From Bdellovibrionales bacterium (GTDB taxonomy: Bacteria; Bdellovibrionota; Bdellovibrionia; Bdellovibrionales; UBA1609), in the NCBI GenBank assembly GCA_965199825.1, contig OZ241329.1:1216001-1280000 (forward strand): a DNA stretch of 64,000 bases, in the 5' to 3' direction. Positions within the stretch are counted from its first letter, which is position 1, and every line of letters begins with the position of its first letter. The translations under genes were made by a program, and so were the position numbers. The notes beneath the pieces were generated by a model. That model saw nothing but the letters and a program-made list of their open reading frames with translations, searched no databases and was not told the DNA's origin. This document shows, piece after piece, positions 1 to 64,000 of the stretch.

Positions 1-23
1 GAGCAAAAGTAGGTTTCTTAACA

Positions 24-875
24 ATGAGCATAGTATTGCTTCCGTATAGTTTACTGCTGATGTCGATTTTGGTCGGCTACGTGTCGACGGCTAGAAATTC
101 GCTTGGTGTATTTACTTTGGCCATCGTAGCCGGCCTTTACTCTGATTGTTTGTCATGGATAAGCGTTCCAAGTGTCATCTGTCTCGGGACCCTTCTTTGG
201 GCACCGGAGGGGTTGCGGCTTGGCAAAATACAAAGATTAATTTGTTATGCACTGTTTCTGATTCTTGCCATTGCCATGTCGATTCATTTGCTCCCTGGAT
301 TCAATAATTTATTGATTTACAAACAAATTCAGTTTGCTGACGACTCAATTCCTTTTAATATGTATCTCAACTTCGATAAGACATCAGTGGGTTTATTTAT
401 AGCACTGTTTTTCACAAGAACTGCTTTCAGCGAATTGAATGCCGAATCAATTAAGACTGCATTGGTTTTTCTAATGGTTCTAGTTGGCATAATATTGCCT
501 ATTGCAGTGTGCATTCATTATGTTCGACTCGACCTTAAATTCCCAACCCTGGGATGGCTTTGGATTATAAATAATTTATTTTTTGTATGCTTAGCCGAAG
601 AGGGTTTTTTCCGTGGGTTTATTCAAAGTGGGCTTGAAAGAATTCTGCCAAAAACTAAAACCTATTCTGGAATCGCAATTTTGATCTCAGCAGCGTGTTT
701 CGGCCTTGCACATTACAAGGGCGGATTGGCTTACGTAGGTTTTGCTGGAATTTCCAGTTTGTTTTACGGATATGTGTTCCAAATGACTAAGCGCTTGGAG
801 GCTCCAATTGTCGTACACTTTGGGTTGAATCTGATTCATTTTCTTATGTTTAGCTATCCAGCGATAATCAAATAA
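24..875 (+). CDS. CPBP/Abi (CAAX type II) family intramembrane glutamic endopeptidase
   Basis: Multi-TM protein with the motifs EEGFFRG, FGLAHY and HFGLN. Confidence 0.85.
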   Translation: MSIVLLPYSLLLMSILVGYVSTARNSLGVFTLAIVAGLYSDCLSWISVPSVICLGTLLWAPEGLRLGKIQRLICYALFLILAIAMSIHLLPGFNNLLIYKQIQFADDSIPFNMYLNFDKTSVGLFIALFFTRTAFSELNAESIKTALVFLMVLVGIILPIAVCIHYVRLDLKFPTLGWLWIINNLFFVCLAEEGFFRGFIQSGLERILPKTKTYSGIAILISAACFGLAHYKGGLAYVGFAGISSLFYGYVFQMTKRLEAPIVVHFGLNLIHFLMFSYPAIIK

Positions 876-1175
876 AAATTGGTTAATTTAGAGCACCTTA
901 GGTTTGCTCACATGCCTTATTACCTTGCTCAAGAAGGCTCTCTGATTGAACGGATTTAAACTCTGAAGCGAATAGGTTATCGACGACTGTTATTGGTCAC
1001 AGAAACACAAATGCCAAGATTTCTTTGGTTGTCAGTGTCTATTCCCGGATTTGAATTTGTCATATTGAATCAATTTATTTGCCCGAATCATTTTAACATC
1101 AAAGCTCCGTTGTTATTTTGCAAACTGGCCAATATAGATTTCAACATCCTCCGCTTCATGCCATTAGACTATAAT

Positions 1176-1895
1176 TTAGAGGATCAGCAAAAGATCATGA
1201 TTTAAACCGTAATTTTCACTCCGCACCCTTTTAATAATTTTAAAGGGCACCTTAAAAATTTTAGAAACTCTGCTATTCAGATTGCTAATTCGAACTTGGA
1301 ATGATGGTAAACTGTTTGTATTTGATCTACGGTTATCACCAAAAATTTTGTATGAAAAATATGTGTTGGGCTGTCTTGACATGATTTCGAGGACATTTGA
1401 TTCCCACGCGCTCAATTCTACTGAATCTTCACCATAACGAATAAATCCCGTATCGACATAAAAATGCAGAGGGCCGATCTGCCTCTTTTGGCCTTGTTCA
1501 TCATCCCAAAAATAACCCACGCCGAATTTAGTTTTAAGCATGTTAAAATGAAGATCGCTTTCACGAAATTTTTTACGGATATGTACGATGACCATTTGAA
1601 CATCGCTGTCGCCTGCGCCCTGCGCGCCCCACACAAGTTTCGCGAGTTCATCTTTTGACACAATCTTAGGAGACGATTTGACCAAAAGATTAAGAACATG
1701 AAATTCAGAAGAAGAAAAAATTATTTCTTTAGCTCCCCACGTCGCCGAGCGAACATCCAGGTTGAGCTCTAATCTTTTTTTTGATTTGGCTTCAAGCTCT
1801 GATTCGCAAATAGGCAATGCAAAAACTGGCAAAGTTAAAATCAACAAAGAAATGTGTTTTAGCCATTTAAGATTTTGAGAATAATGCTGTAGCAT
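1176..1895 (-). CDS. Signal-peptide protein with two OmpR/PhoB-type winged-helix (Trans_reg_C) domains and no receiver domain
   Basis: N-terminal hydrophobic segment ending PVFA. EFHVLNLLVKSSPKIVSKDELAKLVWG...VIVHIRKK...KTKFGVGY is a typical wHTH; a second degenerate copy follows (ELSAWESNVL...QVRISNL...IKRVRSENY). Confidence 0.75.
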   Translation of the reverse strand: MLQHYSQNLKWLKHISLLILTLPVFALPICESELEAKSKKRLELNLDVRSATWGAKEIIFSSSEFHVLNLLVKSSPKIVSKDELAKLVWGAQGAGDSDVQMVIVHIRKKFRESDLHFNMLKTKFGVGYFWDDEQGQKRQIGPLHFYVDTGFIRYGEDSVELSAWESNVLEIMSRQPNTYFSYKIFGDNRRSNTNSLPSFQVRISNLNSRVSKIFKVPFKIIKRVRSENYGLNHDLLLIL

Positions 1896-2075
1896 TTCGA
1901 TTCCTTTTTTCTCTAAGCTAAAGGACGAAAAACAAATTTTATTGTGATTCTAAATTTATGAATAAAGGAAGCGGTAAAATAAGCAAAATACGTGATCCAA
2001 AAATTGATGCGTTGCTAAATAAATTTCTATCTCGATTCGAAAGCTATTTTTCTTAAACCAAAATTAAGCATAAAA

Positions 2076-2801
2076 TTAATAACAGTACGTTTCCGTTTCA
2101 AGATTCAGCATGTAGTAGTGACCGTGTTTACTCTTAATAATTTTTTGTGTAAGATTAAAATGAGTATTAAACTTGGTATTTAATTTACTCACTTTTGATC
2201 GAAATGTAATCAAAGCAGCGCGAGAGGATTCGCTGGTTTGTGTGAAAGAGCGGTATGGATGAAAACTTAAAGGCTGACCTGAGAGAGCACTTAAGAAATC
2301 AGCTTCCCATGGACTCAGCTCCAAGATTTTATCTCGACAACGGACAAATCCTCGTTCTCGATAAAGGGTAAAAGGTCCAAATTCTTGTTCTATTTCTTCA
2401 CCTTTACCTTCACCTTGGGCCCAAGAATAACCTCTGCCATATTTATTCTTGATCAAGTTAAATTGAGGATCGATCTCTAAAAATTTTTTTTTAATTCTAA
2501 CTATTACAGTGCGGATATCATCATTTGTTGCGCCACGGGAACCCCAAACCAGTTTCGCGAGTTCATCTCTAGAAACTATTCTTGGTGCATTTCCTGAAAG
2601 AACTAAAAGTGCCCGTAATTGAATTGGTGAAAATGCAATGACTGAAGAACCCCAAATAATGGATTGAGTATTTGGGTCAATACTTAAGTTTTTATCTAGA
2701 TGAGGAAGCAAAGTCGAATCACAGACTGAAGATGCGTGAACTTGAAAAATCAAAATCATATTTAATAAAAGTAGAGATAATCGCAACTTCACCACCCACA
2801 A
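2076..2801 (-). CDS. Paralog of the previous gene: signal peptide plus tandem OmpR-type wHTH domains
   Basis: ILIFQVHA signal-like segment; IVSRDELAKLVWG...IRTVIVRIKKK...KNKYGRGY; second domain LELSPWEADFL...RSKVSKL. Start codon uncertain. Confidence 0.75.
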   Translation of the reverse strand: MWVVKLRLSLLLLNMILIFQVHASSVCDSTLLPHLDKNLSIDPNTQSIIWGSSVIAFSPIQLRALLVLSGNAPRIVSRDELAKLVWGSRGATNDDIRTVIVRIKKKFLEIDPQFNLIKNKYGRGYSWAQGEGKGEEIEQEFGPFTLYRERGFVRCRDKILELSPWEADFLSALSGQPLSFHPYRSFTQTSESSRAALITFRSKVSKLNTKFNTHFNLTQKIIKSKHGHYYMLNLETETYCY

Positions 2802-3021
2802 ATCAGAATGCTAATAAAACAATATATTCTGGTCTTATTTCCCAATATCAAGGTAGCGATAAATTTGACGCATCGTTTTTGTGAACTCCAAAAAACATTG
2901 AAATCTTACATTTCTGGCTTCGAAGATAGGCTACGTGTCGCGATGTTGCAGACCAAAATTCTTGTATCAATATTTATCGATTTGGACCCACAATCGATGG
3001 AATTAAACTTGAGGGGAAAAT

Positions 3022-3702
3022 ATGAAAATGTTGAATACGTCGATCCGAATGGCCTTGGCCTTTTTTTTGTTTGGTTGCGCCACTCCTAATCAGGATAGAA
3101 AACCGGCATCTGCTACAAGCAACTCGATGGAAATTAGAAAAAGAATTCTTCAATTTGATTCGAAATCTATTTACGGCCGATATAATCTTGTAAATAGATA
3201 CTGTTTAAGTTCGCCGATTTATTCACGATCGATCTATGGGAGCGATGTTAATAATTCGAGCAAAGGTGAATCACAACCTCAAACACCAAATGACACGCTT
3301 AAAGATTTGAATCTAACACTTCTAAAAAATGGAAATTTTAAACTGGTGGGTAAGAATACGCATGACGAGGTTTTTACCAATAAGGGACAGTTTGTTGTGA
3401 GCGAAATAGGCCCCACTGAATTTCTCAAAAAAAATGAGTTTGGTGTCATTGCAGATAACGGGTACCAACATTCGATTGTGTTAAACCTAATTAATGTTGA
3501 ATCGAATATGCCGAGTCCATCAAGAACAACTGAAACTGTGGAAATTGATTTGTTGAAATCCACACCAAACGAACTCGTTGTACACCAAAACGCTCAGGCC
3601 TCGAGCATGGGAAAAGTTGTTTTAAGCGAAGGGATTTCAAGTTGTGATTATGGAAAACTGGGTTGGGATTTAGTTACAGTTTTTAGAAAAGTGGGTCACT
3701 GA
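3022..3702 (+). CDS. Hypothetical lipoprotein
   Basis: Lipobox LFGC after a hydrophobic stretch; GAGGGG RBS-like sequence upstream. Confidence 0.65.
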   Translation: MKMLNTSIRMALAFFLFGCATPNQDRKPASATSNSMEIRKRILQFDSKSIYGRYNLVNRYCLSSPIYSRSIYGSDVNNSSKGESQPQTPNDTLKDLNLTLLKNGNFKLVGKNTHDEVFTNKGQFVVSEIGPTEFLKKNEFGVIADNGYQHSIVLNLINVESNMPSPSRTTETVEIDLLKSTPNELVVHQNAQASSMGKVVLSEGISSCDYGKLGWDLVTVFRKVGH

Positions 3703-3854
3703 ACTTTTAAAACACTGCAGATTGGTAGCAGAGATCTCATTGATGTCGAGCACCGTAAGTGCAAGATAAAAATCCTTACATTCTTGTAAGCGCGCGCGGT
3801 TATGTAACTCAGAAATCCGCAGTCATCGATAGCCGCGCTCGAGTTGGCAAAACT

Positions 3855-4064
3855 TTACTTTTTCAAAAGTTGATCAAGGGTCTCGACACCCTCGTTTTTT
3901 AAAACAGTTTCTAGTAAGTCATCGGATGAATATCCTTTCGCAAAACTTTCGCCGTAAGTTTTGCGAAGTGTTCCCACAAGTGTGTCGTCGCACTTATGCC
4001 GAATTTCTCCGTCGTAATCTCGAGCACGATCGTCGAGTCCTTTTTCGAATTGCCGTGATGTCAT
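3855..4064 (-). CDS. Small conserved-type hypothetical protein (GLD.R.RD.DGEIRHK..DTLVGTLRKTYG)
   Basis: AGAGG RBS upstream; resembles a small bacterial family I recognise but cannot name functionally. Confidence 0.6.
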   Translation of the reverse strand: MTSRQFEKGLDDRARDYDGEIRHKCDDTLVGTLRKTYGESFAKGYSSDDLLETVLKNEGVETLDQLLKK

Positions 4065-4276
4065 AAAACCTCTGTTGCTAGCTTGGATTTAAAAAAAATT
4101 TGCATCCGAAGCAATGAGAACGTTGGCATTTTTTTGTTGAGAAATTGTCTTCATTCAGAAATTTCGAAAGAGGGATAATAATTCCACAGCTTTTGAACTT
4201 GAGATCAAGACAACAACAGTTGATGTTGTGACTGCACAAACATGGCGTTGCGAATTTATTCGAAAGCGGTTGAGCG

Positions 4277-4912
4277 ATGAAATTCTTTTTTCTTTTGTTA
4301 AGTCTACCAAGTTGGGCCGCTGCGGATTGCGGATCAAAAAAAATTCCCTATCCAACTCAGGTCGAAGGGTTTTGTGAGCTATTAATTAGTCAGCCTCAAA
4401 ATAATTCTTTATGCTTGAGTAACAGTTTTACGCTGGACTCCACCAAAAGCCAGACGCAAATCATTTCAATAGGGGCTCATCCAGAAGAACTTCAATTTTT
4501 AATGAGTCTTGTTTATCAAGGGCACAAGCTGTCGGATTCGCATATCCGCTATGGCGATCAGTATGTGTTTGTTTTGACTCCGCTCAATGAAACAAAAGGA
4601 CTCACTGCTCCTGTGCGGGTTGATTTTTTTGTTGCGACAGACGGCAGCGTCGAAGCCTCGACCGTGATCAATGACATGCACTTTTCATCTCAGGAGAGTG
4701 AGCTTGAATTCACCTTGCCTATTCATTTGTTTGCTAATCAAAGTATTAAAAAGAATCGGTTTCGAACAATGATCAACCCGGTTTCAAAAATCTTTCGTCG
4801 CAAACAAAAAATAAAAAGCGAAATACAAAAGACATTTGAGCTTCGTATGAATCTTCAGTTTTTAAAACATCACCGTCATGATCTTGCCGTTCAATTCGAC
4901 ATTGAGCCTTGA
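4277..4912 (+). CDS. Secreted hypothetical protein
   Basis: MKFFFLLLSLPSWA signal peptide; 211-aa ORF. Confidence 0.55.
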   Translation: MKFFFLLLSLPSWAAADCGSKKIPYPTQVEGFCELLISQPQNNSLCLSNSFTLDSTKSQTQIISIGAHPEELQFLMSLVYQGHKLSDSHIRYGDQYVFVLTPLNETKGLTAPVRVDFFVATDGSVEASTVINDMHFSSQESELEFTLPIHLFANQSIKKNRFRTMINPVSKIFRRKQKIKSEIQKTFELRMNLQFLKHHRHDLAVQFDIEP

Positions 4913-5376
4913 GAGCATGATCTTAAGGAACAAGTTGGAGAAAAAATGGAGTGGCCAGCGACAAAATCAATCAGACTCTCTAGATTTTAGCTTTCTAATT
5001 CTCCGGTTAAGTAAAGTATTGGGAGATCTAAGAGTGATCAAAGACAAAGGCTCAGCCAAAAATTTGTGTATTTACAATGGCATTGCAAGTAATCAGTGGG
5101 GCTCGATCACGTGTGTAGCCAAGAAAGTTAAATAGAAATAAGTTTGGTCTCTAAAAAACGCTTCGACTTATTCCGGATGGTCTATGCTCAGGCGTTTTGA
5201 TTTATATTTATTAAAATTGCCAATAGAAGATCGGCGGGTTGTTGAGTAACAACCTCTGCCTCCGAATCGTTTCAAATCAATACAAAAAAGTTATCAATTT
5301 TTCTAATAAGGCCTCGTAAGTCATTGAGAATTATTCAACAAATCCGATCAAGGTAGGGACCACGAACAGGAGCAAT

Positions 5377-6663
5377 ATGAAAAAGCCACTTTTCCCTAAC
5401 AACGAGGCCGAGAGACTTGCGGCATTGAATGCCTACGAGATCCTCGATACAGCGCCTGAGATCGCTTACGACGATATCACCGCTGTGGCCTCGGCATTGT
5501 GTGGCACTCAGATCTCGCTGGTCAGTTTGATTGATGGAGAACGACAGTGGTTCAAATCGAAACAGGGAATCGATGCAAGCGAGACACCGCGCGAGATTTC
5601 GTTTTGTGCGCATGCGATACATAGCACCGAGGTCTTTATCGTGCGTGATGCTCTTCAAGATGAACGCTTTGCAGATAACCCGTTGGTCGAAAGTGGACCC
5701 CAAATTCGTTTTTATGCTGGGGCTCCACTTATCACACCTGAAGGCTTTAACGTTGGGACACTTTGTATTGCCGATTCCGAGCCCCGCGATATTTCGCCCG
5801 AGCAAATTCAATCTTTACAAGCTTTGGCGAGACTGGTGGTCTCACAGTTAGAAACCCGCAGACTCAACAAACAATTAGCCACAAACTTTCAAGAGCTGCA
5901 AAAATATTCAAATCACATCGTAAATTATCAAAATCAAATTACCGAATCTGCAAAGATGGCGGCTCTGGGTGAGATGGCCGCTGGTATGGCTCACGAAATC
6001 AATAATCCACTAGCGATTATCAAGGGGACAATGTCGCTGCTTCAGAGAACCGTGAGTGCGGGCATAGGAAGTTTTAAAGATATTGAAATTGACCTTGAAA
6101 AGATTGATTCCACCGTCAATCGCATCGTCAAAATTGTAAATGGTCTTTTGATGTTTTCGCGCAATGCCGAGCGAGATGAAATGATCAAATACAGTGTTCA
6201 GCAAATTGTTCGCGATACATTTTCGATTTGTCAGGAGCAGTTTAAGTTAAACAACGTCAAACTCGAGTTTAATTCCACCGCCGAATCAGTTGTTGAGTGT
6301 CGACCATCTGAAATTTCTCAAATTATCTTAAATCTTTTATCTAATGCGACTGATGCGGTGGCAAAGCTTGATCAAAAATGGGTTGCGGTCAGCATCGAAG
6401 AAAATGCTCAAGGCGTTCGTTTGACAATCAAAGACAGCGGCAAGGGAATTACCAAAGCCATTGCCGAAAAGATGATGCATCCGTTTTTTACCAGCAAGAA
6501 CATCGGCAAGGGCACGGGTCTTGGACTGAGTATCGCCTTAGGCATTGCGCAAAGACATCACGGCACGCTCAGTCTCGACCAAACTTCGGATCATACTGCA
6601 TTTGTTCTTGAACTGCCTTGGACTCAACCGAATGTTATTACCAACGAGAAAAAATCGGCATAA
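5377..6663 (+). CDS. GAF-domain sensor histidine kinase
   Basis: NEAERLAAL..YEILDT GAF start, RFYAGAPL; H-box AHEINNPL, N-box NLLSNA, G boxes DSGKGI and GKGTGLGL; AGGAG RBS. Confidence 0.92.
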   Translation: MKKPLFPNNEAERLAALNAYEILDTAPEIAYDDITAVASALCGTQISLVSLIDGERQWFKSKQGIDASETPREISFCAHAIHSTEVFIVRDALQDERFADNPLVESGPQIRFYAGAPLITPEGFNVGTLCIADSEPRDISPEQIQSLQALARLVVSQLETRRLNKQLATNFQELQKYSNHIVNYQNQITESAKMAALGEMAAGMAHEINNPLAIIKGTMSLLQRTVSAGIGSFKDIEIDLEKIDSTVNRIVKIVNGLLMFSRNAERDEMIKYSVQQIVRDTFSICQEQFKLNNVKLEFNSTAESVVECRPSEISQIILNLLSNATDAVAKLDQKWVAVSIEENAQGVRLTIKDSGKGITKAIAEKMMHPFFTSKNIGKGTGLGLSIALGIAQRHHGTLSLDQTSDHTAFVLELPWTQPNVITNEKKSA

Positions 6664-6674
6664 GATCTGCCGTA

Positions 6675-7550
6675 ATGATTATTGTAGGCGCAGGACTTTG
6701 CGGTCTGACTCTAGCTCGGACGACTAAAAAAAATAAAATTTTGATTCTCGAAAAATCTCGAGGTGTGGGTGGGCGTATGGCCACGCGTCGGGATGAGCTC
6801 AACACGTATGATCACGGCGCACAGTTTTATCGACACTCCGATCATGATCCTTTTTATTGGCATCAGCGCTGGCTCGAAGCGGATGCGGCCGCTTTCTGGT
6901 TTAAAGAAGCAGATTCCTCCTATTATCGCGGCAAACCCGGAATGACCGCACTCGCCAAAAATCTTAGTCAAGATTTGGATATTCGTTTTGAACAAAAAGT
7001 GCTGATGATCAAAACAATCGAGGACCATGTGCACCTGCACTGCGAGTCGGGAGTCGAATATCAAGCAGAGCAAGTTGTCCTGACTTGTCCACTGCCACAG
7101 AGTCTTGAAATTTTGCGCAATTCAAAAATCTCATATCCAGCTGAACTTGATCACATTCGCTACCAAAAAGCGTTGGTGGGTTTATTTGAAGTTTCCAATC
7201 CAATATTAGATCAGCCTTATAAAAAGTTTGGCCAAAACATCTACTCGATCTCTTATCATCCTTCGACCATGGTGGTGGTGATGACAGATCAATTTAGCGA
7301 AGCTCATTATGATTCATCGGATGATCAAGTTCTCCAAAAAATGGTGGAGAGTTTTGAAAAGGAATGTTCGATTCAACTCCAAGTTGTCAAATTCCAGATC
7401 AAGCGCTGGCGGTATTCGCAACCGGCCTCAATGTACAATAAAAAATGTTTAGTCTTGAGTGAGTGTATTGGTTTGGCGGGCGATGCCTTCGGCGGTCCAT
7501 CATTAAAAGGTGCGGTCAGGTCGGCATTGGCGGTGAACGATGTTTTTTAA
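6675..7550 (+). CDS. Renalase-like NAD(P)/FAD-dependent oxidoreductase
   Basis: GAGLCG dinucleotide-binding motif, EKSRGVGGRMATRR, DHGAQF, RWRYSQP, AGDAF; start moved to ATG 6675. Confidence 0.88.
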   Translation: MIIVGAGLCGLTLARTTKKNKILILEKSRGVGGRMATRRDELNTYDHGAQFYRHSDHDPFYWHQRWLEADAAAFWFKEADSSYYRGKPGMTALAKNLSQDLDIRFEQKVLMIKTIEDHVHLHCESGVEYQAEQVVLTCPLPQSLEILRNSKISYPAELDHIRYQKALVGLFEVSNPILDQPYKKFGQNIYSISYHPSTMVVVMTDQFSEAHYDSSDDQVLQKMVESFEKECSIQLQVVKFQIKRWRYSQPASMYNKKCLVLSECIGLAGDAFGGPSLKGAVRSALAVNDVF

Positions 7551-7947
7551 ATTTATTTTTGTGTTCTGTTTTATTTTTGCAAAAGGTGAGGCGATGGAAA
7601 ATAAAAATGTTTTGGGTCAGCCCCTTGAATCTTGTAGTCAAAATCCAAAAACCGGATTTTATCGCAATGGCTCTTGTGAGACCGGACCCACCGACACTGG
7701 CACCCATACGGTGTGTGCGGTGATGACCCAAGAATTTTTGGATTTTACAAAATCAAAGGGCAATGACTTATCCACACCGCAACAGGGCTTTTCGGGCCTT
7801 AAAGCGGGCCAACGTTGGTGTTTGTGTGCAGCGAGGTGGCGTGAGGCATTTGAAGCTGGTAAGGCACCCGGTGTGGTGCTCGCAGCCACCCACCATACAA
7901 CCTTAAAGTTGATTGATTTAGACGCGTTAAAAAAACACGCTCAATAA
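7540..7947 (+). CDS. DUF2237 family protein
   Basis: NVLGQPLESCS..PKTGFYRNGSC, GTHTVCA, GQRWCLCAARW. Confidence 0.85.
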   Translation: MFFKFIFVFCFIFAKGEAMENKNVLGQPLESCSQNPKTGFYRNGSCETGPTDTGTHTVCAVMTQEFLDFTKSKGNDLSTPQQGFSGLKAGQRWCLCAARWREAFEAGKAPGVVLAATHHTTLKLIDLDALKKHAQ

Positions 7948-8222
7948 ACTTCGACGCCCTTCCAAAAGGCAACATAGTTCGAAATATTTTTGGCCGCGTC
8001 TTTAGGCTCAGGATAAAACCAAGCCGCATCGGCATTTTTTTTACCGTCAACGTTGAGGCTATAATAACTTGCCACACCCTTCCAAGAGCAAGTGGTATGC
8101 AGTTGGCTCGGCTCAAAATATTTTTTGTTTAGACTATCCATCGGAAAATAAGCATTGCCTTCGACTTCAATTGTTTGATCGCTCTCGGCAAGCACTGCAC
8201 CATTCCAAATTGCTTTTTTCAT
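7941..8222 (-). CDS. DUF427 family protein
   Basis: KAIWNGAVLAES...VEGNAYFP...CSWKGVASYY...AAWFYPEP; start ATG 8222 abuts the upstream stop. Confidence 0.88.
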   Translation of the reverse strand: MKKAIWNGAVLAESDQTIEVEGNAYFPMDSLNKKYFEPSQLHTTCSWKGVASYYSLNVDGKKNADAAWFYPEPKDAAKNISNYVAFWKGVEVY

Positions 8223-9016
8223 TAGCGGCTCCCAAAGCTTGGCCGAAGGCTGTTGGATTTGGCAATCGCACCACAAATTAAAAATACCATGGCGGTTGCA
8301 ATGATAGGCAGCCAGACCGCACCCGCCATCGCAAGCCCAAGCGGAAGAACAAGATTTGCAAAATAAAATTTGAGCGGAAATGAGTTTTTGATCCAACGCT
8401 CAGGGGTGTGAACTTTTAAATATTCAAAAACACTAAAAATCAGAACGCCGGTAAAAAACCATCCACAAAAATTGGTCAGTGGAATGTTAAGGATTGATAG
8501 CCCTGGATTTTCCCACACCCAAAAAGGTGTCAAATGGCTCATTGCGGGATCGAGAGTAAAATCCCATGTGACTAACAAAACAGCAGCAAGCAGAACTCGA
8601 TAAACCTTGTTTGATCTGTATCCCAAAATCCAATCAGCTAAACAAAAACAAGGCATAGCCATAAAAAACCAACTTAAAGGAATCAGCAGCGGCACACGAT
8701 CCAAAATTTTGTATCCCAACAAACTGGTGTAAGCATATTTGCCAAACGGAATCCCATAAATTGTTCCGGCAAGCTCCATGCTTAAGCTAATTCCAAAAGC
8801 GGCTACAAAAAACTTAAGCCATTTTGAACCAAAACTTTTTTGACATTCAAGAGCCATCACCACGAATGCAATCAAAATCAAAGACTGCGAAAAGAGCGGC
8901 ATCGAGATCGCAAAAAACTGGGGAGCTCCAGGATATTTCGCCAAATTTTCGGGGTGGACCATAAAGGTGGTGTATCCAAGGATCGAGGCTAAACTTAAAA
9001 TTATAATTAAAATCAT
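8222..9016 (-). CDS. CruF/DUF422-type carotenoid biosynthesis (hydratase-like) membrane protein
   Basis: ELAGTIYGIPFGKYAY, VPLLIPLSW, WDFTLDP, IPLTNFCGW. Confidence 0.75.
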   Translation of the reverse strand: MILIIILSLASILGYTTFMVHPENLAKYPGAPQFFAISMPLFSQSLILIAFVVMALECQKSFGSKWLKFFVAAFGISLSMELAGTIYGIPFGKYAYTSLLGYKILDRVPLLIPLSWFFMAMPCFCLADWILGYRSNKVYRVLLAAVLLVTWDFTLDPAMSHLTPFWVWENPGLSILNIPLTNFCGWFFTGVLIFSVFEYLKVHTPERWIKNSFPLKFYFANLVLPLGLAMAGAVWLPIIATAMVFLICGAIAKSNSLRPSFGSR

Positions 9017-9094
9017 GCCCGCTTGTAGCCCAAGGGGTAGGGGGCTTCAATCAAAAAGGGGTCTAAAAGTTTTGATTACCTGGCCCGAGAACTC

Positions 9095-10027
9095 ATGTTA
9101 TTTTTGTCTATGCTTAAATTATTATTTGTACTTACTTCGTGTTTAGCGGCTCCGCGCTTAACCCCGGGACTTAGCCAAATCTCCAGTGAAGCCCGCTTGG
9201 CTTGGATTAAGGCCAATATTCTTGATCTCAAGGATTTATCGGCAAAAGAAAAATCGAATCTTAAAATTTCAAGTGAGATCGTCGAATTTACGGGTGAGAC
9301 AATCAAAGTAAAAATCGAACCTCGTGGAAATGTAGAAAGTCGTTTCTCTTATTTTCCCGATCAAATCCAATCGGTCAATTCTCCAGGCTTAACCGCTATG
9401 GTTGAGTACGAAATAAAATTGGGCGGTGAAGAAGCGCGCATCTTGATTTCACAATTGCTACAGGCTGAAAAGTCTTATCGGTTACGACCAGCGCTCGGTT
9501 TGATTGTCACTCCCTTGGCCAAGCAGGCCTTGATTGATAGGAGGGTTCTGCCTCTGTATTTCAAAGTCTTATCACGTCTAACAGTTGATGATACGAGTTG
9601 GAGATCCTGGGGCGATGGGGAATCAGTGATGGATAAATTCTTTGAAGAAATCTTCAATGATTTTCATGGCAATGTTCTTGATTTTGGTTTGGTGACTGCA
9701 GCTGCCATGACTCCACACTATTCTATCCGTCAATTAAATCTGACGGATGACTTAGTGCTTTTACGTGCTCACCGTTTTCGACAGATCTTAATGGGGGTGC
9801 AATCCTCAGATCGATTCGAGGTTGCAAAAAAAGGTTTGATTGACTCACAGGCGTTGAATGATTTCTTGAGAGAATTCCCAACCGATAAAAGGGTTGCACA
9901 GAATAAAGTTAAAGCAGTTACTCAAATGTGGCGAATCCGAAGATTCTTGCTGAGCAGTCCATTTGTTCATGATGTTCTTGGGGCGACCGTGTGCGCTAAT
10001 TATTTAGGCTCCGTGCCCAAATACTGA
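9095..10027 (+). CDS. Secreted hypothetical protein with C-terminal VCANYL tag
   Basis: Signal peptide LLFVLTSCLA; no domain recognised. Confidence 0.55.
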   Translation: MLFLSMLKLLFVLTSCLAAPRLTPGLSQISSEARLAWIKANILDLKDLSAKEKSNLKISSEIVEFTGETIKVKIEPRGNVESRFSYFPDQIQSVNSPGLTAMVEYEIKLGGEEARILISQLLQAEKSYRLRPALGLIVTPLAKQALIDRRVLPLYFKVLSRLTVDDTSWRSWGDGESVMDKFFEEIFNDFHGNVLDFGLVTAAAMTPHYSIRQLNLTDDLVLLRAHRFRQILMGVQSSDRFEVAKKGLIDSQALNDFLREFPTDKRVAQNKVKAVTQMWRIRRFLLSSPFVHDVLGATVCANYLGSVPKY

Positions 10028-10040
10028 TAGCGTTATTAAA

Positions 10041-11408
10041 ATGAAATCCCCAAAAATAATTGTGGCTGGCGCAAGTGGATATATCGGTCGAGCCTTGTTG
10101 CCAAAGCTTCTCGAAAAATTTCCTGATGCCCAGATCACCGCACTTTCTCGCAGTAAACAAAAATCAGATGATCCTCGCATCCAATGGAAGCCCTGCGACT
10201 TATTTTCTATTCATAGCATCGAAGAGGCTTTGCCCGAAAAAGCCGATCTGGCATTTTATTTTGTGCATTCGATGGGTCCGACCGCGCAGTTGGATCAAGG
10301 ATCATTCGCAGATTATGATTTAATCCTAGCCGATAATTTTGCCCGCGCTTTAATTGGGTTACAGATTAAGCATGTGATTTACTTGGGCGGACTCATTCCT
10401 GATAGCGACTCTTTGTCGCTGCATTTAAAAAGTCGTTTGGAAGTTGAAAAAACTTTTGCAAGCTACGAACTGCCTCTCACCGTATTTCGAGCCGCCTTGA
10501 TTTTGGGTGAAGACGGATCGTCGTTTCAAATTTTACTAAAACTTGCAAAACGGTTACCCATCATGGTGTGCCCGAGATGGACAAGACATTTCACAACACC
10601 CATTGATGTGGGAAGCGTGATCTTTGCTATTACCACTTCTGCTCTTGATCCTTCACATTTAGGAAAGGTTTATGATCTCGCCGGGTGTGAGCCTTTGACC
10701 TATATCGAGATGATGCGCCAAACCGCACTGAGGCTAAATAAAAAACGTTGGCTAATTACAGTGCCGTTGGTGTCGCCAAATATTTCGGCGTTGTGGGTGA
10801 GCGTGATTACCAACACCTCTCTCAATTTGGTTTACCCGCTTGTTCAATCTTTGCAGCACGATATGATCGCCAGAAAAAACCATTTGTTCAATCCTGAGTG
10901 GAGTAAACAATCTTACTCTGACCTGTTGGACAAGGCCTCACTCAAAACTCATTCGGGCCCGGCGTTTTTTCAATTTCGGGCCCAAAGAAAAACGGTGCGA
11001 TCGGTGCAGCGTTTACCCTTACCAAAAGGGCGCGATGCCGAGTGGATCAAGGATCAATATTTAAGATGGCTACCGAAATATTTGGCTCCATTTGTACGAG
11101 TGCGATTTGCCGCCGATCAAATTTTGTTCTCACTTTTTACCAAAAAACCGGTGTTGCTCGATTTAAAATATAATCGTTCACGCAGCAGTTCAGAACTCCA
11201 ATTGTTTAATATTGAAAAAGGACTCTTAGTCGCCAAGCACAATCAAGGACGACTCGAATTTCGAGTGGTTCTCAATCGACAGTATGTGATTGCTGCAATC
11301 CATGGATTTAGCCCTTCGTTGCCGTGGTACATTTACCGCAGAACTCAGGCCACGCTGCATCTTTGGGTGATGCGAGCGTTTAGTCGATATTTGCTAAGAT
11401 CTAAATAG
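10041..11408 (+). CDS. YbjT-like atypical SDR / NAD(P)H-binding oxidoreductase
   Basis: GASGYIG Rossmann motif, YFVHSM, IYLGG, SLHLKSRLEVE, FRAALILG. Confidence 0.8.
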   Translation: MKSPKIIVAGASGYIGRALLPKLLEKFPDAQITALSRSKQKSDDPRIQWKPCDLFSIHSIEEALPEKADLAFYFVHSMGPTAQLDQGSFADYDLILADNFARALIGLQIKHVIYLGGLIPDSDSLSLHLKSRLEVEKTFASYELPLTVFRAALILGEDGSSFQILLKLAKRLPIMVCPRWTRHFTTPIDVGSVIFAITTSALDPSHLGKVYDLAGCEPLTYIEMMRQTALRLNKKRWLITVPLVSPNISALWVSVITNTSLNLVYPLVQSLQHDMIARKNHLFNPEWSKQSYSDLLDKASLKTHSGPAFFQFRAQRKTVRSVQRLPLPKGRDAEWIKDQYLRWLPKYLAPFVRVRFAADQILFSLFTKKPVLLDLKYNRSRSSSELQLFNIEKGLLVAKHNQGRLEFRVVLNRQYVIAAIHGFSPSLPWYIYRRTQATLHLWVMRAFSRYLLRSK

Positions 11409-12972
11409 ATTTTTTAAGATCATTTTCGCGGCATTCTGCGCGCAGTTTGCTATGGCGCGTGCTGTAGGTAAAATAAATCAAAAATCCAACAAGCAGCCAC
11501 ACAAACAATCGGATCCAAGTGTCCAGTGGCAGACCACTCATTACCCAAAGACAAGACACCGCACCAGCGGGTGCAACAAACCAATAAACGGGACAACGAA
11601 ATGGCCGCTCAATATTGGGTTGAGTTCGACGAAGGATTGGAATTCCTGCGCACACCAAAACAAACGCCAACAAAGTTCCGATCGAAACAAGCTCGCCCAC
11701 CAAACTCATCGGCATTGTTCCGGCACAAAGTGCGACAAAGATGCCTGTGACAACCGTGGCAATGTGAGGGGTTCCATATTTTTTATGAACCCGACCAAAT
11801 GCGGGAAGTAACCCATCTTTAGCCATGGCATAAAGCACACGGGTTTGACCCATCATCAAAACCAAAATCACCGAGGTGAGGCCTGCGAGTGCGCCCACTT
11901 TTACGAGTAATGTAAAAACGGTTTGTGCAGCAGGCGTCCAACCATGGAGCGCCACAATGCGATCCACACCAACCGCCATCGGATCGGGCACGCCGAGCTC
12001 TTTATAGGGAACAACTCCGGTTAAAACCAATGCGGTTAAAATATAAAAGCCAGTGCAAATAATAAGTGAAGTTAAAATTCCGATGGGAAGATCGCGCGTG
12101 GGATTTTTTGCTTCTTGCGCAGTCGTCGAAACCGCATCAAATCCGATGTAAGAAAAAAACACCACGCCTGCGCCGGTCAAAACGCCGGGCCAACCAAAAC
12201 TTAAAAAATCATCACCGTTACGTGAGGACATTCCGGGAGGCGGGACTAAGCTCGCAAGACCTGAGACCGCATGATTGGCCCACCAATTATTGGGATCAAT
12301 CACACTCCAGCCCAATACAATAACCGAAACAATGATGGCCACTTTTACCATCACAATAAAATTATTGAAGGTGGCGCTCTCTTTCATTCCGCGAAATAAA
12401 ACCGCGGTTAAAATCAGTGAGATCGCCATTGCTGGAACATTTAAAAGACCACTCACTTCGGCGCCGTTATGAAGTGTGACCGTTTCAAATGGCCCCTTCA
12501 TAAAACGCAAAAATTGATCCGAAAACTCAAAGCCCAAAGTTTTATGCAAGAGAGAATAAAAATATCCCGACCATGAGACCGCAACTGTCACCGAACCAAA
12601 TGCATACTCAAGGACAAGATCCCAACCAATAATCCAGGCCACAAGTTCACCCATGGTGGCATAAGAATAAGAATAGGCCGATCCTGCGACTGGGACCATC
12701 GCCGACATTTCGGCATAGCAAAGGCCCGCAAATGAGCAAAGGACTCCGCCGATCATAAAACTGTAAACGATCCCAGGACCTGCGTAGAAAGCCGCAGCGG
12801 TTCCGGTGAGCGAAAAAATTCCTGCGCCGATGATTGCGCCAATTCCAAGTGAGGTGATGTTTAATGCACTTAAAGTGCGCTTCAGATTTTTTTGGCCATG
12901 TTCAGCCACATTCGGATCTCCAGCGTCATCGATTAAACGCTGCAAATCCTTTTTCATTAGGAGGTGTTTCAT
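11401..12972 (-). CDS. APC family amino acid permease
   Basis: GIGAIIGAGIF, CYAEM...AGSAYSY, FFSYIGFDAVST, multiple TM segments. Confidence 0.92.
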   Translation of the reverse strand: MKHLLMKKDLQRLIDDAGDPNVAEHGQKNLKRTLSALNITSLGIGAIIGAGIFSLTGTAAAFYAGPGIVYSFMIGGVLCSFAGLCYAEMSAMVPVAGSAYSYSYATMGELVAWIIGWDLVLEYAFGSVTVAVSWSGYFYSLLHKTLGFEFSDQFLRFMKGPFETVTLHNGAEVSGLLNVPAMAISLILTAVLFRGMKESATFNNFIVMVKVAIIVSVIVLGWSVIDPNNWWANHAVSGLASLVPPPGMSSRNGDDFLSFGWPGVLTGAGVVFFSYIGFDAVSTTAQEAKNPTRDLPIGILTSLIICTGFYILTALVLTGVVPYKELGVPDPMAVGVDRIVALHGWTPAAQTVFTLLVKVGALAGLTSVILVLMMGQTRVLYAMAKDGLLPAFGRVHKKYGTPHIATVVTGIFVALCAGTMPMSLVGELVSIGTLLAFVLVCAGIPILRRTQPNIERPFRCPVYWFVAPAGAVSCLWVMSGLPLDTWIRLFVWLLVGFLIYFTYSTRHSKLRAECRENDLKKSI

Positions 12973-13106
12973 CCAATATTGTCTCCTCAGGGATTTCGCC
13001 AGGATTACAGGAACCCGTTCGCTTTATCAAGATGTACCTAAATCGAACTAAAAAACCATTTTTTGGTTTTTACTGCCGAAAGAGTTTGTGCAATGTTGAT
13101 CTCAAA

Positions 13107-13751
13107 ATGAATGCAACAACTCATGACCTCATCCATTTGGTCACAAAACCCGAAATGTATCGAGATGCGCAGTGGGAAAATGATTTTTTAAAAACATTTT
13201 CCCACTGCTCTTTGACCGTTGAACATGATGAACCTCGACCGGGTCCCGACAAATGGCCCTACCTTTTTGTGCGAACAAATAAATCTGCTACTGAAAGTGC
13301 TTCTCAAATCCTAAATTGGCTTTCAGAGCGTGGAATAGGTCTGGTGGTGAACGCCCACAAAGAAATTCCCGATTATGTTTTTACCTACGGAATGGTTTGG
13401 AATTTTCGCGAACGGGGTGAGTTCATCACTCCGCAAGAGTCAGTGCCTGAAGTAGAAATCAATTTTCAAAAAAGCGTTTGGACCATGCCACCTTCAACCG
13501 CTATTTTACCAAACTACGTGCGACACGTTTTGCTCGATTTTTTTAATCGCCAAAACATTACGGCGCCGCGTGTGAATATGATCAGTCAGGACCAAAAGCA
13601 TTTTGATCTTTGTTTTTCGATTGAGTCTTTAGGATCGCCTCCCGAAAGTGAGCATCGAAATGTGGCTGAGGCGATCTCTTGGTTTTTGCCCTCGCACTAT
13701 TCGATTGGGCTAGTGAGTGAGAAAGCAATTCCTAATTTTATGGCGCTATAA
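13107..13751 (+). CDS. Conserved hypothetical protein
   Basis: [25 protein letters not shown] motifs; ATG 13107 chosen to avoid overlap with the permease. Confidence 0.6.
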   Translation: MNATTHDLIHLVTKPEMYRDAQWENDFLKTFSHCSLTVEHDEPRPGPDKWPYLFVRTNKSATESASQILNWLSERGIGLVVNAHKEIPDYVFTYGMVWNFRERGEFITPQESVPEVEINFQKSVWTMPPSTAILPNYVRHVLLDFFNRQNITAPRVNMISQDQKHFDLCFSIESLGSPPESEHRNVAEAISWFLPSHYSIGLVSEKAIPNFMAL

Positions 13752-13867
13752 CTTCAGTTCTTATTACGCAGATGCTTTGTCTTCAAGCCAAACACATTCC
13801 TGACTTTTAAAAATACAGCGTCTCATCATACCGTATATAAATAGTTTATTTTCCGGGGGGAAAATTA

Positions 13868-14968
13868 ATGGCAAAGTGGCTCTTTGCTTTTGCTCTCTTA
13901 CATTCTGTGAGTCCTGCTTTTGCAGATCGAGATCCAAGGCAAGTGTCTGTATTCGTCAGCGATTTTGATGGAACATTCGCCAGAAATCTTGCCAATGTGA
14001 AAGTAAAACTCGGGCTTTTTCCCGGCATACCTGGTCTTGGTGTTTATTCAGGCTTACCAAAAATTGTTTATGTGCCCGAACATGACTTTGACGGCAACAC
14101 AGGCGCTCGGATTCGCGACCTGCTTGGTCGCTACAATGGATTAAAATTTATTATCAAAGCCTCAGTCGATGAGATCGAACTGCAAAACGGAAGCACAATA
14201 AGGCCCGGTTATTATTACGTTGATCCAAACGATATGTTTGAAGAATTTTTTTCGACCGAAAATGGTGAGGATGGTCATCTTATCAACAATATCCGGATGA
14301 TGATCACAGGGGGTAAACGGTTTTTGTTGGAAGGATCAGCTTTCGTTGGATCAACATTTTCACAGCAACAATCTGAACTTTTAAAGTTGGTGATTCTTAC
14401 GAAGCGCGGCCATTCGTCGCAAGAAATGCGATATGCCCTAAATTTTCTGAGCAAATATTATGGTTGGGGTGAGGTCGACCATTCCGATTCTTCATATGTT
14501 AATCTCAGTCATCCTGACTTTGCCGAATTTTCGATGAACAAGGAAGTTTATCTACAAGCCCTCTACGACGAGCTTTCACAACGCACCATTAGAAACAAAT
14601 CGACTCCGCATTTTTTGGTTTATTTTGAAAATGATCGCAGTGCGATTTTTGAAGCCCAAAAAAAACTTAAAAATTTGGGTCAGCGGGGATTGTATGCCAA
14701 TCCTGTGGTTCCGGTTTTGATCAACTTGGTTGAACCTGAGGTTTTTAATTCGCCTCATGGTTTGGACTGGGACCGCAGCCGACTACAAACATTCGAGCCG
14801 ATGTGGAGGGTCAACATTTATTGGCCTGAGCGAACAGAGACAACAAATAATCTTGCCAGAGTTTTTGAACTCACTCTGAATTTGTCACCAAAAAAAGCAA
14901 AAGCACACTACCGCGAATATGAAAATACCTCTTGGTGCTGCAACATTTTAGCCAAGGCAAAAAAATGA
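13868..14968 (+). CDS. Secreted HAD-superfamily-like phosphatase
   Basis: Signal peptide ending PAFA; motif I VSDFDGT, motif II LTKRGH, motif IV YFEND; C-terminal CCNIL. Confidence 0.55.
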   Translation: MAKWLFAFALLHSVSPAFADRDPRQVSVFVSDFDGTFARNLANVKVKLGLFPGIPGLGVYSGLPKIVYVPEHDFDGNTGARIRDLLGRYNGLKFIIKASVDEIELQNGSTIRPGYYYVDPNDMFEEFFSTENGEDGHLINNIRMMITGGKRFLLEGSAFVGSTFSQQQSELLKLVILTKRGHSSQEMRYALNFLSKYYGWGEVDHSDSSYVNLSHPDFAEFSMNKEVYLQALYDELSQRTIRNKSTPHFLVYFENDRSAIFEAQKKLKNLGQRGLYANPVVPVLINLVEPEVFNSPHGLDWDRSRLQTFEPMWRVNIYWPERTETTNNLARVFELTLNLSPKKAKAHYREYENTSWCCNILAKAKK

Positions 14969-16941
14969 TCTTAAGTCTTTTGTTTCTGATTTTCCAAGCG
15001 CAAGCATTACCCACTGACGTTTGCGAACGGGGTCTTGCTCCTAAGATAAGCTCTAAATTATTATTTAAAGTTTTTAAAAATTTAGTCAGCCAAAGAAGAG
15101 AAATTCCCGAATCTTCCCAAGTGGTACTCACAACTTTTGCTCTCGAATTTGGAATGTCGGTAGAAGATGTCGAAAAAAATATTATAGAGAGCTTTGGCGA
15201 TTTTAATTTATTTATCGAGCTCGCCAAATCGGCAAATGCAAATTTTCCGGGAGCAATAGATAGACGAATCTTTACCGAAGATCGAAGAGAAAAACTTTTG
15301 CGTGCAGTTCGCAATTCCTCTGATCTGATCCTTTTTAAATTGGCTGAAAATCAAGATGTCACAAATTGGGAAGAGATTTTTAATTTGAGCGATACACTCA
15401 AAGCCCCCATCATTGTTGCACCCGCATTTTCAGAAATTGGTTTAATCCCCCAAAGGCTGCAAGCCATATTAAATAATCCCCGTGTTCATTTGCTTGTTGA
15501 TCCCACGTTGCAGATTTCAAAAGATTTTTATGTGGTCAACAATGGATCGCCCGATAAAGTGCAAACCCCTTTGACAGGACTCGATGAGGTTTTTGAGCCA
15601 ACAGATCGGGTGCTTTTGTTTCATCCCCGAATCGACACCCAGACCCGTGCCTCGCTCTACTACGATTCGCGCAGAGGATATTTGGAGACAACAGGATCCA
15701 TGAGCTCACCTGCTTATCACTCCATGTTTAATGTTGGGATGACGACTGATTATCGAGCCCAAAGAACTGCCGAGCAAAATAGAAGTCTCACAATTCTATC
15801 TCGAAGATATCAAAACAAAAAGCTGTCTGAAATTTCGGGTTCGGCCCATGGCATGATGGCGCGACGAGTTCATGTGGTCAAAAGTCACTGGGGAAATCCT
15901 GCTGGATTGTTTGATCTCAACAAAATTTATTTTGATCAAGGAGCGGTTGAAATTAAATATCTTCCAGGTATTGTTCTTGGTGATCTGCACTGGGGTGTAA
16001 CCGACCCCGCAAAATTAACCGCATTTTTTAAATTGCTCATCGAGCTCAAAGTGCTCGCAAAAAATCTTAAACACGGCCAGCCTGGACAGCTTGAATACAT
16101 TGCGGGTCCAATTGTCTTGGGACGGCTCGTGCTTCATGACTTGGTTGATGGAATTCCTTTTAATCATCACCTCAAAGATAAATTAATCAGCCGATCGCTG
16201 TTGGATCAAAAAGGCTATTTGGATATTGAAAATCATTTTATTTCGGCCGCCGCATTTGTGACACAACTCAGTCGTCTTTTGCCTAAAACTCAAATCGTGG
16301 TGCCGGTGGACAATCATGGATATGACTGGATCCAATCCACACTCCAATCTGGCATCTTGGACTGCCAGCCCCGTGATTTACCAATTGTCTTAAAATTAAT
16401 GTTAGATGCATCAAAAGGCACCAATCCCTATGAACAGCTTTTGCGATATTATGGAATCGAATCAAATCCTAAGCGTTTTCTATTTTTTAATAATGATGAT
16501 CAAAACCGTATTGCGATCGACGGCACCGAAAACGATTCGACACTGAACGGTGTCGAAATTAGCAAACACGGCAATCAAGGTATCAATGGGGCTAAATCGA
16601 TTTCGATCAAGTCGATGCTTGCGGCCTATGGTGCCAGTGTGAGCGGACATGTTCATACCACAAGTGAGCGAGGCCGCTCCCGTCAAGTGGGCTCGTTGAC
16701 TCCCAATCGTCAGGATTATCACCGCGGTCCCTCAAAAAATGATACGTCTCTTGCACTGATCTACTCCAAAGAGGCGGTGCAAACTTTGAGATTAGAGCGA
16801 AATTCATTTTTGCCTAACGCCAAAGTTCAAGACCCGGATGATTTTTTTGATGAAGGATTTCCAAAATTAACCAAGTGGCCTGAGGGGAAAACCACAGACC
16901 AGTTCCGAACGCATCCTCCGATTCAAAGATTTCCACGATGA
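14965..16941 (+). CDS. Secreted calcineurin-like metallophosphoesterase resembling phage T5 A1-type proteins
   Basis: Signal peptide MILSLLFLIFQAQA; motifs GDLHWG, HDLVDG..FNHH, DNHG, HGNQGINGA, GHVHT, QVG..Y..GPS; ATGA overlap with the upstream gene. Confidence 0.65.
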   Translation: MILSLLFLIFQAQALPTDVCERGLAPKISSKLLFKVFKNLVSQRREIPESSQVVLTTFALEFGMSVEDVEKNIIESFGDFNLFIELAKSANANFPGAIDRRIFTEDRREKLLRAVRNSSDLILFKLAENQDVTNWEEIFNLSDTLKAPIIVAPAFSEIGLIPQRLQAILNNPRVHLLVDPTLQISKDFYVVNNGSPDKVQTPLTGLDEVFEPTDRVLLFHPRIDTQTRASLYYDSRRGYLETTGSMSSPAYHSMFNVGMTTDYRAQRTAEQNRSLTILSRRYQNKKLSEISGSAHGMMARRVHVVKSHWGNPAGLFDLNKIYFDQGAVEIKYLPGIVLGDLHWGVTDPAKLTAFFKLLIELKVLAKNLKHGQPGQLEYIAGPIVLGRLVLHDLVDGIPFNHHLKDKLISRSLLDQKGYLDIENHFISAAAFVTQLSRLLPKTQIVVPVDNHGYDWIQSTLQSGILDCQPRDLPIVLKLMLDASKGTNPYEQLLRYYGIESNPKRFLFFNNDDQNRIAIDGTENDSTLNGVEISKHGNQGINGAKSISIKSMLAAYGASVSGHVHTTSERGRSRQVGSLTPNRQDYHRGPSKNDTSLALIYSKEAVQTLRLERNSFLPNAKVQDPDDFFDEGFPKLTKWPEGKTTDQFRTHPPIQRFPR

Positions 16942-16977
16942 CTTGTTTTGTTTAGCCTCTGTTGTTAAGCGATTGGG

Positions 16978-18060
16978 ATGCGCATATTTATAATTCTGGT
17001 TTTATTTAGTTTATCCGGTCGAATCAGCTTTGCCGAAGTGACGGCCCGGATCATTTCCGCCAACTCCGACAACAAAACGATGTTCGATCGAATCGAGTAT
17101 TTTATTGTGGTCCAAGATGGCAAAGCGATTTTAAGCAAAGTGCCTTTGCTCAATCTTAAGGGCCAACAGGTTTTTCGAAGTCTGCTTTACGGTACCGAAA
17201 CTCAAAATAAATTTGTGACCGCAATTTATGGGGATGGGCTGAGCTACGGAAACTATTTTGTATTTCCGGTGCGAATGATTAAGGGCGATGTCCAATCAAG
17301 CACATATTATTTGTTTAGTAAATCTGGCCGGTGGCTTGGCGAAATTGTGAGTCGTTTCGATATTAGTAATGATGCCCTTTTGCTAAAAGAGGCAAGTGCG
17401 ACCGGCTCAAAAAAATTGAGTTTTGTTACCAAAAATTCGGGTGAGTTGCCAATAACTCTGGTGAGCTATACTGGAAATCCTATAAAACTCCAAAAAGACG
17501 AATTGACCCATCCCTTACTTACTCCAGTGAGACTTAAAAATGGTTGGATTATTTTTAAGCTCAAAAAGAAAGTGTTTCTTGCGAATCCTGATGGTTCTGT
17601 GATTCGAAAATTGGTGGCTTCGTCAGACGTCCGAAGTCTTCATGACCTTATTGCTGAGCACGCGGATGGCACACAATCTTTTTTTGTTAAGCTTCATAAG
17701 TCTTCGGAGTTTTATTTTACGACCACAAAGCCTTCGGGCTTTGATATGAATCTAGGCCTGTTCGAAGAAAAATTTGTTGGTTCGAAGATTTTGCTTTTTG
17801 CTCAAACCCAATTTGATTACTTGATTGCCGTCTTACAGGGCCAAGAAAAACAGTCATCGAAAGTTGTCACTTTTGATCATGAAGGAAAAGTGATTGATAC
17901 TAAAGCCATTGAGTTTAATATTTCTCAGGCGAAATTTATTAATAATGTGATTTATGTGAATGAGAGTAATGCTTGCGCCGCTTGGCTCTCAAAATCCAAT
18001 GTGGCGTCTGAAAGATTTTTGCTCGATTCACTTGGCAATATTCACAAAATTTATAATTAG
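16978..18060 (+). CDS. Secreted beta-rich hypothetical protein
   Basis: Signal peptide ending ISFA; repeated short beta-strand-like segments; CAAWL near the C-terminus. Confidence 0.55.
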   Translation: MRIFIILVLFSLSGRISFAEVTARIISANSDNKTMFDRIEYFIVVQDGKAILSKVPLLNLKGQQVFRSLLYGTETQNKFVTAIYGDGLSYGNYFVFPVRMIKGDVQSSTYYLFSKSGRWLGEIVSRFDISNDALLLKEASATGSKKLSFVTKNSGELPITLVSYTGNPIKLQKDELTHPLLTPVRLKNGWIIFKLKKKVFLANPDGSVIRKLVASSDVRSLHDLIAEHADGTQSFFVKLHKSSEFYFTTTKPSGFDMNLGLFEEKFVGSKILLFAQTQFDYLIAVLQGQEKQSSKVVTFDHEGKVIDTKAIEFNISQAKFINNVIYVNESNACAAWLSKSNVASERFLLDSLGNIHKIYN

Positions 18061-18440
18061 TCCATTTCACCGGGAGCGGGCAAAAGATCGACGAGGCACT
18101 CTCTCCAATACTCAGGCACTTCGCTTGAGAATTCGACCGCAACCTCAAAAATGCCTTTACCGCGGTGGGCGGTGCGGCTGACGCGGCCATCAAGATCCAG
18201 ATTCATATTGGGTAAAAACATCACGACCTGTTGATTGACCAAAGCATCTAAACTTAAAGAGCTTTTGAGATCTTTAGGCACGAGGCTGTGGCGATCAATC
18301 AAGAGGCAAAAACCGGTGCTTGATGCATCGATTATGATACCTTCGTGCGCGATCACAGCGTAGTTCGATAAAGAGGTAAACTCGGTGACCGAGATTTTTT
18401 GGAGCGATTTGCGAGTGGCGGTGCGTGCATTTGCTTTCAT
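18057..18440 (-). CDS. PilZ-like domain protein
   Basis: RTATRK plus DASSTG, matching the RxxxR and DxSxxG signatures; VAVEF beta-strand. Confidence 0.55.
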   Translation of the reverse strand: MKANARTATRKSLQKISVTEFTSLSNYAVIAHEGIIIDASSTGFCLLIDRHSLVPKDLKSSLSLDALVNQQVVMFLPNMNLDLDGRVSRTAHRGKGIFEVAVEFSSEVPEYWRECLVDLLPAPGEMD

Positions 18441-18446
18441 ACCTAC

Positions 18447-18473
18447 CTATCGGACGACCTAGCCTTTAGTTAA
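18447..18473 (-). promoter_or_regulatory. Possible sigma-28 (FliA)-type promoter upstream of the PilZ-like gene
   Basis: Minus strand TTAA-N15-TCCGATAG resembles TAAA-N15-GCCGATAA. Confidence 0.3.
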
Positions 18474-18916
18474 AGAGGGGTCTGATAGATTCCCAAAATA
18501 AGATTGTCTTGCACTTCAACGTAGCCAAGGCCCACAAAATTTTTAATTTCAAAATAAAATTTGTTTTGAGAATTTGTCCACCGAACCACCTCAATCTGAC
18601 TGATGACCTTGAGATTTTGTTGTCGAGCGACCGCTTTAAACGCACTTTCTTTGGCAACCCATAAAGCTTCAAAAAAAGGAGCTAAGTCCATCTCCGAGGG
18701 ACTGCTGATACGAGCCACTAGCGGCCGATGGATTCGCTCAATGGATTCGAGATCTAATCCCACTGCAGAATTTGCGATAATAAAGCCACTGGCAATCGGG
18801 CAATGGGAGACAGAAAAATAAGATCCATCTTTTAAAGATGATTTCAAGCGCTGATGCAGTTTCGCGCGCGCGGTGGGATCGGTTGATTTCAAATCCCTAA
18901 AGATTTGTAGATCCAT
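18470..18916 (-). CDS. 4'-phosphopantetheinyl transferase superfamily protein
   Basis: FSVSHC, VGLDLE, WVAKESAFKA. Confidence 0.85.
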   Translation of the reverse strand: MDLQIFRDLKSTDPTARAKLHQRLKSSLKDGSYFSVSHCPIASGFIIANSAVGLDLESIERIHRPLVARISSPSEMDLAPFFEALWVAKESAFKAVARQQNLKVISQIEVVRWTNSQNKFYFEIKNFVGLGYVEVQDNLILGIYQTPL

Positions 18917-18925
18917 GGTTCCACC

Positions 18926-20281
18926 TTAACGGTCTCTTTCTAAAGCTTTATAACTTTCGGTGTCCTGCACCGGCATATGAGTAAGAGACGATTCAAAATG
19001 CGCGAAGCCCGTAATCAATTTTTTAGATGGCACTGTCATCTTTAAATCTGCAACTTGATCTAGAGCTAAGACAAGACGCTTAAAAAGCTCGGCGTGAGCG
19101 GTTGTCATCCTCAAGAAGGTAAATTCCTGATCCGCAAAGGTGGAGGTCACAAAATCTTTTTCGCCATCTTTCAAACCTTTAATAATGTTGCGGCCGTTCG
19201 GATCGAATGACTGAGGAACATCGAGGATTAAATTGAATGTTTCGACATAGTAAAGTTGAAGCATTCTAAAAATTAATTCGAGGACCTCGGCAGGTTTCTT
19301 ATTTGTAAAAGCAAAAACGTAGTCGGTTTCAGAAAATTGCAACAACTGAATCGGGCCTTGGTTTTGAAATTCAAAAACCTTGGGTCTATGGTTACTGGCA
19401 AAAAATGGTGGTCGTAGCGCATAAAACCAATAGGGAACCGTGACGTTTGGCGAATTTCGAAAAACCACTCTGTACCTATGTGCAACGTCTCGACGTATTT
19501 TATTTTGTTGGTCTGTTAAGGATTTGTACCAATGCGTGACCTCGGCCGATCGGGTGTCAACATCGCGAGCGAGATAGCGCACAATACCTGGCCAGCTTTC
19601 CATCATATCTGCAACTCTGCGAATGCGTGGAAAATCCCATTCCCATTTATCAAAGGCCCACTCTGTTCCTGGAAAAGGAATAAACGCATGCATCGCACGG
19701 AGCCTAATTTGGGTTGTAGTGGCTAGTGCGAAAACATATCCGATTTCGGCATGATCTTTCTGACTCGGATCGATTTCATAGAAGCCGGACTCGAAATAGG
19801 GCTGCAGCGTAAAATAATCTTTCAACAAAATACTTTTAACATCGACCAAACCCGAGACCGCTGCCGTCGCCTCGACACAACAGTATTGATGAATGGTAGG
19901 ACCAGACTCATAAAGCTCAAAAATTTTCGACGCAAAAGAAACTCCACGAGCCACATCAATCCAAACATTTTTTTTGTTGGCCATCTGAAGAGATTCAATT
20001 TTGAGTTGCTCGGCGTCGTCGCTACCGACTCGAAGCTTTTCAACATCAGTCACACGCGGCCAATCACCAGCTTGCGCGGGGTCGACTGAAAATAAAATTT
20101 GTTTATCTAGGTAGTTTATAAACGCGGCGTCTGGATTGGGTAATAAAGTGACGGGGCGGGTGGCCTTGTAAAGCAGCGGGGCGCATACGTCAATTGTGTT
20201 GCTCATCACCATTGCTTGGAAGTTTGTATCAAAATAAGGTTGAGCAAATGCGCTACTAAGGAAAAATAAAAGCTGAAGCAT
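18926..20281 (-). CDS. Secreted hypothetical protein with N-proximal VCAPLL tag
   Basis: Signal peptide MLQLLFFLSSAFA; 451-aa ORF; no domain recognised. Confidence 0.55.
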   Translation of the reverse strand: MLQLLFFLSSAFAQPYFDTNFQAMVMSNTIDVCAPLLYKATRPVTLLPNPDAAFINYLDKQILFSVDPAQAGDWPRVTDVEKLRVGSDDAEQLKIESLQMANKKNVWIDVARGVSFASKIFELYESGPTIHQYCCVEATAAVSGLVDVKSILLKDYFTLQPYFESGFYEIDPSQKDHAEIGYVFALATTTQIRLRAMHAFIPFPGTEWAFDKWEWDFPRIRRVADMMESWPGIVRYLARDVDTRSAEVTHWYKSLTDQQNKIRRDVAHRYRVVFRNSPNVTVPYWFYALRPPFFASNHRPKVFEFQNQGPIQLLQFSETDYVFAFTNKKPAEVLELIFRMLQLYYVETFNLILDVPQSFDPNGRNIIKGLKDGEKDFVTSTFADQEFTFLRMTTAHAELFKRLVLALDQVADLKMTVPSKKLITGFAHFESSLTHMPVQDTESYKALERDR

Positions 20282-20308
20282 GATTGAGCCAGAAGCAATA
20301 AGCGGACC

Positions 20309-20899
20309 TTAAAGATCTCCACCTTTGAGCACGGTCACAATGGTTTTTGTAACTGTTCGTAGAGCTTCGACCACACCGGCACCACTATTTGCGGTGGCCT
20401 CAAAATCGGGGGCGTTAAAGCGATTTAAAGAAGATCGGAGCTCGGCAATGGTCATTGCATTTGGAAGATCGCGTTTGTTGTATTGAAACACCAATGGGAT
20501 TTCTTGGATTCCGTAGCCTTGTTGATCTAAGTTTTTACGCAAATTTTCGAGCGACTGGAGATTTTCTTCCATACGTTCTGCTTGCGAGTCGGCAACAAAG
20601 ATCACTCCATCAAGCCCTTTTAATATGAGTTTGCGACTGGCATCGTAAACAACTTGGCCAGGGACTGTATAAAGGTGAAATCGTGTGCGAAAGCCCTGAA
20701 TATCGCCCGCGTCCACAGGCAAAAAATCAAAAAACAAAGTGCGCTCAACGGCTGTGGGTAAAGAAAACATTTCTGATTTATCTTGCGAAATTGTTTTTTG
20801 ATACACCCACTGAAGATTTGTGGTTTTGCCACTGAGTGAAGGGCCATAGTAAACAACTTTGCAGTGAATTTCTTTTGCGTTGTAGTTAATAAATGACAT
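20309..20899 (-). CDS. mglA: MglA small Ras-like GTPase
   Basis: MSFINY..KEIHCKVVYYGPSLSGKTTNL, RTLFFDFLP, YTVPGQV, QYNKRD. Confidence 0.95.
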   Translation of the reverse strand: MSFINYNAKEIHCKVVYYGPSLSGKTTNLQWVYQKTISQDKSEMFSLPTAVERTLFFDFLPVDAGDIQGFRTRFHLYTVPGQVVYDASRKLILKGLDGVIFVADSQAERMEENLQSLENLRKNLDQQGYGIQEIPLVFQYNKRDLPNAMTIAELRSSLNRFNAPDFEATANSGAGVVEALRTVTKTIVTVLKGGDL

Positions 20900-21519
20900 T
20901 AAAGCTGCACCCGATTTTCAATTGCTCGTCCAAGCGTTCGATAATCCACATAATCGATATCGCCACCAAAAGGGACACCGTGAGCAATCCGTGTGATTTT
21001 GACGTCACGTTCGCGAAGTGCTCTGGCAAGATAAAGCACTGTGGTGTCGCCCTCAAGATCGGCGTCTAAGGCAAGGATGACTTCTTTAATCTCAGGACGC
21101 AATCCTTTTTGACCGTTATCAATTTTCTCTAACAGCTCTTTAATTTTTAAATCATCGGGCGAAATCCCCTCAAGCGGTGAGATCGCTCCATGAAGCACAT
21201 GATACCTTCCGCGAAACACGTTTGAACTCTCGATGCGAATAATATCTGAGGGCTCTTCAACCACACATAAGCTGTCGTTGTGACGTGAGGGCTCAATACA
21301 AAAATGGCAAAGCCCTTCGTTCTCGGTAAAAGAAAAACACTGTGGACATTGGCGCACCAAAGTTTTTATTTTCTGCAGTGCATCTCTTAACGAATCCACA
21401 TTTTCTGAGGGCTGTTGCAGAAGATGATACGCCAAGCGCTGCGCCGATTTTGGCCCAATGCCCGGAAGGCGGGTGAGTTCATGAACAAGCTGCTCGAGTG
21501 AGGGAACATGAAGAATCAT
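20899..21519 (-). CDS. recR: Recombination mediator RecR
   Basis: LPGIGPKSAQRLAY, C4 zinc finger, CVVEEPSD, YHVLHG, toprim domain. Confidence 0.97.
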   Translation of the reverse strand: MILHVPSLEQLVHELTRLPGIGPKSAQRLAYHLLQQPSENVDSLRDALQKIKTLVRQCPQCFSFTENEGLCHFCIEPSRHNDSLCVVEEPSDIIRIESSNVFRGRYHVLHGAISPLEGISPDDLKIKELLEKIDNGQKGLRPEIKEVILALDADLEGDTTVLYLARALRERDVKITRIAHGVPFGGDIDYVDYRTLGRAIENRVQL

Positions 21520-21836
21520 TAAAACAACCCAGGTATTCCTGCGCCGCCGGTGATCTTGGACATCTCTTCTTGCGAAGTTGTTTTGGCAAGTTTAATGGCT
21601 TCGTTGGTTGCGGCCTTTACAAGATCTTGTAGCATCTCCACATCGCCTGCCACATCGGGATGGATCACAAGTGATGCGATCATGTTGTCGCCAGTAACTT
21701 TAACTTTGACTCCACCACCGCCAGCGCTGCCTTCGAATTCTTTTGTTGCAAGCTCTTCTTGCATCTTTTTAATCCGCGCCTGCATCTGATTGGCCTGTCG
21801 AAGCATGGCCTGCATGCCGCCGCCAAATCCCTTCAT
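21519..21836 (-). CDS. ybaB: YbaB/EbfC nucleoid-associated protein
   Basis: QANQMQ...EGSAGGGGVKV...DVEMLQDLV; lies between dnaX and recR. Confidence 0.95.
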   Translation of the reverse strand: MKGFGGGMQAMLRQANQMQARIKKMQEELATKEFEGSAGGGGVKVKVTGDNMIASLVIHPDVAGDVEMLQDLVKAATNEAIKLAKTTSQEEMSKITGGAGIPGLF

Positions 21837-23422
21837 GATTTTATCTCCTTGATGTTTTTTATTTCGCTTTTAAATAATTGCTGTGTTGATTTCACAAGCG
21901 GATGATTCTCTACCTGAAGCCGGATCTCTGCACGCTCTTTTTGTGCGCGCTGCTCCTCAAGATTTTTTGGTGTGGCCTCGACTTCACCATCGCCCAATTG
22001 AAATTGGAGCGAGTGACCAGGACCCCAAAATGTGGTGAGATAATTCTGCAATTTTTTTTGAAAATTAACGTCTTGCACTTGCTCGTACAAAAATTTGAGC
22101 TTAGGCGGAATCCCAATCACCAATTTTTGCTCATCCATTGTTTTCAAAAAAGAATTTTCTAATTTTGCGCCCACCAAAGGATTGACTGCCTTAATTTTTT
22201 CAACAAGGTCGAGCCACTTTTCAGGAAGAGTAACGGGCCCCTTCTTTTTTTGAACAACTTCGACTGGTGGAGCAACCGTTTTTACCTCAACCGTTTTTTT
22301 TGTTTTTGGCTTTTCGGACATTCGCATAATGTCTTGAACGCGGGGGGCTTCGGCCATACGGAGCAAAAGCATTTCGAGCACAATTTTTGTGTCGGTTGAG
22401 CGCACCAAATCTTGGGCACCTTTAAGGGCCATATCAAACAACAAATGAATATCTTCGTGACCCAAACCTTTGGAAACTTCGATCAAAACCTTGATTTCAC
22501 TTTCGGGCAGATCGAGCTGGGCTTGGGGTGAGAGGCGCAAAAACAAAAGATTTCGCAAGCTCTCTAAAAGATCCTGGATAAAAATGCGGGCATCAAATCC
22601 GCCATCTGAAATTCTGTCGCAAATTGACAGCACCCGATTTACATCGCGGGTTGCGAGGGCTTCGACCGTTTCGGTCAGTAAACGTCGATCGGTCAACCCC
22701 AACACATCAAGAGTTTGGGTAAGAGTAATTTCTGAATCGGCAAAGGTGATCACCTGATCAAGCAGACTTAATGAATCCCGCATCGAGCCTTCACCTTGCC
22801 GAGCGATGAGCCAAAGGGCGTCTTTGTTGGCGTTAATTTTTTCGGCCTCACAAATTTTTGCCAGTTGTTCGGTTACAAGTTGGGTGCTGATTCTTCTGAA
22901 ATCAAACCGCTGACAACGAGACAAAATGGTTGCAGGAATTTTATGAACTTCGGTTGTGGCCATGATAAACAAAACATGTTCAGGCGGCTCTTCTAAAGTT
23001 TTGAGCAAAGCATTAAAGGCCGCGGTCGAAAGCATATGAACTTCGTCGATAATATAAACTTTGCGAGTGCCACTGGAGGGCATGTAGCCCACACGGTCGA
23101 TCAGTTCGCGAACGCTATCGACACCGTTGTTGCTTGCACCATCGATTTCGATCACATCGAGGGCGCGGCCTAAAGCAATATCGACACACTCTTTACACAC
23201 ACCACAGGGAACAAAATCGGTTGAGTTGGGACAGCGAACCGCTTTTGCCAAAATGCGCGCCGAAGAAGTTTTGCCGGTTCCTCGTGGCCCTGTGAGTAAG
23301 AGCGCATGATGAAGACGATGATTTTTTAGGGCGTTCAGCAGGGTTTGTGTGACATGGTTTTGCCCCACCAATTCCGAAAAATTTTGTGGTCGCCATTTTC
23401 GTGCGATCACCTGGTAGGCCAA
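21833..23422 (-). CDS. dnaX: DNA polymerase III subunit gamma/tau
   Basis: YQVIARKWRPQ, GPRGTGKT, EIDGASN, IDEVHML, SRC; TTG start at 23422 with AAGGAG RBS. Confidence 0.97.
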   Translation of the reverse strand: MAYQVIARKWRPQNFSELVGQNHVTQTLLNALKNHRLHHALLLTGPRGTGKTSSARILAKAVRCPNSTDFVPCGVCKECVDIALGRALDVIEIDGASNNGVDSVRELIDRVGYMPSSGTRKVYIIDEVHMLSTAAFNALLKTLEEPPEHVLFIMATTEVHKIPATILSRCQRFDFRRISTQLVTEQLAKICEAEKINANKDALWLIARQGEGSMRDSLSLLDQVITFADSEITLTQTLDVLGLTDRRLLTETVEALATRDVNRVLSICDRISDGGFDARIFIQDLLESLRNLLFLRLSPQAQLDLPESEIKVLIEVSKGLGHEDIHLLFDMALKGAQDLVRSTDTKIVLEMLLLRMAEAPRVQDIMRMSEKPKTKKTVEVKTVAPPVEVVQKKKGPVTLPEKWLDLVEKIKAVNPLVGAKLENSFLKTMDEQKLVIGIPPKLKFLYEQVQDVNFQKKLQNYLTTFWGPGHSLQFQLGDGEVEATPKNLEEQRAQKERAEIRLQVENHPLVKSTQQLFKSEIKNIKEIKS

Positions 23423-23449
23423 GAGCTCTCCTTGAGATAAATAAAAAGT

Positions 23450-23545
23450 GGCTAGGCGCCCCACATCACATAAGTTTCCAGCTACCGTTGCTTCCTTTCG
23501 GACCTAGCGGGATTTGCTAGCCACGTTATTGTGTGGGACCCAGCC
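23450..23545 (-). ncRNA. ffs: Signal recognition particle RNA (4.5S)
   Basis: Minus strand contains AGGTCCGAAAGGAAGCAAC (helix 8 motif), terminal pairing GGCTGGG/CCTAGCC, and the canonical position upstream of dnaX. Confidence 0.92.
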
Positions 23546-23667
23546 GAGGAGCACCTTACTGAAAATATGCCGCAGAAGCTAGGGATCTTTACGCTCAAAA
23601 AAAATTCATGCAGGCTTTAAAACGGGTTACGGCATTGCGTCCGGCCCATTTAACAAAAGGAGCAAAA

Positions 23668-25905
23668 GTGAGCATTTCCTTCAACAGCGCAGCCGCGCGA
23701 TTTCGGGTTTTAGGTGAGATTCATAATCGCACGCCAAAGCGATTTGATCCGCCACGGGATGAATCGGGCCGCCGCCTCAAAATTTCGGAATTTTTTGGTC
23801 AAAATGTTTTTGATTTACCAAAAATGGAATCGGCTCTTTCAAAACAAGTTTATGCCAAATTTGTTTCAACCATCGAGACCGGAAAAAAATTAGACTCAGA
23901 TGTGGCGAGCAATGTGGCAAAGGCGGTCAAAGATTGGGCTATGGCAAAAGGTGTGACCCATTACACTCATTGGTTTCAGCCTTTGACCGGCCTCACTGCA
24001 GAAAAGCACGACGCATTTATTTGGCCCGAAGAAAATCACAAGGTGATCGAAAAATTTTCTGAATCGATGCTTGTTCAAAGTGAGCCCGATGCTTCGAGCT
24101 TTCCTTCAGGTGGAATGCGCACCACCTTTGAGGCTCGAGGATATGCGGCGTGGGACCCGACCTCGCCCATGTTTATTATGGAAGCCCCAGGAACCAAAAC
24201 GCTCTGTATCCCTTCTGTTTTTATTAGCTATCACGGTCATGCGCTTGATGAAAAAACCGCACTCCTCAGATCAAGTGAAGCGTTGTCGAAGCAAGCCTGC
24301 GAGCTGCTCCATTTGGTTGGCGAAAAAAAAATTAAGCGAATCGTCCCCACCTTGGGAGTGGAGCAAGAATATTTCTTGATTGATCGCGCGTACATCAATT
24401 TGCGGCCCGATTTGCTGTTGTCAGGTCGATCTCTCCTGGGCAGTCAGCCGCCCAAGGGTCAGCAACTTGAGGATCATTATTTTGGCAGCATCCCCGCGCG
24501 GGTTCAGGGCTTTATGTCGGAGATGGAATTTGAACTTTACAAATTGGGTGTGCCGATAAAAACCCGGCATAACGAAGTGGCTCCCGGCCAGTTTGAAACA
24601 GCTCCTGTTTTTGAGCCCGCAAATGTGGCGACCGATCACAATCAAGTTTGCATGGAAGTGATTCGCAAAGTGGCTCTTCGTCATGGATTTACAGCTTTGC
24701 TTCATGAAAAACCATTTGCCGGAATTAATGGTTCAGGCAAGCACAACAATTGGTCGATGCAGGTGAGTGCCTCAGACGAGAGTATCAATGGGGATAATCT
24801 TTTAGAGCCTGGAAAAACCCCACACGAAAACATTCGATTTTTATTAATTTTGTGTTCGATTTTAAAAGGAGTGCATCAACACGCAGGTTTGCTCAGAGCC
24901 TCGATTGCATCGAGTGGAAATGATCATCGACTTGGAGCAAACGAAGCACCGCCTGCAATCATCTCGATATTTCTAGGCAATATGCTGACACGTATTTGTG
25001 ATGAGATCGAAGCTGGCAAAGTGTCTTCGGCCAATGCCGAAAAAGTTGTGATCGAATTAGGTTTAAGTCATTTGCCAGATCTGATGCGCGACAATACCGA
25101 TCGCAATAGAACTTCGCCCTTTGCGTTTACCGGAAACAAATTTGAGTTTCGCGCGGTGGGTTCGGGGGCAAACACTGCCTTTCCAACAACAGTTTTAAAT
25201 ACCGCGGTTGCCGACGGCATGATGGAGATTTCAAAACGACTTAAAAAACTCGGAATCTCTGGAAATATCAAAACCGACACACCCAAAATTTTTGATGTGA
25301 TTCGTGAAATCATCAAAGAGACTAAATCAATTCGGTTTGAAGGAAACGGCTACTCTGCAGAGTGGGTCGTTGAAGCCGAGCGCCGCGGACTCAAAAATTT
25401 ACGCCAGTCTCCAGAGGCCATTGCCGAATTGATTTCGGATGAAGCCCTAAAAGTTTTTACCGCGCACGGAGTGTTGACAGAGGCCGAGGTGCACTCGCGT
25501 TTCAATGTGAGACTCGAGCGGTATATCAAAAATTTGCAGATCGAAGTGGACTGCTTAAAGAGTATGGTGAACACCCAGATTATGCCGGCCTGTTTGCTCT
25601 ACCACGGGACTTTGAGTCAGGGGGCAAGGGATGCAACCAAGTGTGGAATCGAGGCGCCACAGCGAGCGATACTTGAGGATTTGTCGCACCATTTGGCAAC
25701 GGCCCAAAAGAAAATGATAAAATTGAATCAGGCCGCAAAAGCCGCCGAAGACATTCACGACGAATATAAAAAAGCAGATATGTATGCTCATGCGGTCTCG
25801 CAGGCGATGATGGATTTAAGGCAAGTGGTCGACGAAATGGAAGATCTAGTCATCGATGACATATGGCCCTTGCCAAAATATCGTGAGATGTTGTTTATCT
25901 CATAA
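23668..25905 (+). CDS. Glutamine synthetase type III
   Basis: THYTHWFQPLTGLTAEKHDAF, EPDASSFPSGG, GVEQEYF, HEKPFAGINGSGKH, DRNRTSPFAFTGNKFEFR; GTG start after AAGGAG. Confidence 0.95.
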   Translation: MSISFNSAAARFRVLGEIHNRTPKRFDPPRDESGRRLKISEFFGQNVFDLPKMESALSKQVYAKFVSTIETGKKLDSDVASNVAKAVKDWAMAKGVTHYTHWFQPLTGLTAEKHDAFIWPEENHKVIEKFSESMLVQSEPDASSFPSGGMRTTFEARGYAAWDPTSPMFIMEAPGTKTLCIPSVFISYHGHALDEKTALLRSSEALSKQACELLHLVGEKKIKRIVPTLGVEQEYFLIDRAYINLRPDLLLSGRSLLGSQPPKGQQLEDHYFGSIPARVQGFMSEMEFELYKLGVPIKTRHNEVAPGQFETAPVFEPANVATDHNQVCMEVIRKVALRHGFTALLHEKPFAGINGSGKHNNWSMQVSASDESINGDNLLEPGKTPHENIRFLLILCSILKGVHQHAGLLRASIASSGNDHRLGANEAPPAIISIFLGNMLTRICDEIEAGKVSSANAEKVVIELGLSHLPDLMRDNTDRNRTSPFAFTGNKFEFRAVGSGANTAFPTTVLNTAVADGMMEISKRLKKLGISGNIKTDTPKIFDVIREIIKETKSIRFEGNGYSAEWVVEAERRGLKNLRQSPEAIAELISDEALKVFTAHGVLTEAEVHSRFNVRLERYIKNLQIEVDCLKSMVNTQIMPACLLYHGTLSQGARDATKCGIEAPQRAILEDLSHHLATAQKKMIKLNQAAKAAEDIHDEYKKADMYAHAVSQAMMDLRQVVDEMEDLVIDDIWPLPKYREMLFIS

Positions 25906-25998
25906 ACTTTTTTTGGTTGAGCACCTGTCCAATGTTTGGACAGGGGGCTGTCTCATAAGCGAGCAGAGGTTGGAACAGCGTTTGTAATGATGATGGTT

Positions 25999-26748
25999 AT
26001 GAAGAAGCTTATATATTTCATATTGATCATGTTGCCGACGCTCAGCCTCGCCGATGTTTGCGACGATCCCGAAATTTTAAAAATTTCGGAAGGGCTCACG
26101 CTTCAATCGAGCTTATGCGCTCAAAACGTCAGTGACTCTTTGTTGGGATCAAGAAACATCCACCTTCCCCCACCGGTGCCGTATTATAGAAACGAAAAAC
26201 GCACCGAAGCCAAAGCCGAAATCTTTTGTAAGGATTGTGCTGAAGCTCGCAAACACCCTGTGATGCCTGAACATATTCAAGTGCCTATGGCTGCTCCGGT
26301 TGCGGGTGCGGTTGCGGGCAATTCTGTAGCTAGCAATTCGTTTGGGCCGATTACAACTCAGACCATCACTTTCTACAATTTACCTGGCAATATCACCGCA
26401 GCAGGAAACAAATTTAGTAGGGGTGCGATGAGAGCCGCAATGCCTGCTTCAAATTCGCAAAGAATTAAGGCTGGCGCTTGGTACCGCATATATAATCAAG
26501 ATGGAAAATCGGTTGATGTTTGTGTGAATGATCATTTGCCCTCACGAAATCAAGGGCTTGATTTAACACCTGGAGCATTTAGTCGAATTGCACCCCTTGG
26601 CGCCGGCAAACTTCAGTTGCGCATGCAGCGTATTGCCGAACCTCCACCCGGTGTTCCAAAACAATATGCCTGTGATTCTCGATATGCCTCTTGGCATCCA
26701 GAAAATGGATCAAGCACTCAAATCGCTGCGGCTCGATCGCGCCGATAA
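25999..26748 (+). CDS. Secreted protein with RlpA-like double-psi beta-barrel domain
   Basis: Signal peptide MKKLIYF...SLA; VDVCVND...GLDLTPGAFSRIA...GKLQL. Confidence 0.7.
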   Translation: MKKLIYFILIMLPTLSLADVCDDPEILKISEGLTLQSSLCAQNVSDSLLGSRNIHLPPPVPYYRNEKRTEAKAEIFCKDCAEARKHPVMPEHIQVPMAAPVAGAVAGNSVASNSFGPITTQTITFYNLPGNITAAGNKFSRGAMRAAMPASNSQRIKAGAWYRIYNQDGKSVDVCVNDHLPSRNQGLDLTPGAFSRIAPLGAGKLQLRMQRIAEPPPGVPKQYACDSRYASWHPENGSSTQIAAARSRR

Positions 26749-26875
26749 TTTTTCGCTTGTGGTTTTGGGCGGGGCTTGGTTTTTGACTTGGAATTGGGAC
26801 GGCCGGCTTTCGCTGGCCTGGTTTGTAGCGCTTACTGGTTCGAACCCAAAGAGCTGATTGAAATTAAATTTTTAT

Positions 26876-27389
26876 AAATGACACTGCCCCATTCATTTTA
26901 TCAATTTCAGGGCTGACAAATTCTTTTAATACTTGTCTTTGATTTTTCAAAAATGTTTTCCGTATAAATTAATTCCATCTAAGAATTTTTTAAAATTTCA
27001 AAGTCTTGGATGAGCTGCGTTTCAATCAACAAGGTGAGCTAGTTTTTTTTTGGGAGCTCGTCAATTCAGAAACTGAATGCAGAACTTATCTGTTTTAAAA
27101 TATAAATTTCGCAAACGGTTTATCAATGCCTCTGTTACTCTAGCCCTAAGCAACTAATTCCATCCAGATCTTTAAAAATGTCGAGACTAAATCCGGAAGT
27201 GTCTAAACTTTTAATAATGACAGTGCCCCCGTTAAATAGATTTTATTGTTTCGGCAAAATTAAATCTTATCAAAATTCGGCTATCATTTTTTTTAAAATG
27301 GCGTTACCCCAATTAAAAATATTTATCTAAATTCATTAAGCCCAGTTTGAAAAATCAATTTGCCCGTCATTAAAAATGACATTGCCCTC
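26876..27389 (+). repeat. Dispersed direct repeat AAATGACANTGCCCC upstream of the HUH transposase
   Basis: Copies at 26876 (aaatgacactgcccc), 27216 (aatgacagtgcccc), 27295 (aaaatggcgttacccc, degenerate) and 27372 (aaaaatgacattgccctc). Confidence 0.6.
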
Positions 27390-27436
27390 AAAAAAATAAA
27401 TTGCATGGCATAAACAAATATAGTAATGTTTCTCCT

Positions 27437-28003
27437 ATGAAACAGCTTTCTCTATTCGAATTCAAATCTAAAACTTCTCATGGAGGAAAGATCAATTTCG
27501 GTCGGCGAAAGTGTGCCAGACCTTTAGATAAAAATCGCATCCAACACGTCGTGATGAGATCTCAACATGCAAAGGGCGAGAGGAGCTTTAGGAATTTTAA
27601 ATTAAAAGTTGAGCTTGAAAATCTAATTCGCGACAAAGCTCAACGATATGGAATACGTATTGCCGAACTCAGCAACGTTGGAAATCATTTTCACATCCTA
27701 ATCCGTTTTCAAAATCGGCAACTGCTCAAAACATTTTTTAAGGTCACGATGGGGCTGATCGCACGCCTTGTTACCAAAGCTCAAAAAGGCAAACCATTTG
27801 GTCGATTTTGGGATGGAATTGTATTCACCCGAATTGTTTCAAAGGGACGAGATGAAGCACGGATGCGTGATTATTTGTACGCCAACAAAATTGAGGCTGA
27901 AGAGGGTGGATATTCTCGAAATCGGTTTGAGAGCGAAACTAAAAAGTTTTGGAGGGGACGGCAAAAGACGAGACGATCACACACAATGGAATTTGGCAGC
28001 TGA
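27437..28003 (+). mobile_element. IS200/RAYT-like Y1 (HUH) transposase
   Basis: HVVMRS, HUH motif NHFHILI, FWDG..FTRIV, candidate catalytic Tyr in DYLYAN. Confidence 0.75.
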
Positions 28004-28145
28004 GCCTAGCGTGCGCGCACTTTCTTAGAACGGATGAAATTTAAATTGATTTATTAGTTCGCCGTGAAAGGGCCCACACGAAATGAATTCACAGCCCGGC
28101 CAAATCGCAAAGCTCACCCACGCCCAACCAAACCCGAACGAAGGT

Positions 28146-28170
28146 AAAAAAGCCGGGCCCCACGCCCGGC
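28146..28170 (-). terminator. Intrinsic terminator
   Basis: Minus strand GCCGGGC-GTGGG-GCCCGGC followed by T6, just after the 28184-28360 ORF. Confidence 0.75.
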
Positions 28171-28183
28171 GTCCAAGGACAAA

Positions 28184-28360
28184 TTAATTTACTTTGGTTT
28201 CTTTTTTAACTTCATGCTTTTTATGCTTGGCGCTGGCGACCACTTTTTTCTCAATCGAAACTGCTTTGATCTCTTGTTTGGCTTCGGGTGATTTCACAAT
28301 ATCGTCGGCGGCATAGGCTGCAGTAAAAGACATCATTGCAAGAACCATAAGTGTTTTCAT
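28184..28360 (-). CDS. Small secreted Lys-rich protein (58 aa; absent from the ORF track)
   Basis: MKTLMVLAMMSFTAAYA-ADDIVKSPEAKQEIKAVSIEKKVVASAKHKKHEVKKETKVN; AAGGAG RBS; own terminator. Confidence 0.75.
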   Translation of the reverse strand: MKTLMVLAMMSFTAAYAADDIVKSPEAKQEIKAVSIEKKVVASAKHKKHEVKKETKVN

Positions 28361-28464
28361 TTCAAGAGACTCCTTTTAAGAAAGAGCGTGATGCTCTGAC
28401 ACCTCTTATCCTAAATGCGCTCTATGAATCTGCGATGATGGCGCCGTGGACTTTTCTTCAAGCT

Positions 28465-29415
28465 TTAAGTTGAGACACTCCAGGCGAGTCGCTCAAGGGC
28501 TTCGGTTTCTTCAGCCCAGTAGGTGTAATCCTGAAATTGTGGAAAAAGCTGTGGAAACACGGGGTCTTTCCAGCGCCGAGCGATCCATGCGGCGTACGAA
28601 ATAATTCGTAATGCTCTTAAAAATGGAATGAGTTCGAGTTGGTGTTTGGGAAAGTGGCGGAATTCTTCGTAGCCCTCGAGAATTTGTTCGATCTCACTTT
28701 GAGACGTTTCTTGGTCGCCCGAGAGCAACATCCAAATATCTTGGACCTCAGGGCCCATCACAAAATCATCGAAGTCGACCACTACAAGATCTTTGGGCTC
28801 ATCAAGAACATCATAAAGCAAAAGATTGCCACGATGAAAATCGCCGTGGATTCTAAAAAAAGTGGTCTCGTCGAGTCTTTCGTAGAGGCCATCGAGCAAG
28901 ACTTCGGCGGCTTCGAAATACCTTCGTTCAACTTCGGGGGCAACCCAGTCGCTCAACAAGTTTAAATTCTCTTCGCCGTGATTAAATTGAGATCGATACT
29001 GCGTTGGCTTGGATTGTCCCACATTGTGGAGCTGGCCAAGCAAGCGGCCAATGCGGCGAAGTTCGGTAACATCACTGAGCATGCGCCCGTGGGCCTTTGG
29101 GAAGACCGCAAACTGCAATCCATGAATATCAGCCAAAGTCGAATCGCCAAGGATGAGCGGTGGGGCAGATCGAATGCCATTATCGAACAGCTCTTGAGTA
29201 AACTGGTGCTCTTCTAGAATTTGATCTTTGCTCCAGCGATTGGGGCGATAGACCTTTACGATCAACCGCTCGCGAGTGCTCTCTAGGGAAATTTCAAAAA
29301 CCCGATTCTCATAAGAGTTCAGTTGCACATACTCGCCTGTGGGGGCAAAACCGAAGTCTTCAAGTGTGTCCATTAAAAGATCAGGCGTAAGGGTTCGAAA
29401 CATCCAGTCCACCAT
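28465..29415 (-). CDS. srkA: SrkA/RdoA (YihE) Ser/Thr kinase
   Basis: LTPD, LNSYENRV, KVYRPNRWS..QILEEH, IHGDFHRGN, DFDD, WIARRWKDPVFP. Confidence 0.9.
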   Translation of the reverse strand: MVDWMFRTLTPDLLMDTLEDFGFAPTGEYVQLNSYENRVFEISLESTRERLIVKVYRPNRWSKDQILEEHQFTQELFDNGIRSAPPLILGDSTLADIHGLQFAVFPKAHGRMLSDVTELRRIGRLLGQLHNVGQSKPTQYRSQFNHGEENLNLLSDWVAPEVERRYFEAAEVLLDGLYERLDETTFFRIHGDFHRGNLLLYDVLDEPKDLVVVDFDDFVMGPEVQDIWMLLSGDQETSQSEIEQILEGYEEFRHFPKHQLELIPFLRALRIISYAAWIARRWKDPVFPQLFPQFQDYTYWAEETEALERLAWSVST

Positions 29416-30121
29416 AACCGAATTTAACGGTCATCGCATTGAGATAATCAGACGGCGCGGCTTTAGAAGCATAAAGTTGCGGGTCAAGCCATTGCGTTAT
29501 GTGCAAGTGGTCGCCTCTTTGAGCGCCACCCAAAATGAGATTCTAAAATTTGTAGTGAGTGCCGAAAATTTTATTCAAGAGCGGCTTCGTGTCTACGAGG
29601 AGCATGAAAAAAAATATCCGCCAAAACAATTTGTGAGTGGTGAGAGTTTTTTGTTTCAAGGGCGAATGCTTAAACTCTGCATTTCGGAGTTTGAGGGGAA
29701 GCGTCCACAAATTGTGTTTAGCCAAAAAGAACTCTTTGTTTTTTTGCCCGTGGGTGCTGGTGTGGTGGACATCAAAAAATTGGTCATCCAAAATATTAAA
29801 AAACAAGCTGCAAAACTTTTGCTTCAGCGACTGGCCATTTACACCATAAAAATTGGTTACACCCCGGAGCGAGTTTTATTTCGTGGGCAAAAAACGGTGT
29901 GGGGCACCATGCGGTCCAATGGATTAATGACCCTCAACTGGAAACTGATTTTGGCTCCATTGGAGGTGATGGATTATATTGTGATCCATGAGATCTGCCA
30001 TATGCCGATCCCCTCACATTCAAAAAGTTTTTGGAAGATGGTCGAAAGTTTTGATCCCAAATTTAGAGAACACAAACAGTGGCTCATCGATCATGCGATG
30101 GAATTTAGGTATTTGGACTAG
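29339..30121 (+). CDS. YgjP/DUF45 (SprT-like) zinc metallopeptidase
   Basis: QKTVWG, LNWKL, DYIVIHEICH..HS..FW; start uncertain (GTG 29339 or 29366). Confidence 0.85.
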   Translation: MGAKPKSSSVSIKRSGVRVRNIQSTITEFNGHRIEIIRRRGFRSIKLRVKPLRYVQVVASLSATQNEILKFVVSAENFIQERLRVYEEHEKKYPPKQFVSGESFLFQGRMLKLCISEFEGKRPQIVFSQKELFVFLPVGAGVVDIKKLVIQNIKKQAAKLLLQRLAIYTIKIGYTPERVLFRGQKTVWGTMRSNGLMTLNWKLILAPLEVMDYIVIHEICHMPIPSHSKSFWKMVESFDPKFREHKQWLIDHAMEFRYLD

Positions 30122-31730
30122 CCAATTTTTTATCCAAATATTCATCATAAGTTTCATCGCTCACCAAAAGTTGATGACGATCAAGTTCAAAAACTCGGGT
30201 GGTAATGGCTCTTAGAAAATGACGATCATGGCTGACCACCATAATGGTTCCATTAAAAGTTTTTAAGGCTTCGAGCAAAACTTCGCGAGACTGAATATCA
30301 AGGTGATTGGTGGGCTCGTCGAACACCAAAAAATTAACCGGCTTTGCCAAAATTGTGGCGAGCACCACCCGCGATTTTTCGCCACCACTTAAGATCGAAA
30401 TTTTTTTGTCGACCTCATCACCCGAAAAGCGAAAGGCACCAAGTAACGTGCGCACCATTCCAACCGAGGCATTGGGAATGCGGCTTGAGACCTCTTCGAC
30501 AATGGTGAGCTTGGGATCAAGCACATCCATCGAATTTTGCGAAAAATATCCAAGCTCAATGCTTGCACCTAAGTTGAGAACGCCTTCAGTCGGATCGGTA
30601 AAGCCCGCGATCATTTTAAGAAGAGTCGATTTTCCAGCACCGTTGACTCCGACCACCGCCACTCGATCAAGCCGCTTGACGAGGGCTGTTGCTCCTTGAA
30701 ACACCAACTTTTCATTTTCATCGGTGGACCAAACTTTTTTGAGGTTTTCAAATTTGACCACCTCATCACCCCCGCGTGGGGGCTCGGGCCAAACAAATTG
30801 CATCGTTTTTTCTTCAGTAGGAATTTCGATGCGATCAATTTTTTCTAATTTTTTAACACGCGATTGAACCTGTGCTGCGTGCGAGGCGCGGGCGGCAAAG
30901 CGCGAGATAAATTCTTCTTCTTTCGCAAGCATATCGTCTTGTCGTTTTGCCGCCGAAATCAATTGCTCGCGCCGCACCTGGCGCTCGCGCACGTAGTAAT
31001 CATAATTGCCAGAGTAAACCGTAATCGTGCCATGACTGAGCTCAACAATTTTGTTGACCAAACGATTCATAAATTCGCGATCATGACTCGTCATCAGGAG
31101 CGCGCCCTTGTAAGCCCGAATCCAAGTCTCAAGCCAAAGGATCGATTCAAGATCGAGATGGTTTGTGGGCTCATCCATCAAAAGGACATCAGGGTTAAGC
31201 GCCAAAATTTTTGCCAGAGCAATTCGCATTTTCCAACCGCCACTAAAACTTTCGGTGGGGCGGTGATAATCGTCGGGACCAATTCCTAATCCAGTGAGGA
31301 TCTCGGCCACACGCGATTCAAGATCATAACCGCCCAGTCGCTCAAACTCTTCTTGAAGTTCTCCGTATTGATCAATGGCCTTAGTCATCTCTATTTCAGA
31401 AAGTTCGGTCGCCAGCTTTTGTTCGACATCGCGAAGTCGGGTTGAAACTTCGGCAATACGACCAGCTGCCGACTTGACCTCTTCAAAAGCACTTCGGCCC
31501 CTAAGGTCTTCGATATTTTGGGCAAAGTAACCCACCGTGATGCGATCGGGTTTGGTGACTTGACCTTCATCAACGGTTTGCTCGCCAGTAATCAATCGAA
31601 AGATCGTGGTTTTACCCGCGCCATTTGGACCAACCAGCCCAATTTTTTCGCCCGTGTTGATCTGAAACGACCCGTTTTTAAAAAGCAGTTTGTTGCCGTA
31701 GTGTTTGCTAATGTTGGAGAGATGAATCAT
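30105..31730 (-). CDS. ABC-F family ATP-binding protein
   Basis: Two NBDs (GPNGAGKT, FSGGW, DEPTNHLD; GVNGAGKS, LSGGE) and no TM segments. Confidence 0.93.
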   Translation of the reverse strand: MIHLSNISKHYGNKLLFKNGSFQINTGEKIGLVGPNGAGKTTIFRLITGEQTVDEGQVTKPDRITVGYFAQNIEDLRGRSAFEEVKSAAGRIAEVSTRLRDVEQKLATELSEIEMTKAIDQYGELQEEFERLGGYDLESRVAEILTGLGIGPDDYHRPTESFSGGWKMRIALAKILALNPDVLLMDEPTNHLDLESILWLETWIRAYKGALLMTSHDREFMNRLVNKIVELSHGTITVYSGNYDYYVRERQVRREQLISAAKRQDDMLAKEEEFISRFAARASHAAQVQSRVKKLEKIDRIEIPTEEKTMQFVWPEPPRGGDEVVKFENLKKVWSTDENEKLVFQGATALVKRLDRVAVVGVNGAGKSTLLKMIAGFTDPTEGVLNLGASIELGYFSQNSMDVLDPKLTIVEEVSSRIPNASVGMVRTLLGAFRFSGDEVDKKISILSGGEKSRVVLATILAKPVNFLVFDEPTNHLDIQSREVLLEALKTFNGTIMVVSHDRHFLRAITTRVFELDRHQLLVSDETYDEYLDKKLASPNT

Positions 31731-31895
31731 GTGAGCTTTTATCTCGAAAAGTGGGTGTGGGTGCAATCTTATTTTAATATAAATAAAATATGTTTTTGTA
31801 GTTGGGGGTGGGCTGGCAACTTTGTTTCAGCAGTCGACTCTCCAAAATTTGGTATTGGTGTTTTCAGCGGGCACGATCAGTATTTCACCTCAACC

Positions 31896-32723
31896 TTAGT
31901 GCATCTGCCTTTCCATTTGATGGTGGGCACGATGATGTCCTGAGCAAAGCAAAGTCAGATTTTCAATAGCATCTGTGCCACCTTCCGATTTTGGAATCAA
32001 ATGATGAATGTCGAGATGTCGCTGCTGTGAACAACGTTGACCATCGTCATTGATATGTGTGCATTGGCTCTGGTGATTGTGATGAACTTTGCGCTTTTTA
32101 ATAGTGGATAGATTTTCAGTTTTTGAAGGCGGGCACGATTTCTTGAGTGGATCTATTTTTTGTAAAAGCGTTTTGACCGCCGAGACACAAACGTCATTGA
32201 TTGTTGCGGATCGACCCAACTTTTGACTCATCAAATCTTTTGCTCTTTCGAGCTCGTTAAATTCATCTCCGCTGACTGAATATGAAACTTGCACCCTCAC
32301 TGTTACACCTGCTTTACAATATCGTGCCCGCTCAGGAATTGCTTTTTCGGGTTGAGCTTTTGCAATCGCTTTTTCGAGGTTTCGTTTTGTACCCTGTGCG
32401 ATGGGTAACCACTCTGCTGCATTTTCTGGGGTCTAAACACTACATACTCGATTGCCTTTTGAAATCGATATTTCGCCCGAAGCGATTTGGGTTTTCAACT
32501 CAGGAACTTCGATGAATTTTTTTGCCAGTTTATTGAAAATGCTCGCAAGTTCTTCAGAAAGTTTGAGGTGTTTGGTTGAATACTCGAATAGTGAGCGGCA
32601 GCCAAATTGGGAGTAGGTTTTGTTTCGCCATACAATTTCTAAAGCACTAAGTAATTCGATTTCTGTTTTACGGTGATTGGCAGCGGCTGACACTGCCTGG
32701 GAATGTATTTTAGAATGGTCCAT
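31896..32723 (-). pseudogene. HNH endonuclease (DUF222/13E12-like N-terminus), interrupted by one in-frame TAG
   Basis: ORFs 32433-32723 and 31896-32300 are in the same frame; reading through TAG 32433-32435 gives SV*TPENAAEWLPIAQGTKRNLEK, colinear with paralog 53559-54380. Confidence 0.85.
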
Positions 32724-32978
32724 AAACTTCTCCTGTTTAAATGAAAGTTATATCACGGGTTTTTCAATTCATTTTTTTATAGGGAATCAACCTGCTTTTA
32801 ATTTCGTTAGTTTGAGGGGTTTTTTTGTTATGGCGCGAGTCGGTGAAGCCGGCGCAGCTTTAAAAATGTCCAATTCAATGCTGGGCAAACAAGTGCTGCT
32901 CTTGACGATGCAAAAAGGTGTCAACAATTTTTTGGCAAAAAATTAACTCGTATTGTACCATCGCTCACCTTTGAGTTC

Positions 32979-33066
32979 GCGGGCACGACAAATCTCTTCC
33001 GAAATAATTAACCTAAACCAGTCATAACACCGCCGGAGGTTTCGCGAAATGCAAGCGGGCACGACA
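32979..33066 (-). repeat. Two TGTCGTGCCCGC motif copies upstream of the HNH pseudogene
   Basis: gcgggcacgaca at 32979-32990 and 33055-33066; same motif and same gene-relative orientation as the 52841-53323 array. Confidence 0.8.
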
Positions 33067-33223
33067 ATTCACGCCTACTTCACGAACCCCCGCCCAATCC
33101 CGTCACCCCCCTCTGCCAAAAATAGGCCCACAACTTGTAAATCCTATCTTAAATCGCAAATGAGGCGGCCCTGGCTTTGCTCAATAGACTAGTGGGTAAC
33201 TAAATTTCATTGAGGGGTAGATA

Positions 33224-34807
33224 ATGAAAGCATTCCGTTTCGGCGGGGCTTTAATAGCTTCGGTAGTATTTGTAGCATGTTCGAGCGGCGGGAGCGGCGG
33301 ATCTAAGCCACCACCCATTCGCGACGGCGCATTTCAATGTCCAGTTGGCGAAGACTGTACTCGACGCCCACAGCGACCACTGGCTCAGCCAACTGCACCC
33401 GTTCGTCAAGAGACGGTGCAACCCGCTCAGGTCACACAGATCACAACAGGATCTCCAGAAACCACAGCGGTAACCACCTCCACATTAAGTGAGAGCGGAA
33501 TCAGCGGCACACCCAATGGTGGCTATCATTCTGAGCCCATCGTTAACATTCCTCAGGTTGATCAATCTCGCGGTTTGCAAGCCCAAGTGCCACTCCCACG
33601 AAACGAAACTGGGGCGGCGACTGAAGGTCGAGTGTTTACCGACACCATCGATGATCCGGCTCTTTATTTTTTACGTGTGATGGCAAATAATGTTCCTAAA
33701 GACATTCTTGAAGCGAGCCATAAATTTGCCGAAGGTATTGAAGCGGTAGAAGTTTCGCTTGATGCAAACGGAAGCGACACTGCGATTATCTCATTTCGAG
33801 ACGGAGATCGTGACGTCGTTGTGCGATTGGTTGGACCAACGCATCCAGAAAAACGCAACAACGTGACCTTTTTGGTGGCTGAGCTTTCGCAGCAAGAACA
33901 GGCCGCATCGACCGGAGCACCTTATGACGGAAAAATTTCGGCAACCGCAACTTGTATTGATGCAGGCAATAGCTGTCAGCACCAAATTTTGACCATTCGT
34001 GAATTGAAGCGAGGTCCAAAAGGCTTAGAGCCATGTAAGATTGCTTATGTGATTGCACGATCTTTTGATGCGCATATTCGCTTAGCAGCCATCGATACGG
34101 TTCGACCAGAAAGTCAGCCCAATGCCAATTACGCCAAGGTCATGACTTATTTGAATAACACTGTGAAATGTTCGAACGCTCGCCGAGGCGAAGGCCCATG
34201 GACATTATGTAAACCACCCGCATCCTCAACCATTGGTTTGGCTTCATGGAGCGTTGCATTTGGTGCATCCGCATTTGATCTGACTCTTGAAGAAGACGCG
34301 GGCACAAATCAACCCATCGTTGATGTCACTCGTCTTTCGGGATTGTTAACATCTCCTGGAGGCAACGTTGAATCGGGTCCAAGTACTCGTCGATTGAGAG
34401 TTGAAGGTGGCCAGAAAAATATTAATTACGGCAACGATCGCACTCTTTATCAACTTAAAGAACGCACCGGAAAATATGTTTCGGCAATTCAGTTTGCACA
34501 GTTGACCAAAAATAATGGACGCGGTCGGCTGAGCATCAATCTCAACTTTGGTTACAATGCCTCAGCTGAATTTGATGTGTTTCCTCTCGCATTCCCAACA
34601 ATGACAATGGAGCAACTCAAAAACTTGGTGCAGCCCGATCAAGCGCAGGCCCCAGCCGCAGCGCCTGCTCCAGCTCACCAGTCTGCAAATCAGTGTGAGA
34701 GATTTTTTAGCGATCCAAAAAAATATGTTCGGGCTCAGGGCAATTGTTGCGATGATCTTGAGCATCTTTCTAAAGCACGGGTGAACATCTGCACCCAAGG
34801 TTCATGA
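33224..34807 (+). CDS. Large hypothetical lipoprotein
   Basis: Lipobox FVAC-SSGGSGG, Pro/Thr-rich linker, Cys-rich C-terminal tail; GAGGGG RBS. Confidence 0.7.
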   Translation: MKAFRFGGALIASVVFVACSSGGSGGSKPPPIRDGAFQCPVGEDCTRRPQRPLAQPTAPVRQETVQPAQVTQITTGSPETTAVTTSTLSESGISGTPNGGYHSEPIVNIPQVDQSRGLQAQVPLPRNETGAATEGRVFTDTIDDPALYFLRVMANNVPKDILEASHKFAEGIEAVEVSLDANGSDTAIISFRDGDRDVVVRLVGPTHPEKRNNVTFLVAELSQQEQAASTGAPYDGKISATATCIDAGNSCQHQILTIRELKRGPKGLEPCKIAYVIARSFDAHIRLAAIDTVRPESQPNANYAKVMTYLNNTVKCSNARRGEGPWTLCKPPASSTIGLASWSVAFGASAFDLTLEEDAGTNQPIVDVTRLSGLLTSPGGNVESGPSTRRLRVEGGQKNINYGNDRTLYQLKERTGKYVSAIQFAQLTKNNGRGRLSINLNFGYNASAEFDVFPLAFPTMTMEQLKNLVQPDQAQAPAAAPAPAHQSANQCERFFSDPKKYVRAQGNCCDDLEHLSKARVNICTQGS

Positions 34808-34859
34808 TTAAATAAATCAGAGATTGTCACATGCGGACTTTGCATGTGACGATCCTCAA

Positions 34860-35744
34860 ATGGAAATCGAAACACCTCATCTGCGAACAAAGCCCCAACT
34901 TTCCGCCTACACAGATTTTCGCAAATACTTAAAAGATTTTTTTGATCACAAAGTCTATGAGACCCGCAAAGATCGCAGGCCCTATAACTATTCGCAGTTT
35001 TCGGTTGCTGCCGAAATCAAATCTCCCGCTTACTTAAAAATGATTATCGAAAATCAACGCAATCTTTCACCCGTGATGGCCCAAAAATTTGGGTATGCAC
35101 TTGGGCTTCAAAAAGAAGATATTCAAGAATTTATTTTGCTCGTGAACTACGGCCAGGCAATTGATCCGCTTGAGCGCAATCGTCATTTAAAAAAATTAAG
35201 TGAATTTCGTGTGCGCTCCCAACTCAAAAAAGGTGAGCTTGAATCTGACGTGTGGGACAAAGTGCCCTCGTGGATCACATGGGTTTTGTATGCCATGGCC
35301 GATCAAAAAAATGTTAAATTTGAGGCCGAAAATCTAAAGCAGTTGATCAAAAATAAACCCCCGTTTGATGAGATCAAAAAAAGTCTTGAACGATTGCTGT
35401 CATCCGGCGAGTTGCAGCCCAACGAACTCAATGGCGAAATGGTAAAAACACGCGAACTGATGGCGGGGGTTGAAAAAGTGCCCACAGCTCTTGTGCGTAA
35501 ACTCCAAGCCGAATTGATTTACTTGGGATTAGATTCGCTCTTTCAAGATTCGCCAACTGATCGCGAATTTGGAGCATTAACTTTTGCGCTCACCGAAGAA
35601 GAATTTGAATCCTTAAAATTTGAGCTGCGACATTTGCGTAAGCGCTTAAATAAAGATTTTGCGGTTAGTCGAAAAGCGGTCAAAGGAGATCGAGTTTTTC
35701 AACTCAACATTCAGTTATTTCCGGTGACGTATAAGGCGAGATAA
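34860..35744 (+). CDS. TIGR02147 family protein (Bdellovibrio/Fibrobacter-type HTH paralog family)
   Basis: YTDFRKYLKDFF, FSVAAEIKSPAYLKMII..RNLS, REFGALTF, VFQLNIQLFP. Confidence 0.85.
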   Translation: MEIETPHLRTKPQLSAYTDFRKYLKDFFDHKVYETRKDRRPYNYSQFSVAAEIKSPAYLKMIIENQRNLSPVMAQKFGYALGLQKEDIQEFILLVNYGQAIDPLERNRHLKKLSEFRVRSQLKKGELESDVWDKVPSWITWVLYAMADQKNVKFEAENLKQLIKNKPPFDEIKKSLERLLSSGELQPNELNGEMVKTRELMAGVEKVPTALVRKLQAELIYLGLDSLFQDSPTDREFGALTFALTEEEFESLKFELRHLRKRLNKDFAVSRKAVKGDRVFQLNIQLFPVTYKAR

Positions 35745-35845
35745 AAAACCCGTTAAGCCTTAGCGATGAACGTGAGGAACTGGCTGGTTCCGTACTTTCT
35801 TCGAGGGGGGGGGGGAAAGTGCCCATCGCTAAGACCTAACAAGTA
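35743..35845 (-). ncRNA. Candidate structured small RNA: three-way junction, C11 loop, U-tail
   Basis: Long stem 35752-35768/35824-35840 whose mismatches become G-U pairs only on the minus strand; two internal hairpins; ends GGGTTTTTT. Confidence 0.5.
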
Positions 35846-36033
35846 ACAACAAACGTACTACAGCAATGGGAATAACAGAGTTTTTGACTTCGTCGCAATC
35901 GAATATTTCACGACAATAAGGTTTGAGATAAAATTTCTAACCCGTCGAATTGTTGATCATTTTGTCTCTAATTGGCACTTAACGCCGTTGGAGTTCGACA
36001 GCTAAATTAAAACGTGCTCTAACGAATTCGACC

Positions 36034-37251
36034 ATGAAGCGAAACCCAGTTCTCATTATTTTTTTTACCGTATTTTTAGATTTGGTTGGATTTGGAATGA
36101 TCATTCCACTCAACCCTTATCTTGCGCGTGAGTTTGGTGCGGGCCCCTTTGAAGTGGGCCTCTTGATGGCGGTTTACTCACTGATGCAATTTGTTTGTTC
36201 GCCGTTTTGGGGAAAGCTCTCCGACCGCATTGGACGCAGACCTGTCATCTTGGTTTCACTTTTAGGTGTGGGACTGGCTCATTTGGCATTTTCGTTTTCG
36301 CAAACCTACACCCTTTTATTTTGCGCGCGGTTGCTCGCCGGGGGATTTGGTGGAAATATTTCGACCGCGATGGCTTACATCGCCGACGTCACTCCACAAA
36401 ATGAACGATCCAAAGGAATGGGATTGATTGGTGCGGCGTTTGGATTGGGATTTTTGGTTGGACCTTTTCTTGGTGGAGTGATGTCGATTGTTGGTTCAAA
36501 CCTTGGATCACAACCTCCGCTTGGCCCGAGCTTTCCGGCCTTGGTCGCCGCGGTTTTGTGTTTTTTAAATGTGGGCTTTGCCTATAAGTTTTTAGGTGAG
36601 AGCTTAAAAACTCGGGTGCTTAAAAAGCGTGAGCCCAGATTTTTGTTTTTGATCACCTATTTGACCAAACCCGTGATTGGTCAATTTATGATTATTTATT
36701 TTTGTGCCTCTTTAGCAATGGCGCATATGGAAGCCTCACTGTTTTTGTTTATGCAAGATCAGTTTGGTTGGAATCTGATGCGTGCAAGCTTTGGATTTGC
36801 CTATGTCGGAATCGTGATGGTTTTTACTCAAGGCTATTTGATTCGTAAACTCTTACCGATTTACGGCGAGCGAGTGCTCTTGGTATGGGGCTTAAGCTTT
36901 TCGATGGTTGGGTTTTTGGGAATTGCCCTCGCTCCAAGTATTTTGTTGATGGCTGTTGCGGTAACCTTTTTAGGTTTAGGTAATGGCTTGGCCAATCCAT
37001 CACTTTCAGGCTCGATCAGTTTATTAACTAACGAAGAGGATCAGGGCAAAGTCTTGGGTCTGAACCAAAGTCTCTCGGCTTTGGGACGAGTGATTGGGCC
37101 CGCAACCGGCGGCTTGGTTTATCAAGGTGTTTCAAGACAAGCCCCGTTTTTGGCGGCGGCCGCATTAATGTTGGTTGGTTTTGGTTTGGCCTTTCGAGTG
37201 GCAAAGGAAATTCCTGATGTTCAAAGACGACATCCTCACCCTCAATCTTGA
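36034..37251 (+). CDS. MFS transporter (TetA/DHA1-like)
   Basis: FLDLVGFGMIIP, GKLSDRIGRRP (motif A), AYIADVT..ERSKGMGLIGAAFGLGF. Confidence 0.92.
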   Translation: MKRNPVLIIFFTVFLDLVGFGMIIPLNPYLAREFGAGPFEVGLLMAVYSLMQFVCSPFWGKLSDRIGRRPVILVSLLGVGLAHLAFSFSQTYTLLFCARLLAGGFGGNISTAMAYIADVTPQNERSKGMGLIGAAFGLGFLVGPFLGGVMSIVGSNLGSQPPLGPSFPALVAAVLCFLNVGFAYKFLGESLKTRVLKKREPRFLFLITYLTKPVIGQFMIIYFCASLAMAHMEASLFLFMQDQFGWNLMRASFGFAYVGIVMVFTQGYLIRKLLPIYGERVLLVWGLSFSMVGFLGIALAPSILLMAVAVTFLGLGNGLANPSLSGSISLLTNEEDQGKVLGLNQSLSALGRVIGPATGGLVYQGVSRQAPFLAAAALMLVGFGLAFRVAKEIPDVQRRHPHPQS

Positions 37252-37501
37252 TCAGCTCGATAATTTATTTGAGCAGCGCGTGCCTTTTTTATTTATTGAT
37301 ACTTTAGGTCAGCACAAAAAAGCGCATCATATGGCCGAAAATGAAATCGCAAATTTTATCAAACAAAACAATCCAGCAGCGCATTTGCCAATTGTTCTTG
37401 CCGGAATCAGTTCGCCCAAGGTGATTCAAAAATTAATTAAACTCACCTCACACACTCACTTTTACATTTTGGAAACTGACACCTCCGACGACATCGGTTA
37501 G
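37217..37501 (+). CDS. Small hypothetical protein (possibly degenerate rhodanese-like)
   Basis: AAGGA RBS before ATG 37217; QLDNLFEQRVPFLFID; fits between the MFS gene and valS. Confidence 0.45.
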   Translation: MFKDDILTLNLDQLDNLFEQRVPFLFIDTLGQHKKAHHMAENEIANFIKQNNPAAHLPIVLAGISSPKVIQKLIKLTSHTHFYILETDTSDDIG

Positions 37502-37511
37502 GGTTTTGGGC

Positions 37512-40172
37512 ATGGATCAAATCTCAGACCGATATTCGCCAAAAGATGTAGAAGCCCGAGTGTATGCATGGTGGGAAGACAAAGGCTTTTTTGAAGCCGA
37601 AGACGTCTCGACCAAACCTCCCTATTGCATCATTCTTCCTCCCCCCAACGTGACTGGGGCCTTGCACATTGGTCATGCTCTTGATCACACCTTGCAGGAT
37701 GTTTTGATTCGCTGGAAGCGCATGTCGGGGTTTAATACTTTGTGGATTCCGGGGAGTGATCATGCAGGGATTGCAACCCAATCGGTGGTTGAGCGTGAGC
37801 TTAAAAAAACGGGACTTAAGCGCAAAGAAATGGGACGTGAAAAATTTGTAGCTGCCGTTTGGGATTGGAAAACCACCTATGGCAATCGCATTTATGAACA
37901 GATGCGGAGCCTTGGCGATTCCTGCGCGTGGAAGCGCGCGGTGTTCACTCTTGATGATGGAGTTTCAAAAGCGGTTCGACATGTTTTTGTTTCGCTCTAC
38001 AATAAAGGTTTAATTTATAAGGGCACAAAGCTGATCAATTGGTCGGTGGGATTAGAAAGTGCAATTTCAGATCTGGAAGTGGAGCATCGCGAAGTCAAAG
38101 GTTCGATCTATCATGTGCGCTACTCACCAGAAATTATTGTGGCGACCACCAGACCCGAAACATTGCTCGGTGATACCGCAGTGGCGGTTCATCCAGAAGA
38201 TGAACGTTACAAAAAATTTATTGGTCAAAAAGTAAAAGTGCCGCTGACAGATCGTTGGATTCCGATCATTGCCGATGAGACGGTGGATCGTGAATTTGGA
38301 TCAGGAGCGGTTAAAATTACTCCGGCTCATGACTTTAACGATTATCAAATGGGTCAAAGGCACAAATTGCCGATGATCAATATTCTAAATAAAGATGGCA
38401 GCCTCAATGCGGAAGCAGGGGCTTATCAAGGATTAAAAAATCCTGAAGCTCGTAAAAAAATTCTTGAAGATCTCGAAGCCCAAGAAATTTTGGTTAAGGT
38501 CGAACCTCATGCTCATTCGGTGGGTCACTGCCAACGCACAGGCACCGTGGTTGAGCCGTTTTTGAGTGAACAATGGTTTGTCAAAATGGACCAGATTTCG
38601 ATTCCGGCTCGGCGTGTGGTTGAGAGTGGAACTATTCGATTTGAGCCTGAGTCGTGGACCAAAACTTATTTGCATTGGCTCAGTATTATTCAAGATTGGT
38701 GTATCTCGCGGCAATTGTGGTGGGGGCACCGCATTCCGGCTTGGTATTGCCAAAAATGTGAAAACATTGTTGTGGCCGAGAACACTCCAAGTGTTTGTCC
38801 AAAATGTCAGAGCAAAGATTTAAAACAAGAAGAAGATGTTTTGGACACTTGGTTTTCGTCAGCACTCTGGCCATTTTCGACTATGGGTTGGCCCGAAGAT
38901 ACCGAAACCCAAAAAACTTTTTATCCAACCGATGTTTTGGTCACCGGCCACGACATTATATTTTTCTGGGTTGCGCGGATGATCACCATGGGTCTTGAGT
39001 TCAAACGAGATGTGCCATTTCGCACGGTGTATGTTCATGGCTTGATTCGTGATTCTCAAGGTCGAAAAATGTCGAAGTCGCTCAATAATTCGGTAGATCC
39101 TGTTCAGCTGATCGAAGAGTTTGGTGCCGATTCTTTGCGATTCACTTTACTTTCTCAAGTGGCTTCGGGACGCGATCTTAAATTTTCTTCGTCACGTCTT
39201 GAAGGCTATCGTAATTTTATAAATAAAATTTGGAATGCCACCCGTTTTTCTTTAAACGCTCTTAAAGATTTTTATGTTCCGAGCGAAGGTGTAAAAGCTT
39301 TGCCGCTTAAAAAAGATTTAAGCACGGCAGACCAGTGGTTGATTTCAAAACTTAGCGGTTGTGAAAAAGCGGTGGACGAAGCCTTGCATGCATTAAGATT
39401 TTCTGATGCAGCAAATGCGGTATACAGTTTTGTTTGGCACGACTTCTGTGACTGGTATCTCGAATTTAGTAAACCGGTTGTGTATGGTGAGCCGAGCGAT
39501 TCACGAACCGCAACTCAGCTTGTGCTCACACAAACTCTCAACCGCATTATGAGACTGCTCCATCCCTTTGTTCCATTTGTAACAGAAGAGTTGTTTCAAA
39601 AATTACCCATCCGAAGTGCCGCATTGATTGTTGAGACATTTCCTACCATTCGCAATGATAAGGAGTGGTTGTCGTTAGGATCGGCGGAAGCGTTGATCGA
39701 AATGGATGTGGTCAAAGAGGTGATCACCGCAATACGAAATATCCGTGGTGAAAATCGTATTAAGCCTTCTGTTAAAATTGCGACCCGACTGGTGCCTCAG
39801 AGTGAGTTGGCTGAGAAAATTTTGACTGCAAACAAAACTGCTATGATCACGTTGGCAAAACTCGAATCGTGCGAAATTGTGCAACAAACTTCGATGCAAA
39901 AATGTGCGGTCACTCCGGTTCGTTTGGGTGACATCGGGGTCGATGTGGTGATTCCGCTTGAAGGTCTTGTCGACATCAATGAGGAAATTGCGAGACTTAA
40001 AAAAGCGATCGAAAAAACTCAGGCCGAAAGTGTGGGTCTTGAGCGCCGATTGAGTGATAAAAAGTTTTTGGCCAATGCTCCAGAAGAGATTGTGCTTGAA
40101 GGGCGCGAGCAGCTTCAGACGTTTAAGAGTAAACTTGATAGTTTAGAACAAAGTTTAATGCGGTTACGCTAA
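37512..40172 (+). CDS. valS: Valine--tRNA ligase
   Basis: PPPNVTGALHIGH, DHAGIATQ, DWCISRQLWWGH, KMSKS, C-terminal coiled coil. Confidence 0.98.
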   Translation: MDQISDRYSPKDVEARVYAWWEDKGFFEAEDVSTKPPYCIILPPPNVTGALHIGHALDHTLQDVLIRWKRMSGFNTLWIPGSDHAGIATQSVVERELKKTGLKRKEMGREKFVAAVWDWKTTYGNRIYEQMRSLGDSCAWKRAVFTLDDGVSKAVRHVFVSLYNKGLIYKGTKLINWSVGLESAISDLEVEHREVKGSIYHVRYSPEIIVATTRPETLLGDTAVAVHPEDERYKKFIGQKVKVPLTDRWIPIIADETVDREFGSGAVKITPAHDFNDYQMGQRHKLPMINILNKDGSLNAEAGAYQGLKNPEARKKILEDLEAQEILVKVEPHAHSVGHCQRTGTVVEPFLSEQWFVKMDQISIPARRVVESGTIRFEPESWTKTYLHWLSIIQDWCISRQLWWGHRIPAWYCQKCENIVVAENTPSVCPKCQSKDLKQEEDVLDTWFSSALWPFSTMGWPEDTETQKTFYPTDVLVTGHDIIFFWVARMITMGLEFKRDVPFRTVYVHGLIRDSQGRKMSKSLNNSVDPVQLIEEFGADSLRFTLLSQVASGRDLKFSSSRLEGYRNFINKIWNATRFSLNALKDFYVPSEGVKALPLKKDLSTADQWLISKLSGCEKAVDEALHALRFSDAANAVYSFVWHDFCDWYLEFSKPVVYGEPSDSRTATQLVLTQTLNRIMRLLHPFVPFVTEELFQKLPIRSAALIVETFPTIRNDKEWLSLGSAEALIEMDVVKEVITAIRNIRGENRIKPSVKIATRLVPQSELAEKILTANKTAMITLAKLESCEIVQQTSMQKCAVTPVRLGDIGVDVVIPLEGLVDINEEIARLKKAIEKTQAESVGLERRLSDKKFLANAPEEIVLEGREQLQTFKSKLDSLEQSLMRLR

Positions 40173-40202
40173 CAAATTCATAAAAACTATGGCCCAATTA
40201 TA

Positions 40203-40850
40203 TTGGGGGCCACGCTTATGTTATTTCGTTTGTCGTCAGCTGCACTTTGTCTTGTGGCATGCACGCAAGGGACTTCACCAAGCGAGCAAAGATCGATGAG
40301 CGCTCAAGAGCGTGTGATGTTTGATCAAGTCACAAACTTATTTACCAAAAATATTGCTGCAGGCGATTCTTTTCGAGTGGAAGATTTGCCATTTAAAGCA
40401 GTACTTAAAGACTGCGACGTTGATTTTCAAACCCCACAAAAAAAAGGTGTTGGAGCCGAGTCGGGTTATTTTTATCTGATTGTTGGCTCAAGCCGCTGCC
40501 CTTTGCGTTTTGAAAATCGGGTGAGTGTGATCCATGCTCAGCCTGAAGGCCGAGTGAGCTTTCGTACTGCGCTGACCATTGTCGACAGCGAAAAGGCGGG
40601 TGAGCTTAAATCCTATGAGGCTGAGGGTGTTTTGGCACTGATCGATTTTGATCGGGGTTACAGGGTGAGCGGCACACTCCAAGGTGTGATTTATCAAGAG
40701 CCCAAAATCAAATTTGAAATTGTGATCGATGGAGATGTGACCTCAGGCTATGTGTCGCTTGATCGAGAAATCCAAATTTCATTTCCGAGTTTTACATACA
40801 CGTCAAAGAGTTTAAACCTCCTAAACTTCAATTTGTCGAAGCCCAATTAA
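40203..40850 (+). CDS. Hypothetical lipoprotein
   Basis: Lipobox LVAC; likely start ATG 40218. Confidence 0.55.
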   Translation: MGATLMLFRLSSAALCLVACTQGTSPSEQRSMSAQERVMFDQVTNLFTKNIAAGDSFRVEDLPFKAVLKDCDVDFQTPQKKGVGAESGYFYLIVGSSRCPLRFENRVSVIHAQPEGRVSFRTALTIVDSEKAGELKSYEAEGVLALIDFDRGYRVSGTLQGVIYQEPKIKFEIVIDGDVTSGYVSLDREIQISFPSFTYTSKSLNLLNFNLSKPN

Positions 40851-40856
40851 TTAGAT

Positions 40857-42953
40857 ATGACTCTCAACAGAGGTAAATACTCATTGAGATCTGATAAAAA
40901 AAATATTTTGAATGGAACCATAAAGCGACATCCCGATGGCTTTGGTTTTTTTATTTCCGAAACTCCCGATCAACCCGACGTCTATGTGCCAAAAAATGCA
41001 ATGACCGGCGTGATGACCAACGATCGTGTAACGGTCGAAGTTTATCCCGAACCTGGCGGCAAAAGATTTCGTGGTGAGGTCAAAGAAATTTTAAAACGGG
41101 CATTTACAAAAGTGACTGGCGTTTATACGTCGCGCTCCCAAAGTACCGGAATTGTTTATGACAAAAGTTTAAGTTGGGGCGAGGATCTTTTTGTCGACAA
41201 CAACACCAAACTTAAAGTTCAAACAGGCGATTGGATTTCTGCAGAGATTGATCGCTATCCGGGCGATCCCAAAGGGTTTGCGGGTCATCTGACCTCGGTG
41301 ATCGGAAGTGGACAAGATCCCTTAACCGACTCACTTCGCATATTACATTCAAGTCACATTCCTTTTGAGTTTAGTCAAAAAACTTTGAATGAAGCCCAAA
41401 AAATTCCGGCCGATGTTTCGGCCAAGGATATGAAAGGCCGAAAAGACCTTCAAGATTTGCACCTGATCACCATCGATGGCCAAACTGCCAAAGATTTTGA
41501 TGATGCGGTTTGTGTGCAAAAAGAAAGTGGCGGGTACCGACTCTGGGTCGCGATCGCCGATGTGAGCCACTATGTGAAGCCCGCAACCGCAATCGATGAG
41601 GATGCTTACCTGAGAGGGACGAGCACTTATTTTCCAAACTTTGTAGCCCCCATGTTGCCCGAAAAATTGAGCAATCATTTGTGCTCCTTGATGCCCCAAG
41701 TTCCACGACTTTCTTTTGTGGCCGAAATGAAGATCAACACCAATGGTGAACTTCAGGATTCAAAATTTTATGAGGCGGTCATCAATAGTCATGCGCGGGT
41801 GACGTATGGTGAGGCCCAAGAAATTATTGATGGCTCTCGAATCAAAAAATTAGATCATGTGTCCAAAGATATTTTGATGGCCTCAGAGCTTGCAAAAATT
41901 TTGATGGCGCGACGGTTTCGTGATGGATCGTTGGATCTTGAAATCCCTGAGACGATTATCGAAGTGGACGAAGGCGGAACGCCTGTTGATATTTTGAAAG
42001 CGGCACGACTCTTTTCGCACCGTTTGATTGAAGAGTTGATGTTGATGGCCAATATCGCAGTGGCCAAAGAATTTAGTAAGCACAAAGTGCCCGCACTTTA
42101 TCGGATTCATGATCGACCTAAAGAAGACGACATCAAATCGCTCCAAAAATTTATGGGCAGCTTTGGGTTAAAAGCCAATTTTAGCGGTGGGCTATTACAA
42201 AAAAAATTAACTAGCGCGCTTCAAGAGATGCAAGGGCATCCGAAGGCTCAAGTTTTACAAATCATGACGTTGCGATCAATGGCGCAGGCCAAATATTCAC
42301 CCAACAATGTTGGCCATTTTGGTTTGGGATTTTCGGATTATGCTCATTTTACCTCGCCCATTCGTCGCTATCCTGACTTGATCGTTCATCGCCAGCTAAA
42401 AGCTGTGTTGCGAATTCCTGGCTATCCTCTTGAGCCCTTAGAGCAACTTGTGACTGATGGGACCATGCTTTCGGCATGCGAACAGCGATCGGTCAAAGCC
42501 GAGCGCCTGATTCAATCGATCAAAAAAGCTCGATTTATGAAAGGCTTTTTGGGTCAAGAGTTTGAGGGAATTATTAGTTCAGTTACAAAATTTGGGGTGT
42601 TTGTTCTTTTAAGACAGTACGATGTGGATGGTCTGGTTCATGTCGATGATTTGTTTCAAGAGCCGTTTGAATTTGATCAACCCAATTTGCGGCTTGTGGC
42701 TAAACGATCGGGCCTTTCCTACTGCATCGGTGATGAGATCAAAGTACAAGTAGCTGCAGTCGATATCGATAACGGACAAATTGATTTTTCATACGGGGAG
42801 CAAAAGAATCGAACGAAACCACGAGCGCGTAAAGTACAAGCGCAGAAGCCCTCTAAAGGACGCCGCACGACTGAAGACAATCGTGGCGGTGTTCGCAAAG
42901 CACGGGTTTCAAAATCTCGTCGAAAGGGCAAAGCTCGGCCGATTTCTCGTTGA
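40857..42953 (+). CDS. rnr: Ribonuclease R
   Basis: HPDGFGF, TIDGQTAKDFDDA, HFTSPIRRYPDL, S1 domain, basic tail. Confidence 0.95.
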   Translation: MTLNRGKYSLRSDKKNILNGTIKRHPDGFGFFISETPDQPDVYVPKNAMTGVMTNDRVTVEVYPEPGGKRFRGEVKEILKRAFTKVTGVYTSRSQSTGIVYDKSLSWGEDLFVDNNTKLKVQTGDWISAEIDRYPGDPKGFAGHLTSVIGSGQDPLTDSLRILHSSHIPFEFSQKTLNEAQKIPADVSAKDMKGRKDLQDLHLITIDGQTAKDFDDAVCVQKESGGYRLWVAIADVSHYVKPATAIDEDAYLRGTSTYFPNFVAPMLPEKLSNHLCSLMPQVPRLSFVAEMKINTNGELQDSKFYEAVINSHARVTYGEAQEIIDGSRIKKLDHVSKDILMASELAKILMARRFRDGSLDLEIPETIIEVDEGGTPVDILKAARLFSHRLIEELMLMANIAVAKEFSKHKVPALYRIHDRPKEDDIKSLQKFMGSFGLKANFSGGLLQKKLTSALQEMQGHPKAQVLQIMTLRSMAQAKYSPNNVGHFGLGFSDYAHFTSPIRRYPDLIVHRQLKAVLRIPGYPLEPLEQLVTDGTMLSACEQRSVKAERLIQSIKKARFMKGFLGQEFEGIISSVTKFGVFVLLRQYDVDGLVHVDDLFQEPFEFDQPNLRLVAKRSGLSYCIGDEIKVQVAAVDIDNGQIDFSYGEQKNRTKPRARKVQAQKPSKGRRTTEDNRGGVRKARVSKSRRKGKARPISR

Positions 42954-44457
42954 GAAATTATTTTCTCCCGAGGCCGACGAGCTTTCTGCACCCGAACGAC
43001 TCAGAATTTGTTTTGAACAACTCGGGCCAACATTTGTAAAGCTTGGTCAGGTTTTGGCCACAAGGCCTGATCTTATTCCAAAATCTTTTTGCAATGAATT
43101 TAAAAAACTTCATGACCAAGTTCCTGCGGCGCCCTTTTCGGTCATTGAACAAACTCTGCGCGATCATTTTGATTGCGATCTTAAAACTATTTTTGATTCG
43201 ATTGATGAAGTGCCCATCGGTGCCGCAAGTATCGCCCAAGTTTATAAAGCCGTATTAAAAAATGGCGAGCATGTGGTGGTCAAAGTTCAGCGTGCCGGAA
43301 TCGAAGAGGTGGTTGCCGAAGATTTAAGTGTTTTGTTTCGCTTGAGTGAATTGATGGAAAAATATTTACCCGAAACCCGCAATTACAGTCCTATCCGCAT
43401 TGTTGAGGAGTTTCGGCGACACATCGAATTTGAAACAAACTTTGTTGTCGAGGCCAATAACATCCGTCGCTTTGCCGAAAATTTTGCCGAGGAACCCAAT
43501 ATTCATATTCCAAAAATTTATTCGGAATTTACGGGCCGTCGGGTTTTGGTGATGGAAGAGGTTTTAGGTATTCCGTTGAGCCACAAGAATGCATTGGCTC
43601 AAGAGGGGATCGATGCCGAGGTTGTGCTCAGGCGTGGTCTGCATGCCTATTTAAAAATGGTGTTTCGCGATGGACTGTTTCATGGCGATTTGCATGCGGG
43701 AAATTTATTTATCATGCCTAACAACAAAATTGGTTTAATCGATTTTGGTGTGGTGGGCCGCTTAAAAGCATCAACCCAAAGTGCCATCGCTGTTTTATTG
43801 ATGGCGCTTTATGATGAAGATTACGAATATTTCGCCACGACCTATATGGACCTTGCGCCTTTTAGCGAAAAAGTGGACGTGGATGCATTTGCGCGCGACC
43901 TTCAGGATTATATCGCTCCCTACTTTGGAATGACACTGTCGCAAGTGAACGTCGGCCGGCTATTGATGGAGTCCACAACTGTTGCGGCTCGGCATGGATT
44001 AAAACTTCCGCCGGAGCTTTTGCTGTTTTTTAAATCGATCACCACCATTGAGGGCATGGCGCGCATCCTCATGACCGATTTTGATTTTTTGGCCACCAGT
44101 ATGGAATTTGCGCGCGAGATTGTGCTCGAAAAAGCCCAACCTCAACAATGGGTCAATGATCTCACATTGATTTCGCGTGATCTCAAACTTTTGGCGTGGC
44201 CCTTGCCCCGTCAACTGCGCCAACTGTTTCGCAGGTGGAGCCAGCCCGAACATGCAATTCGAATCGAATGGGTGGCTCAAGAAGAACTTCGGCGCAGCTT
44301 GATTACCGCATCACAAAAAATATTTTTGGCTTTGATCGTCGCAGCACTTTTGATTTCATCATCAATTATGGCAAGCCAGGCCGTACCGTGGGAATATGTG
44401 ATCGCAGGTTTTGTGATTTCGCTGCTACTGGCTTTGTTTGGTTATTTTCGCGGGTAG
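42781..44457 (+). CDS. AarF/ABC1/UbiB family kinase
   Basis: LGPTFVKLGQ..TRPD, AASIAQV, VVKVQR, FHGDLHAGN, IDFG; start uncertain and overlaps rnr. Confidence 0.9.
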   Translation: MIFHTGSKRIERNHERVKYKRRSPLKDAARLKTIVAVFAKHGFQNLVERAKLGRFLVEKLFSPEADELSAPERLRICFEQLGPTFVKLGQVLATRPDLIPKSFCNEFKKLHDQVPAAPFSVIEQTLRDHFDCDLKTIFDSIDEVPIGAASIAQVYKAVLKNGEHVVVKVQRAGIEEVVAEDLSVLFRLSELMEKYLPETRNYSPIRIVEEFRRHIEFETNFVVEANNIRRFAENFAEEPNIHIPKIYSEFTGRRVLVMEEVLGIPLSHKNALAQEGIDAEVVLRRGLHAYLKMVFRDGLFHGDLHAGNLFIMPNNKIGLIDFGVVGRLKASTQSAIAVLLMALYDEDYEYFATTYMDLAPFSEKVDVDAFARDLQDYIAPYFGMTLSQVNVGRLLMESTTVAARHGLKLPPELLLFFKSITTIEGMARILMTDFDFLATSMEFAREIVLEKAQPQQWVNDLTLISRDLKLLAWPLPRQLRQLFRRWSQPEHAIRIEWVAQEELRRSLITASQKIFLALIVAALLISSSIMASQAVPWEYVIAGFVISLLLALFGYFRG

Positions 44458-44483
44458 TGGTTTTTTTGAACTCTCGGGGCAGC

Positions 44484-44813
44484 TTAGTGCAAGGTGCTGC
44501 CATAAAGAATTGATAAAATTTGAATCGATCGTTCGGTCGAACTTTGCGAGCTGTTGAGCAAGCGGCGAAGTCTTAGGATCAATTGTTGTTTCGCACGAGA
44601 ACTTGCTTCATAAACCGTAGGCCCGTGACCCTCAGTCTCGACTGGCGTGCTATCGTGTGTACTTAAACTACAGTGAAAATTACCCTCAGGCGAGCGTTGA
44701 ACCACGATGGTGATCGGGCCACATCCCGGAGCTTCTTGCTGAATCTCTGTCACATGGTTATAAATAATTGCGCGCTCGTCTTGACTTAGGTCGTATTTTT
44801 TTTGCTGTTCCAA
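44484..44813 (-). CDS. Hypothetical protein
   Basis: TTG start with GGAG RBS; alpha/beta pattern loosely HPF/RaiA-like. Confidence 0.5.
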   Translation of the reverse strand: MEQQKKYDLSQDERAIIYNHVTEIQQEAPGCGPITIVVQRSPEGNFHCSLSTHDSTPVETEGHGPTVYEASSRAKQQLILRLRRLLNSSQSSTERSIQILSILYGSTLH

Positions 44814-44849
44814 AACTCACTCCATTGCTGGTGTTTTGAAAGTTGCAAG

Positions 44850-45473
44850 CTAAGGGCCAAGCTCGAATTTTTTAGAAAGATGCGGGCTTCCTTTTATTCC
44901 AAATCTTAGGGGCCAGAGCGCGGCGTCGCCCGCATAATCAACACCAATCCGAACCCCAGTTTCGAATTCAAAATCGAATGGGTCTTCAATGATAAAGAGC
45001 TGATCGGACTCACACAGATCAAGTCCATTTTGTGGCCGCGCAATTTGCAACGCTTGGCAGAGTTTGCCAGGGCCAGAACACAAATGAATCAAATCGGTTT
45101 TTTTGCGATTGATGCGCATCTGATTTAATCCCTCTAGGGGTTCCAGTGCGCGAATCAACACCGCCTCGGGTTCGTCGAATTGGGTGACCACATTAAAGCA
45201 GTAATACATTCCGTAAATATGAAACACGTAAGCAGTCCCACCAGGCTGATACATTGTGGCGGTGCGATTGGTTTGTCGTTTGCCAAAGGAATGAGCTGCG
45301 GGATCTTCAATTCCTAAGTAGGCTTCGGTTTCGCAAATACGACCGGCAAGAGTGATGGTCTTACTAAAGCGATGAACAAGAATTTTTCCGAGCAAATCTT
45401 GTGCGACTGTTATCGTATCTTGTTGATAAAAACTTCGTTTTAATTTTAGAGATTGCCTTAAGAGTTGCATCAC
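44850..45473 (-). CDS. mpg: DNA-3-methyladenine glycosylase (AAG/MPG family)
   Basis: VAQDLLGK, GRICETEAYLG.DPAAHS, YGMYYCFNVV, AVLIRALEP, GPGKLCQAL. Confidence 0.93.
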   Translation of the reverse strand: MMQLLRQSLKLKRSFYQQDTITVAQDLLGKILVHRFSKTITLAGRICETEAYLGIEDPAAHSFGKRQTNRTATMYQPGGTAYVFHIYGMYYCFNVVTQFDEPEAVLIRALEPLEGLNQMRINRKKTDLIHLCSGPGKLCQALQIARPQNGLDLCESDQLFIIEDPFDFEFETGVRIGVDYAGDAALWPLRFGIKGSPHLSKKFELGP

Positions 45474-45518
45474 GTCTTATTTATCGTTTTAACAGCCGAC
45501 CTACAAGAAAGGCTTCCC

Positions 45519-46229
45519 ATGGTTGACGGCGCACTTATCCCATCTTGGCAAAATCAGCTCGCAGATGAACTCCAAAAACCTTATATGCAAGAGCTCAAAA
45601 CTTTCTTAAAAAATCAGGTTGAGCAAAAAAAAACAATCTATCCGCGAGCCAAAAATTATTTTGCAGCTCTCAATAGCACACCGTTTGAAAAGGTGCGGGT
45701 GGTGATCTTAGGCCAAGATCCCTATCATGGGCCACGGCAAGCCCATGGCTTGTCGTTTTCGGTTGAACCCGGGGTCGACATTCCACCGTCACTTCAAAAT
45801 ATTTATAAAGAACTGCATATGGATGTTGGATTTAAAATGGTCAACCATGGCCATCTCATGAGTTGGGCTCAGCAAGGGGTGCTGTTACTCAACTCGGTTT
45901 TGTCGGTTGAGGCGGGCAAAGCGGCCTCTCATCAAGGAAAAGGCTGGGAGCATTTTACCGATAAAATTATTCAGTGCGTGAACGATGGTTTGGAGCATGT
46001 GGTGTTTATGTTGTGGGGCAGTCATGCACAAAAAAAAGGGGCCCAGGTCGACCGCAAAAAACATTTGGTATTGACCGCGCCGCATCCCTCGCCACTATCG
46101 GCCTATCGTGGATTTTTGGGCAGCAAGCATTTTTCTAAAGCCAATGATTACCTGATCAAAAATGGACGAACACCTATTGACTGGCAACTTCCTGATAGCT
46201 GTACAATCGAACACGATGCATCAGTCTAG
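45519..46229 (+). CDS. ung: Uracil-DNA glycosylase (family 1)
   Basis: GQDPYH, HGLSFS, GVLLLN, HPSPLS. Confidence 0.97.
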   Translation: MVDGALIPSWQNQLADELQKPYMQELKTFLKNQVEQKKTIYPRAKNYFAALNSTPFEKVRVVILGQDPYHGPRQAHGLSFSVEPGVDIPPSLQNIYKELHMDVGFKMVNHGHLMSWAQQGVLLLNSVLSVEAGKAASHQGKGWEHFTDKIIQCVNDGLEHVVFMLWGSHAQKKGAQVDRKKHLVLTAPHPSPLSAYRGFLGSKHFSKANDYLIKNGRTPIDWQLPDSCTIEHDASV

Positions 46230-47253
46230 AGTTGAATACCTCAATACTTTGCCCTCGGCAGATCATATTGCCAAAAGTTTAGGATTTAACCCCGAGACCG
46301 TGCTTTTGATTTACGATCGGCGACTTAAAAAAAAATTGTCCAAGTGGCTTAAACTTTTTCCCTATCGGTATGCGGTCAAAGCGGGCGAAGACTTAAAGTC
46401 GCTCAACGATTTTCCAAAACATGTTAAAAAAATAATCGATCTTTTAAAAAATTCAGCACCAAGAAAAAAAACATGTTTTGTAGGAATTGGTGGAGGATCA
46501 GTCGGAGACTTCACAGGCTTTTTGGCAAGTGTTTATAAGCGTGGAGTTTTTTTGATTCATATCCCTTCGACTTATCTTGCCGCCATCGATTCGGCTCATG
46601 GTGGTAAGACCGCCCTCAATATTAAAAGGTATAAAAATCAGATCGGCACTTTTTATTCGGCTCACACTGTATTTATTGTTCAATCGCTGCTCGAAGGGTT
46701 ACCAAAAAAACAGACGCGATCGGCAATGGGCGAGCTATGTAAAATGGCACTCATTGATGGAGACAAATTTTTTTCGCAACTCTCGAGCGAGAAAAATCAA
46801 GATCGCATTTGGGATTATTTGCCCTTGGCGATTGAGGCCAAAAATAAGATTGTCGAACAGGATCCTTTTGAAGCTAAAGGAATCAGAGAAATTTTAAACC
46901 TTGGCCACACCTTGGGCCACTGTTTAGAAATGCAATTGCAGCTTTCGCATGGTGAAGCTGTTGGATATGGAACTCGATTTGCTTTAGAGTGGAGTCACCA
47001 CTGCGGCTATTTGGATTTAGAAGATCTTGCATTGTCTTTGGAGCTTTTAAAAAAACATTTAAATCTGCCGCAAAAACAAAATATATTTACTAAAAGTAAT
47101 TTAAGAAAATTGGTTGTTCAAGATAAAAAGCTGATCGACAAAGATCATATTCAATTTGTATTTCTCGAAAAAATCGGCAAGCCCTTTGTAAAAGCGGTCA
47201 GTCTGGATTCTTTTTTGACCGAATGCGAACGACAAAATTGGATCAAGGGATGA
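46216..47253 (+). CDS. aroB: 3-dehydroquinate synthase
   Basis: GGGSVGDFTGF, DSAHGGKT, LNLGHTLGH, HGEAV. Confidence 0.92.
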   Translation: MHQSRVEYLNTLPSADHIAKSLGFNPETVLLIYDRRLKKKLSKWLKLFPYRYAVKAGEDLKSLNDFPKHVKKIIDLLKNSAPRKKTCFVGIGGGSVGDFTGFLASVYKRGVFLIHIPSTYLAAIDSAHGGKTALNIKRYKNQIGTFYSAHTVFIVQSLLEGLPKKQTRSAMGELCKMALIDGDKFFSQLSSEKNQDRIWDYLPLAIEAKNKIVEQDPFEAKGIREILNLGHTLGHCLEMQLQLSHGEAVGYGTRFALEWSHHCGYLDLEDLALSLELLKKHLNLPQKQNIFTKSNLRKLVVQDKKLIDKDHIQFVFLEKIGKPFVKAVSLDSFLTECERQNWIKG

Positions 47254-48416
47254 GAGAGTTTTTCTTTGTTGGCCGTGTGCCTTGCTCAAAGTCGCTACTC
47301 AATCGAGCTCTAATTTTACAAAGTTATGAGCCCAAGCTTGTGATCAAGGGCGACTCTGAGGCCGAAGATGTTATCAAGATGAAGGAGGGTCTAAAGGCTC
47401 TGCTTTCAGATCAGCCGGTGGACTGCGGGAGTGCAGGCACGGTTTTGAGATTTTTGGCATTAAGAGCCGCAAGGGTTAAAGGTCAACATCTGCTCAAAGG
47501 AACACCCAGATTATTTTCGCGTCCAATGGATGAACTGGTCGGGTTACTTTCGCAATTGGGGTCTGAGGTCAACATTTTTGAAGACCACATGATCATCAAG
47601 TCCCAAGGCTTTTTTGTGATGGGCGATATGATCAATGTGCGAAGCGAGAGATCCAGCCAGTTTTTGTCGAGCCTGTTACTCAACTGCTGGGATTTGGATT
47701 TTGATATGTTTGTCAACATGGGCTCGCAAATCGCATCAAAGGCTTATTTTGAAATGACTTATCAGATGTGCGAAAAGGCGGGACTAAAACCTTTTCGAAA
47801 ACAAAATGAATTGATGCTGGCAAAAAATCAAAAAATAATTCCACAAGAGTTGGTGATTGAATCGGATTTGAGTTCGGCTTTTGCTTTGTGCGCGTGTGCG
47901 GCGGTGGGTGGCAGTGCCACTCTTATTGATTTTCCAAGCTTAAGTCTTCAGCCGGATCGCCTTTTTGTGATGGTTTTAAAAATGATGGGTGTGGGTGTTG
48001 AGTCCCACGGCAATCAGCTTAAAATTACCAAAGCCGACACGCTTGTTGGAGTCGATGTGAATCTTTACGATGCGCCGGATCTCTTTCCGGTTTTGGCATC
48101 GCTTTGTGCTTTAGCCGAAGGGTCGTCGCGTCTTTTTGGAGCGCCTCAACTCAATTTTAAAGAATCCAACCGGATTCAAAAAACCGCAGAGCTGCTTCGA
48201 CCTTTAAGACCTTCGCTTGAGGTTCAGCACGACGGTATTTATTTTCCACAAGAAAAACTTCAAAAATTAACTCAACAAATTGAGTTTAACCCGGATCAAG
48301 ATCACCGCATGGCCATGGCCGCGGGTGTATTAATCCAAGCCGGCTATCCGGTCCATATCACCGAGCCTTCGGTGGTTATAAAAAGCTTTCCACAATTTTG
48401 GTCGTTTTTAACATGA
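47250..48416 (+). CDS. aroA: EPSP synthase
   Basis: SKSLLNRAL, CGSAGTVLRF, SSQFLS, KESNRI, DHRMAM, KSFPQFW. Confidence 0.93.
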   Translation: MREFFFVGRVPCSKSLLNRALILQSYEPKLVIKGDSEAEDVIKMKEGLKALLSDQPVDCGSAGTVLRFLALRAARVKGQHLLKGTPRLFSRPMDELVGLLSQLGSEVNIFEDHMIIKSQGFFVMGDMINVRSERSSQFLSSLLLNCWDLDFDMFVNMGSQIASKAYFEMTYQMCEKAGLKPFRKQNELMLAKNQKIIPQELVIESDLSSAFALCACAAVGGSATLIDFPSLSLQPDRLFVMVLKMMGVGVESHGNQLKITKADTLVGVDVNLYDAPDLFPVLASLCALAEGSSRLFGAPQLNFKESNRIQKTAELLRPLRPSLEVQHDGIYFPQEKLQKLTQQIEFNPDQDHRMAMAAGVLIQAGYPVHITEPSVVIKSFPQFWSFLT

Positions 48417-50065
48417 TCACGGTTTTGATCGGCCATCGAGGTGTTGGCAAAACCAGTTTTTTAAAACGAATTCAAAATGCGTTCGATCAACAGGTTGAGA
48501 CCGTCGACCTCGACTTGCTGATCAAAGAGCACTTTGATGAGATTGGTGAGACTGAGTATCGCAAAAAAGAACACGCCGCATTTTTAGAAGCGATAAAAAA
48601 TAGAAATAAAAAAACATTTATCGCCTTAGGTGCCGGATTCAATTTTGAAATTTCATCTGGGATCGAAATTATTTGGATCCGGCGCGAAACCGATCGATGG
48701 GGCAGGATTTTTTTGGACCGCCCCCGACTTGAACCCCAGCTTTCGCCTCTTGAGGAGTATGCGGTGCGCTTTCGTCAAAGAGATGATCGCTTTCGCAGGC
48801 TCGCCCATCGCCAGTATATTTTGCGTGAAGGATCTTTTGATGAGCTCAAAGCCGACAGAGCTTTTTTTAAAATTGACCAAGAGCCGATGAATGGATCGCT
48901 CACGGTACTGCCCTGGATGCTTCAAACTTTGGAGAATGAAAAAACCGCGCGGTATCTTGAGCTTAGGGATGATCTGCTTGATAAAAGTCAAATTTCTCAA
49001 GCTTTAACTTTAGATAAATTATTTTTGATGACTCATAAAAAGTCCCCAGATTTTGAAGAGTCTAAAGCCGTTCATGATTGGCCACTCGAAAAATTTAAAA
49101 ATTCAAGCGGTGTGGTGTCGCTTCATCAGCGAAGCCATGACCTCAATAAAGATTTTAAACGTCTCGAAAATTTTGAGCGGGTGAAGTTTGCACCGATGAT
49201 CGAATCCTTTGAAGAGCTTGAGCTCTGCCATCAGTGGTGGAAGCAAAAACCGGATCAACGCAGTTTTTTACCCTGCTCGGAGGATGGACGCTGGAGTTGG
49301 TACCGGGCGCTCTTTGGGCCAAAAATGGAGATTGGGTTTTTTCGTTACGATGAGGGAGCCAGTCCCGATCAACCGACCTTTGCCGAATGGTTCTATAGCA
49401 GAAATTTCGAAAATCATTTTGCCGCAGTCTTAGGCGATCCTATTGAGCATTCATGGAGCCCCTCTTATCATACCAATTTTTTTGCTGGGTTTAAAATGCC
49501 CATGGTTAAAATTAAAATCTCCAAAGCCTCTGACCTTAAAATTTTAAAGTCGATGGGACTTGTGGCGGCTGCAATCACCTCACCATTCAAAAAACTTTTT
49601 AGAGCTGAAGCCGCAAACACTGTGTGCTGGGATTTTGTCGAACACAAATGGCAGTGGACCAATACAGACAAAGAGGGACTCAAAGTCGCTCTCGAAACAT
49701 TTCAGGAAATCAAAAATTGGGCGGTTTGGGGCGGCGGCGGATTGATCGAAACATTTAAAGACCAATTGCCCGAGGCCCAATACTATGGGGCCCGCAATGG
49801 ACAATTAAAAAGCGGAAAACAAAAAGAGTTTGATGGATTGATTTGGGCCTGCGGTCGAGGCACTCCATTTCAATTTCCGGTTAAAAGACCTCAGCTGATC
49901 TTGGATTTGAACTACACCGAAAACTCACCCGGTTTAGAGTTTGCATTAAGAACGGGTGCAAAATATTTTTCTGGTGCCACTTTTTTTAAAGCTCAGGCGC
50001 AAGCTCAGCAAAAATTCTTTGAAGCCTATTTACAAAAACGACCAAGGATGATCACTACTCTTTAA
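48413..50065 (+). CDS. Trifunctional shikimate kinase / type I dehydroquinase / shikimate dehydrogenase fusion (AroK-AroD-AroE)
   Basis: P-loop GHRGVGKTS plus ALGAG; ELRDD, VVSLH, VKFA (DHQase I); GDPIEHSWSP, TSPFK, AANT, NTD (AroE). Confidence 0.8.
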   Translation: MITVLIGHRGVGKTSFLKRIQNAFDQQVETVDLDLLIKEHFDEIGETEYRKKEHAAFLEAIKNRNKKTFIALGAGFNFEISSGIEIIWIRRETDRWGRIFLDRPRLEPQLSPLEEYAVRFRQRDDRFRRLAHRQYILREGSFDELKADRAFFKIDQEPMNGSLTVLPWMLQTLENEKTARYLELRDDLLDKSQISQALTLDKLFLMTHKKSPDFEESKAVHDWPLEKFKNSSGVVSLHQRSHDLNKDFKRLENFERVKFAPMIESFEELELCHQWWKQKPDQRSFLPCSEDGRWSWYRALFGPKMEIGFFRYDEGASPDQPTFAEWFYSRNFENHFAAVLGDPIEHSWSPSYHTNFFAGFKMPMVKIKISKASDLKILKSMGLVAAAITSPFKKLFRAEAANTVCWDFVEHKWQWTNTDKEGLKVALETFQEIKNWAVWGGGGLIETFKDQLPEAQYYGARNGQLKSGKQKEFDGLIWACGRGTPFQFPVKRPQLILDLNYTENSPGLEFALRTGAKYFSGATFFKAQAQAQQKFFEAYLQKRPRMITTL

Positions 50066-51280
50066 ATGTTTTTATTTCTAATTTTTCTGATCCCTGCCTT
50101 TGCCAGGCTTGATGCGCCTTTGCCCCAACAATATATTTCTGGCAAAGAGCTGTGCGAGCGATCACAAACTCAAAATGAGGATCGCGGTTTTTTTGTTGAT
50201 GTCCCGATTGATTATCAAGACCTGTCAAAGGGACTCACTCCCATCTACGGATTTTTTCCTTTTGCCCCCTTTGATCCCCAAAAGCCTTCACTGATTTATT
50301 TTTCGGGTGGACCTGGATATTCAGGGCATCATCTTTCGCTCGAGGATCATCCCGGAAGTTTATTTAGTGAATATAATGTTTTGCTTTTTGATCAACGTGG
50401 AACAGGGTGTTCTCGGCCTGCGACCTCTGAACTTTATAAATCTTTTGATTTTTATAGTTCTGTTGCCACAGCCCGCGATGCTGAAGCTCTACGGCAGCAC
50501 TTAAATATTTCAAAGTGGTCGGTGGTGGGACGCTCCTATGGAGCGGTGCCCGCATTTATATCGGCGTCGTTGTTTCAAACAAAAAGTGTTTCGCTCACCC
50601 TTTTTGCCGCATTAATGGATAAAAACAAACAGCATCAAACGATTGAAAAATATGATGAGTGGCTCCTACAGCATTCAGAGGTTCAAAAGGCTTTCAATGC
50701 CGCCACCTATTTACCTGGATATGATGAAATCCAAATTGAAGAATTTAAAGAAAATATTTTCCAGCGATTTTATGACCATATCAAAACACATGGAACGATT
50801 GGGCTCGAAGTCTTTTCACAAAAGATGATTGAGCAAATTCAATATGCAATTGCACCACAAATTTTAAGATCGCAAATCACCCATATCGAAGATTTATTTT
50901 CCAAGTCTGATCCAAATGTCTTTTATATTTTAAAATCAAAAGAAAATTTGTTGGGCGATATGCAACCGTTCGGTATGAAGCAATCTCTTTACGAACACTA
51001 TCCGGTTGAAATTCCGACTACCTTTTTTCAAGGTCTTCATGACCCGAGAACTCCGGCGTCTCGTGTTTTAAGATATTTAAAAAATCATCGTCAGGTCCAA
51101 GTTTATTTGTTCGATGAGGCCGGGCATATGGTGGTGAACCCTCAAGTCGAAGGTCAATCAAATTTATTTACAGCACCTTCGTGGGTTTTGGAACAAGCCC
51201 TTCGTGGTGAAATCAGCAAATACCCCTGCCAAAAGTTTTTAGAAAAAGGCACCAAGCGCTTACTTTTGTCGCGACCATAG
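50066..51280 (+). CDS. Secreted alpha/beta hydrolase (prolyl aminopeptidase-like)
   Basis: Signal peptide; GGPG, DQRGTG, GRSYG nucleophile elbow, QGLHDPRTP, AGH; C-terminal CQKFL. Confidence 0.85.
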   Translation: MFLFLIFLIPAFARLDAPLPQQYISGKELCERSQTQNEDRGFFVDVPIDYQDLSKGLTPIYGFFPFAPFDPQKPSLIYFSGGPGYSGHHLSLEDHPGSLFSEYNVLLFDQRGTGCSRPATSELYKSFDFYSSVATARDAEALRQHLNISKWSVVGRSYGAVPAFISASLFQTKSVSLTLFAALMDKNKQHQTIEKYDEWLLQHSEVQKAFNAATYLPGYDEIQIEEFKENIFQRFYDHIKTHGTIGLEVFSQKMIEQIQYAIAPQILRSQITHIEDLFSKSDPNVFYILKSKENLLGDMQPFGMKQSLYEHYPVEIPTTFFQGLHDPRTPASRVLRYLKNHRQVQVYLFDEAGHMVVNPQVEGQSNLFTAPSWVLEQALRGEISKYPCQKFLEKGTKRLLLSRP

Positions 51281-51347
51281 GCCTGTCTAAGAGATCCGCA
51301 GAAGTCGTACCAATCAGGTTTTCAGGCTCTAAGCCCGAAAACTTTGA

Positions 51348-52835
51348 ATGGCATTCTTACTCCTGTTCTTTAGTCTTAGTTTCGCAACCGAAGTCTCTCA
51401 CTGTACTCAAGGCAAAATTGACGGTGAATACCTCGTTCGCTACCAAGAGACTTTAAGTCAATTTCGTACATTCACTTTGAATGTGATCTTAAAACCTGAT
51501 CGTGTTTTGTATCGACCAAAAAATCTCAAAGTCGATGTGATCAGCGATCCATTTTTTTCGGCACAGGCAGTCAGGCGAGTTGAACCCACCATTTCGGTTT
51601 TTTCAAATCGTTCTGAGGCCGACATGCAAATTTTTTTAAACCGCGGCGATGTGCTCTCTGTAGAAGAAAATTGTTTAGTTCATTCTTCATCACAAGCCAT
51701 CACCAATGATCCACTAGTGGGCAAGCAATGGTATCTCAATAGCATTCAAGCACCAAAAGCTTGGAGCAAAACAAATGGCAGTCATGATGTAACCGTTGCG
51801 GTGATCGACACCGGTGTAGATATTGATCACGAAGACCTGATTGAAAATCGTTGGATCAATGAGGCCGAACTCAATGGCCGCCCCGGAGTTGATGACGATG
51901 CCAATGGCTATATTGATGATGTCTATGGTTATAATTTTAACGGCAAAAATCCAGATCCTCGTCCCGGAAATTTGAGCGATGATGAGCATGGAACACATGT
52001 GGCCGGAATTATCGCCGCTCGCGGAAATAATGCCCAAGGCATTGCAGGCATCGCATGGCACCTCAATATTATGCCGTTGCGAGTTTTTGCAAGCGGCGGC
52101 GATGCAGCAGTTTCTGATATGGTCTCAGCCGTTTTTTATGCGGTCGATAACGGAGCTCGAGTGATTAACTCAAGCGTTGGAGCTCTTGCTCCTGCAACAG
52201 AAGCCGAAAAGCAAGCCTACACCTATGCTCTAAACCACGGAGTGATTCCATTTGTGGCAGCCGGAAATAATGGATTGGATGCGATGGCCTCTTCACCCGC
52301 ATCGATCACTGGCGTATTTGTGGTGGGCAGTACCGATGGATCAAGCGACCTTGCAAACTTTAGCAATTATGGCAGCAAAGTAAATATGCTTGCTCCGGGT
52401 ACCGCAATTTATTCTACAGTGCTTAATAACCAATATGATTATTTGAGCGGAACCAGCATGTCGACACCGATTGTGGCGGGAGCTGCAGCGCTGATGCTTT
52501 CGGTGAATAATTCGCTTAAAGGTTCAGACATTCAAAAATTACTTATGAGTTCCGCCTCCACAATTAAAGTTCACCAAAGAACTGGTGTTGGCTCGTACAA
52601 ATTCCTTAATGTGGCGGGTGCAGTACAGTTGGCACAAAAATCGGTATCATCAAAGGTAATGTCGTTTGATTCTGAAGCGGGGCAAAGTACTTTGTCCTCG
52701 GAATCGCCTCAGTCGCCTTCGACGGGATGCGGAAGAGTTTCTGGGGACTCTTCAAATTCTGTGTTGAGCGTGATGATATTGATGATTCCACTTGTGATGC
52801 TGATTCAACGGCGCAGGCGGGCTCGTTTTGTTTGA
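51348..52835 (+). CDS. S8 subtilisin-like serine protease with C-terminal GC-TM-basic sorting signal
   Basis: VAVIDTG, HGTHVAG, AAGN, GTSMSTP; tail TGCG...VLSVMILMIPLVMLIQRRRR. Confidence 0.93.
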   Translation: MAFLLLFFSLSFATEVSHCTQGKIDGEYLVRYQETLSQFRTFTLNVILKPDRVLYRPKNLKVDVISDPFFSAQAVRRVEPTISVFSNRSEADMQIFLNRGDVLSVEENCLVHSSSQAITNDPLVGKQWYLNSIQAPKAWSKTNGSHDVTVAVIDTGVDIDHEDLIENRWINEAELNGRPGVDDDANGYIDDVYGYNFNGKNPDPRPGNLSDDEHGTHVAGIIAARGNNAQGIAGIAWHLNIMPLRVFASGGDAAVSDMVSAVFYAVDNGARVINSSVGALAPATEAEKQAYTYALNHGVIPFVAAGNNGLDAMASSPASITGVFVVGSTDGSSDLANFSNYGSKVNMLAPGTAIYSTVLNNQYDYLSGTSMSTPIVAGAAALMLSVNNSLKGSDIQKLLMSSASTIKVHQRTGVGSYKFLNVAGAVQLAQKSVSSKVMSFDSEAGQSTLSSESPQSPSTGCGRVSGDSSNSVLSVMILMIPLVMLIQRRRRARFV

Positions 52836-52840
52836 CGTGG

Positions 52841-53323
52841 TGTCGTGCCCGCAGGTTTGAGCGGCGGGGAATGGTTTCCGAAGTGCATTTCAGTTTGTCG
52901 TGCCCGCTGGGCTAGGGGAGCAGGAGGATGCTTTTCGAACTTCACTTGAGTGTGTCTTGCCCGCTGTTGTAAGCGGTGGGGGAATGGTTTTCGAAGTTCG
53001 TGTTAGTTTGTCGTCCCCGTCGTTTTTTTGAATGTGGCGTTCGAAGGATCAATCGCAGCTCTGGGCAGTTTATCGTGCCCGCATTTTTTTGGGCAGCTTG
53101 AGAATGGCTTCCGAAATTTATGTTAGTGTGCCGTGCCCGCAGGTTTGAGCGGCGAGGACATTGTTTCCGAAGTTCATTTTAGTTTGTCGTGCCCGCAGGG
53201 CTATGGGAGCGGGAGGATGCTTTTCGAACTTCGCTTGAGTATGTCGTGCCCGCTGTTTCAACCCGCAACTCAAGGTGACGCCGTAAAGCTGAGTCGCAGC
53301 TCTAGGCAGTTTATAGTGCCCGC
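52841..53323 (+). repeat. Tandem array of 9 degenerate units (55-70 bp) with core TGTCGTGCCCGC
   Basis: Cores at 52841, 52896, 52953, 53009, 53071, 53129, 53185, 53242 and 53312; second block ATG..TT(T/C)CGAA in most units. Confidence 0.9.
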
Positions 53324-53558
53324 AATTTTTAAATAAAAATAAATAATCAAAATTTGTTGACACGTTTTTTACTGTTATCTTTGGGCCTGAGTTGAGTTTG
53401 CGAGTTGCGACGCTTTTGTTTTTCTGTCTTACTCAAATAAAATGCTTTAGTGGGCCTAATAGTCGTAGAAATTAAGACGTTAGAAAACCTCCGCCCATAG
53501 ACCAAAATCTTATTTCTCAAAACCCATGATAAGATCTTCTTTTAAACAGGAGATAGTT

Positions 53559-54380
53559 ATGGATCATTTGGTTGTTCACTCTCAAGCTGTCAAAGCGGCT
53601 CAAGCTCATCGTAAATCTGAAATGGATTTGCTCAATGCTTTAGAAATTGTTTGGAAAAATAAAACTTTTTATAAGTTTGGATGTAATTCATTGTTTGAAT
53701 ACTCAACTCAGCAATTAAAACTTTCTGAAGAGATGGCCAGCATCGTCAATAAAATTGCCAAAAAATTTACTGAACTGCCTGAATTAAAACTAGGCATGGA
53801 GTCGGGTGATATCTCACTCTCAAAAGTCAATCGCATCGCTTCTGTTGTCACTCCAGACAATGTTCAACACTGGATAGATTTAGCCAAAGGCACAAAACGC
53901 AATCTAGAAAAAGAAATCGCAAAAGTTCAGCCAGAAAAAGCAATTCCCGAGCGGGCACGATATCAAAAAGCTGGGGACACTTTGAGGGTTCAGATTTCTT
54001 TTTCGGTCACGCAAGAAGAATACGCGGTTTTTGAACGCACCAGAGATCTGTTGAGCCAAAAATTAAAACGTCCCGCGAGTATTGGCCAAACACATGTTGC
54101 CGCCATTTATGAACTCAACCAAAAATTAGATCCACTTAAAAAACCGATCCGAGAAAAAGCAACGGGCACCACAAAATTGACACTTAATTTAAAAAGAAAA
54201 TTGCACCACAAATACGACAGTCAGTGCACGCATGTTGATTCAAAAGGACAGCGCTGTACCCAGAGGCGGCATCTTGATATTCATCATATTGTTCCTCAGT
54301 CACACGGTGGAACTCATACCGAAGATAATCTCACCCTGCTGTGTTCGGGGCACCATCGTGCCCACCATCGAAATATGTGA
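53559..54380 (+). CDS. HNH endonuclease (DUF222/13E12-like helical N-terminus), intact
   Basis: QCTH...RC..RHLDIHHIVP.SHGG...NLTLLCSGHHRAHH; AACAGGAG RBS before ATG 53559. Confidence 0.9.
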   Translation: MDHLVVHSQAVKAAQAHRKSEMDLLNALEIVWKNKTFYKFGCNSLFEYSTQQLKLSEEMASIVNKIAKKFTELPELKLGMESGDISLSKVNRIASVVTPDNVQHWIDLAKGTKRNLEKEIAKVQPEKAIPERARYQKAGDTLRVQISFSVTQEEYAVFERTRDLLSQKLKRPASIGQTHVAAIYELNQKLDPLKKPIREKATGTTKLTLNLKRKLHHKYDSQCTHVDSKGQRCTQRRHLDIHHIVPQSHGGTHTEDNLTLLCSGHHRAHHRNM

Positions 54381-54470
54381 CCCCTTCACAATCATTTTTT
54401 ACAGAGGTGAGATCAACACCTTGCAAAGATCTTTCAGGCCGCTCAGAATTAAAGCACAAAGCGAGGTCTC

Positions 54471-55478
54471 ATGTCAGCCAACCAATTTGGAAACTTATTT
54501 TGTTTAACAACGTTTGGTGAAAGCCATGGGCCGGCGATGGGTGCGCTCATCGATGGGTGCCCTGCGGGTGTCGAATTTGATCAACAACTGCTCTTAACTC
54601 AACTCGCACGGCGAAGGCCTGGCCAAAGTGCGGTGGTCAGCTCACGTCAAGAGGAAGACCTTCCCGAAATTTTAAGTGGGGTCTTTCAAGGAAAAACTTT
54701 GGGCACTCCCATACTCATCGTGGTTAAAAATAAAGATCAGCGCTCGGAAGATTATCAATCGCTTAAAGATCGGATAGGCCATGCCGATGATGTGTGGCGA
54801 GAGAAATTTGCACACGTTGACCCGCGCGGGGGAGGACGCAGCTCGGGGCGCGAGACTCTCTCAAGAGTGTTAGGTGGTGCGGTGGCCGAGATGTTTTTAA
54901 AAAGCCTGCACCCCGATTTAAAAATTGTGGTGGCGGTTGAGCAAATTGGTAAAAACAAATCCACAATTCCTCAAGACCTCACGCGGGAACGAGTGGATCA
55001 ATCTTTAGTTCGCATGCCCGACCTTCAAGTTTCAGATCAAGTCATAAAAATTTTAGAGCAAGCCAAGATCGATGGCGAAAGTTATGGCGGGGTAGCTCTA
55101 TTGCGAATTACCGGAATGCCGAAGTCCTTAGGCCAGCCGGTGTTTCATAAACTCAAAAGTGATTTGGCCTCGGCGTTGATGGGAGTCGGTGCGACTTGTG
55201 GTGTGGAGTTTGGATCGGCGGACGTCAGCCTTAAAGGAACAGAATTTCATAAACAAAATCTATATGGTGGAGTGCGTGGTGGGATTTCGACGGGTGAGCT
55301 TTTAGAAGTTCGGGTGAAGTTTAAGCCCACGTCGAGTATTTTGGATGTAGCAAAAAAAGGCAGGCATGATCCTTGTATCGTACCTAGAGCGTGCAGTGTG
55401 ATCGAAGGTATGGCGGCTCTTGTTTTGGCGGATCATGTTCTGTGGCAGCGGCTTGATCAGTTGACCATTCCGCGATAA
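54471..55478 (+). CDS. aroC: Chorismate synthase
   Basis: TFGESHG, RRRPGQS, GGGRSSGRET, GGISTG, FKPTSSI, GRHDPCI. Confidence 0.96.
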   Translation: MSANQFGNLFCLTTFGESHGPAMGALIDGCPAGVEFDQQLLLTQLARRRPGQSAVVSSRQEEDLPEILSGVFQGKTLGTPILIVVKNKDQRSEDYQSLKDRIGHADDVWREKFAHVDPRGGGRSSGRETLSRVLGGAVAEMFLKSLHPDLKIVVAVEQIGKNKSTIPQDLTRERVDQSLVRMPDLQVSDQVIKILEQAKIDGESYGGVALLRITGMPKSLGQPVFHKLKSDLASALMGVGATCGVEFGSADVSLKGTEFHKQNLYGGVRGGISTGELLEVRVKFKPTSSILDVAKKGRHDPCIVPRACSVIEGMAALVLADHVLWQRLDQLTIPR

Positions 55479-56167
55479 ACAAAACTTGCTCCGCACATCA
55501 AAGTTTGAAACTCAACTTTTGAAAACTGACCTGTTTGTTTCATCAATTCAACAAATTCTGTTTTGGCCGGAAATGTTCCAGAGGATTTATTTAAATATTC
55601 ATAAGCCCACTTTTGGCCGGTGACTACAGCACCAATACGAGGGACGATTTTTTCGAAATAAAATCGCATCAAAGGTCTTAACATATTTTTTTGGTCATCG
55701 CCGGTTTCTAAAATCATAACGGTGCCACCTTTTTTTGTGACTCGGGCCATCTCGGATAAGGCCTTTACCGGATCTGAAACATTGCGAATGCCGTAGGCGA
55801 TACTTGTGACATTAAACGAATTATCTTTAAAAGGCAGATTCATCGCATCGGCCACTTCAAAATCCACTTTTAAGTTTTTTTTGAATGCCTTTTTTGGTGC
55901 AAGCTCGAGCATCTCTTTACAAAAATCGGTTCCCACAACGTGAGAGGTGGCTCCTAAATATTTTTTGAATTCGATTGCGAGATCTCCCGTTCCGGTTGCG
56001 CAGTCTAACACCGAATCGCCAGGCTGAGCCCGACTCCAACGTACAACTTTTTTGCGCCATTTTCTGGCCATCCCAAAAGTCATCACATCATTGGCGCGGT
56101 CATAGCGTTGCGAGATGCTGGCAAATAAATTTTTTATTTTTTGTGGATCTTTTTGGGCGTTGGTCAT
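55457..56167 (-). CDS. ubiE: Demethylmenaquinone methyltransferase (UbiE/MenG)
   Basis: YDRANDVMTFG, VLDCATGTGD, YGIRNV, AYEYL. Confidence 0.93.
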   Translation of the reverse strand: MTNAQKDPQKIKNLFASISQRYDRANDVMTFGMARKWRKKVVRWSRAQPGDSVLDCATGTGDLAIEFKKYLGATSHVVGTDFCKEMLELAPKKAFKKNLKVDFEVADAMNLPFKDNSFNVTSIAYGIRNVSDPVKALSEMARVTKKGGTVMILETGDDQKNMLRPLMRFYFEKIVPRIGAVVTGQKWAYEYLNKSSGTFPAKTEFVELMKQTGQFSKVEFQTLMCGASFVYRGMVN

Positions 56168-56943
56168 TTGCGGGCCTCCAAAATTTTTGGCAATCGCATC
56201 ATCAATTCTTCGAACTGTTGATAGTTGAGGGCTTGGTCTTTATCAGACAATGCTTTTTCGGGTTCGGGATGAACCTCAATCATCACCCCATCGGCCCCCA
56301 CCGCGGCTGCGGCCAAAGCTAAAGGTGCAACAAGATGGGCAATGCCGGTCCCATGTGAGGGATCAACAATCACCGGCAGCTCCGACATTGTTTTCAAAAG
56401 AGCGACCGCATTGAGATCAAGAGTGTTTCGGGTTGCGGTTTCAAAAGTACGAATGCCGCGCTCACAAAAAATCACCTGGTCATTGCCACCTTTTAAAATA
56501 TATTCGGAGGCCGAAACCCATTCATGAACGTAAGCCGAAAATCCACGCTTTAAAACCACCGGCGTGCGACCAAGCCCAAGTTCTTTGAGTAATTCGTAAT
56601 TGTACATATTGCGTGAGCCCACTTGAAAACCATCAACAACCTCCGACATTTCTTCGATCTGTCTTGGGTCGGTGACTTCGGCAATCACAGGAAGTCCTGT
56701 CAGTTGTCGAACGGTGTGAACGATGGAATAGGCTTTTTGTTTTAAGCCCTGGAAATTGGATGGGCTTGTGCGCATCTTGTAGATGCCACCACGAAGTTGG
56801 GTCGCACCTTTTGATTTTACAAATTGGGCCACATCGATAAAATGCTGTTCGGATTCAATCGAGCAGGGGCCTGCAATCACCGCAAAGTGATCAGGACCAA
56901 TCGTTGTATTTCCAATCTTGACCGCTCGTGTTTGGTGTTTCAT
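56164..56943 (-). CDS. aroF: DAHP synthase, class I-beta
   Basis: IAGPCSIES, RGGIYKMRTSP, LKRG, CERGIRTF, VDPSHGTG, EVHP; ATG 56943 with AAGGA RBS. Confidence 0.9.
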   Translation of the reverse strand: MKHQTRAVKIGNTTIGPDHFAVIAGPCSIESEQHFIDVAQFVKSKGATQLRGGIYKMRTSPSNFQGLKQKAYSIVHTVRQLTGLPVIAEVTDPRQIEEMSEVVDGFQVGSRNMYNYELLKELGLGRTPVVLKRGFSAYVHEWVSASEYILKGGNDQVIFCERGIRTFETATRNTLDLNAVALLKTMSELPVIVDPSHGTGIAHLVAPLALAAAAVGADGVMIEVHPEPEKALSDKDQALNYQQFEELMMRLPKILEARK

Positions 56944-56953
56944 GACTTCCTTT

Positions 56954-57964
56954 ATGACTTTGCAAGAACTCTTGAAAAAACCGATCGCCTTTGTCAGAAA
57001 AAATTCGAACACTTGGGCGTTTGCTCTTCATATTGAATGTGTCAAAGGCAGACTACAGCCGCAAGATTTTTTTGTCTGTGATTTTTATCCATTCGATCTT
57101 ACAATCCTACGTCCAGAACGGTCTGTTGCACTAATGCCCAACGATCTCGATGATCTGCTCGAGCATCACAAAACAAATTTTGATTTTACCGAGCCTCAAA
57201 AAGAGACTTTTTTAAACACCTTTGAATCTTTGATGGATCAATTGAAACAAAGCCAATTTCAAAAAGCGGTGCCCGTAGTCGCCGCCACAAGTTCGCATCA
57301 ACCAAAAATTGTTGAGAGGCTTTCGATTTTAAAAAAACTGATCTCAGCACCAATGTCGGTTATCCCATATGGCTACTGGGCTAAAGATCAGGGTCTGATT
57401 GGGGCCACTCCAGAAATTTTATTAAAGCAAATTTCACAAACCGAATTTTTAACCATGGCGGTTGCGGGAACTCGGTTTGAAAAAGATTTGCCCTCGCTAT
57501 TAGATCGTCCAAAAGATTTAAGCGAGCATCAATTTGTGATTGATGACATCACTCAATGTTTAAAGCCTTACGGTGAGGTGAGTGTTGGCGAAACCTTGGA
57601 GGTCTCAAGCGGGCAGCTCAAACATTTAAAGACCGAAATTAAACTTCGATCCCATGCGGATTTTATGACATTGTTAAAAGCACTTCATCCAACAGCGGCA
57701 CTTGGAGCATTTCCGCGGGCAAAGGGTTTGAGTTGGCTCAACCAACAGCCCCGCCCATCGAAATCTTTTGGTGCTCCTTTTGGATATTGTGATGAGTGGG
57801 GATTATGCACCGCTCTGGTCGCCATCCGAAATATTGAATGGGATGTAAATAAATTAAGTTTAGGATCGGGTTGTGGAATTGTGCGCGAAAGTCAGTTTGA
57901 AAAAGAATGGGAAGAACTAAAAATGAAGCGCCAGTCGGTCCGCTCAATTTTGGGAATCGAATGA
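56954..57964 (+). CDS. menF: Isochorismate synthase
   Basis: GATPEIL, AVAGT, EHQFV, LHPTAALG, VAIRN, GCGIV; head of the men operon; start uncertain (56942 or 56954). Confidence 0.88.
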   Translation: MTLQELLKKPIAFVRKNSNTWAFALHIECVKGRLQPQDFFVCDFYPFDLTILRPERSVALMPNDLDDLLEHHKTNFDFTEPQKETFLNTFESLMDQLKQSQFQKAVPVVAATSSHQPKIVERLSILKKLISAPMSVIPYGYWAKDQGLIGATPEILLKQISQTEFLTMAVAGTRFEKDLPSLLDRPKDLSEHQFVIDDITQCLKPYGEVSVGETLEVSSGQLKHLKTEIKLRSHADFMTLLKALHPTAALGAFPRAKGLSWLNQQPRPSKSFGAPFGYCDEWGLCTALVAIRNIEWDVNKLSLGSGCGIVRESQFEKEWEELKMKRQSVRSILGIE

Positions 57965-59481
57965 ATATCACCTTTGCTCAAAAAATAATAAGCGAGCTCG
58001 CAAACTTTGGGGTCGACGAATATATTGTTTGCCCCGGTGCGCGCAATGCACCCTTTGTGGTCGCACTTCAAAAGGCGCGGGGGGTTTCGACCTTTCATCA
58101 TTTTGAAGAACGCAGTGCGAGCTTTTTCGCCCTTGGCCGAATCAAGACTCACGGTCGAGCGGTTGCGGTGGTGACCACCTCTGGAACGGCTGTGGCCGAA
58201 TGTTTTGCGGCGGTGATTGAGGCTTATTACTCAGGACTTCCATTGGTGATTATTTCTGCTGATCGGCCAGAACGCTATCGGGGTTCGGGTGCTCCCCAAG
58301 TGATTGAGCAAAAAAATATTTTTGGGATTTATGCCGACCCCACGATGGATTTGTCGACTTTTAAAAAATGGAAGTGGAAGCAGAACCGAACGCTTCATCT
58401 CAATATCTGTTTTGATGAGCCCTTATTGAGCGGGGAAGCCACTTTTTTTAAGCCCGAAATAAAGCATCGACCAGTTGAGCGTGTCACTTATGATAGCGAA
58501 CGGCTCAATGCCTTTAAGAGCCAAAAGCCAGTAGTTATTTTAGGCGCATTGTCGCGTGCCGAAAAAGATATGGTGATTCCAGAACTTCAACGTTTGAAGT
58601 TGCCGATTTATGCCGAGGCCTTGTCACATTGTCGTGAAGCGCATCAATTGGATGGTTACATTCTTCACTCAGGTGAAAAGATTCTTTCGCGTTTGAATGC
58701 CGATGGAGTGATCCGGATTGGGAGTGTCCCCACTGCTCGGTTTTGGCGAGATCTCGAAAACTCAAAGCTCAATGTGGTTTCGTTTTCTCATTTGCCATTT
58801 AGCGGTTTATCGCGCGATCCGTTAGCTCCTTTACCACTCGAAGCCCTCAAAAATTTAAAAACCTTTAATTGGACCACAACCGAACTCCAAAAGGTGTGGG
58901 ATCTTGATCACAAACAAAGTTTAAAACTCGATCAACTGCTAAAAAAATATCCACGCTCTGAAGCCTCCTTTGTGAGTCATCTGTCAGGCCGGCTCGAGAC
59001 CAATGCAAAAATCTATCTCGGCAATTCACTTCCCATCAGACATTGGGATTTGGTGTCTGGATTTGAAAATCGCGATCTCGATTATCAGGCGAACCGCGGA
59101 GCGAATGGGATTGATGGTCAGCTTTCGACTTTTTTTGGATGGTGTACGAAGGAAGAGATCAATTATGGGTTGGTTGGCGATTTGACCGCACTTTATGATT
59201 TTGCATCCTTGTGGCTCACTCCCACTGAATCTCAATTTCATTTGATCATTTTAAATAATCACGGCGGCTCTATTTTTAAACCCATGTTTAAGAATGCCGC
59301 TTTCGAAAATCGCCATAAACTTAATTTTTCGAGTTGGGCTGAGCAATTTTCGCTCTCGTATAAAAAAATTGAGGATGTCGAGTCACTGGATCATTTTGCC
59401 CAAATCAATGAACTTTGTCCCGATACCATAAGCAGCGAAAAGTTTCATGAAGCTTGGGGCAAATCTTGGCTCAAAAAATAA
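57961..59481 (+). CDS. menD: SEPHCHC synthase
   Basis: CPGARNAP, EERSASFFALG, TTSGTA, ADRP, NRGANGIDG, GDLT. Confidence 0.95.
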   Translation: MNITFAQKIISELANFGVDEYIVCPGARNAPFVVALQKARGVSTFHHFEERSASFFALGRIKTHGRAVAVVTTSGTAVAECFAAVIEAYYSGLPLVIISADRPERYRGSGAPQVIEQKNIFGIYADPTMDLSTFKKWKWKQNRTLHLNICFDEPLLSGEATFFKPEIKHRPVERVTYDSERLNAFKSQKPVVILGALSRAEKDMVIPELQRLKLPIYAEALSHCREAHQLDGYILHSGEKILSRLNADGVIRIGSVPTARFWRDLENSKLNVVSFSHLPFSGLSRDPLAPLPLEALKNLKTFNWTTTELQKVWDLDHKQSLKLDQLLKKYPRSEASFVSHLSGRLETNAKIYLGNSLPIRHWDLVSGFENRDLDYQANRGANGIDGQLSTFFGWCTKEEINYGLVGDLTALYDFASLWLTPTESQFHLIILNNHGGSIFKPMFKNAAFENRHKLNFSSWAEQFSLSYKKIEDVESLDHFAQINELCPDTISSEKFHEAWGKSWLKK

Positions 59482-60128
59482 TTGGTCTTCATGGTTTTGG
59501 TGGGCGCTTTTCTGACTTTGATCAAGTTCAAAAATTTATTGCGATTGAGGGTCCAAATCTTTTTGAGCGTGGCTCACTCGATTCAACTCATGACTTTAAA
59601 TCGTGGACCAAAAATTTTATAGAGCATTACGGTGAGGGGCGACCTTGGCTTTTGGGATATTCGCTCGGAGGCCGATTGGCACTCCATGTGGCCGCGCTGT
59701 ATCCTCAAAAAATCGGTGGAGTGATTGCGATCAGCACTCATCCTGGTCGTTCGCCGGATCCCCAAAGATCTGAATGGGAAACGGATTGGCAAAATATTTT
59801 TTTAAACGATCCGCTCGCGTTTCAAAAATGGCAAACCCAAGAGATTTTTAAAAACACCAAATCCATAAGCATGCATGACCAAGACCGAAAGCTGTTAGCT
59901 CTGAGTTTTACAAATTGGTCTTCGCAAAAACATCTCTTTGATCCGACTGAAATCAAGAATGTCGATTGGGTTGTGGGTGAACACGATGAGATGTATCGCA
60001 AAATTCTATCCGCCTATCATCCAAAAATTATTTTTGGGGCTGGACATCGAATTCATTTGGATGCGCCCCGAGCCTTGGCGGATCATATTCAGACAATTAT
60101 AAATGAAACCAGGAGAACAACATCGTGA
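59454..60128 (+). CDS. menH: SHCHC synthase (alpha/beta hydrolase)
   Basis: LHGFGG, GYSLGGRLAL, GAGHRIH; operon context. Confidence 0.85.
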   Translation: MGQILAQKIIGLHGFGGRFSDFDQVQKFIAIEGPNLFERGSLDSTHDFKSWTKNFIEHYGEGRPWLLGYSLGGRLALHVAALYPQKIGGVIAISTHPGRSPDPQRSEWETDWQNIFLNDPLAFQKWQTQEIFKNTKSISMHDQDRKLLALSFTNWSSQKHLFDPTEIKNVDWVVGEHDEMYRKILSAYHPKIIFGAGHRIHLDAPRALADHIQTIINETRRTTS

Positions 60129-60319
60129 AGACTTTTTTAGAGTTAAAAACCACCGATAATCAAAAGGTTTGGATCCGCAAAGATGCGGTTGAAGCATTAG
60201 AAGAACAACCCTCAACCGCGCGCGCTCCGGGACACATGAAGGTTTATCTTGGATCTTACAAATTTTTAATTCTTGATCACACACCCGATGAGTTGATCAA
60301 AAAAATCGAAGGGGTTTAA
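60125..60319 (+). CDS. Small hypothetical protein within the men operon
   Basis: AGGAG RBS, GTGA overlap with the menH stop, ends 3 bp before menB. Confidence 0.65.
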   Translation: MKTFLELKTTDNQKVWIRKDAVEALEEQPSTARAPGHMKVYLGSYKFLILDHTPDELIKKIEGV

Positions 60320-60322
60320 CAG

Positions 60323-61144
60323 GTGAAAGAGACTTGGATTTCTCTTAAAAAATTTAGCGATATTCTTTATGAACGCACCGAAGATGGGGTTGGCAAAATC
60401 ACCATCAATCGCCCCGAAGTGCGCAATGCTTTTCGCCCACAGACGGTTATCGAATTGCGTGAAGCCTTTGAACTTGCGCGCGAAGATCAAGATATCGGTG
60501 TGGTGATTTTAACCGGCCAAGGTCCCGATGCATTTTGTTCAGGTGGCGATCAAAAGGTGCGCGGTGAGGCAGGCTACATCGGAAAAGATGGCATCCCACG
60601 TTTGAATATCTTGGATGTGCAAAAACAAATTCGCCAAATTCCAAAACCGGTGATCGCGATGGTTGCGGGTTATGCCATTGGGGGTGGACATGTGCTTCAT
60701 GTGGTTTGTGATCTTACCATTGCGGCAGACAATGCGCGATTTGGTCAAACCGGACCAAAAGTTGGATCCTTTGATGGCGGATTAGGATCAAGTTATCTCG
60801 CTCGAATTGTGGGACAAAAAAAAGCACGAGAGATTTGGTATCTGTGTCGTCAGTATGATGCACAACAAGCCCTCGATATGGGACTCGTCAATCATGTGGT
60901 GCCGCTCAAGGAGCTTGAAACAGAAACTTTGAAGTGGGCAAGAGAAATGCTTGAGCATTCGCCACTGGCCCTTCGCTGTTTAAAATCGGCACTCAACGCC
61001 GACTGTGATGGTCAAGTGGGGCTGCTCGATTTTGCGGGCAATGCCACTTTGCTGTACTACATGAGCGAAGAAGCCCGCGAAGGTAAAAATGCATTTGTTG
61101 AAAAACGAAAACCCAATTTTAAAAAATTTCCGCGGCTGCCATGA
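60323..61144 (+). CDS. menB: 1,4-dihydroxy-2-naphthoyl-CoA synthase
   Basis: [32 protein letters not shown]. Confidence 0.97.
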
Positions 61145-62013
61145 AGTTGTGGCTCCTTGCATTTAGGCCCAAAACTTTAACCGCAGCAGTTGTTCCGGTT
61201 GTTGTGGCGTCGGCTTTGGCCTATGCGAGCGATGTGATTTTTGAAATTTGGATTCCAATTTGTGCCATGCTCTCGGCAGTTTTTATTCAAATCGCCACAA
61301 ATCTTTTTAATGATGCCATCGATTTTCACAAAGGGGCTGACACATCCGAAAGAATTGGCCCACGCCGAATCACCGCTAGCGGTGATGCTCACAGTGCGGT
61401 GGTGTTGCGAGGTGCAATTTACTGTTTGGCCATGGCACTGGGTTTTGGAATTCCATTGGTGATTCATGGTGGACTTCTTTTTGTGGGGATTGGACTTGTC
61501 AGTATGTTTTTGGCTTATGGCTATACCGGGGGTCCGTTTCCGCTGGCATATCTTGGGCTTGGCGATTTATTTGTGCTGTTGTTTTTTGGATTTATTGCGG
61601 TAGGTGGCAGTTACTATTTGCTGAGTCTCACATGGTCGATGGATTGCCTTATCGCGGGTTTTCAAATTGGCGCACTCGCAACTGTGCTCATTGCCATAAA
61701 TAATTTGCGCGACAGTCACCAAGATATTTTGGTGGGCAAAAAAACAATGGCGGTGCGATTGGGCAAAACGTTTGTGCGCTACGAAATTGCAACTCTGTAT
61801 ACTGTCACATTTTTTTTGCAGTTGTATTGGTGGCAAAGGGGTTTTGGAGTTGCCGCAGTATTGCCCCTTTTATTTTGGCCATTGGCTTATGCGGTAACAA
61901 AAAGTATTTTTCGTAATGAGCCTTCTGCAATATATAATAAATATTTAGGCCTTTCGGCATTGGTGCATATGGGTTTTGGTTTTAGTTTTGCTCTAGGGCT
62001 TTTTTTATCATGA
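61141..62013 (+). CDS. menA: DHNA polyprenyltransferase
   Basis: [29 protein letters not shown]...KKT. Confidence 0.95.
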
Positions 62014-62891
62014 GTCATCAAATTCATATTTATGAGCTCGAAGCTCTTCAGGTTTTAAATGCTCAAACAAAAAGCCTAACCCGCAAGGGGGCACTCCTTT
62101 ACACCGAAGGGGGATATAGCGATATTCATCCTTGGCCTGAGCTGGGCGACCCGGATTTAGAAACGGTGCTGGAACATCGCGGAAAATTGTTTACCCGCGC
62201 CGAGGAGTTGGCGCGGCTCGACGGGAGTGCTCGAGCTCAAGGAATTCAACTTGAAAGTGATGTGCTAGCGTCGCATCGTCTTGTGCGAGATTTGCAAATG
62301 CCATTGAAAGGTTTTGCCGACGATGCGATTTTTAAGCTCAAAGTTTCGGATCAGCGTGAGGCTTTGAAACTCTTTGTGATGCGGCTGAAGTCCACCCAAA
62401 AATTGCGGCTCGATTTTAATGCCAGCCTTACTCCTGATAAATTTAATTTATTTATGGAGGAGACGGGCGATTGGCTGATCCCTCAACTTGATTTTATCGA
62501 GGATCCATGTCCCTATGATCGTGAAACTTACAATCTCTATAAAGATCTGATTGCCTTTGATCGCATTGCGATTCCAGAAGATTTTGAGGCGGCGGTAAAA
62601 GTGGTCAAACCTGTGCGCGAGAATATCGAAAAACAAAAAGCATTTATCCAAAAACGGATTAAGCGCATCGTCTTTACTCACAATATGGATCACCCCTTGG
62701 GCCAGAGAACCGCGCGGGTGTGCGCCTCGCAATTTTATCAAAAATATCCTGAATTTAAAGATGTGGGTGGGCTTGAGAGTTTTGATGGCTACCATCTGCG
62801 TGAAAGTTTAATCGGCGAAGAACAAGAAACCGGATTTGGATTCGATCGCTACCTCAAAGGGCTCGAGTGGCAACCGCTATCGATTGGTTGA
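62010..62891 (+). CDS. menC: o-succinylbenzoate synthase (divergent enolase superfamily)
   Basis: HPWPELGD, FKLKV, RLDFN, IEDP; operon position. Confidence 0.8.
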   Translation: MSHQIHIYELEALQVLNAQTKSLTRKGALLYTEGGYSDIHPWPELGDPDLETVLEHRGKLFTRAEELARLDGSARAQGIQLESDVLASHRLVRDLQMPLKGFADDAIFKLKVSDQREALKLFVMRLKSTQKLRLDFNASLTPDKFNLFMEETGDWLIPQLDFIEDPCPYDRETYNLYKDLIAFDRIAIPEDFEAAVKVVKPVRENIEKQKAFIQKRIKRIVFTHNMDHPLGQRTARVCASQFYQKYPEFKDVGGLESFDGYHLRESLIGEEQETGFGFDRYLKGLEWQPLSIG

Positions 62892-63907
62892 GCGACCAAA
62901 CTCATATTGTTTATAATCCACTATTGAAAATTCAATTTAAACCTCCGGTCGATCTCAAAGGTCATATTTGGATCCGGAGCTCGGGGACAACTGGGGTTGA
63001 AAAATGGATTGCGCTCGGTAAAAAAGCTTTTTTGGCCGCAGCTAAGGCTGCGAACAGTCATGTTGAATCCACCGACAAAGATATTTGGCTCAGTGTCTTG
63101 CCTGATTTTCATGTGGGTGGACTTTCAATTTTTGCCCGCGCTTTTTTATCTGGCGCCAAAGTATTAAAGCAAGACAAGTGGGATGTGGATCAATTTCTAA
63201 AATCTTCAAAAACCGCAACCCTCACCAGTCTTGTGCCCACCCAAGTGAGCGATCTGGTGACGGCGAAGCTCAAAGCCCCCTTAAGCTTAAGGGCAATCAT
63301 CGTGGGGGGTGGAAACTTATCGCAGGATCTCTACCATCGTGCACGAGAGTTGGGTTGGCCGGTGCTGCCGAGCTTTGGAATGACCGAGTGTTGCTCACAA
63401 ATAGCAACTGCAACCTTGGAGACTTTGAATCACAAGGAATATCCGCCTTTGACTTTGCTTTCACATATTGAGGCACGAGCAAGCAATCAGATCTTAGAAA
63501 TTAAAAGCGAGGCTTTGTGCACGGGGATCGCAATCGATAATCAATTTATTAAAACAGGGGATTGGCTGGTGACCCAAGATCGCGCTGAGGTAGATCCCCC
63601 TTTTTTGGTTCCTCTTGGGCGCAGTGATGATCAATTTAAAATCCTTGGCGAGCTGGTGGATCTACATCGTTTGCAGACCTTGATTCCTGAAGTTTACTTG
63701 TTTGTTCTGCCGCACTTAAGAAATCAAAATGAAATTGTTGGAGTAATTGAGCTTAGCCAAGATTTGTGGGAGAGCGAAAATCAAATTCTAGAATTTAATA
63801 AAAAATGTTTGCCCTTTGAGCGCATCACTTCGCTCTATCAAGTGACAAAAATTCCACTTACCCCAATGGGTAAAGTCGAGCGCGCAAGTCTTAAAGCCTT
63901 ATTATAA
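62867..63907 (+). CDS. menE: o-succinylbenzoate--CoA ligase
   Basis: SSGTTG, HVGGLSI, SLVPTQ, FGMTE, GRSDD, GKV. Confidence 0.9.
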   Translation: MATAIDWLSDQTHIVYNPLLKIQFKPPVDLKGHIWIRSSGTTGVEKWIALGKKAFLAAAKAANSHVESTDKDIWLSVLPDFHVGGLSIFARAFLSGAKVLKQDKWDVDQFLKSSKTATLTSLVPTQVSDLVTAKLKAPLSLRAIIVGGGNLSQDLYHRARELGWPVLPSFGMTECCSQIATATLETLNHKEYPPLTLLSHIEARASNQILEIKSEALCTGIAIDNQFIKTGDWLVTQDRAEVDPPFLVPLGRSDDQFKILGELVDLHRLQTLIPEVYLFVLPHLRNQNEIVGVIELSQDLWESENQILEFNKKCLPFERITSLYQVTKIPLTPMGKVERASLKALL

Positions 63908-64000
63908 ATCAAAAAGTTTATTGATACGCTCGCTCGAAGACCAATAAATAATTTCGCGTCGAAAGACTTGTTGTACAAAGCTCTCGAAATAAGTTTTTTC
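63902..64000 (-). CDS. 3' end of a truncated minus-strand CDS
   Basis: Open frame ...EKTYFESFVQQVFRREIIYWSSSERINKLFDL* converging on menE; too short to identify. Confidence 0.3.
   Translation of the reverse strand, partial: EKTYFESFVQQVFRREIIYWSSSERINKLFDL

Follow-up and report, generated by a model that had tools for sequence, protein, structure and literature searches.

A portable C-x-x-x-L cysteine tag near the mature ends of exported proteins in a Bdellovibrionota predator

The window analysed here, a stretch of 64,000 nucleotides from a Bdellovibrionales bacterium (contig OZ241329.1, positions 1,216,001 to 1,280,000), encodes eight proteins, A to H, in which an earlier note had described a signal peptide combined with a C-x3-L motif near a mature end. 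The pentapeptides of all eight motifs were found as quoted, and our heuristic gave all eight an N-terminal signal-peptide-like segment, with C being a lipoprotein and G counted as a signal-peptide protein only at a relaxed threshold. As had been described, genes of this kind sit within housekeeping surroundings. Protein A (239 aa; 1176..1895, minus strand) and its paralog B (241 aa, 38% identity; 2076..2801, minus strand) each carry the tag at mature position 4: CESEL in A (1794-1808, minus strand), which contains the only cysteine of that protein, and CDSTL in B (2709-2723, minus strand). A is of the OmpR-type wHTH kind, and the Trans_reg_C winged-helix domain (PF00486; cut-off 26.2 bits) was matched in A and B with 56.4 and 37.9 bits, respectively. 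Neither gave a receiver-domain match, and the N-terminus consists of the signal peptide and the tag; the missing receiver domain led us to reject A and B as complete OmpR-type response regulators. Beside A and B lies a gene for a CPBP/Rce1-like intramembrane protease (24..875, plus strand; PF02517, 71.7 bits, cut-off 22.4).

Protein C (310 aa; 9095..10027, plus strand) has the lipoprotein signal LTS|C, no Pfam family and a C-terminal tag, CANYL (9992-10006, plus strand), 11 residues before its end. Protein D (366 aa; 13868..14968, plus strand) combines a signal peptide with a DxDGT motif, which we take to be HAD-like, and ends with CCNIL (14936-14950, plus strand) 10 residues before the C-terminus. 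Its gene overlaps that of protein E (658 aa when counted from the ATG at 14965, with the ORF opening at 14932; 14965..16941, plus strand), a signal-peptide protein of the calcineurin-fold metallophosphoesterase type with CERGL at mature position 6 (15022-15036, plus strand). Two members are borderline and lie at the edge of the positional range that the other tags occupy: the signal-peptide protein F (360 aa; 16978..18060, plus strand), whose only cysteine is in CAAWL (17974-17988, plus strand), 28 residues before the end, and the orphan G (451 aa; 18926..20281, minus strand), which has a short uncharged signal peptide and CAPLL (20171-20185, minus strand) at mature position 20. Protein H (404 aa; 50066..51280, plus strand) is an alpha/beta hydrolase with a signal peptide and CQKFL (51227-51241, plus strand) 17 residues before the end; 3 of 5 of its homologs have C-x3-[L/I] at the C-terminal end, in non-aligned positions. 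No homologs of D, G or A were found in 60 family genomes or in a search of 5.8 billion proteins. Altogether, 14 signal-peptide proteins were called in the window, of which 9 have a terminal C-x3-L and none has an interior one. The ninth, a lipoprotein with 12 cysteines (33224-34807), probably carries its motif by chance.

The same arrangement was found across the exported proteome. Our own gene caller gave 2561 genes, of which our own heuristic predictor assigned 548 to signal-peptide proteins; these heuristic calls, made with neither SignalP nor Prodigal, underlie all results on the tag. Of the 548 proteins, 58 had C-x3-L no more than 25 residues from the mature N-terminus and 46 had it in the final 30 residues, compared with 13.0 +/- 3.5 and 13.0 +/- 3.7 after shuffling (300 shuffles, maximum 24). 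In 1884 control proteins without a signal peptide, the N-terminal and C-terminal rates were 3.9% and 4.6%. The positional enrichment implied by the earlier note was therefore found, and it was stable at signal-peptide thresholds of 4.4, 4.0 and 3.6. When 2388 spaced residue pairs were scanned, C-x3-L ranked first at exported termini (78 vs 4.1 expected, p 1.6e-69), followed by C-x2-L (46 vs 4.4 expected). Within the first 15 residues of the mature protein, 47 of 125 cysteines had leucine at +4 (Fisher 6e-20 vs interior); within the last 15 residues, the figure was 31 of 92 (Fisher 2e-13 vs interior), compared with 41 of 718 for interior cysteines. Cysteine itself peaks in exported proteins at mature positions 3-5 (3.6-4.3%) and again 5-9 residues before the C-terminus (about 3%), whereas the protein interior has 0.71%, and these peaks are absent from proteins without a signal peptide.

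The consensus first suggested, [VI]-C-[AED]-x-x-L, survived only in part. Leucine at +4 was upheld, [VI] before the cysteine is not enriched genome-wide, and after the cysteine the preference is mild (S 1.9x, E 1.8x), so that [AED] holds only weakly. The residues enriched just before the tag cysteine are D, Q, E and N; hydrophobic enrichment falls on +3 and +4 and not on +1 and +2; K/R are 2-2.7x enriched at +5 and +6; and proline is enriched 7-9 residues downstream. The 46 C-terminal tags leave 4-27 residues after the cysteine (median tail 9 residues), and these tails have a mean net charge of +0.76 with no defined basic cluster. In most N-terminal tags, the cysteine lies 2-7 residues past the hydrophobic core; spacers can extend to 10-23 polar residues. 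Every codon for Cys (two) and for Leu (six) is represented, which indicates that the tag is selected at the protein level.

The tagged set comprises 97 proteins, about one-sixth of the predicted secretome (97/548), and falls into 86 unrelated BLAST families, which bears out the idea of a tag portable across unrelated cores. In 10 of 10 tagged paralog pairs with 23-38% identity, the tag type and approximate position are kept. Among 30 single-cysteine tagged proteins that were scanned, 29 lack a Pfam family; a MaoC dehydratase/thioesterase is among the tagged proteins. The earlier note had pointed to cytoplasm-type domains in several carriers, and this proved right for the winged helices of A and B and for the metallophosphoesterase E, whose weak matches include Mre11; the HAD assignment of D is presumptive. 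Directly adjacent tagged gene pairs number 13, compared with 7.0 expected (P 0.02). Most tagged genes nevertheless lack a tagged neighbour, and neighbour-to-neighbour locking is therefore not a general rule.

An ordinary disulfide with an internal cysteine had been named as a result that would speak against the tag. The tag cysteine is the sole cysteine in 42 of the 97 proteins, and the internal pairing is possible in the 25 that have two. Exported proteins in general favour even cysteine counts (two in 84 vs three in 34; four in 36 vs five in 13), which suggests that disulfides do form in this periplasm. DsbA-like Thioredoxin_4 genes occur at 2-4 per genome in all five genomes checked, with or without tags. 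Among 89 single-cysteine proteins with a signal-peptidase I site, the cysteine falls in the first 25 residues in 35 (9.5 expected) and in the last 30 residues in 29 (11.4 expected).

Conservation is most evident in the family of protein E. We took the 64 of 149 listed representatives that are at least 450 aa long and have a signal peptide; 61 of these 64 have a cysteine among mature residues 1-30 (2.6% expected), which is the only cysteine in 31 of them, and the +4 residue is L/F/I/V/M in 50 of the 61 (background 28%). Of 120 other genomes from the phylum, 14 contain E-like genes, with the same early cysteine wherever the ORF is complete. The D-E gene pair is present in three genomes (G000, G124 and G104) with the C-terminal cysteine of D and the N-terminal cysteine of E kept: the D homolog in G124 (37% identity) retains its cysteine in HACTNWM, and in G104 the product of the D-like gene beside the E-like one has a lone cysteine in its terminal KSCRAII. 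Calcineurin-like metallophosphoesterases bind metal through DxH, GD, GNH, H and GHxH motifs. Across 45 sequences of the E family, H342, D392, N450, H451, H535, H562 and H564 are invariant and D340 is nearly so. Protein E had no Pfam match at E <= 0.01, and Foldseek returned no match at E <= 1e-3; its best weak matches (Mre11, PolD DP1, Vps29, LpxH and PP5) are all of the calcineurin-like metallophosphoesterase fold. The nearest language-model clusters to the metallophosphoesterase hold phage 'T5 A1 family' proteins (score 0.91), which we regard as a lead only. The AlphaFold model of E has a mean pLDDT of 89.6, and its sole segment below 50, residues 13-24, is the tag stretch.

Among related genomes, sampled as 400-kb stretches, the tag is patchy. 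It was not seen in the samples of G033 (the closest relative by ValRS, 72%), G021 and G008; it is weak in G045 and moderate in G038. In G003, its form is looser, with the cysteine near an end in 8 of 8 single-cysteine proteins.

Overall, we are highly confident that the terminal thiol tag is real and functional. It is a portable short linear element, a spare cysteine with a small hydrophobic patch (C-x-x-x-[L/F/I], in this genome mostly C-x-x-(L)-L), placed in a flexible stretch either 2-20 residues past the signal-peptidase I site or some 5-25 residues short of the C-terminus. Its carriers in this Bdellovibrionota predator are Sec-exported and mostly orphans. Its existence, end location, unrelated cores, conservation and frequent sole-cysteine status are all direct observations. 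What the tag does is a matter of interpretation, and we found no partner or enzyme for it. Our leading proposal, held tentatively and at somewhat less than even chances, is that the tag could act as an intermolecular disulfide tether or assembly device. Export would come first and leave an exposed thiol beside one or two leucines. This thiol would then be captured covalently by a partner thiol, which might belong to a shared carrier or envelope anchor or, in a few operons, to the tag of the neighbouring gene product. Through this covalent link, the cargo would be tethered, retained or assembled, and thiol exchange or reduction would later free it.

Several other readings must be weighed against this tether. 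That the motif has no function, and reflects chance or composition, repeated DNA or a structural disulfide of the ordinary kind, is hardly credible: C-x3-L is indeed low in information and was picked by eye, with F and G marginal, but it came first in an unbiased pair scan in a proteome where interior cysteines show no such preference, and the diverse codons, the 42 proteins without a second cysteine and the early cysteine of the E family all speak against this reading. It is very unlikely that the N-terminal cases are relaxed-lipobox lipoproteins handled by Lgt and LspA and that the C-terminal cases are unrelated. The short distance from hydrophobic core to cysteine and the odd lipobox-like strings FQNC, YNNC and FNNC, which this lineage seems to use, would suit such lipoproteins. 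Nevertheless, none of the 53 N-terminal tags fits even a permissive pattern ([LVI][ASTVI][GAS]) at -3 to -1, the preceding residue is D, E, N, H or G within one tagged paralog family, the polar spacers can be long, and the 46 tags within 30 residues of the C-terminus, with their equal Leu(+4) preference, would be left unexplained. Somewhat less improbable, though still unlikely, is a site of lipid modification with CPBP/Rce1-like processing, by analogy to CaaX proteins and myxosortase/MYXO-CTERM, that results in a surface anchor. The CPBP gene beside A and B has the myxosortase core (NF040914) as its best NCBIfam match; CPBP genes were found in tag-bearing G000, G038, G003 and G045 and not in tag-poor G033, G021 and G008; one was present in 10 of 10 further genomes holding a tagged E-family gene and, in the phylum sample, in 14 of 14 E-positive vs 75 of 106 E-negative genomes. 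Haft has described Cys-bearing C-terminal sorting signals that are proposed to be CPBP substrates. However, co-occurrence is weak, the CPBP base rate is high (89/120 genomes), and the association is confounded by a single family (f22, 14/14). G014 has a CPBP ortholog and no tag was seen in its sample, which held only 21 SPase-I proteins, and CPBP orthologs show no conserved synteny with tagged genes. The gene in the window scores 49.1 bits on the myxosortase core (cut-off 100) and 41.4 bits on the MrtP model (cut-off 250), below both family cut-offs, so that the myxosortase pairing was rejected. None of the 46 tails contains a 12-residue window of mean hydropathy >= 1.6, as a membrane helix would, and an N-terminal tag could not be trimmed in the manner of CaaX. 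We therefore treat this protease as a weak lead only for the processing enzyme of the tag.

An address for a second transport step across the predator outer membrane into prey, as originally suggested, is possible but unlikely on the sequence evidence. Its cargo would be effector-like, consistent with the scarcity of Pfam families among the single-cysteine proteins, the lack of homologs of D, G and A and the lower GC of tagged genes (41.6% vs 43.5-43.9%), and some of it (two wHTH proteins, the metallophosphoesterase and the MaoC/thioesterase) would suit cytoplasmic substrates. The only outside support, which is indirect, comes from B. bacteriovorus HD100, where the lipobox enzymes Bd3285, DslA and Bd3279, with their N-terminal cysteine, are reported as secreted into prey and a novel targeting route is suggested (PMC10127604). 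On the other hand, the tag could not be tied to any secretion machinery, and enzymes acting in prey cytoplasm may not require a dedicated route after the prey membrane has been opened. We also know of no translocation signal that can operate from either terminus while requiring a cysteine. We speculate, with no great expectation, that the tag might be the visible half of an undescribed, phylum-wide Bdellovibrionota thiol sorting or tethering system in which more than 100 prey-directed cargo proteins of this genome are held covalently in the envelope until handover. Such cargo would include exported DNA-binding and DNA-cutting proteins, and the tag would then be the missing predator-to-prey address label.

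Bdellovibrio-like predators distribute hundreds of secreted proteins between their own envelope and the periplasm and cytoplasm of the prey, and work on HD100 states plainly that some novel targeting mechanism has to exist (PMC10127604). The tag is easily recognised from sequence, defines a candidate cargo list consisting mostly of orphans, points to a single residue for mutation and, in one enzyme family at least, is conserved across the phylum. It may show in what way the predator retains or directs the proteins it secretes; a covalent docking device, if that is what it is, would be a compact new tool for fixing proteins to bacterial surfaces.

The earlier note knew of no named system for the tag; in agreement with this, the literature searched contained no description of a lone-cysteine end tag, and the eight window proteins matched no NCBIfam sorting-signal model at E <= 1. 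The lipobox enzymes of HD100 resemble our set in having a cysteine soon after the export signal, in belonging to the same phylum and in a prey link reported in two papers (PMC10127604, PMC11003981). In contrast to a lipobox, the tags here have their hydrophobic residues after the cysteine and an AXA-type cleavage site with a polar spacer before it. MYXO-CTERM-type signals are likewise short and portable, contain an invariant cysteine and mark many signal-peptide proteins within a proteome that are otherwise unrelated; a CPBP-family protease gene likewise occurs in the genome and window. Those signals are C-terminal only and consist of a motif, a membrane helix and an Arg cluster. In form, the 46 C-terminal cases resemble their placement of a cysteine motif at the C-terminal end of signal-peptide proteins, and the 53 N-terminal ones do not; half of the tags are N-terminal, and the C-terminal tails are helix-free. 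The CaaX box belongs to cytosolic proteins and has its cysteine exactly four residues from the C-terminus, with two aliphatic residues after it; Rce1 is a member of the CPBP family. A cysteine near a protein end with aliphatic residues behind it, together with a CPBP gene beside A and B, recalls this arrangement; however, the tags here are periplasmic, are hydrophobic at +3/+4 and occur at N-termini too, and none of the 46 C-terminal ones has exactly three residues after the cysteine, so that a CaaX box was rejected. The immunoglobulin secretory tailpiece is eukaryotic, is confined to one protein family and has no sequence relationship to the tag. As an analogy only, it is a short terminal extension whose one unpaired cysteine serves covalent assembly and retention in an oxidising compartment.

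The tag formed by a terminal C-x3-L on exported proteins of this Bdellovibrionales bacterium is real, selected, portable and end-located, and a scan of the whole 2.84-Mb genome confirmed its terminal enrichment. By its ValRS, the genome falls in Bdellovibrionota, with a MAG of that phylum as the best named match (65%). The tag statistics rest on heuristic calls: genes came from our own dicodon caller (2561 genes, 91% coding) and not from Prodigal, and signal peptides from our own strict predictor (548 proteins, 122 of lipoprotein type among them) and not from SignalP. Of the 548 signal-peptide proteins, 58 have C-x3-L no more than 25 residues from the mature N-terminus (N-type) and 46 have it in the last 30 residues (C-type), compared with 13.0 and 13.0 in shuffled mature sequences (maximum 24 in 300 shuffles), and proteins without a signal peptide carry it at rates of 3.9% and 4.6%, respectively. 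The pattern described in the earlier note is therefore confirmed genome-wide against both controls, and it is stable across three signal-peptide thresholds. Altogether, 97 of the 548 proteins, about one sixth of the predicted secretome, are tagged. Cys frequency peaks at mature positions 3-5 and again 5-9 residues before the C-terminus, and Leu occupies position +4 for 47 of the 125 Cys residues near the N-terminus and 31 of the 92 near the C-terminus versus 41 of 718 interior ones (Fisher test against interior, 6e-20 and 2e-13). As a guard against cherry-picking, every one of the 2388 spaced pairs of residues was scored at the termini relative to interior rates; C-x3-L ranked first (78 versus 4.1 expected) and C-x2-L second (46 versus 4.4). 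The flanking preferences that had been proposed are weak: genome-wide, V or I before the Cys shows no enrichment, and A, E or D after it shows a mild one.

The eight window motifs on which the earlier note was built were all found in their genes with their pentapeptide coordinates verified, and a hydrophobic signal-peptide-like N-terminal segment was seen by the heuristic predictor in all eight proteins (A to H). The tag is N-type, with the Cys soon after a predicted AXA site, in A (1176..1895, minus strand) and B (2076..2801, minus), both at mature position 4, in E (14965..16941, plus) at position 6 and in G (18926..20281, minus) at position 20. It is C-type in D (13868..14968, plus), C (9095..10027, plus), H (50066..51280, plus) and F (16978..18060, plus), where the Cys lies 10, 11, 17 and 28 residues from the C-terminal end, respectively. 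Protein C is a lipoprotein (LTS|C) that bears its tag at the opposite end. By Pfam, A and B are OmpR-type winged-helix proteins that lack a receiver domain, H is an alpha/beta hydrolase, and F has a single, below-threshold match to DUF5711; C, D, E and G were assigned no family in Pfam and NCBIfam searches, and the NCBIfam sorting-signal models matched none of the eight. A and B (1176-2801, minus) are paralogous, and both have a signal peptide where the receiver domain would stand, an odd arrangement for DNA-binding proteins. The tagged genes do sit in housekeeping surroundings (dnaX-ybaB-recR, glutamine synthetase III, ValRS, RNase R, aroB, aroA), as had been noted. Protein A was without a homolog in a search of 5.8 billion proteins, D and G were without homologs among 60 family genomes, and H has only five homologs, three of which carry a C-terminal C-x3-[L/I] at positions that are not alignable. 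An exported subtilase (Peptidase_S8; 51348-52835, plus) directly follows H; residue 6 of its mature form is a Cys, with a residue other than Leu at +4. A 12-Cys lipoprotein (33224-34807, plus) has C-x3-L 20 residues before its end, probably a chance match in a Cys-rich protein.

In N-type tags, the Cys mostly occupies mature positions 2-10, polar or acidic residues precede it, S, E or Q follow, Leu stands at +3 and +4, and Pro is enriched at +7 to +9. C-type tags have the same core and then 4-27 mildly basic residues (median 9), the hydrophobicity of which is in every case too low for a membrane helix. In the AlphaFold model of E (pLDDT 89.6, pTM 0.88, 45-sequence alignment), the sole segment with pLDDT below 50 is residues 13-24, the tag stretch, and the first helix of the fold starts at residue 30. 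The tag belongs to no domain; it is a short linear motif carried by a flexible end.

The 97 tagged proteins form 86 BLAST families; therefore, the tag is portable, and the claim that its carriers have unrelated cores stands. The tags draw on both Cys codons (TGC 51, TGT 48) and on all six Leu codons, which rules out a DNA-level repeat as their origin and places selection at the protein level. The tagged genes are dispersed round the chromosome and are lower in GC (41.6%) and in coding score, and their products are mostly orphans, 29 of 30 scanned being without a Pfam family. Signal peptides lacking Lys and Arg make up 26% of the predicted SPase-I set of this genome versus 5-10% in five relatives (G033, G045, G038, G021 and G008), and 38% among the tagged proteins. 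These Lys/Arg-free signal peptides are very short, for example MFLFLIFLIPAFA. The strings FQNC, YNNC, FNNC and FENC recur at the ends of hydrophobic N-termini (G000:C1:856416-857738 in this genome; L044, L045 and L058 in G033; L118, L127 and L123 in the relative G003), and their sequence resembles a non-canonical lipobox typical of the lineage, in which Asn precedes the Cys.

Paralogs within the genome preserve the tag. In each of the 10 pairs of tagged paralogs (23-38% identity), tag type and approximate position are kept, and several paralogs scored as untagged by the strict filter are nevertheless tagged (CEEFL, CEQIL, CERLL, CTVYL, CSALL). Six tandem paralogs at G000:C1:460767-465603 (25-34% identity) all have a Cys 2-3 residues past the AXA site, preceded by D, G, N, H or E, with Leu at +3 or +4. 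Homologs of the 1313588 family were own-genome paralogs only, and among the homolog searches the E family alone gave depth of conservation. Relatives were sampled thinly, at about 400 kb per genome through the same pipeline; two samples of this genome, about 400 kb each, held 9+6 and 9+8 tagged proteins. The G038 sample held 5+3 versus 1.1 expected, the G003 sample had the Cys near an end in all eight single-Cys exported proteins in a looser C-x-x-hydrophobic-hydrophobic form, the signal in the G045 sample was weak, and no tag was seen in the samples of G033, G021, G008 and G014. The distribution among the sampled relatives is patchy.

The E family has 415 members in a representative library of 1.84 billion proteins, and its tag counts refer to the 149 members listed, 64 of which have at least 450 aa and a predicted signal peptide. 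Among these 64, 61 have a Cys no later than mature residue 30 (2.6% expected), and it is the sole Cys in 31 of the 61. At +4, L stands in 28, F in 11 and I in 6; members with L, F, I, V or M there number 50 of 61 versus a 28% background. In longer members, the tag stays at the extreme N-terminus, with about 190 extra residues before the conserved domain. Elsewhere in the phylum, 14 of 120 genomes, belonging to seven other families, have E-like genes, and the complete ORFs among them encode a signal peptide and then an early Cys. Nearly all E-family C-termini (P0012-P0068; L232-L245) have [VIT]DQ[YWF] and then a short basic tail, a second conserved end feature. E retains every invariant metal-binding residue of a calcineurin-fold phosphoesterase; its fold matches are weak and led by Mre11. 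The D gene (DxDGT motif) overlaps the E gene (13868-16941, plus), and the pair is conserved in two further families of the phylum (L233, L244). A D homolog in G124 (37% identity) retains the C-terminal Cys, and a D-like gene in G104, a weak match (E 7e-5), ends in the lone-Cys string KSCRAII beside an E partner that begins NCRNRF. The language-model neighbours of E are the phage T5 A1 family (0.91), a lead only, which suggests that the pair is an exported DNA-degradation module; the look-alikes of D, likewise a lead only, are viral hypotheticals and DUF2608 (0.88). Complex prediction for mature D and mature E scored 0.00 with no alignments and an uncertain partner fold, and is neutral on binding.

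The tag Cys is the sole Cys in 42 of the 97 carriers, which for these carriers answers the refuting condition in the earlier note that it pairs with internal cysteines as ordinary disulfides, and 64 of 89 single-Cys exported proteins have their Cys at an end. The remaining exported proteins prefer even Cys counts, so disulfides form in this periplasm and the tag thiol is extra and unpaired. The disulfide machinery of an oxidising periplasm would oxidise such a lone Cys, and the simplest result would be a mixed disulfide between the tag and another protein. On this reasoning, we tentatively favour a free-thiol docking tag, a reading that we hold to be possible rather than probable, in which cargo would be joined to a shared envelope partner by a reversible covalent link and the leucines beside the Cys would supply recognition. 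In a few operons, the partner could be the tag of the neighbouring gene's product. Directly adjacent tagged gene pairs, D-E among them, number 13 versus 7.0 expected (P 0.02). These adjacent pairs also take in an operon of three genes for giant exported proteins (G000:C1:1097685-1108547, minus; mature 1017, 1765 and 782 aa; intergenic gaps 6 and 9 nt) with tags of N-, C- and N-type, and two of its products have cytoplasmic-looking paralogs at 800899-804079. No docking partner of the tag was found. A dedicated DsbA-like oxidoreductase was rejected, as each of the five genomes, with tags or not, has 2-4 Thioredoxin_4 genes, which thus give no Dsb signal.

The earlier note read the tag as a prey-delivery address, which we consider unlikely. 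It is consistent with an effector-like cargo that includes proteins predicted to act on DNA, such as E with its phosphoesterase metal site, Mre11-led matches and T5 A1 look-alikes, and with Bdellovibrio bacteriovorus HD100, in which enzymes with an N-terminal lipobox Cys are reported to be secreted into prey by an unexplained route (PMC10127604, PMC11003981). Less probable still, and a weak lead, is lipidation of the tag thiol with processing by a CPBP (Rce1-like intramembrane) protease. A CPBP gene (24-875, plus) directly adjoins A and B, and its best NCBIfam match, below cut-off, is the myxosortase core model; orthologs occur in 7 of 60 family genomes, and synteny with tagged genes is conserved at none of the 7 ortholog loci. 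The three tag-poor genomes tested for CPBP genes (G033, G021, G008) gave none; G014 is a counter-example, with a CPBP ortholog and no tag in its sample. CPBP is present in all 10 further genomes with a tagged E gene and in every E-positive genome (14 of 14) of the phylum sample, but its base rate there is 74% and the co-occurrence count is confounded by one family. G039 holds four CPBP genes and G001 none.

The tag departs in a defining feature from each known system compared with it, namely the lipobox, the Cys-bearing C-terminal sorting signals of MYXO-CTERM type processed by myxosortase, and the CaaX box. The earlier note's view that no named system covers it agrees with our full-text literature searches, which returned no description of such a tag. 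The tag offers a handle on about one sixth of the predicted predator secretome (97/548).

Follow-up and report, generated by a model that had tools for sequence, protein, structure and literature searches.

The window, as we call the whole stretch of 64,000 nucleotides analyzed here, belongs to a 2.84-Mb genome in five contigs, whose relatives at the protein level are MAGs of Bdellovibrionota and Myxococcota. Its right-hand part contains a tandem array led by the motif TGTCGTGCCCGC, which begins 6 nt past the stop codon of a protease gene and is followed by a leader and by the gene of a predicted HNH nuclease (Table 1). A preliminary description had placed this element between the protease gene and aroC. 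The position is correct, but the foreign block is larger than described, as it also includes the hydrolase and protease genes. Among related genomes with aroC, aroK/D/E directly adjoins it in 12 of 20, and a hydrolase, subtilase or HNH gene was found within 1.5 kb of aroC at none of 21 loci in relatives. The uninterrupted aroK/D/E-aroC junction in relatives indicates that the 4.4-kb block is lineage-specific.

Table 1. Features of the HNH locus and of related loci in the window.
Feature	Position	Strand	Remarks
alpha/beta-hydrolase and subtilase genes	50066..52835	+	with the element, between aroK/D/E and aroC
Nine-unit motif-led array	52841..53323	+	degenerate tandem duplicates of a ~56-bp unit
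Last motif copy of the array	53312..53323	+	in close paralog pairs, marks the left end of the conserved element
TTGAC-N4-TTTT box, -35-like	53357..53370	+	left end of the leader
Fixed-length leader	53357..53535	+	173 nt from TTGAC to the -10 hexamer; compositional dyad
AAAACCCATG-A-TAAGAT box, extended -10-like	53519..53535	+	TG 53527, hexamer 53530-53535
Ribosome-binding site AGGAGA	53548..53553	+	
273-aa nuclease gene	53559..54380	+	predicted ParB/KorB-type HTH, ribbon-helix-helix-like and Zn-ribbon HNH parts
In-gene motif	53951..53962	-	codons of ERARY
In-gene linker motif	54162..54173	-	codons of TGTT
3'-end motif	54354..54365	+	codons of HRAH; marks the right end of the conserved element
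Second element copy	31867..33066	-	HNH gene 32723-31896, broken by one TAG
Second element copy, motifs	33055-33066, 32979-32990; 31867-31878	-	upstream; after the stop
Second element copy, leader	TTGAC at 32924	-	172 nt long
Y1 gene	27437-28003		three upstream ATGACANTGCCC copies at 26878, 27217 and 27376

All nine units reported in the preliminary description were recovered with their periods (55, 57, 56, 62, 58, 56, 57 and 70 bp), the TGTCGTGCCCGC cores starting at 52841, 52896, 52953, 53009, 53071, 53129, 53185, 53242 and 53312. Four cores are exact, three have one mismatch and two have two. The window as a whole holds 18 motif matches against 3.1 expected, a number reached in none of 100 shuffles. 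The second block that had been noted in most units, ATG..TT(T/C)CGAA, was found in units 1, 2, 3, 5 and 7, and nearly so in unit 6. This block occurs 36 times in the genome and lies within 60 nt of a strict core four times, always in this array, which indicates that the dual-block appearance reflects local history. The segments between the cores had been taken for variable, yet they are not independent spacers but homologous to one another, the tails of units 1, 2, 3, 5, 6 and 7 being 58-88% alike against a shuffled baseline of 48%. The higher-order duplication proposed earlier is borne out: units 1 and 6, and likewise units 2 and 7, are 88% alike outside the core, and units 4 and 8 have a common tail. 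The layout is that of units 1-5 followed by a second, partly deleted copy formed by units 6, 7, 8 and 9, in which unit 8 joins the head of unit 3 to the tail of unit 4 and unit 9 resembles unit 5. The homology among the unit tails therefore identifies the array as a diverged tandem duplication with a second-order duplication. There is no long open frame in it, as expected of the non-coding array that had been described, except for one 81-aa minus-strand ORF over the last units. Run X1, possibly the source sample, yielded a short-read contig identical to the window over 49500-54068, so that the array is not an assembly error.

The HNH gene opens 235 nt past the last core and is uninterrupted, in agreement with the ~235 bp and the intact gene noted earlier. 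Structure models of its product (pLDDT 89.9 for the full length and 96.1 for residues 1-200) were compared with known folds. For residues 14-125, the top four matches were DNA-binding domains of KorB, ParB and Spo0J (Z 6.4-7.0, 90-98 aligned residues, rmsd 2.9-3.5 for three of the four); residues 141-199 matched many ribbon-helix-helix (RHH) proteins (Z 4.2-5.1), and residues 209-273 matched the HNH fold (Z 6-8; 7.3 for the GVE2 HNH). The protein thus models as a ParB/KorB-type HTH followed by RHH and HNH domains, with modest Z scores for the first two. The Pfam HNH model scored 34.5 bits against a cut-off of 21.4, HTH_ParB scored in 5 of 112 family members, and DUF222 in 3 of 112 at E<0.01. 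The residues predicted to bind Zn and to act in catalysis in an active HNH nuclease are present: C223, C233, H243, N257 and C262 are invariant in 40 sequences and H265 is nearly so. We found no transposase domain in the protein, no Foldseek match at E<=0.001, and no relatives in viral contigs when the 273-aa protein was the query. The family profile finds 5,713 clusters at 50% identity (E<=1e-30), and 20 of 40 related genomes have matches, several with 10-35. In the papers searched, the family had no described function and its motifs and leader did not appear, although a description elsewhere in print is conceivable.

Within its own genome, the HNH protein has 28 tblastn matches, 27 of which start at residue 1. 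Full-length open frames account for 24 of the 28, with one copy truncated, one internally deleted and one interrupted by TAG (the second copy in Table 1). The paralogs are 47-83% identical to the copy studied here, at pS 0.61-0.76 and pN 0.10-0.33, and five close paralog pairs have pN/pS of about 0.08-0.17. At least one motif precedes the gene in 26 of 27 paralogs, at least two in 23 and at least five in 11; a separate array scan does show copies at the one paralog that scored zero. At one extreme, these arrays are perfect minisatellites with a period of 18-25 bp and as many as 27 units; at the other, their units are irregular and measure 30-180 bp. Unit lengths across loci are 16-180 nt, and many arrays have identical 6-8-nt tails. 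Two paralogs (C1:534200-534540 and 575300-575640) have degenerate downstream arrays, grown from the HRAH gene end.

The strict motif occurs 415 times in the genome, 187 of these near HNH genes and most of the others in solo arrays. Thirteen clusters were flagged away from HNH genes, comprising three HNH-array tails, one coding repeat and nine true solo arrays with 9-38 strict copies each, whereas most of the 45 isolated hits fall in long adhesin-like ORFs, where they encode AGTT/VGTT. The proposition that the motif spreads independently of HNH genes thus applies to the nine solo arrays but not to most isolated hits. As a tandem pattern, the motif gave 240 matches in this genome and a single one in the 383 other genomes of its order. 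Array units at many loci also contain another recurring block, AACACCGCCGGARATTT, in either orientation, and units are therefore exchanged between loci; 22 of its 92 occurrences lie within 150 nt of a motif (examples on C1 are 246439, 512616 and 1249026, the last being window position 33026), and it also occurs near some Y1 genes. At HNH loci, the 60-nt strip ahead of the first motif is G+T-rich (mean 0.66 vs 0.50), and G+T reaches 0.70 or more there at 10 of 25 loci against 0.7% of genomic 60-mers. Several solo arrays have a C+A bias on their 3' side. The bias towards G+T before arrays and towards C+A after them suggests long-lived single-stranded exposure or biased synthesis.

The motif is also present inside the genes. 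Its plus-strand copy at the 3' end is found in 26 of 27 paralogs and the minus-strand ERARY copy in 22 of 27, while the linker copy is on the plus strand in 15 and on the minus strand in 11 of 27, its orientation following the clades of the protein tree. Over 57 conserved codon columns with four- or six-fold degeneracy (25 paralogs), the top codon has a mean share of 0.53, and the only near-invariant columns, R267 (CGT, 25/25), A268 (GCC, 24/25) and R134 (CGA, 22/24), all fall within motif copies. Selection on both strands together with the switch in orientation would be expected of a site in double-stranded DNA rather than of an RNA element, and points to the motif being such a site. When close paralog pairs were aligned, similarity extended from the last upstream motif (-222..-232) to just past the 3' motif (+804..+812), with degraded similarity beyond the motif ends in some pairs. 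The unit so delimited, of about 1.04 kb, consists of motif, fixed-length leader, gene and motif. Its ends have neither a target-site duplication nor a terminal inverted repeat, and a search of other genera and of the related strain X3, which is thinly covered and lacks coverage of 52704-53771, yielded no empty allele for any single insertion. A 500-nt identical tract in one paralog pair is a sign of gene conversion.

The preliminary description missed what occupies the stretch between array and gene, namely a leader of nearly constant length. Its right box, of the general form AAAA-CCCRTG-N-TA-NNN-T, precedes the ribosome site, and we infer from its sequence that it is a promoter element. In 24 of the 25 paralogs with both boxes (27 examined), the -10 hexamer lies 171-174 nt from TTGAC, with a mean gapless identity of 39% among the interiors; an ordinary promoter spacing on the same measure would be 23. 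The two most divergent paralogs (C1:798484-799110 and 804227-805042) lack the long leader, and their promoter-like box, TTGCAG-16-TG-N-TA, is contiguous as in an ordinary promoter. Across genomes, both boxes were found at 72 of 87 loci by a search that allowed spacings of 151-270 and chose the TTGAC nearest 175 where there were several; 70 of these loci have spacings of 169-192 nt, clustered at 169-176 (42 loci), 178-179 (7) and 187-192 (21).

The leader interior has T-tracts in its left half and A-tracts in its right half. The composition of the interior has a two-fold axis that scales with the leader class. It lies at sums 173-175 (r 0.25-0.28), where only a peak at 125, based on fewer pairs, is higher, and in the longer class (187-192) at sum 189 (r 0.30); the median correlations are 0.04 and 0.01 for the two classes. 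RNA folding of the leader gave z of about -0.4 and no base-pair excess, and complementarity for a long hairpin was not above the row-shuffled control. No solo leaders without a gene were found at E<0.1, and a sigma-70 promoter scan of 52600-54600 returned none. The compositional axis, taken with the lack of base-pair excess and of a fold signal, suggests that the leader is a protein-wrapped DNA segment.

Related families in other genomes have motifs of their own. In G035, whose proteins are 27-31% identical, GACCCGCGCCAGC occurs 65 times against 1 for the control; it is found in the linker, in arrays ahead of the HNH genes and in solo arrays, the latter flanked by G/T-rich sequence. For one HNH gene of G013, copies of a palindrome lie upstream, in its linker and beyond its stop codon, and in G038 ACTTTAAGCAG is found upstream, three times inside the gene and after the stop. 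In G015, a direct repeat that contains a palindrome and measures up to 36 nt encloses one HNH subfamily, and the flanks of another are different; a motif specific to the host rather than to the family is disfavored by these two subfamilies. A 35/36-bp array lies ahead of the leader in the GC-rich soil contig L071. These sequences indicate that each protein family has its own motif. The G036 and JBFWYS copies, however, have the leader without clear arrays, which speaks against generality. A universal terminal direct repeat was considered and is weak outside the source genome (G000) and G015, since 9 of 58 loci from other genomes exceeded the 95th control percentile, where about 3 are expected. 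At one G015 locus (L053, G015:C46), the HNH copy lies inside a long inverted repeat (alignment score 60.5) and its sister copies differ. At six loci in several other genomes (L008, L043, L049, L050, L146 and L151), 6-8-bp microsatellites are located directly upstream or downstream of the HNH genes.

These comparisons support the proposal that the repeats serve an undescribed selfish element as sites of binding or cleavage: the motif goes with the HNH family, is constrained at synonymous positions inside the genes and changes with the protein family. The layout of the element and its motif-to-motif ends can likewise be read from the alignments. We consider it somewhat probable that a self-propagating HNH element, present in many copies, has the array as its left flank. 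In the mechanism that we are inclined to prefer, the HTH or RHH domain of the protein would bind the motif in double-stranded form, and the tethered HNH domain would nick near the bound site. Repair of the nick by slippage, strand displacement or gene conversion would duplicate motif-led segments locally and occasionally place a copy of the entire element, or of an array alone, at another intergenic site. The extra upstream motif copies are tandem duplicates that later diverged, and the bound sites and fixed-length leader would probably also repress the nuclease gene. Most paralogs are old, with saturated synonymous sites, so that mobility may lie in the past, and gene conversion alone could have produced the tracts common to paralogs.

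More tentatively, it is possible that all these features belong to one widespread and undescribed class of mobile elements of Bdellovibrionota and Myxococcota, characterized by an HTH-RHH-HNH protein, transposase-free copying and a split promoter. In such a class, the protein would recognize a family-specific motif, nick beside it and copy arrays as well as its own gene. The -35 and extended -10 elements would be held exactly 150 or about 167 bp beyond normal spacing, a distance set by a two-fold symmetric DNA spool that may be a protein-wrapped or excisable switch.

Among known systems, the closest analogs are the REPtrons, in which TnpA-REP/RAYT enzymes are associated with REP, BIME or REPIN repeats, and the TIRtrons (PMC8266576, PMC6006769, PMC3733652). 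As REPtrons are described in the passages of these reports that define them, the HNH system resembles them in having a nuclease gene amid a variable number of short, family-specific repeats that are concentrated near the cognate gene, with gene-less repeat clusters elsewhere in the genome. It differs in its enzyme, which is an HNH protein with HTH and RHH domains rather than an HUH/Y1 enzyme, and in its repeat, as TGTCGTGCCCGC is non-palindromic, directly oriented and lacks the tetranucleotide-tagged palindrome (GTAG plus hairpin) of REP sequences; the motifs of some other HNH families are palindromes. According to the same passages, tnpA-REP is mostly single-copy, whereas the HNH gene has 28 copies, and a motif conserved inside the coding sequence and a fixed-length leader also set the HNH system apart. 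By analogy, we lean towards a system that works in a REPtron-like manner with HNH in place of the HUH enzyme, and that is not RNA-guided. Classical insertion sequences have a DDE, HUH or serine transposase, terminal inverted repeats and near-identical copies; here, the HNH protein has no transposase domain, the motifs at the element ends are direct, and the copies are 47-83% identical to the one studied.

REP13E12 loci encode HNH proteins. These mycobacterial DUF222-HNH loci are described as dispersed paralogs with no defined function that undergo gene conversion (PMC13061034). The HNH system shares with them, as they appear in those passages, the dispersed paralogous loci with gene conversion. 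Its family has a weak DUF222 signal, and an Atlas neighbor cluster has 12% DUF222. It differs in that the 273-aa protein is shorter and has no match to DUF222 (PF02720), and the passages on REP13E12 in that report make no mention of motif arrays or a fixed-length leader. The HNH system is probably a distant cousin of these loci. Small phage HNH enzymes, which nick a single strand and can be targeted through fusion to a DNA-binding domain, have a Zn-ribbon HNH domain of the same fold, but in the part of PMC3592412 that describes them they are 95-300-aa phage proteins encoded beside terminase.

A rather unlikely alternative is that the motif is solely the operator of its own gene, so that slippage-grown arrays titrate the protein and damp a toxic nuclease. 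The HNH genes would then be domesticated, for example as damage-induced or prey-DNA nucleases, and would not have made the arrays. KorB operators, parS, TraM sbm and omega heptads are site arrays of plasmid partition and repressor systems. Like the array studied here, they consist of iterated short sites beside the gene of an HTH or RHH DNA-binding protein; the HNH system differs in being chromosomal, in 28 copies and fused to a nuclease, and no ParA or Rep partner was seen at the HNH loci examined. HTH and RHH folds are typical of repressors, and an operator would be compatible with in-gene sites in either orientation, with strong purifying selection on old paralogs, and with perfect 16-25-bp minisatellites, the product expected of slippage. 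It leaves unexplained, however, the nine arrays far from any HNH gene, the motif-to-motif element boundaries, the G+T-rich strip before the first motif and the 28 dispersed single-gene copies.

The genome also has 17 Y1 genes (IS200/RAYT-like), a family separate from HNH. Fourteen of them are preceded by an irregular motif of their own, ATGACANTGCCC, of which 39 of 44 copies lie near Y1 genes and 0 near HNH genes. A Y1 family with its own motif in the same genome strengthens the REPtron analogy and, at the same time, provides the main rival enzyme: the HNH motif could be the substrate of Y1 enzymes and the HNH gene a passenger, like TnpB/IscB in IS200/IS605 elements. We judge this improbable. 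In its favor, TGTCGTGCCCGC and ATGACANTGCCC have TGCCC in common, one solo TGTCGTGCCCGC array precedes a Y1 gene, and the Y1-linked word GAACGAAGGTA abuts the ends of motif arrays 12 times against 2.7 by chance. On the other hand, TGTCGTGCCCGC and ATGACANTGCCC segregate by gene family, the HNH motifs of G013, G015, G036 and G038 are at none of the tested Y1 loci, G035 has HNH arrays and no Y1 match with the query used, and the motif is without a tetranucleotide-plus-hairpin structure.

The word GAACGAAGGTA (consensus GYGWACGAWGGTA) is itself the most over-represented 11-mer of the genome, with 61 exact copies (117-fold), located in and between genes with no strand bias, among them those at window positions 28136 and 28919. 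In relatives, it occurs 16 times in G040 and at most 6 times in 39 others, and related words are found upstream of one Y1 subfamily. A Chi- or KOPS-like role was also considered and rejected, as 13 of 25 HNH genes are co-directional with replication and 33 of 61 GAACGAAGGTA copies are on the leading strand.

The preliminary description had offered, as its other reading, a processed RNA array that guides or binds the nuclease in the manner of TIGR or CRISPR. The repeats directly upstream of an HNH gene, the two conserved blocks that alternate with less conserved stretches at the nine-unit locus, and the array start 6 nt past the protease stop, which would allow read-through, are all compatible with it. 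TIGR-Tas arrays have 36-nt units with two 8-12-nt repeats and 9-12-nt spacers (PMC12045711). As TIGR-TasH is portrayed in the relevant part of that report, its HNH gene beside a 5-15-unit array with two conserved blocks is matched here at the nine-unit locus alone, where units are 55-70 nt instead of 36, and blocks of 12 and about 12 nt are 17-20 nt apart instead of 9; the unit tails are paralogous, and the layout is not kept at other loci. No Nop family was detected by Pfam scans of the protein or of its 112 family members, and no Nop-domain chains were among the matches listed in two wide fold searches. On the Pfam scans, the protein falls outside TIGR-Tas; HTH-, RHH- and HNH-like parts take up its 273 residues. 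CRISPR arrays combine constant repeats with unique foreign spacers; here, the tails of six units resemble one another, and the variable parts gave nothing beyond chance against 50,697 phage records and the own genome. OMEGA IscB/IsrB systems combine a RuvC-containing IscB with a structured omega RNA (HEARO); here, the NF040563 score was 30.9 against a cut-off of 175 and covered the HNH part only.

The RNA itself gave no consistent signal. Folding of the array yielded z of -0.69 on the plus strand and -2.45 on the minus strand with a per-unit mean of about 0, the units had no hairpin excess, an Rfam scan of 52700-54500 returned no match, and 52600-54600 has one terminator-like hairpin (53062-53081), below the chance mean. 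RNA reads were limited to 8 partial ones from one run and are uninformative. With unit lengths as variable as those above, a second block near the core at this locus only, and the motif conserved on the antisense strand of the gene, we regard an RNA array as very unlikely. That the array is neutral minisatellite debris or an assembly artefact is scarcely credible: its units are plain tandem duplicates, as debris would be, but synonymous sites are constrained, family-specific motifs recur in several genomes, and the short-read contig is identical.

The array is therefore real and one example of a genome-wide system of a nuclease and its cognate repeat, not a guide array, and the gene is a multi-copy, probably selfish nuclease gene in a predatory bacterium. 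A candidate cognate site, element ends and a promoter region in one genome make this HNH family directly testable. Its leader represents a conserved constraint on DNA length, without conserved sequence or RNA structure, that extends from Bdellovibrionota to GC-rich soil contigs. If the nuclease spreads its own motif, it would constitute a second, HUH-independent route to bacterial REP-like repeats and minisatellites, and the family would provide a natural repertoire of compact nickases whose many specificities are set by protein.
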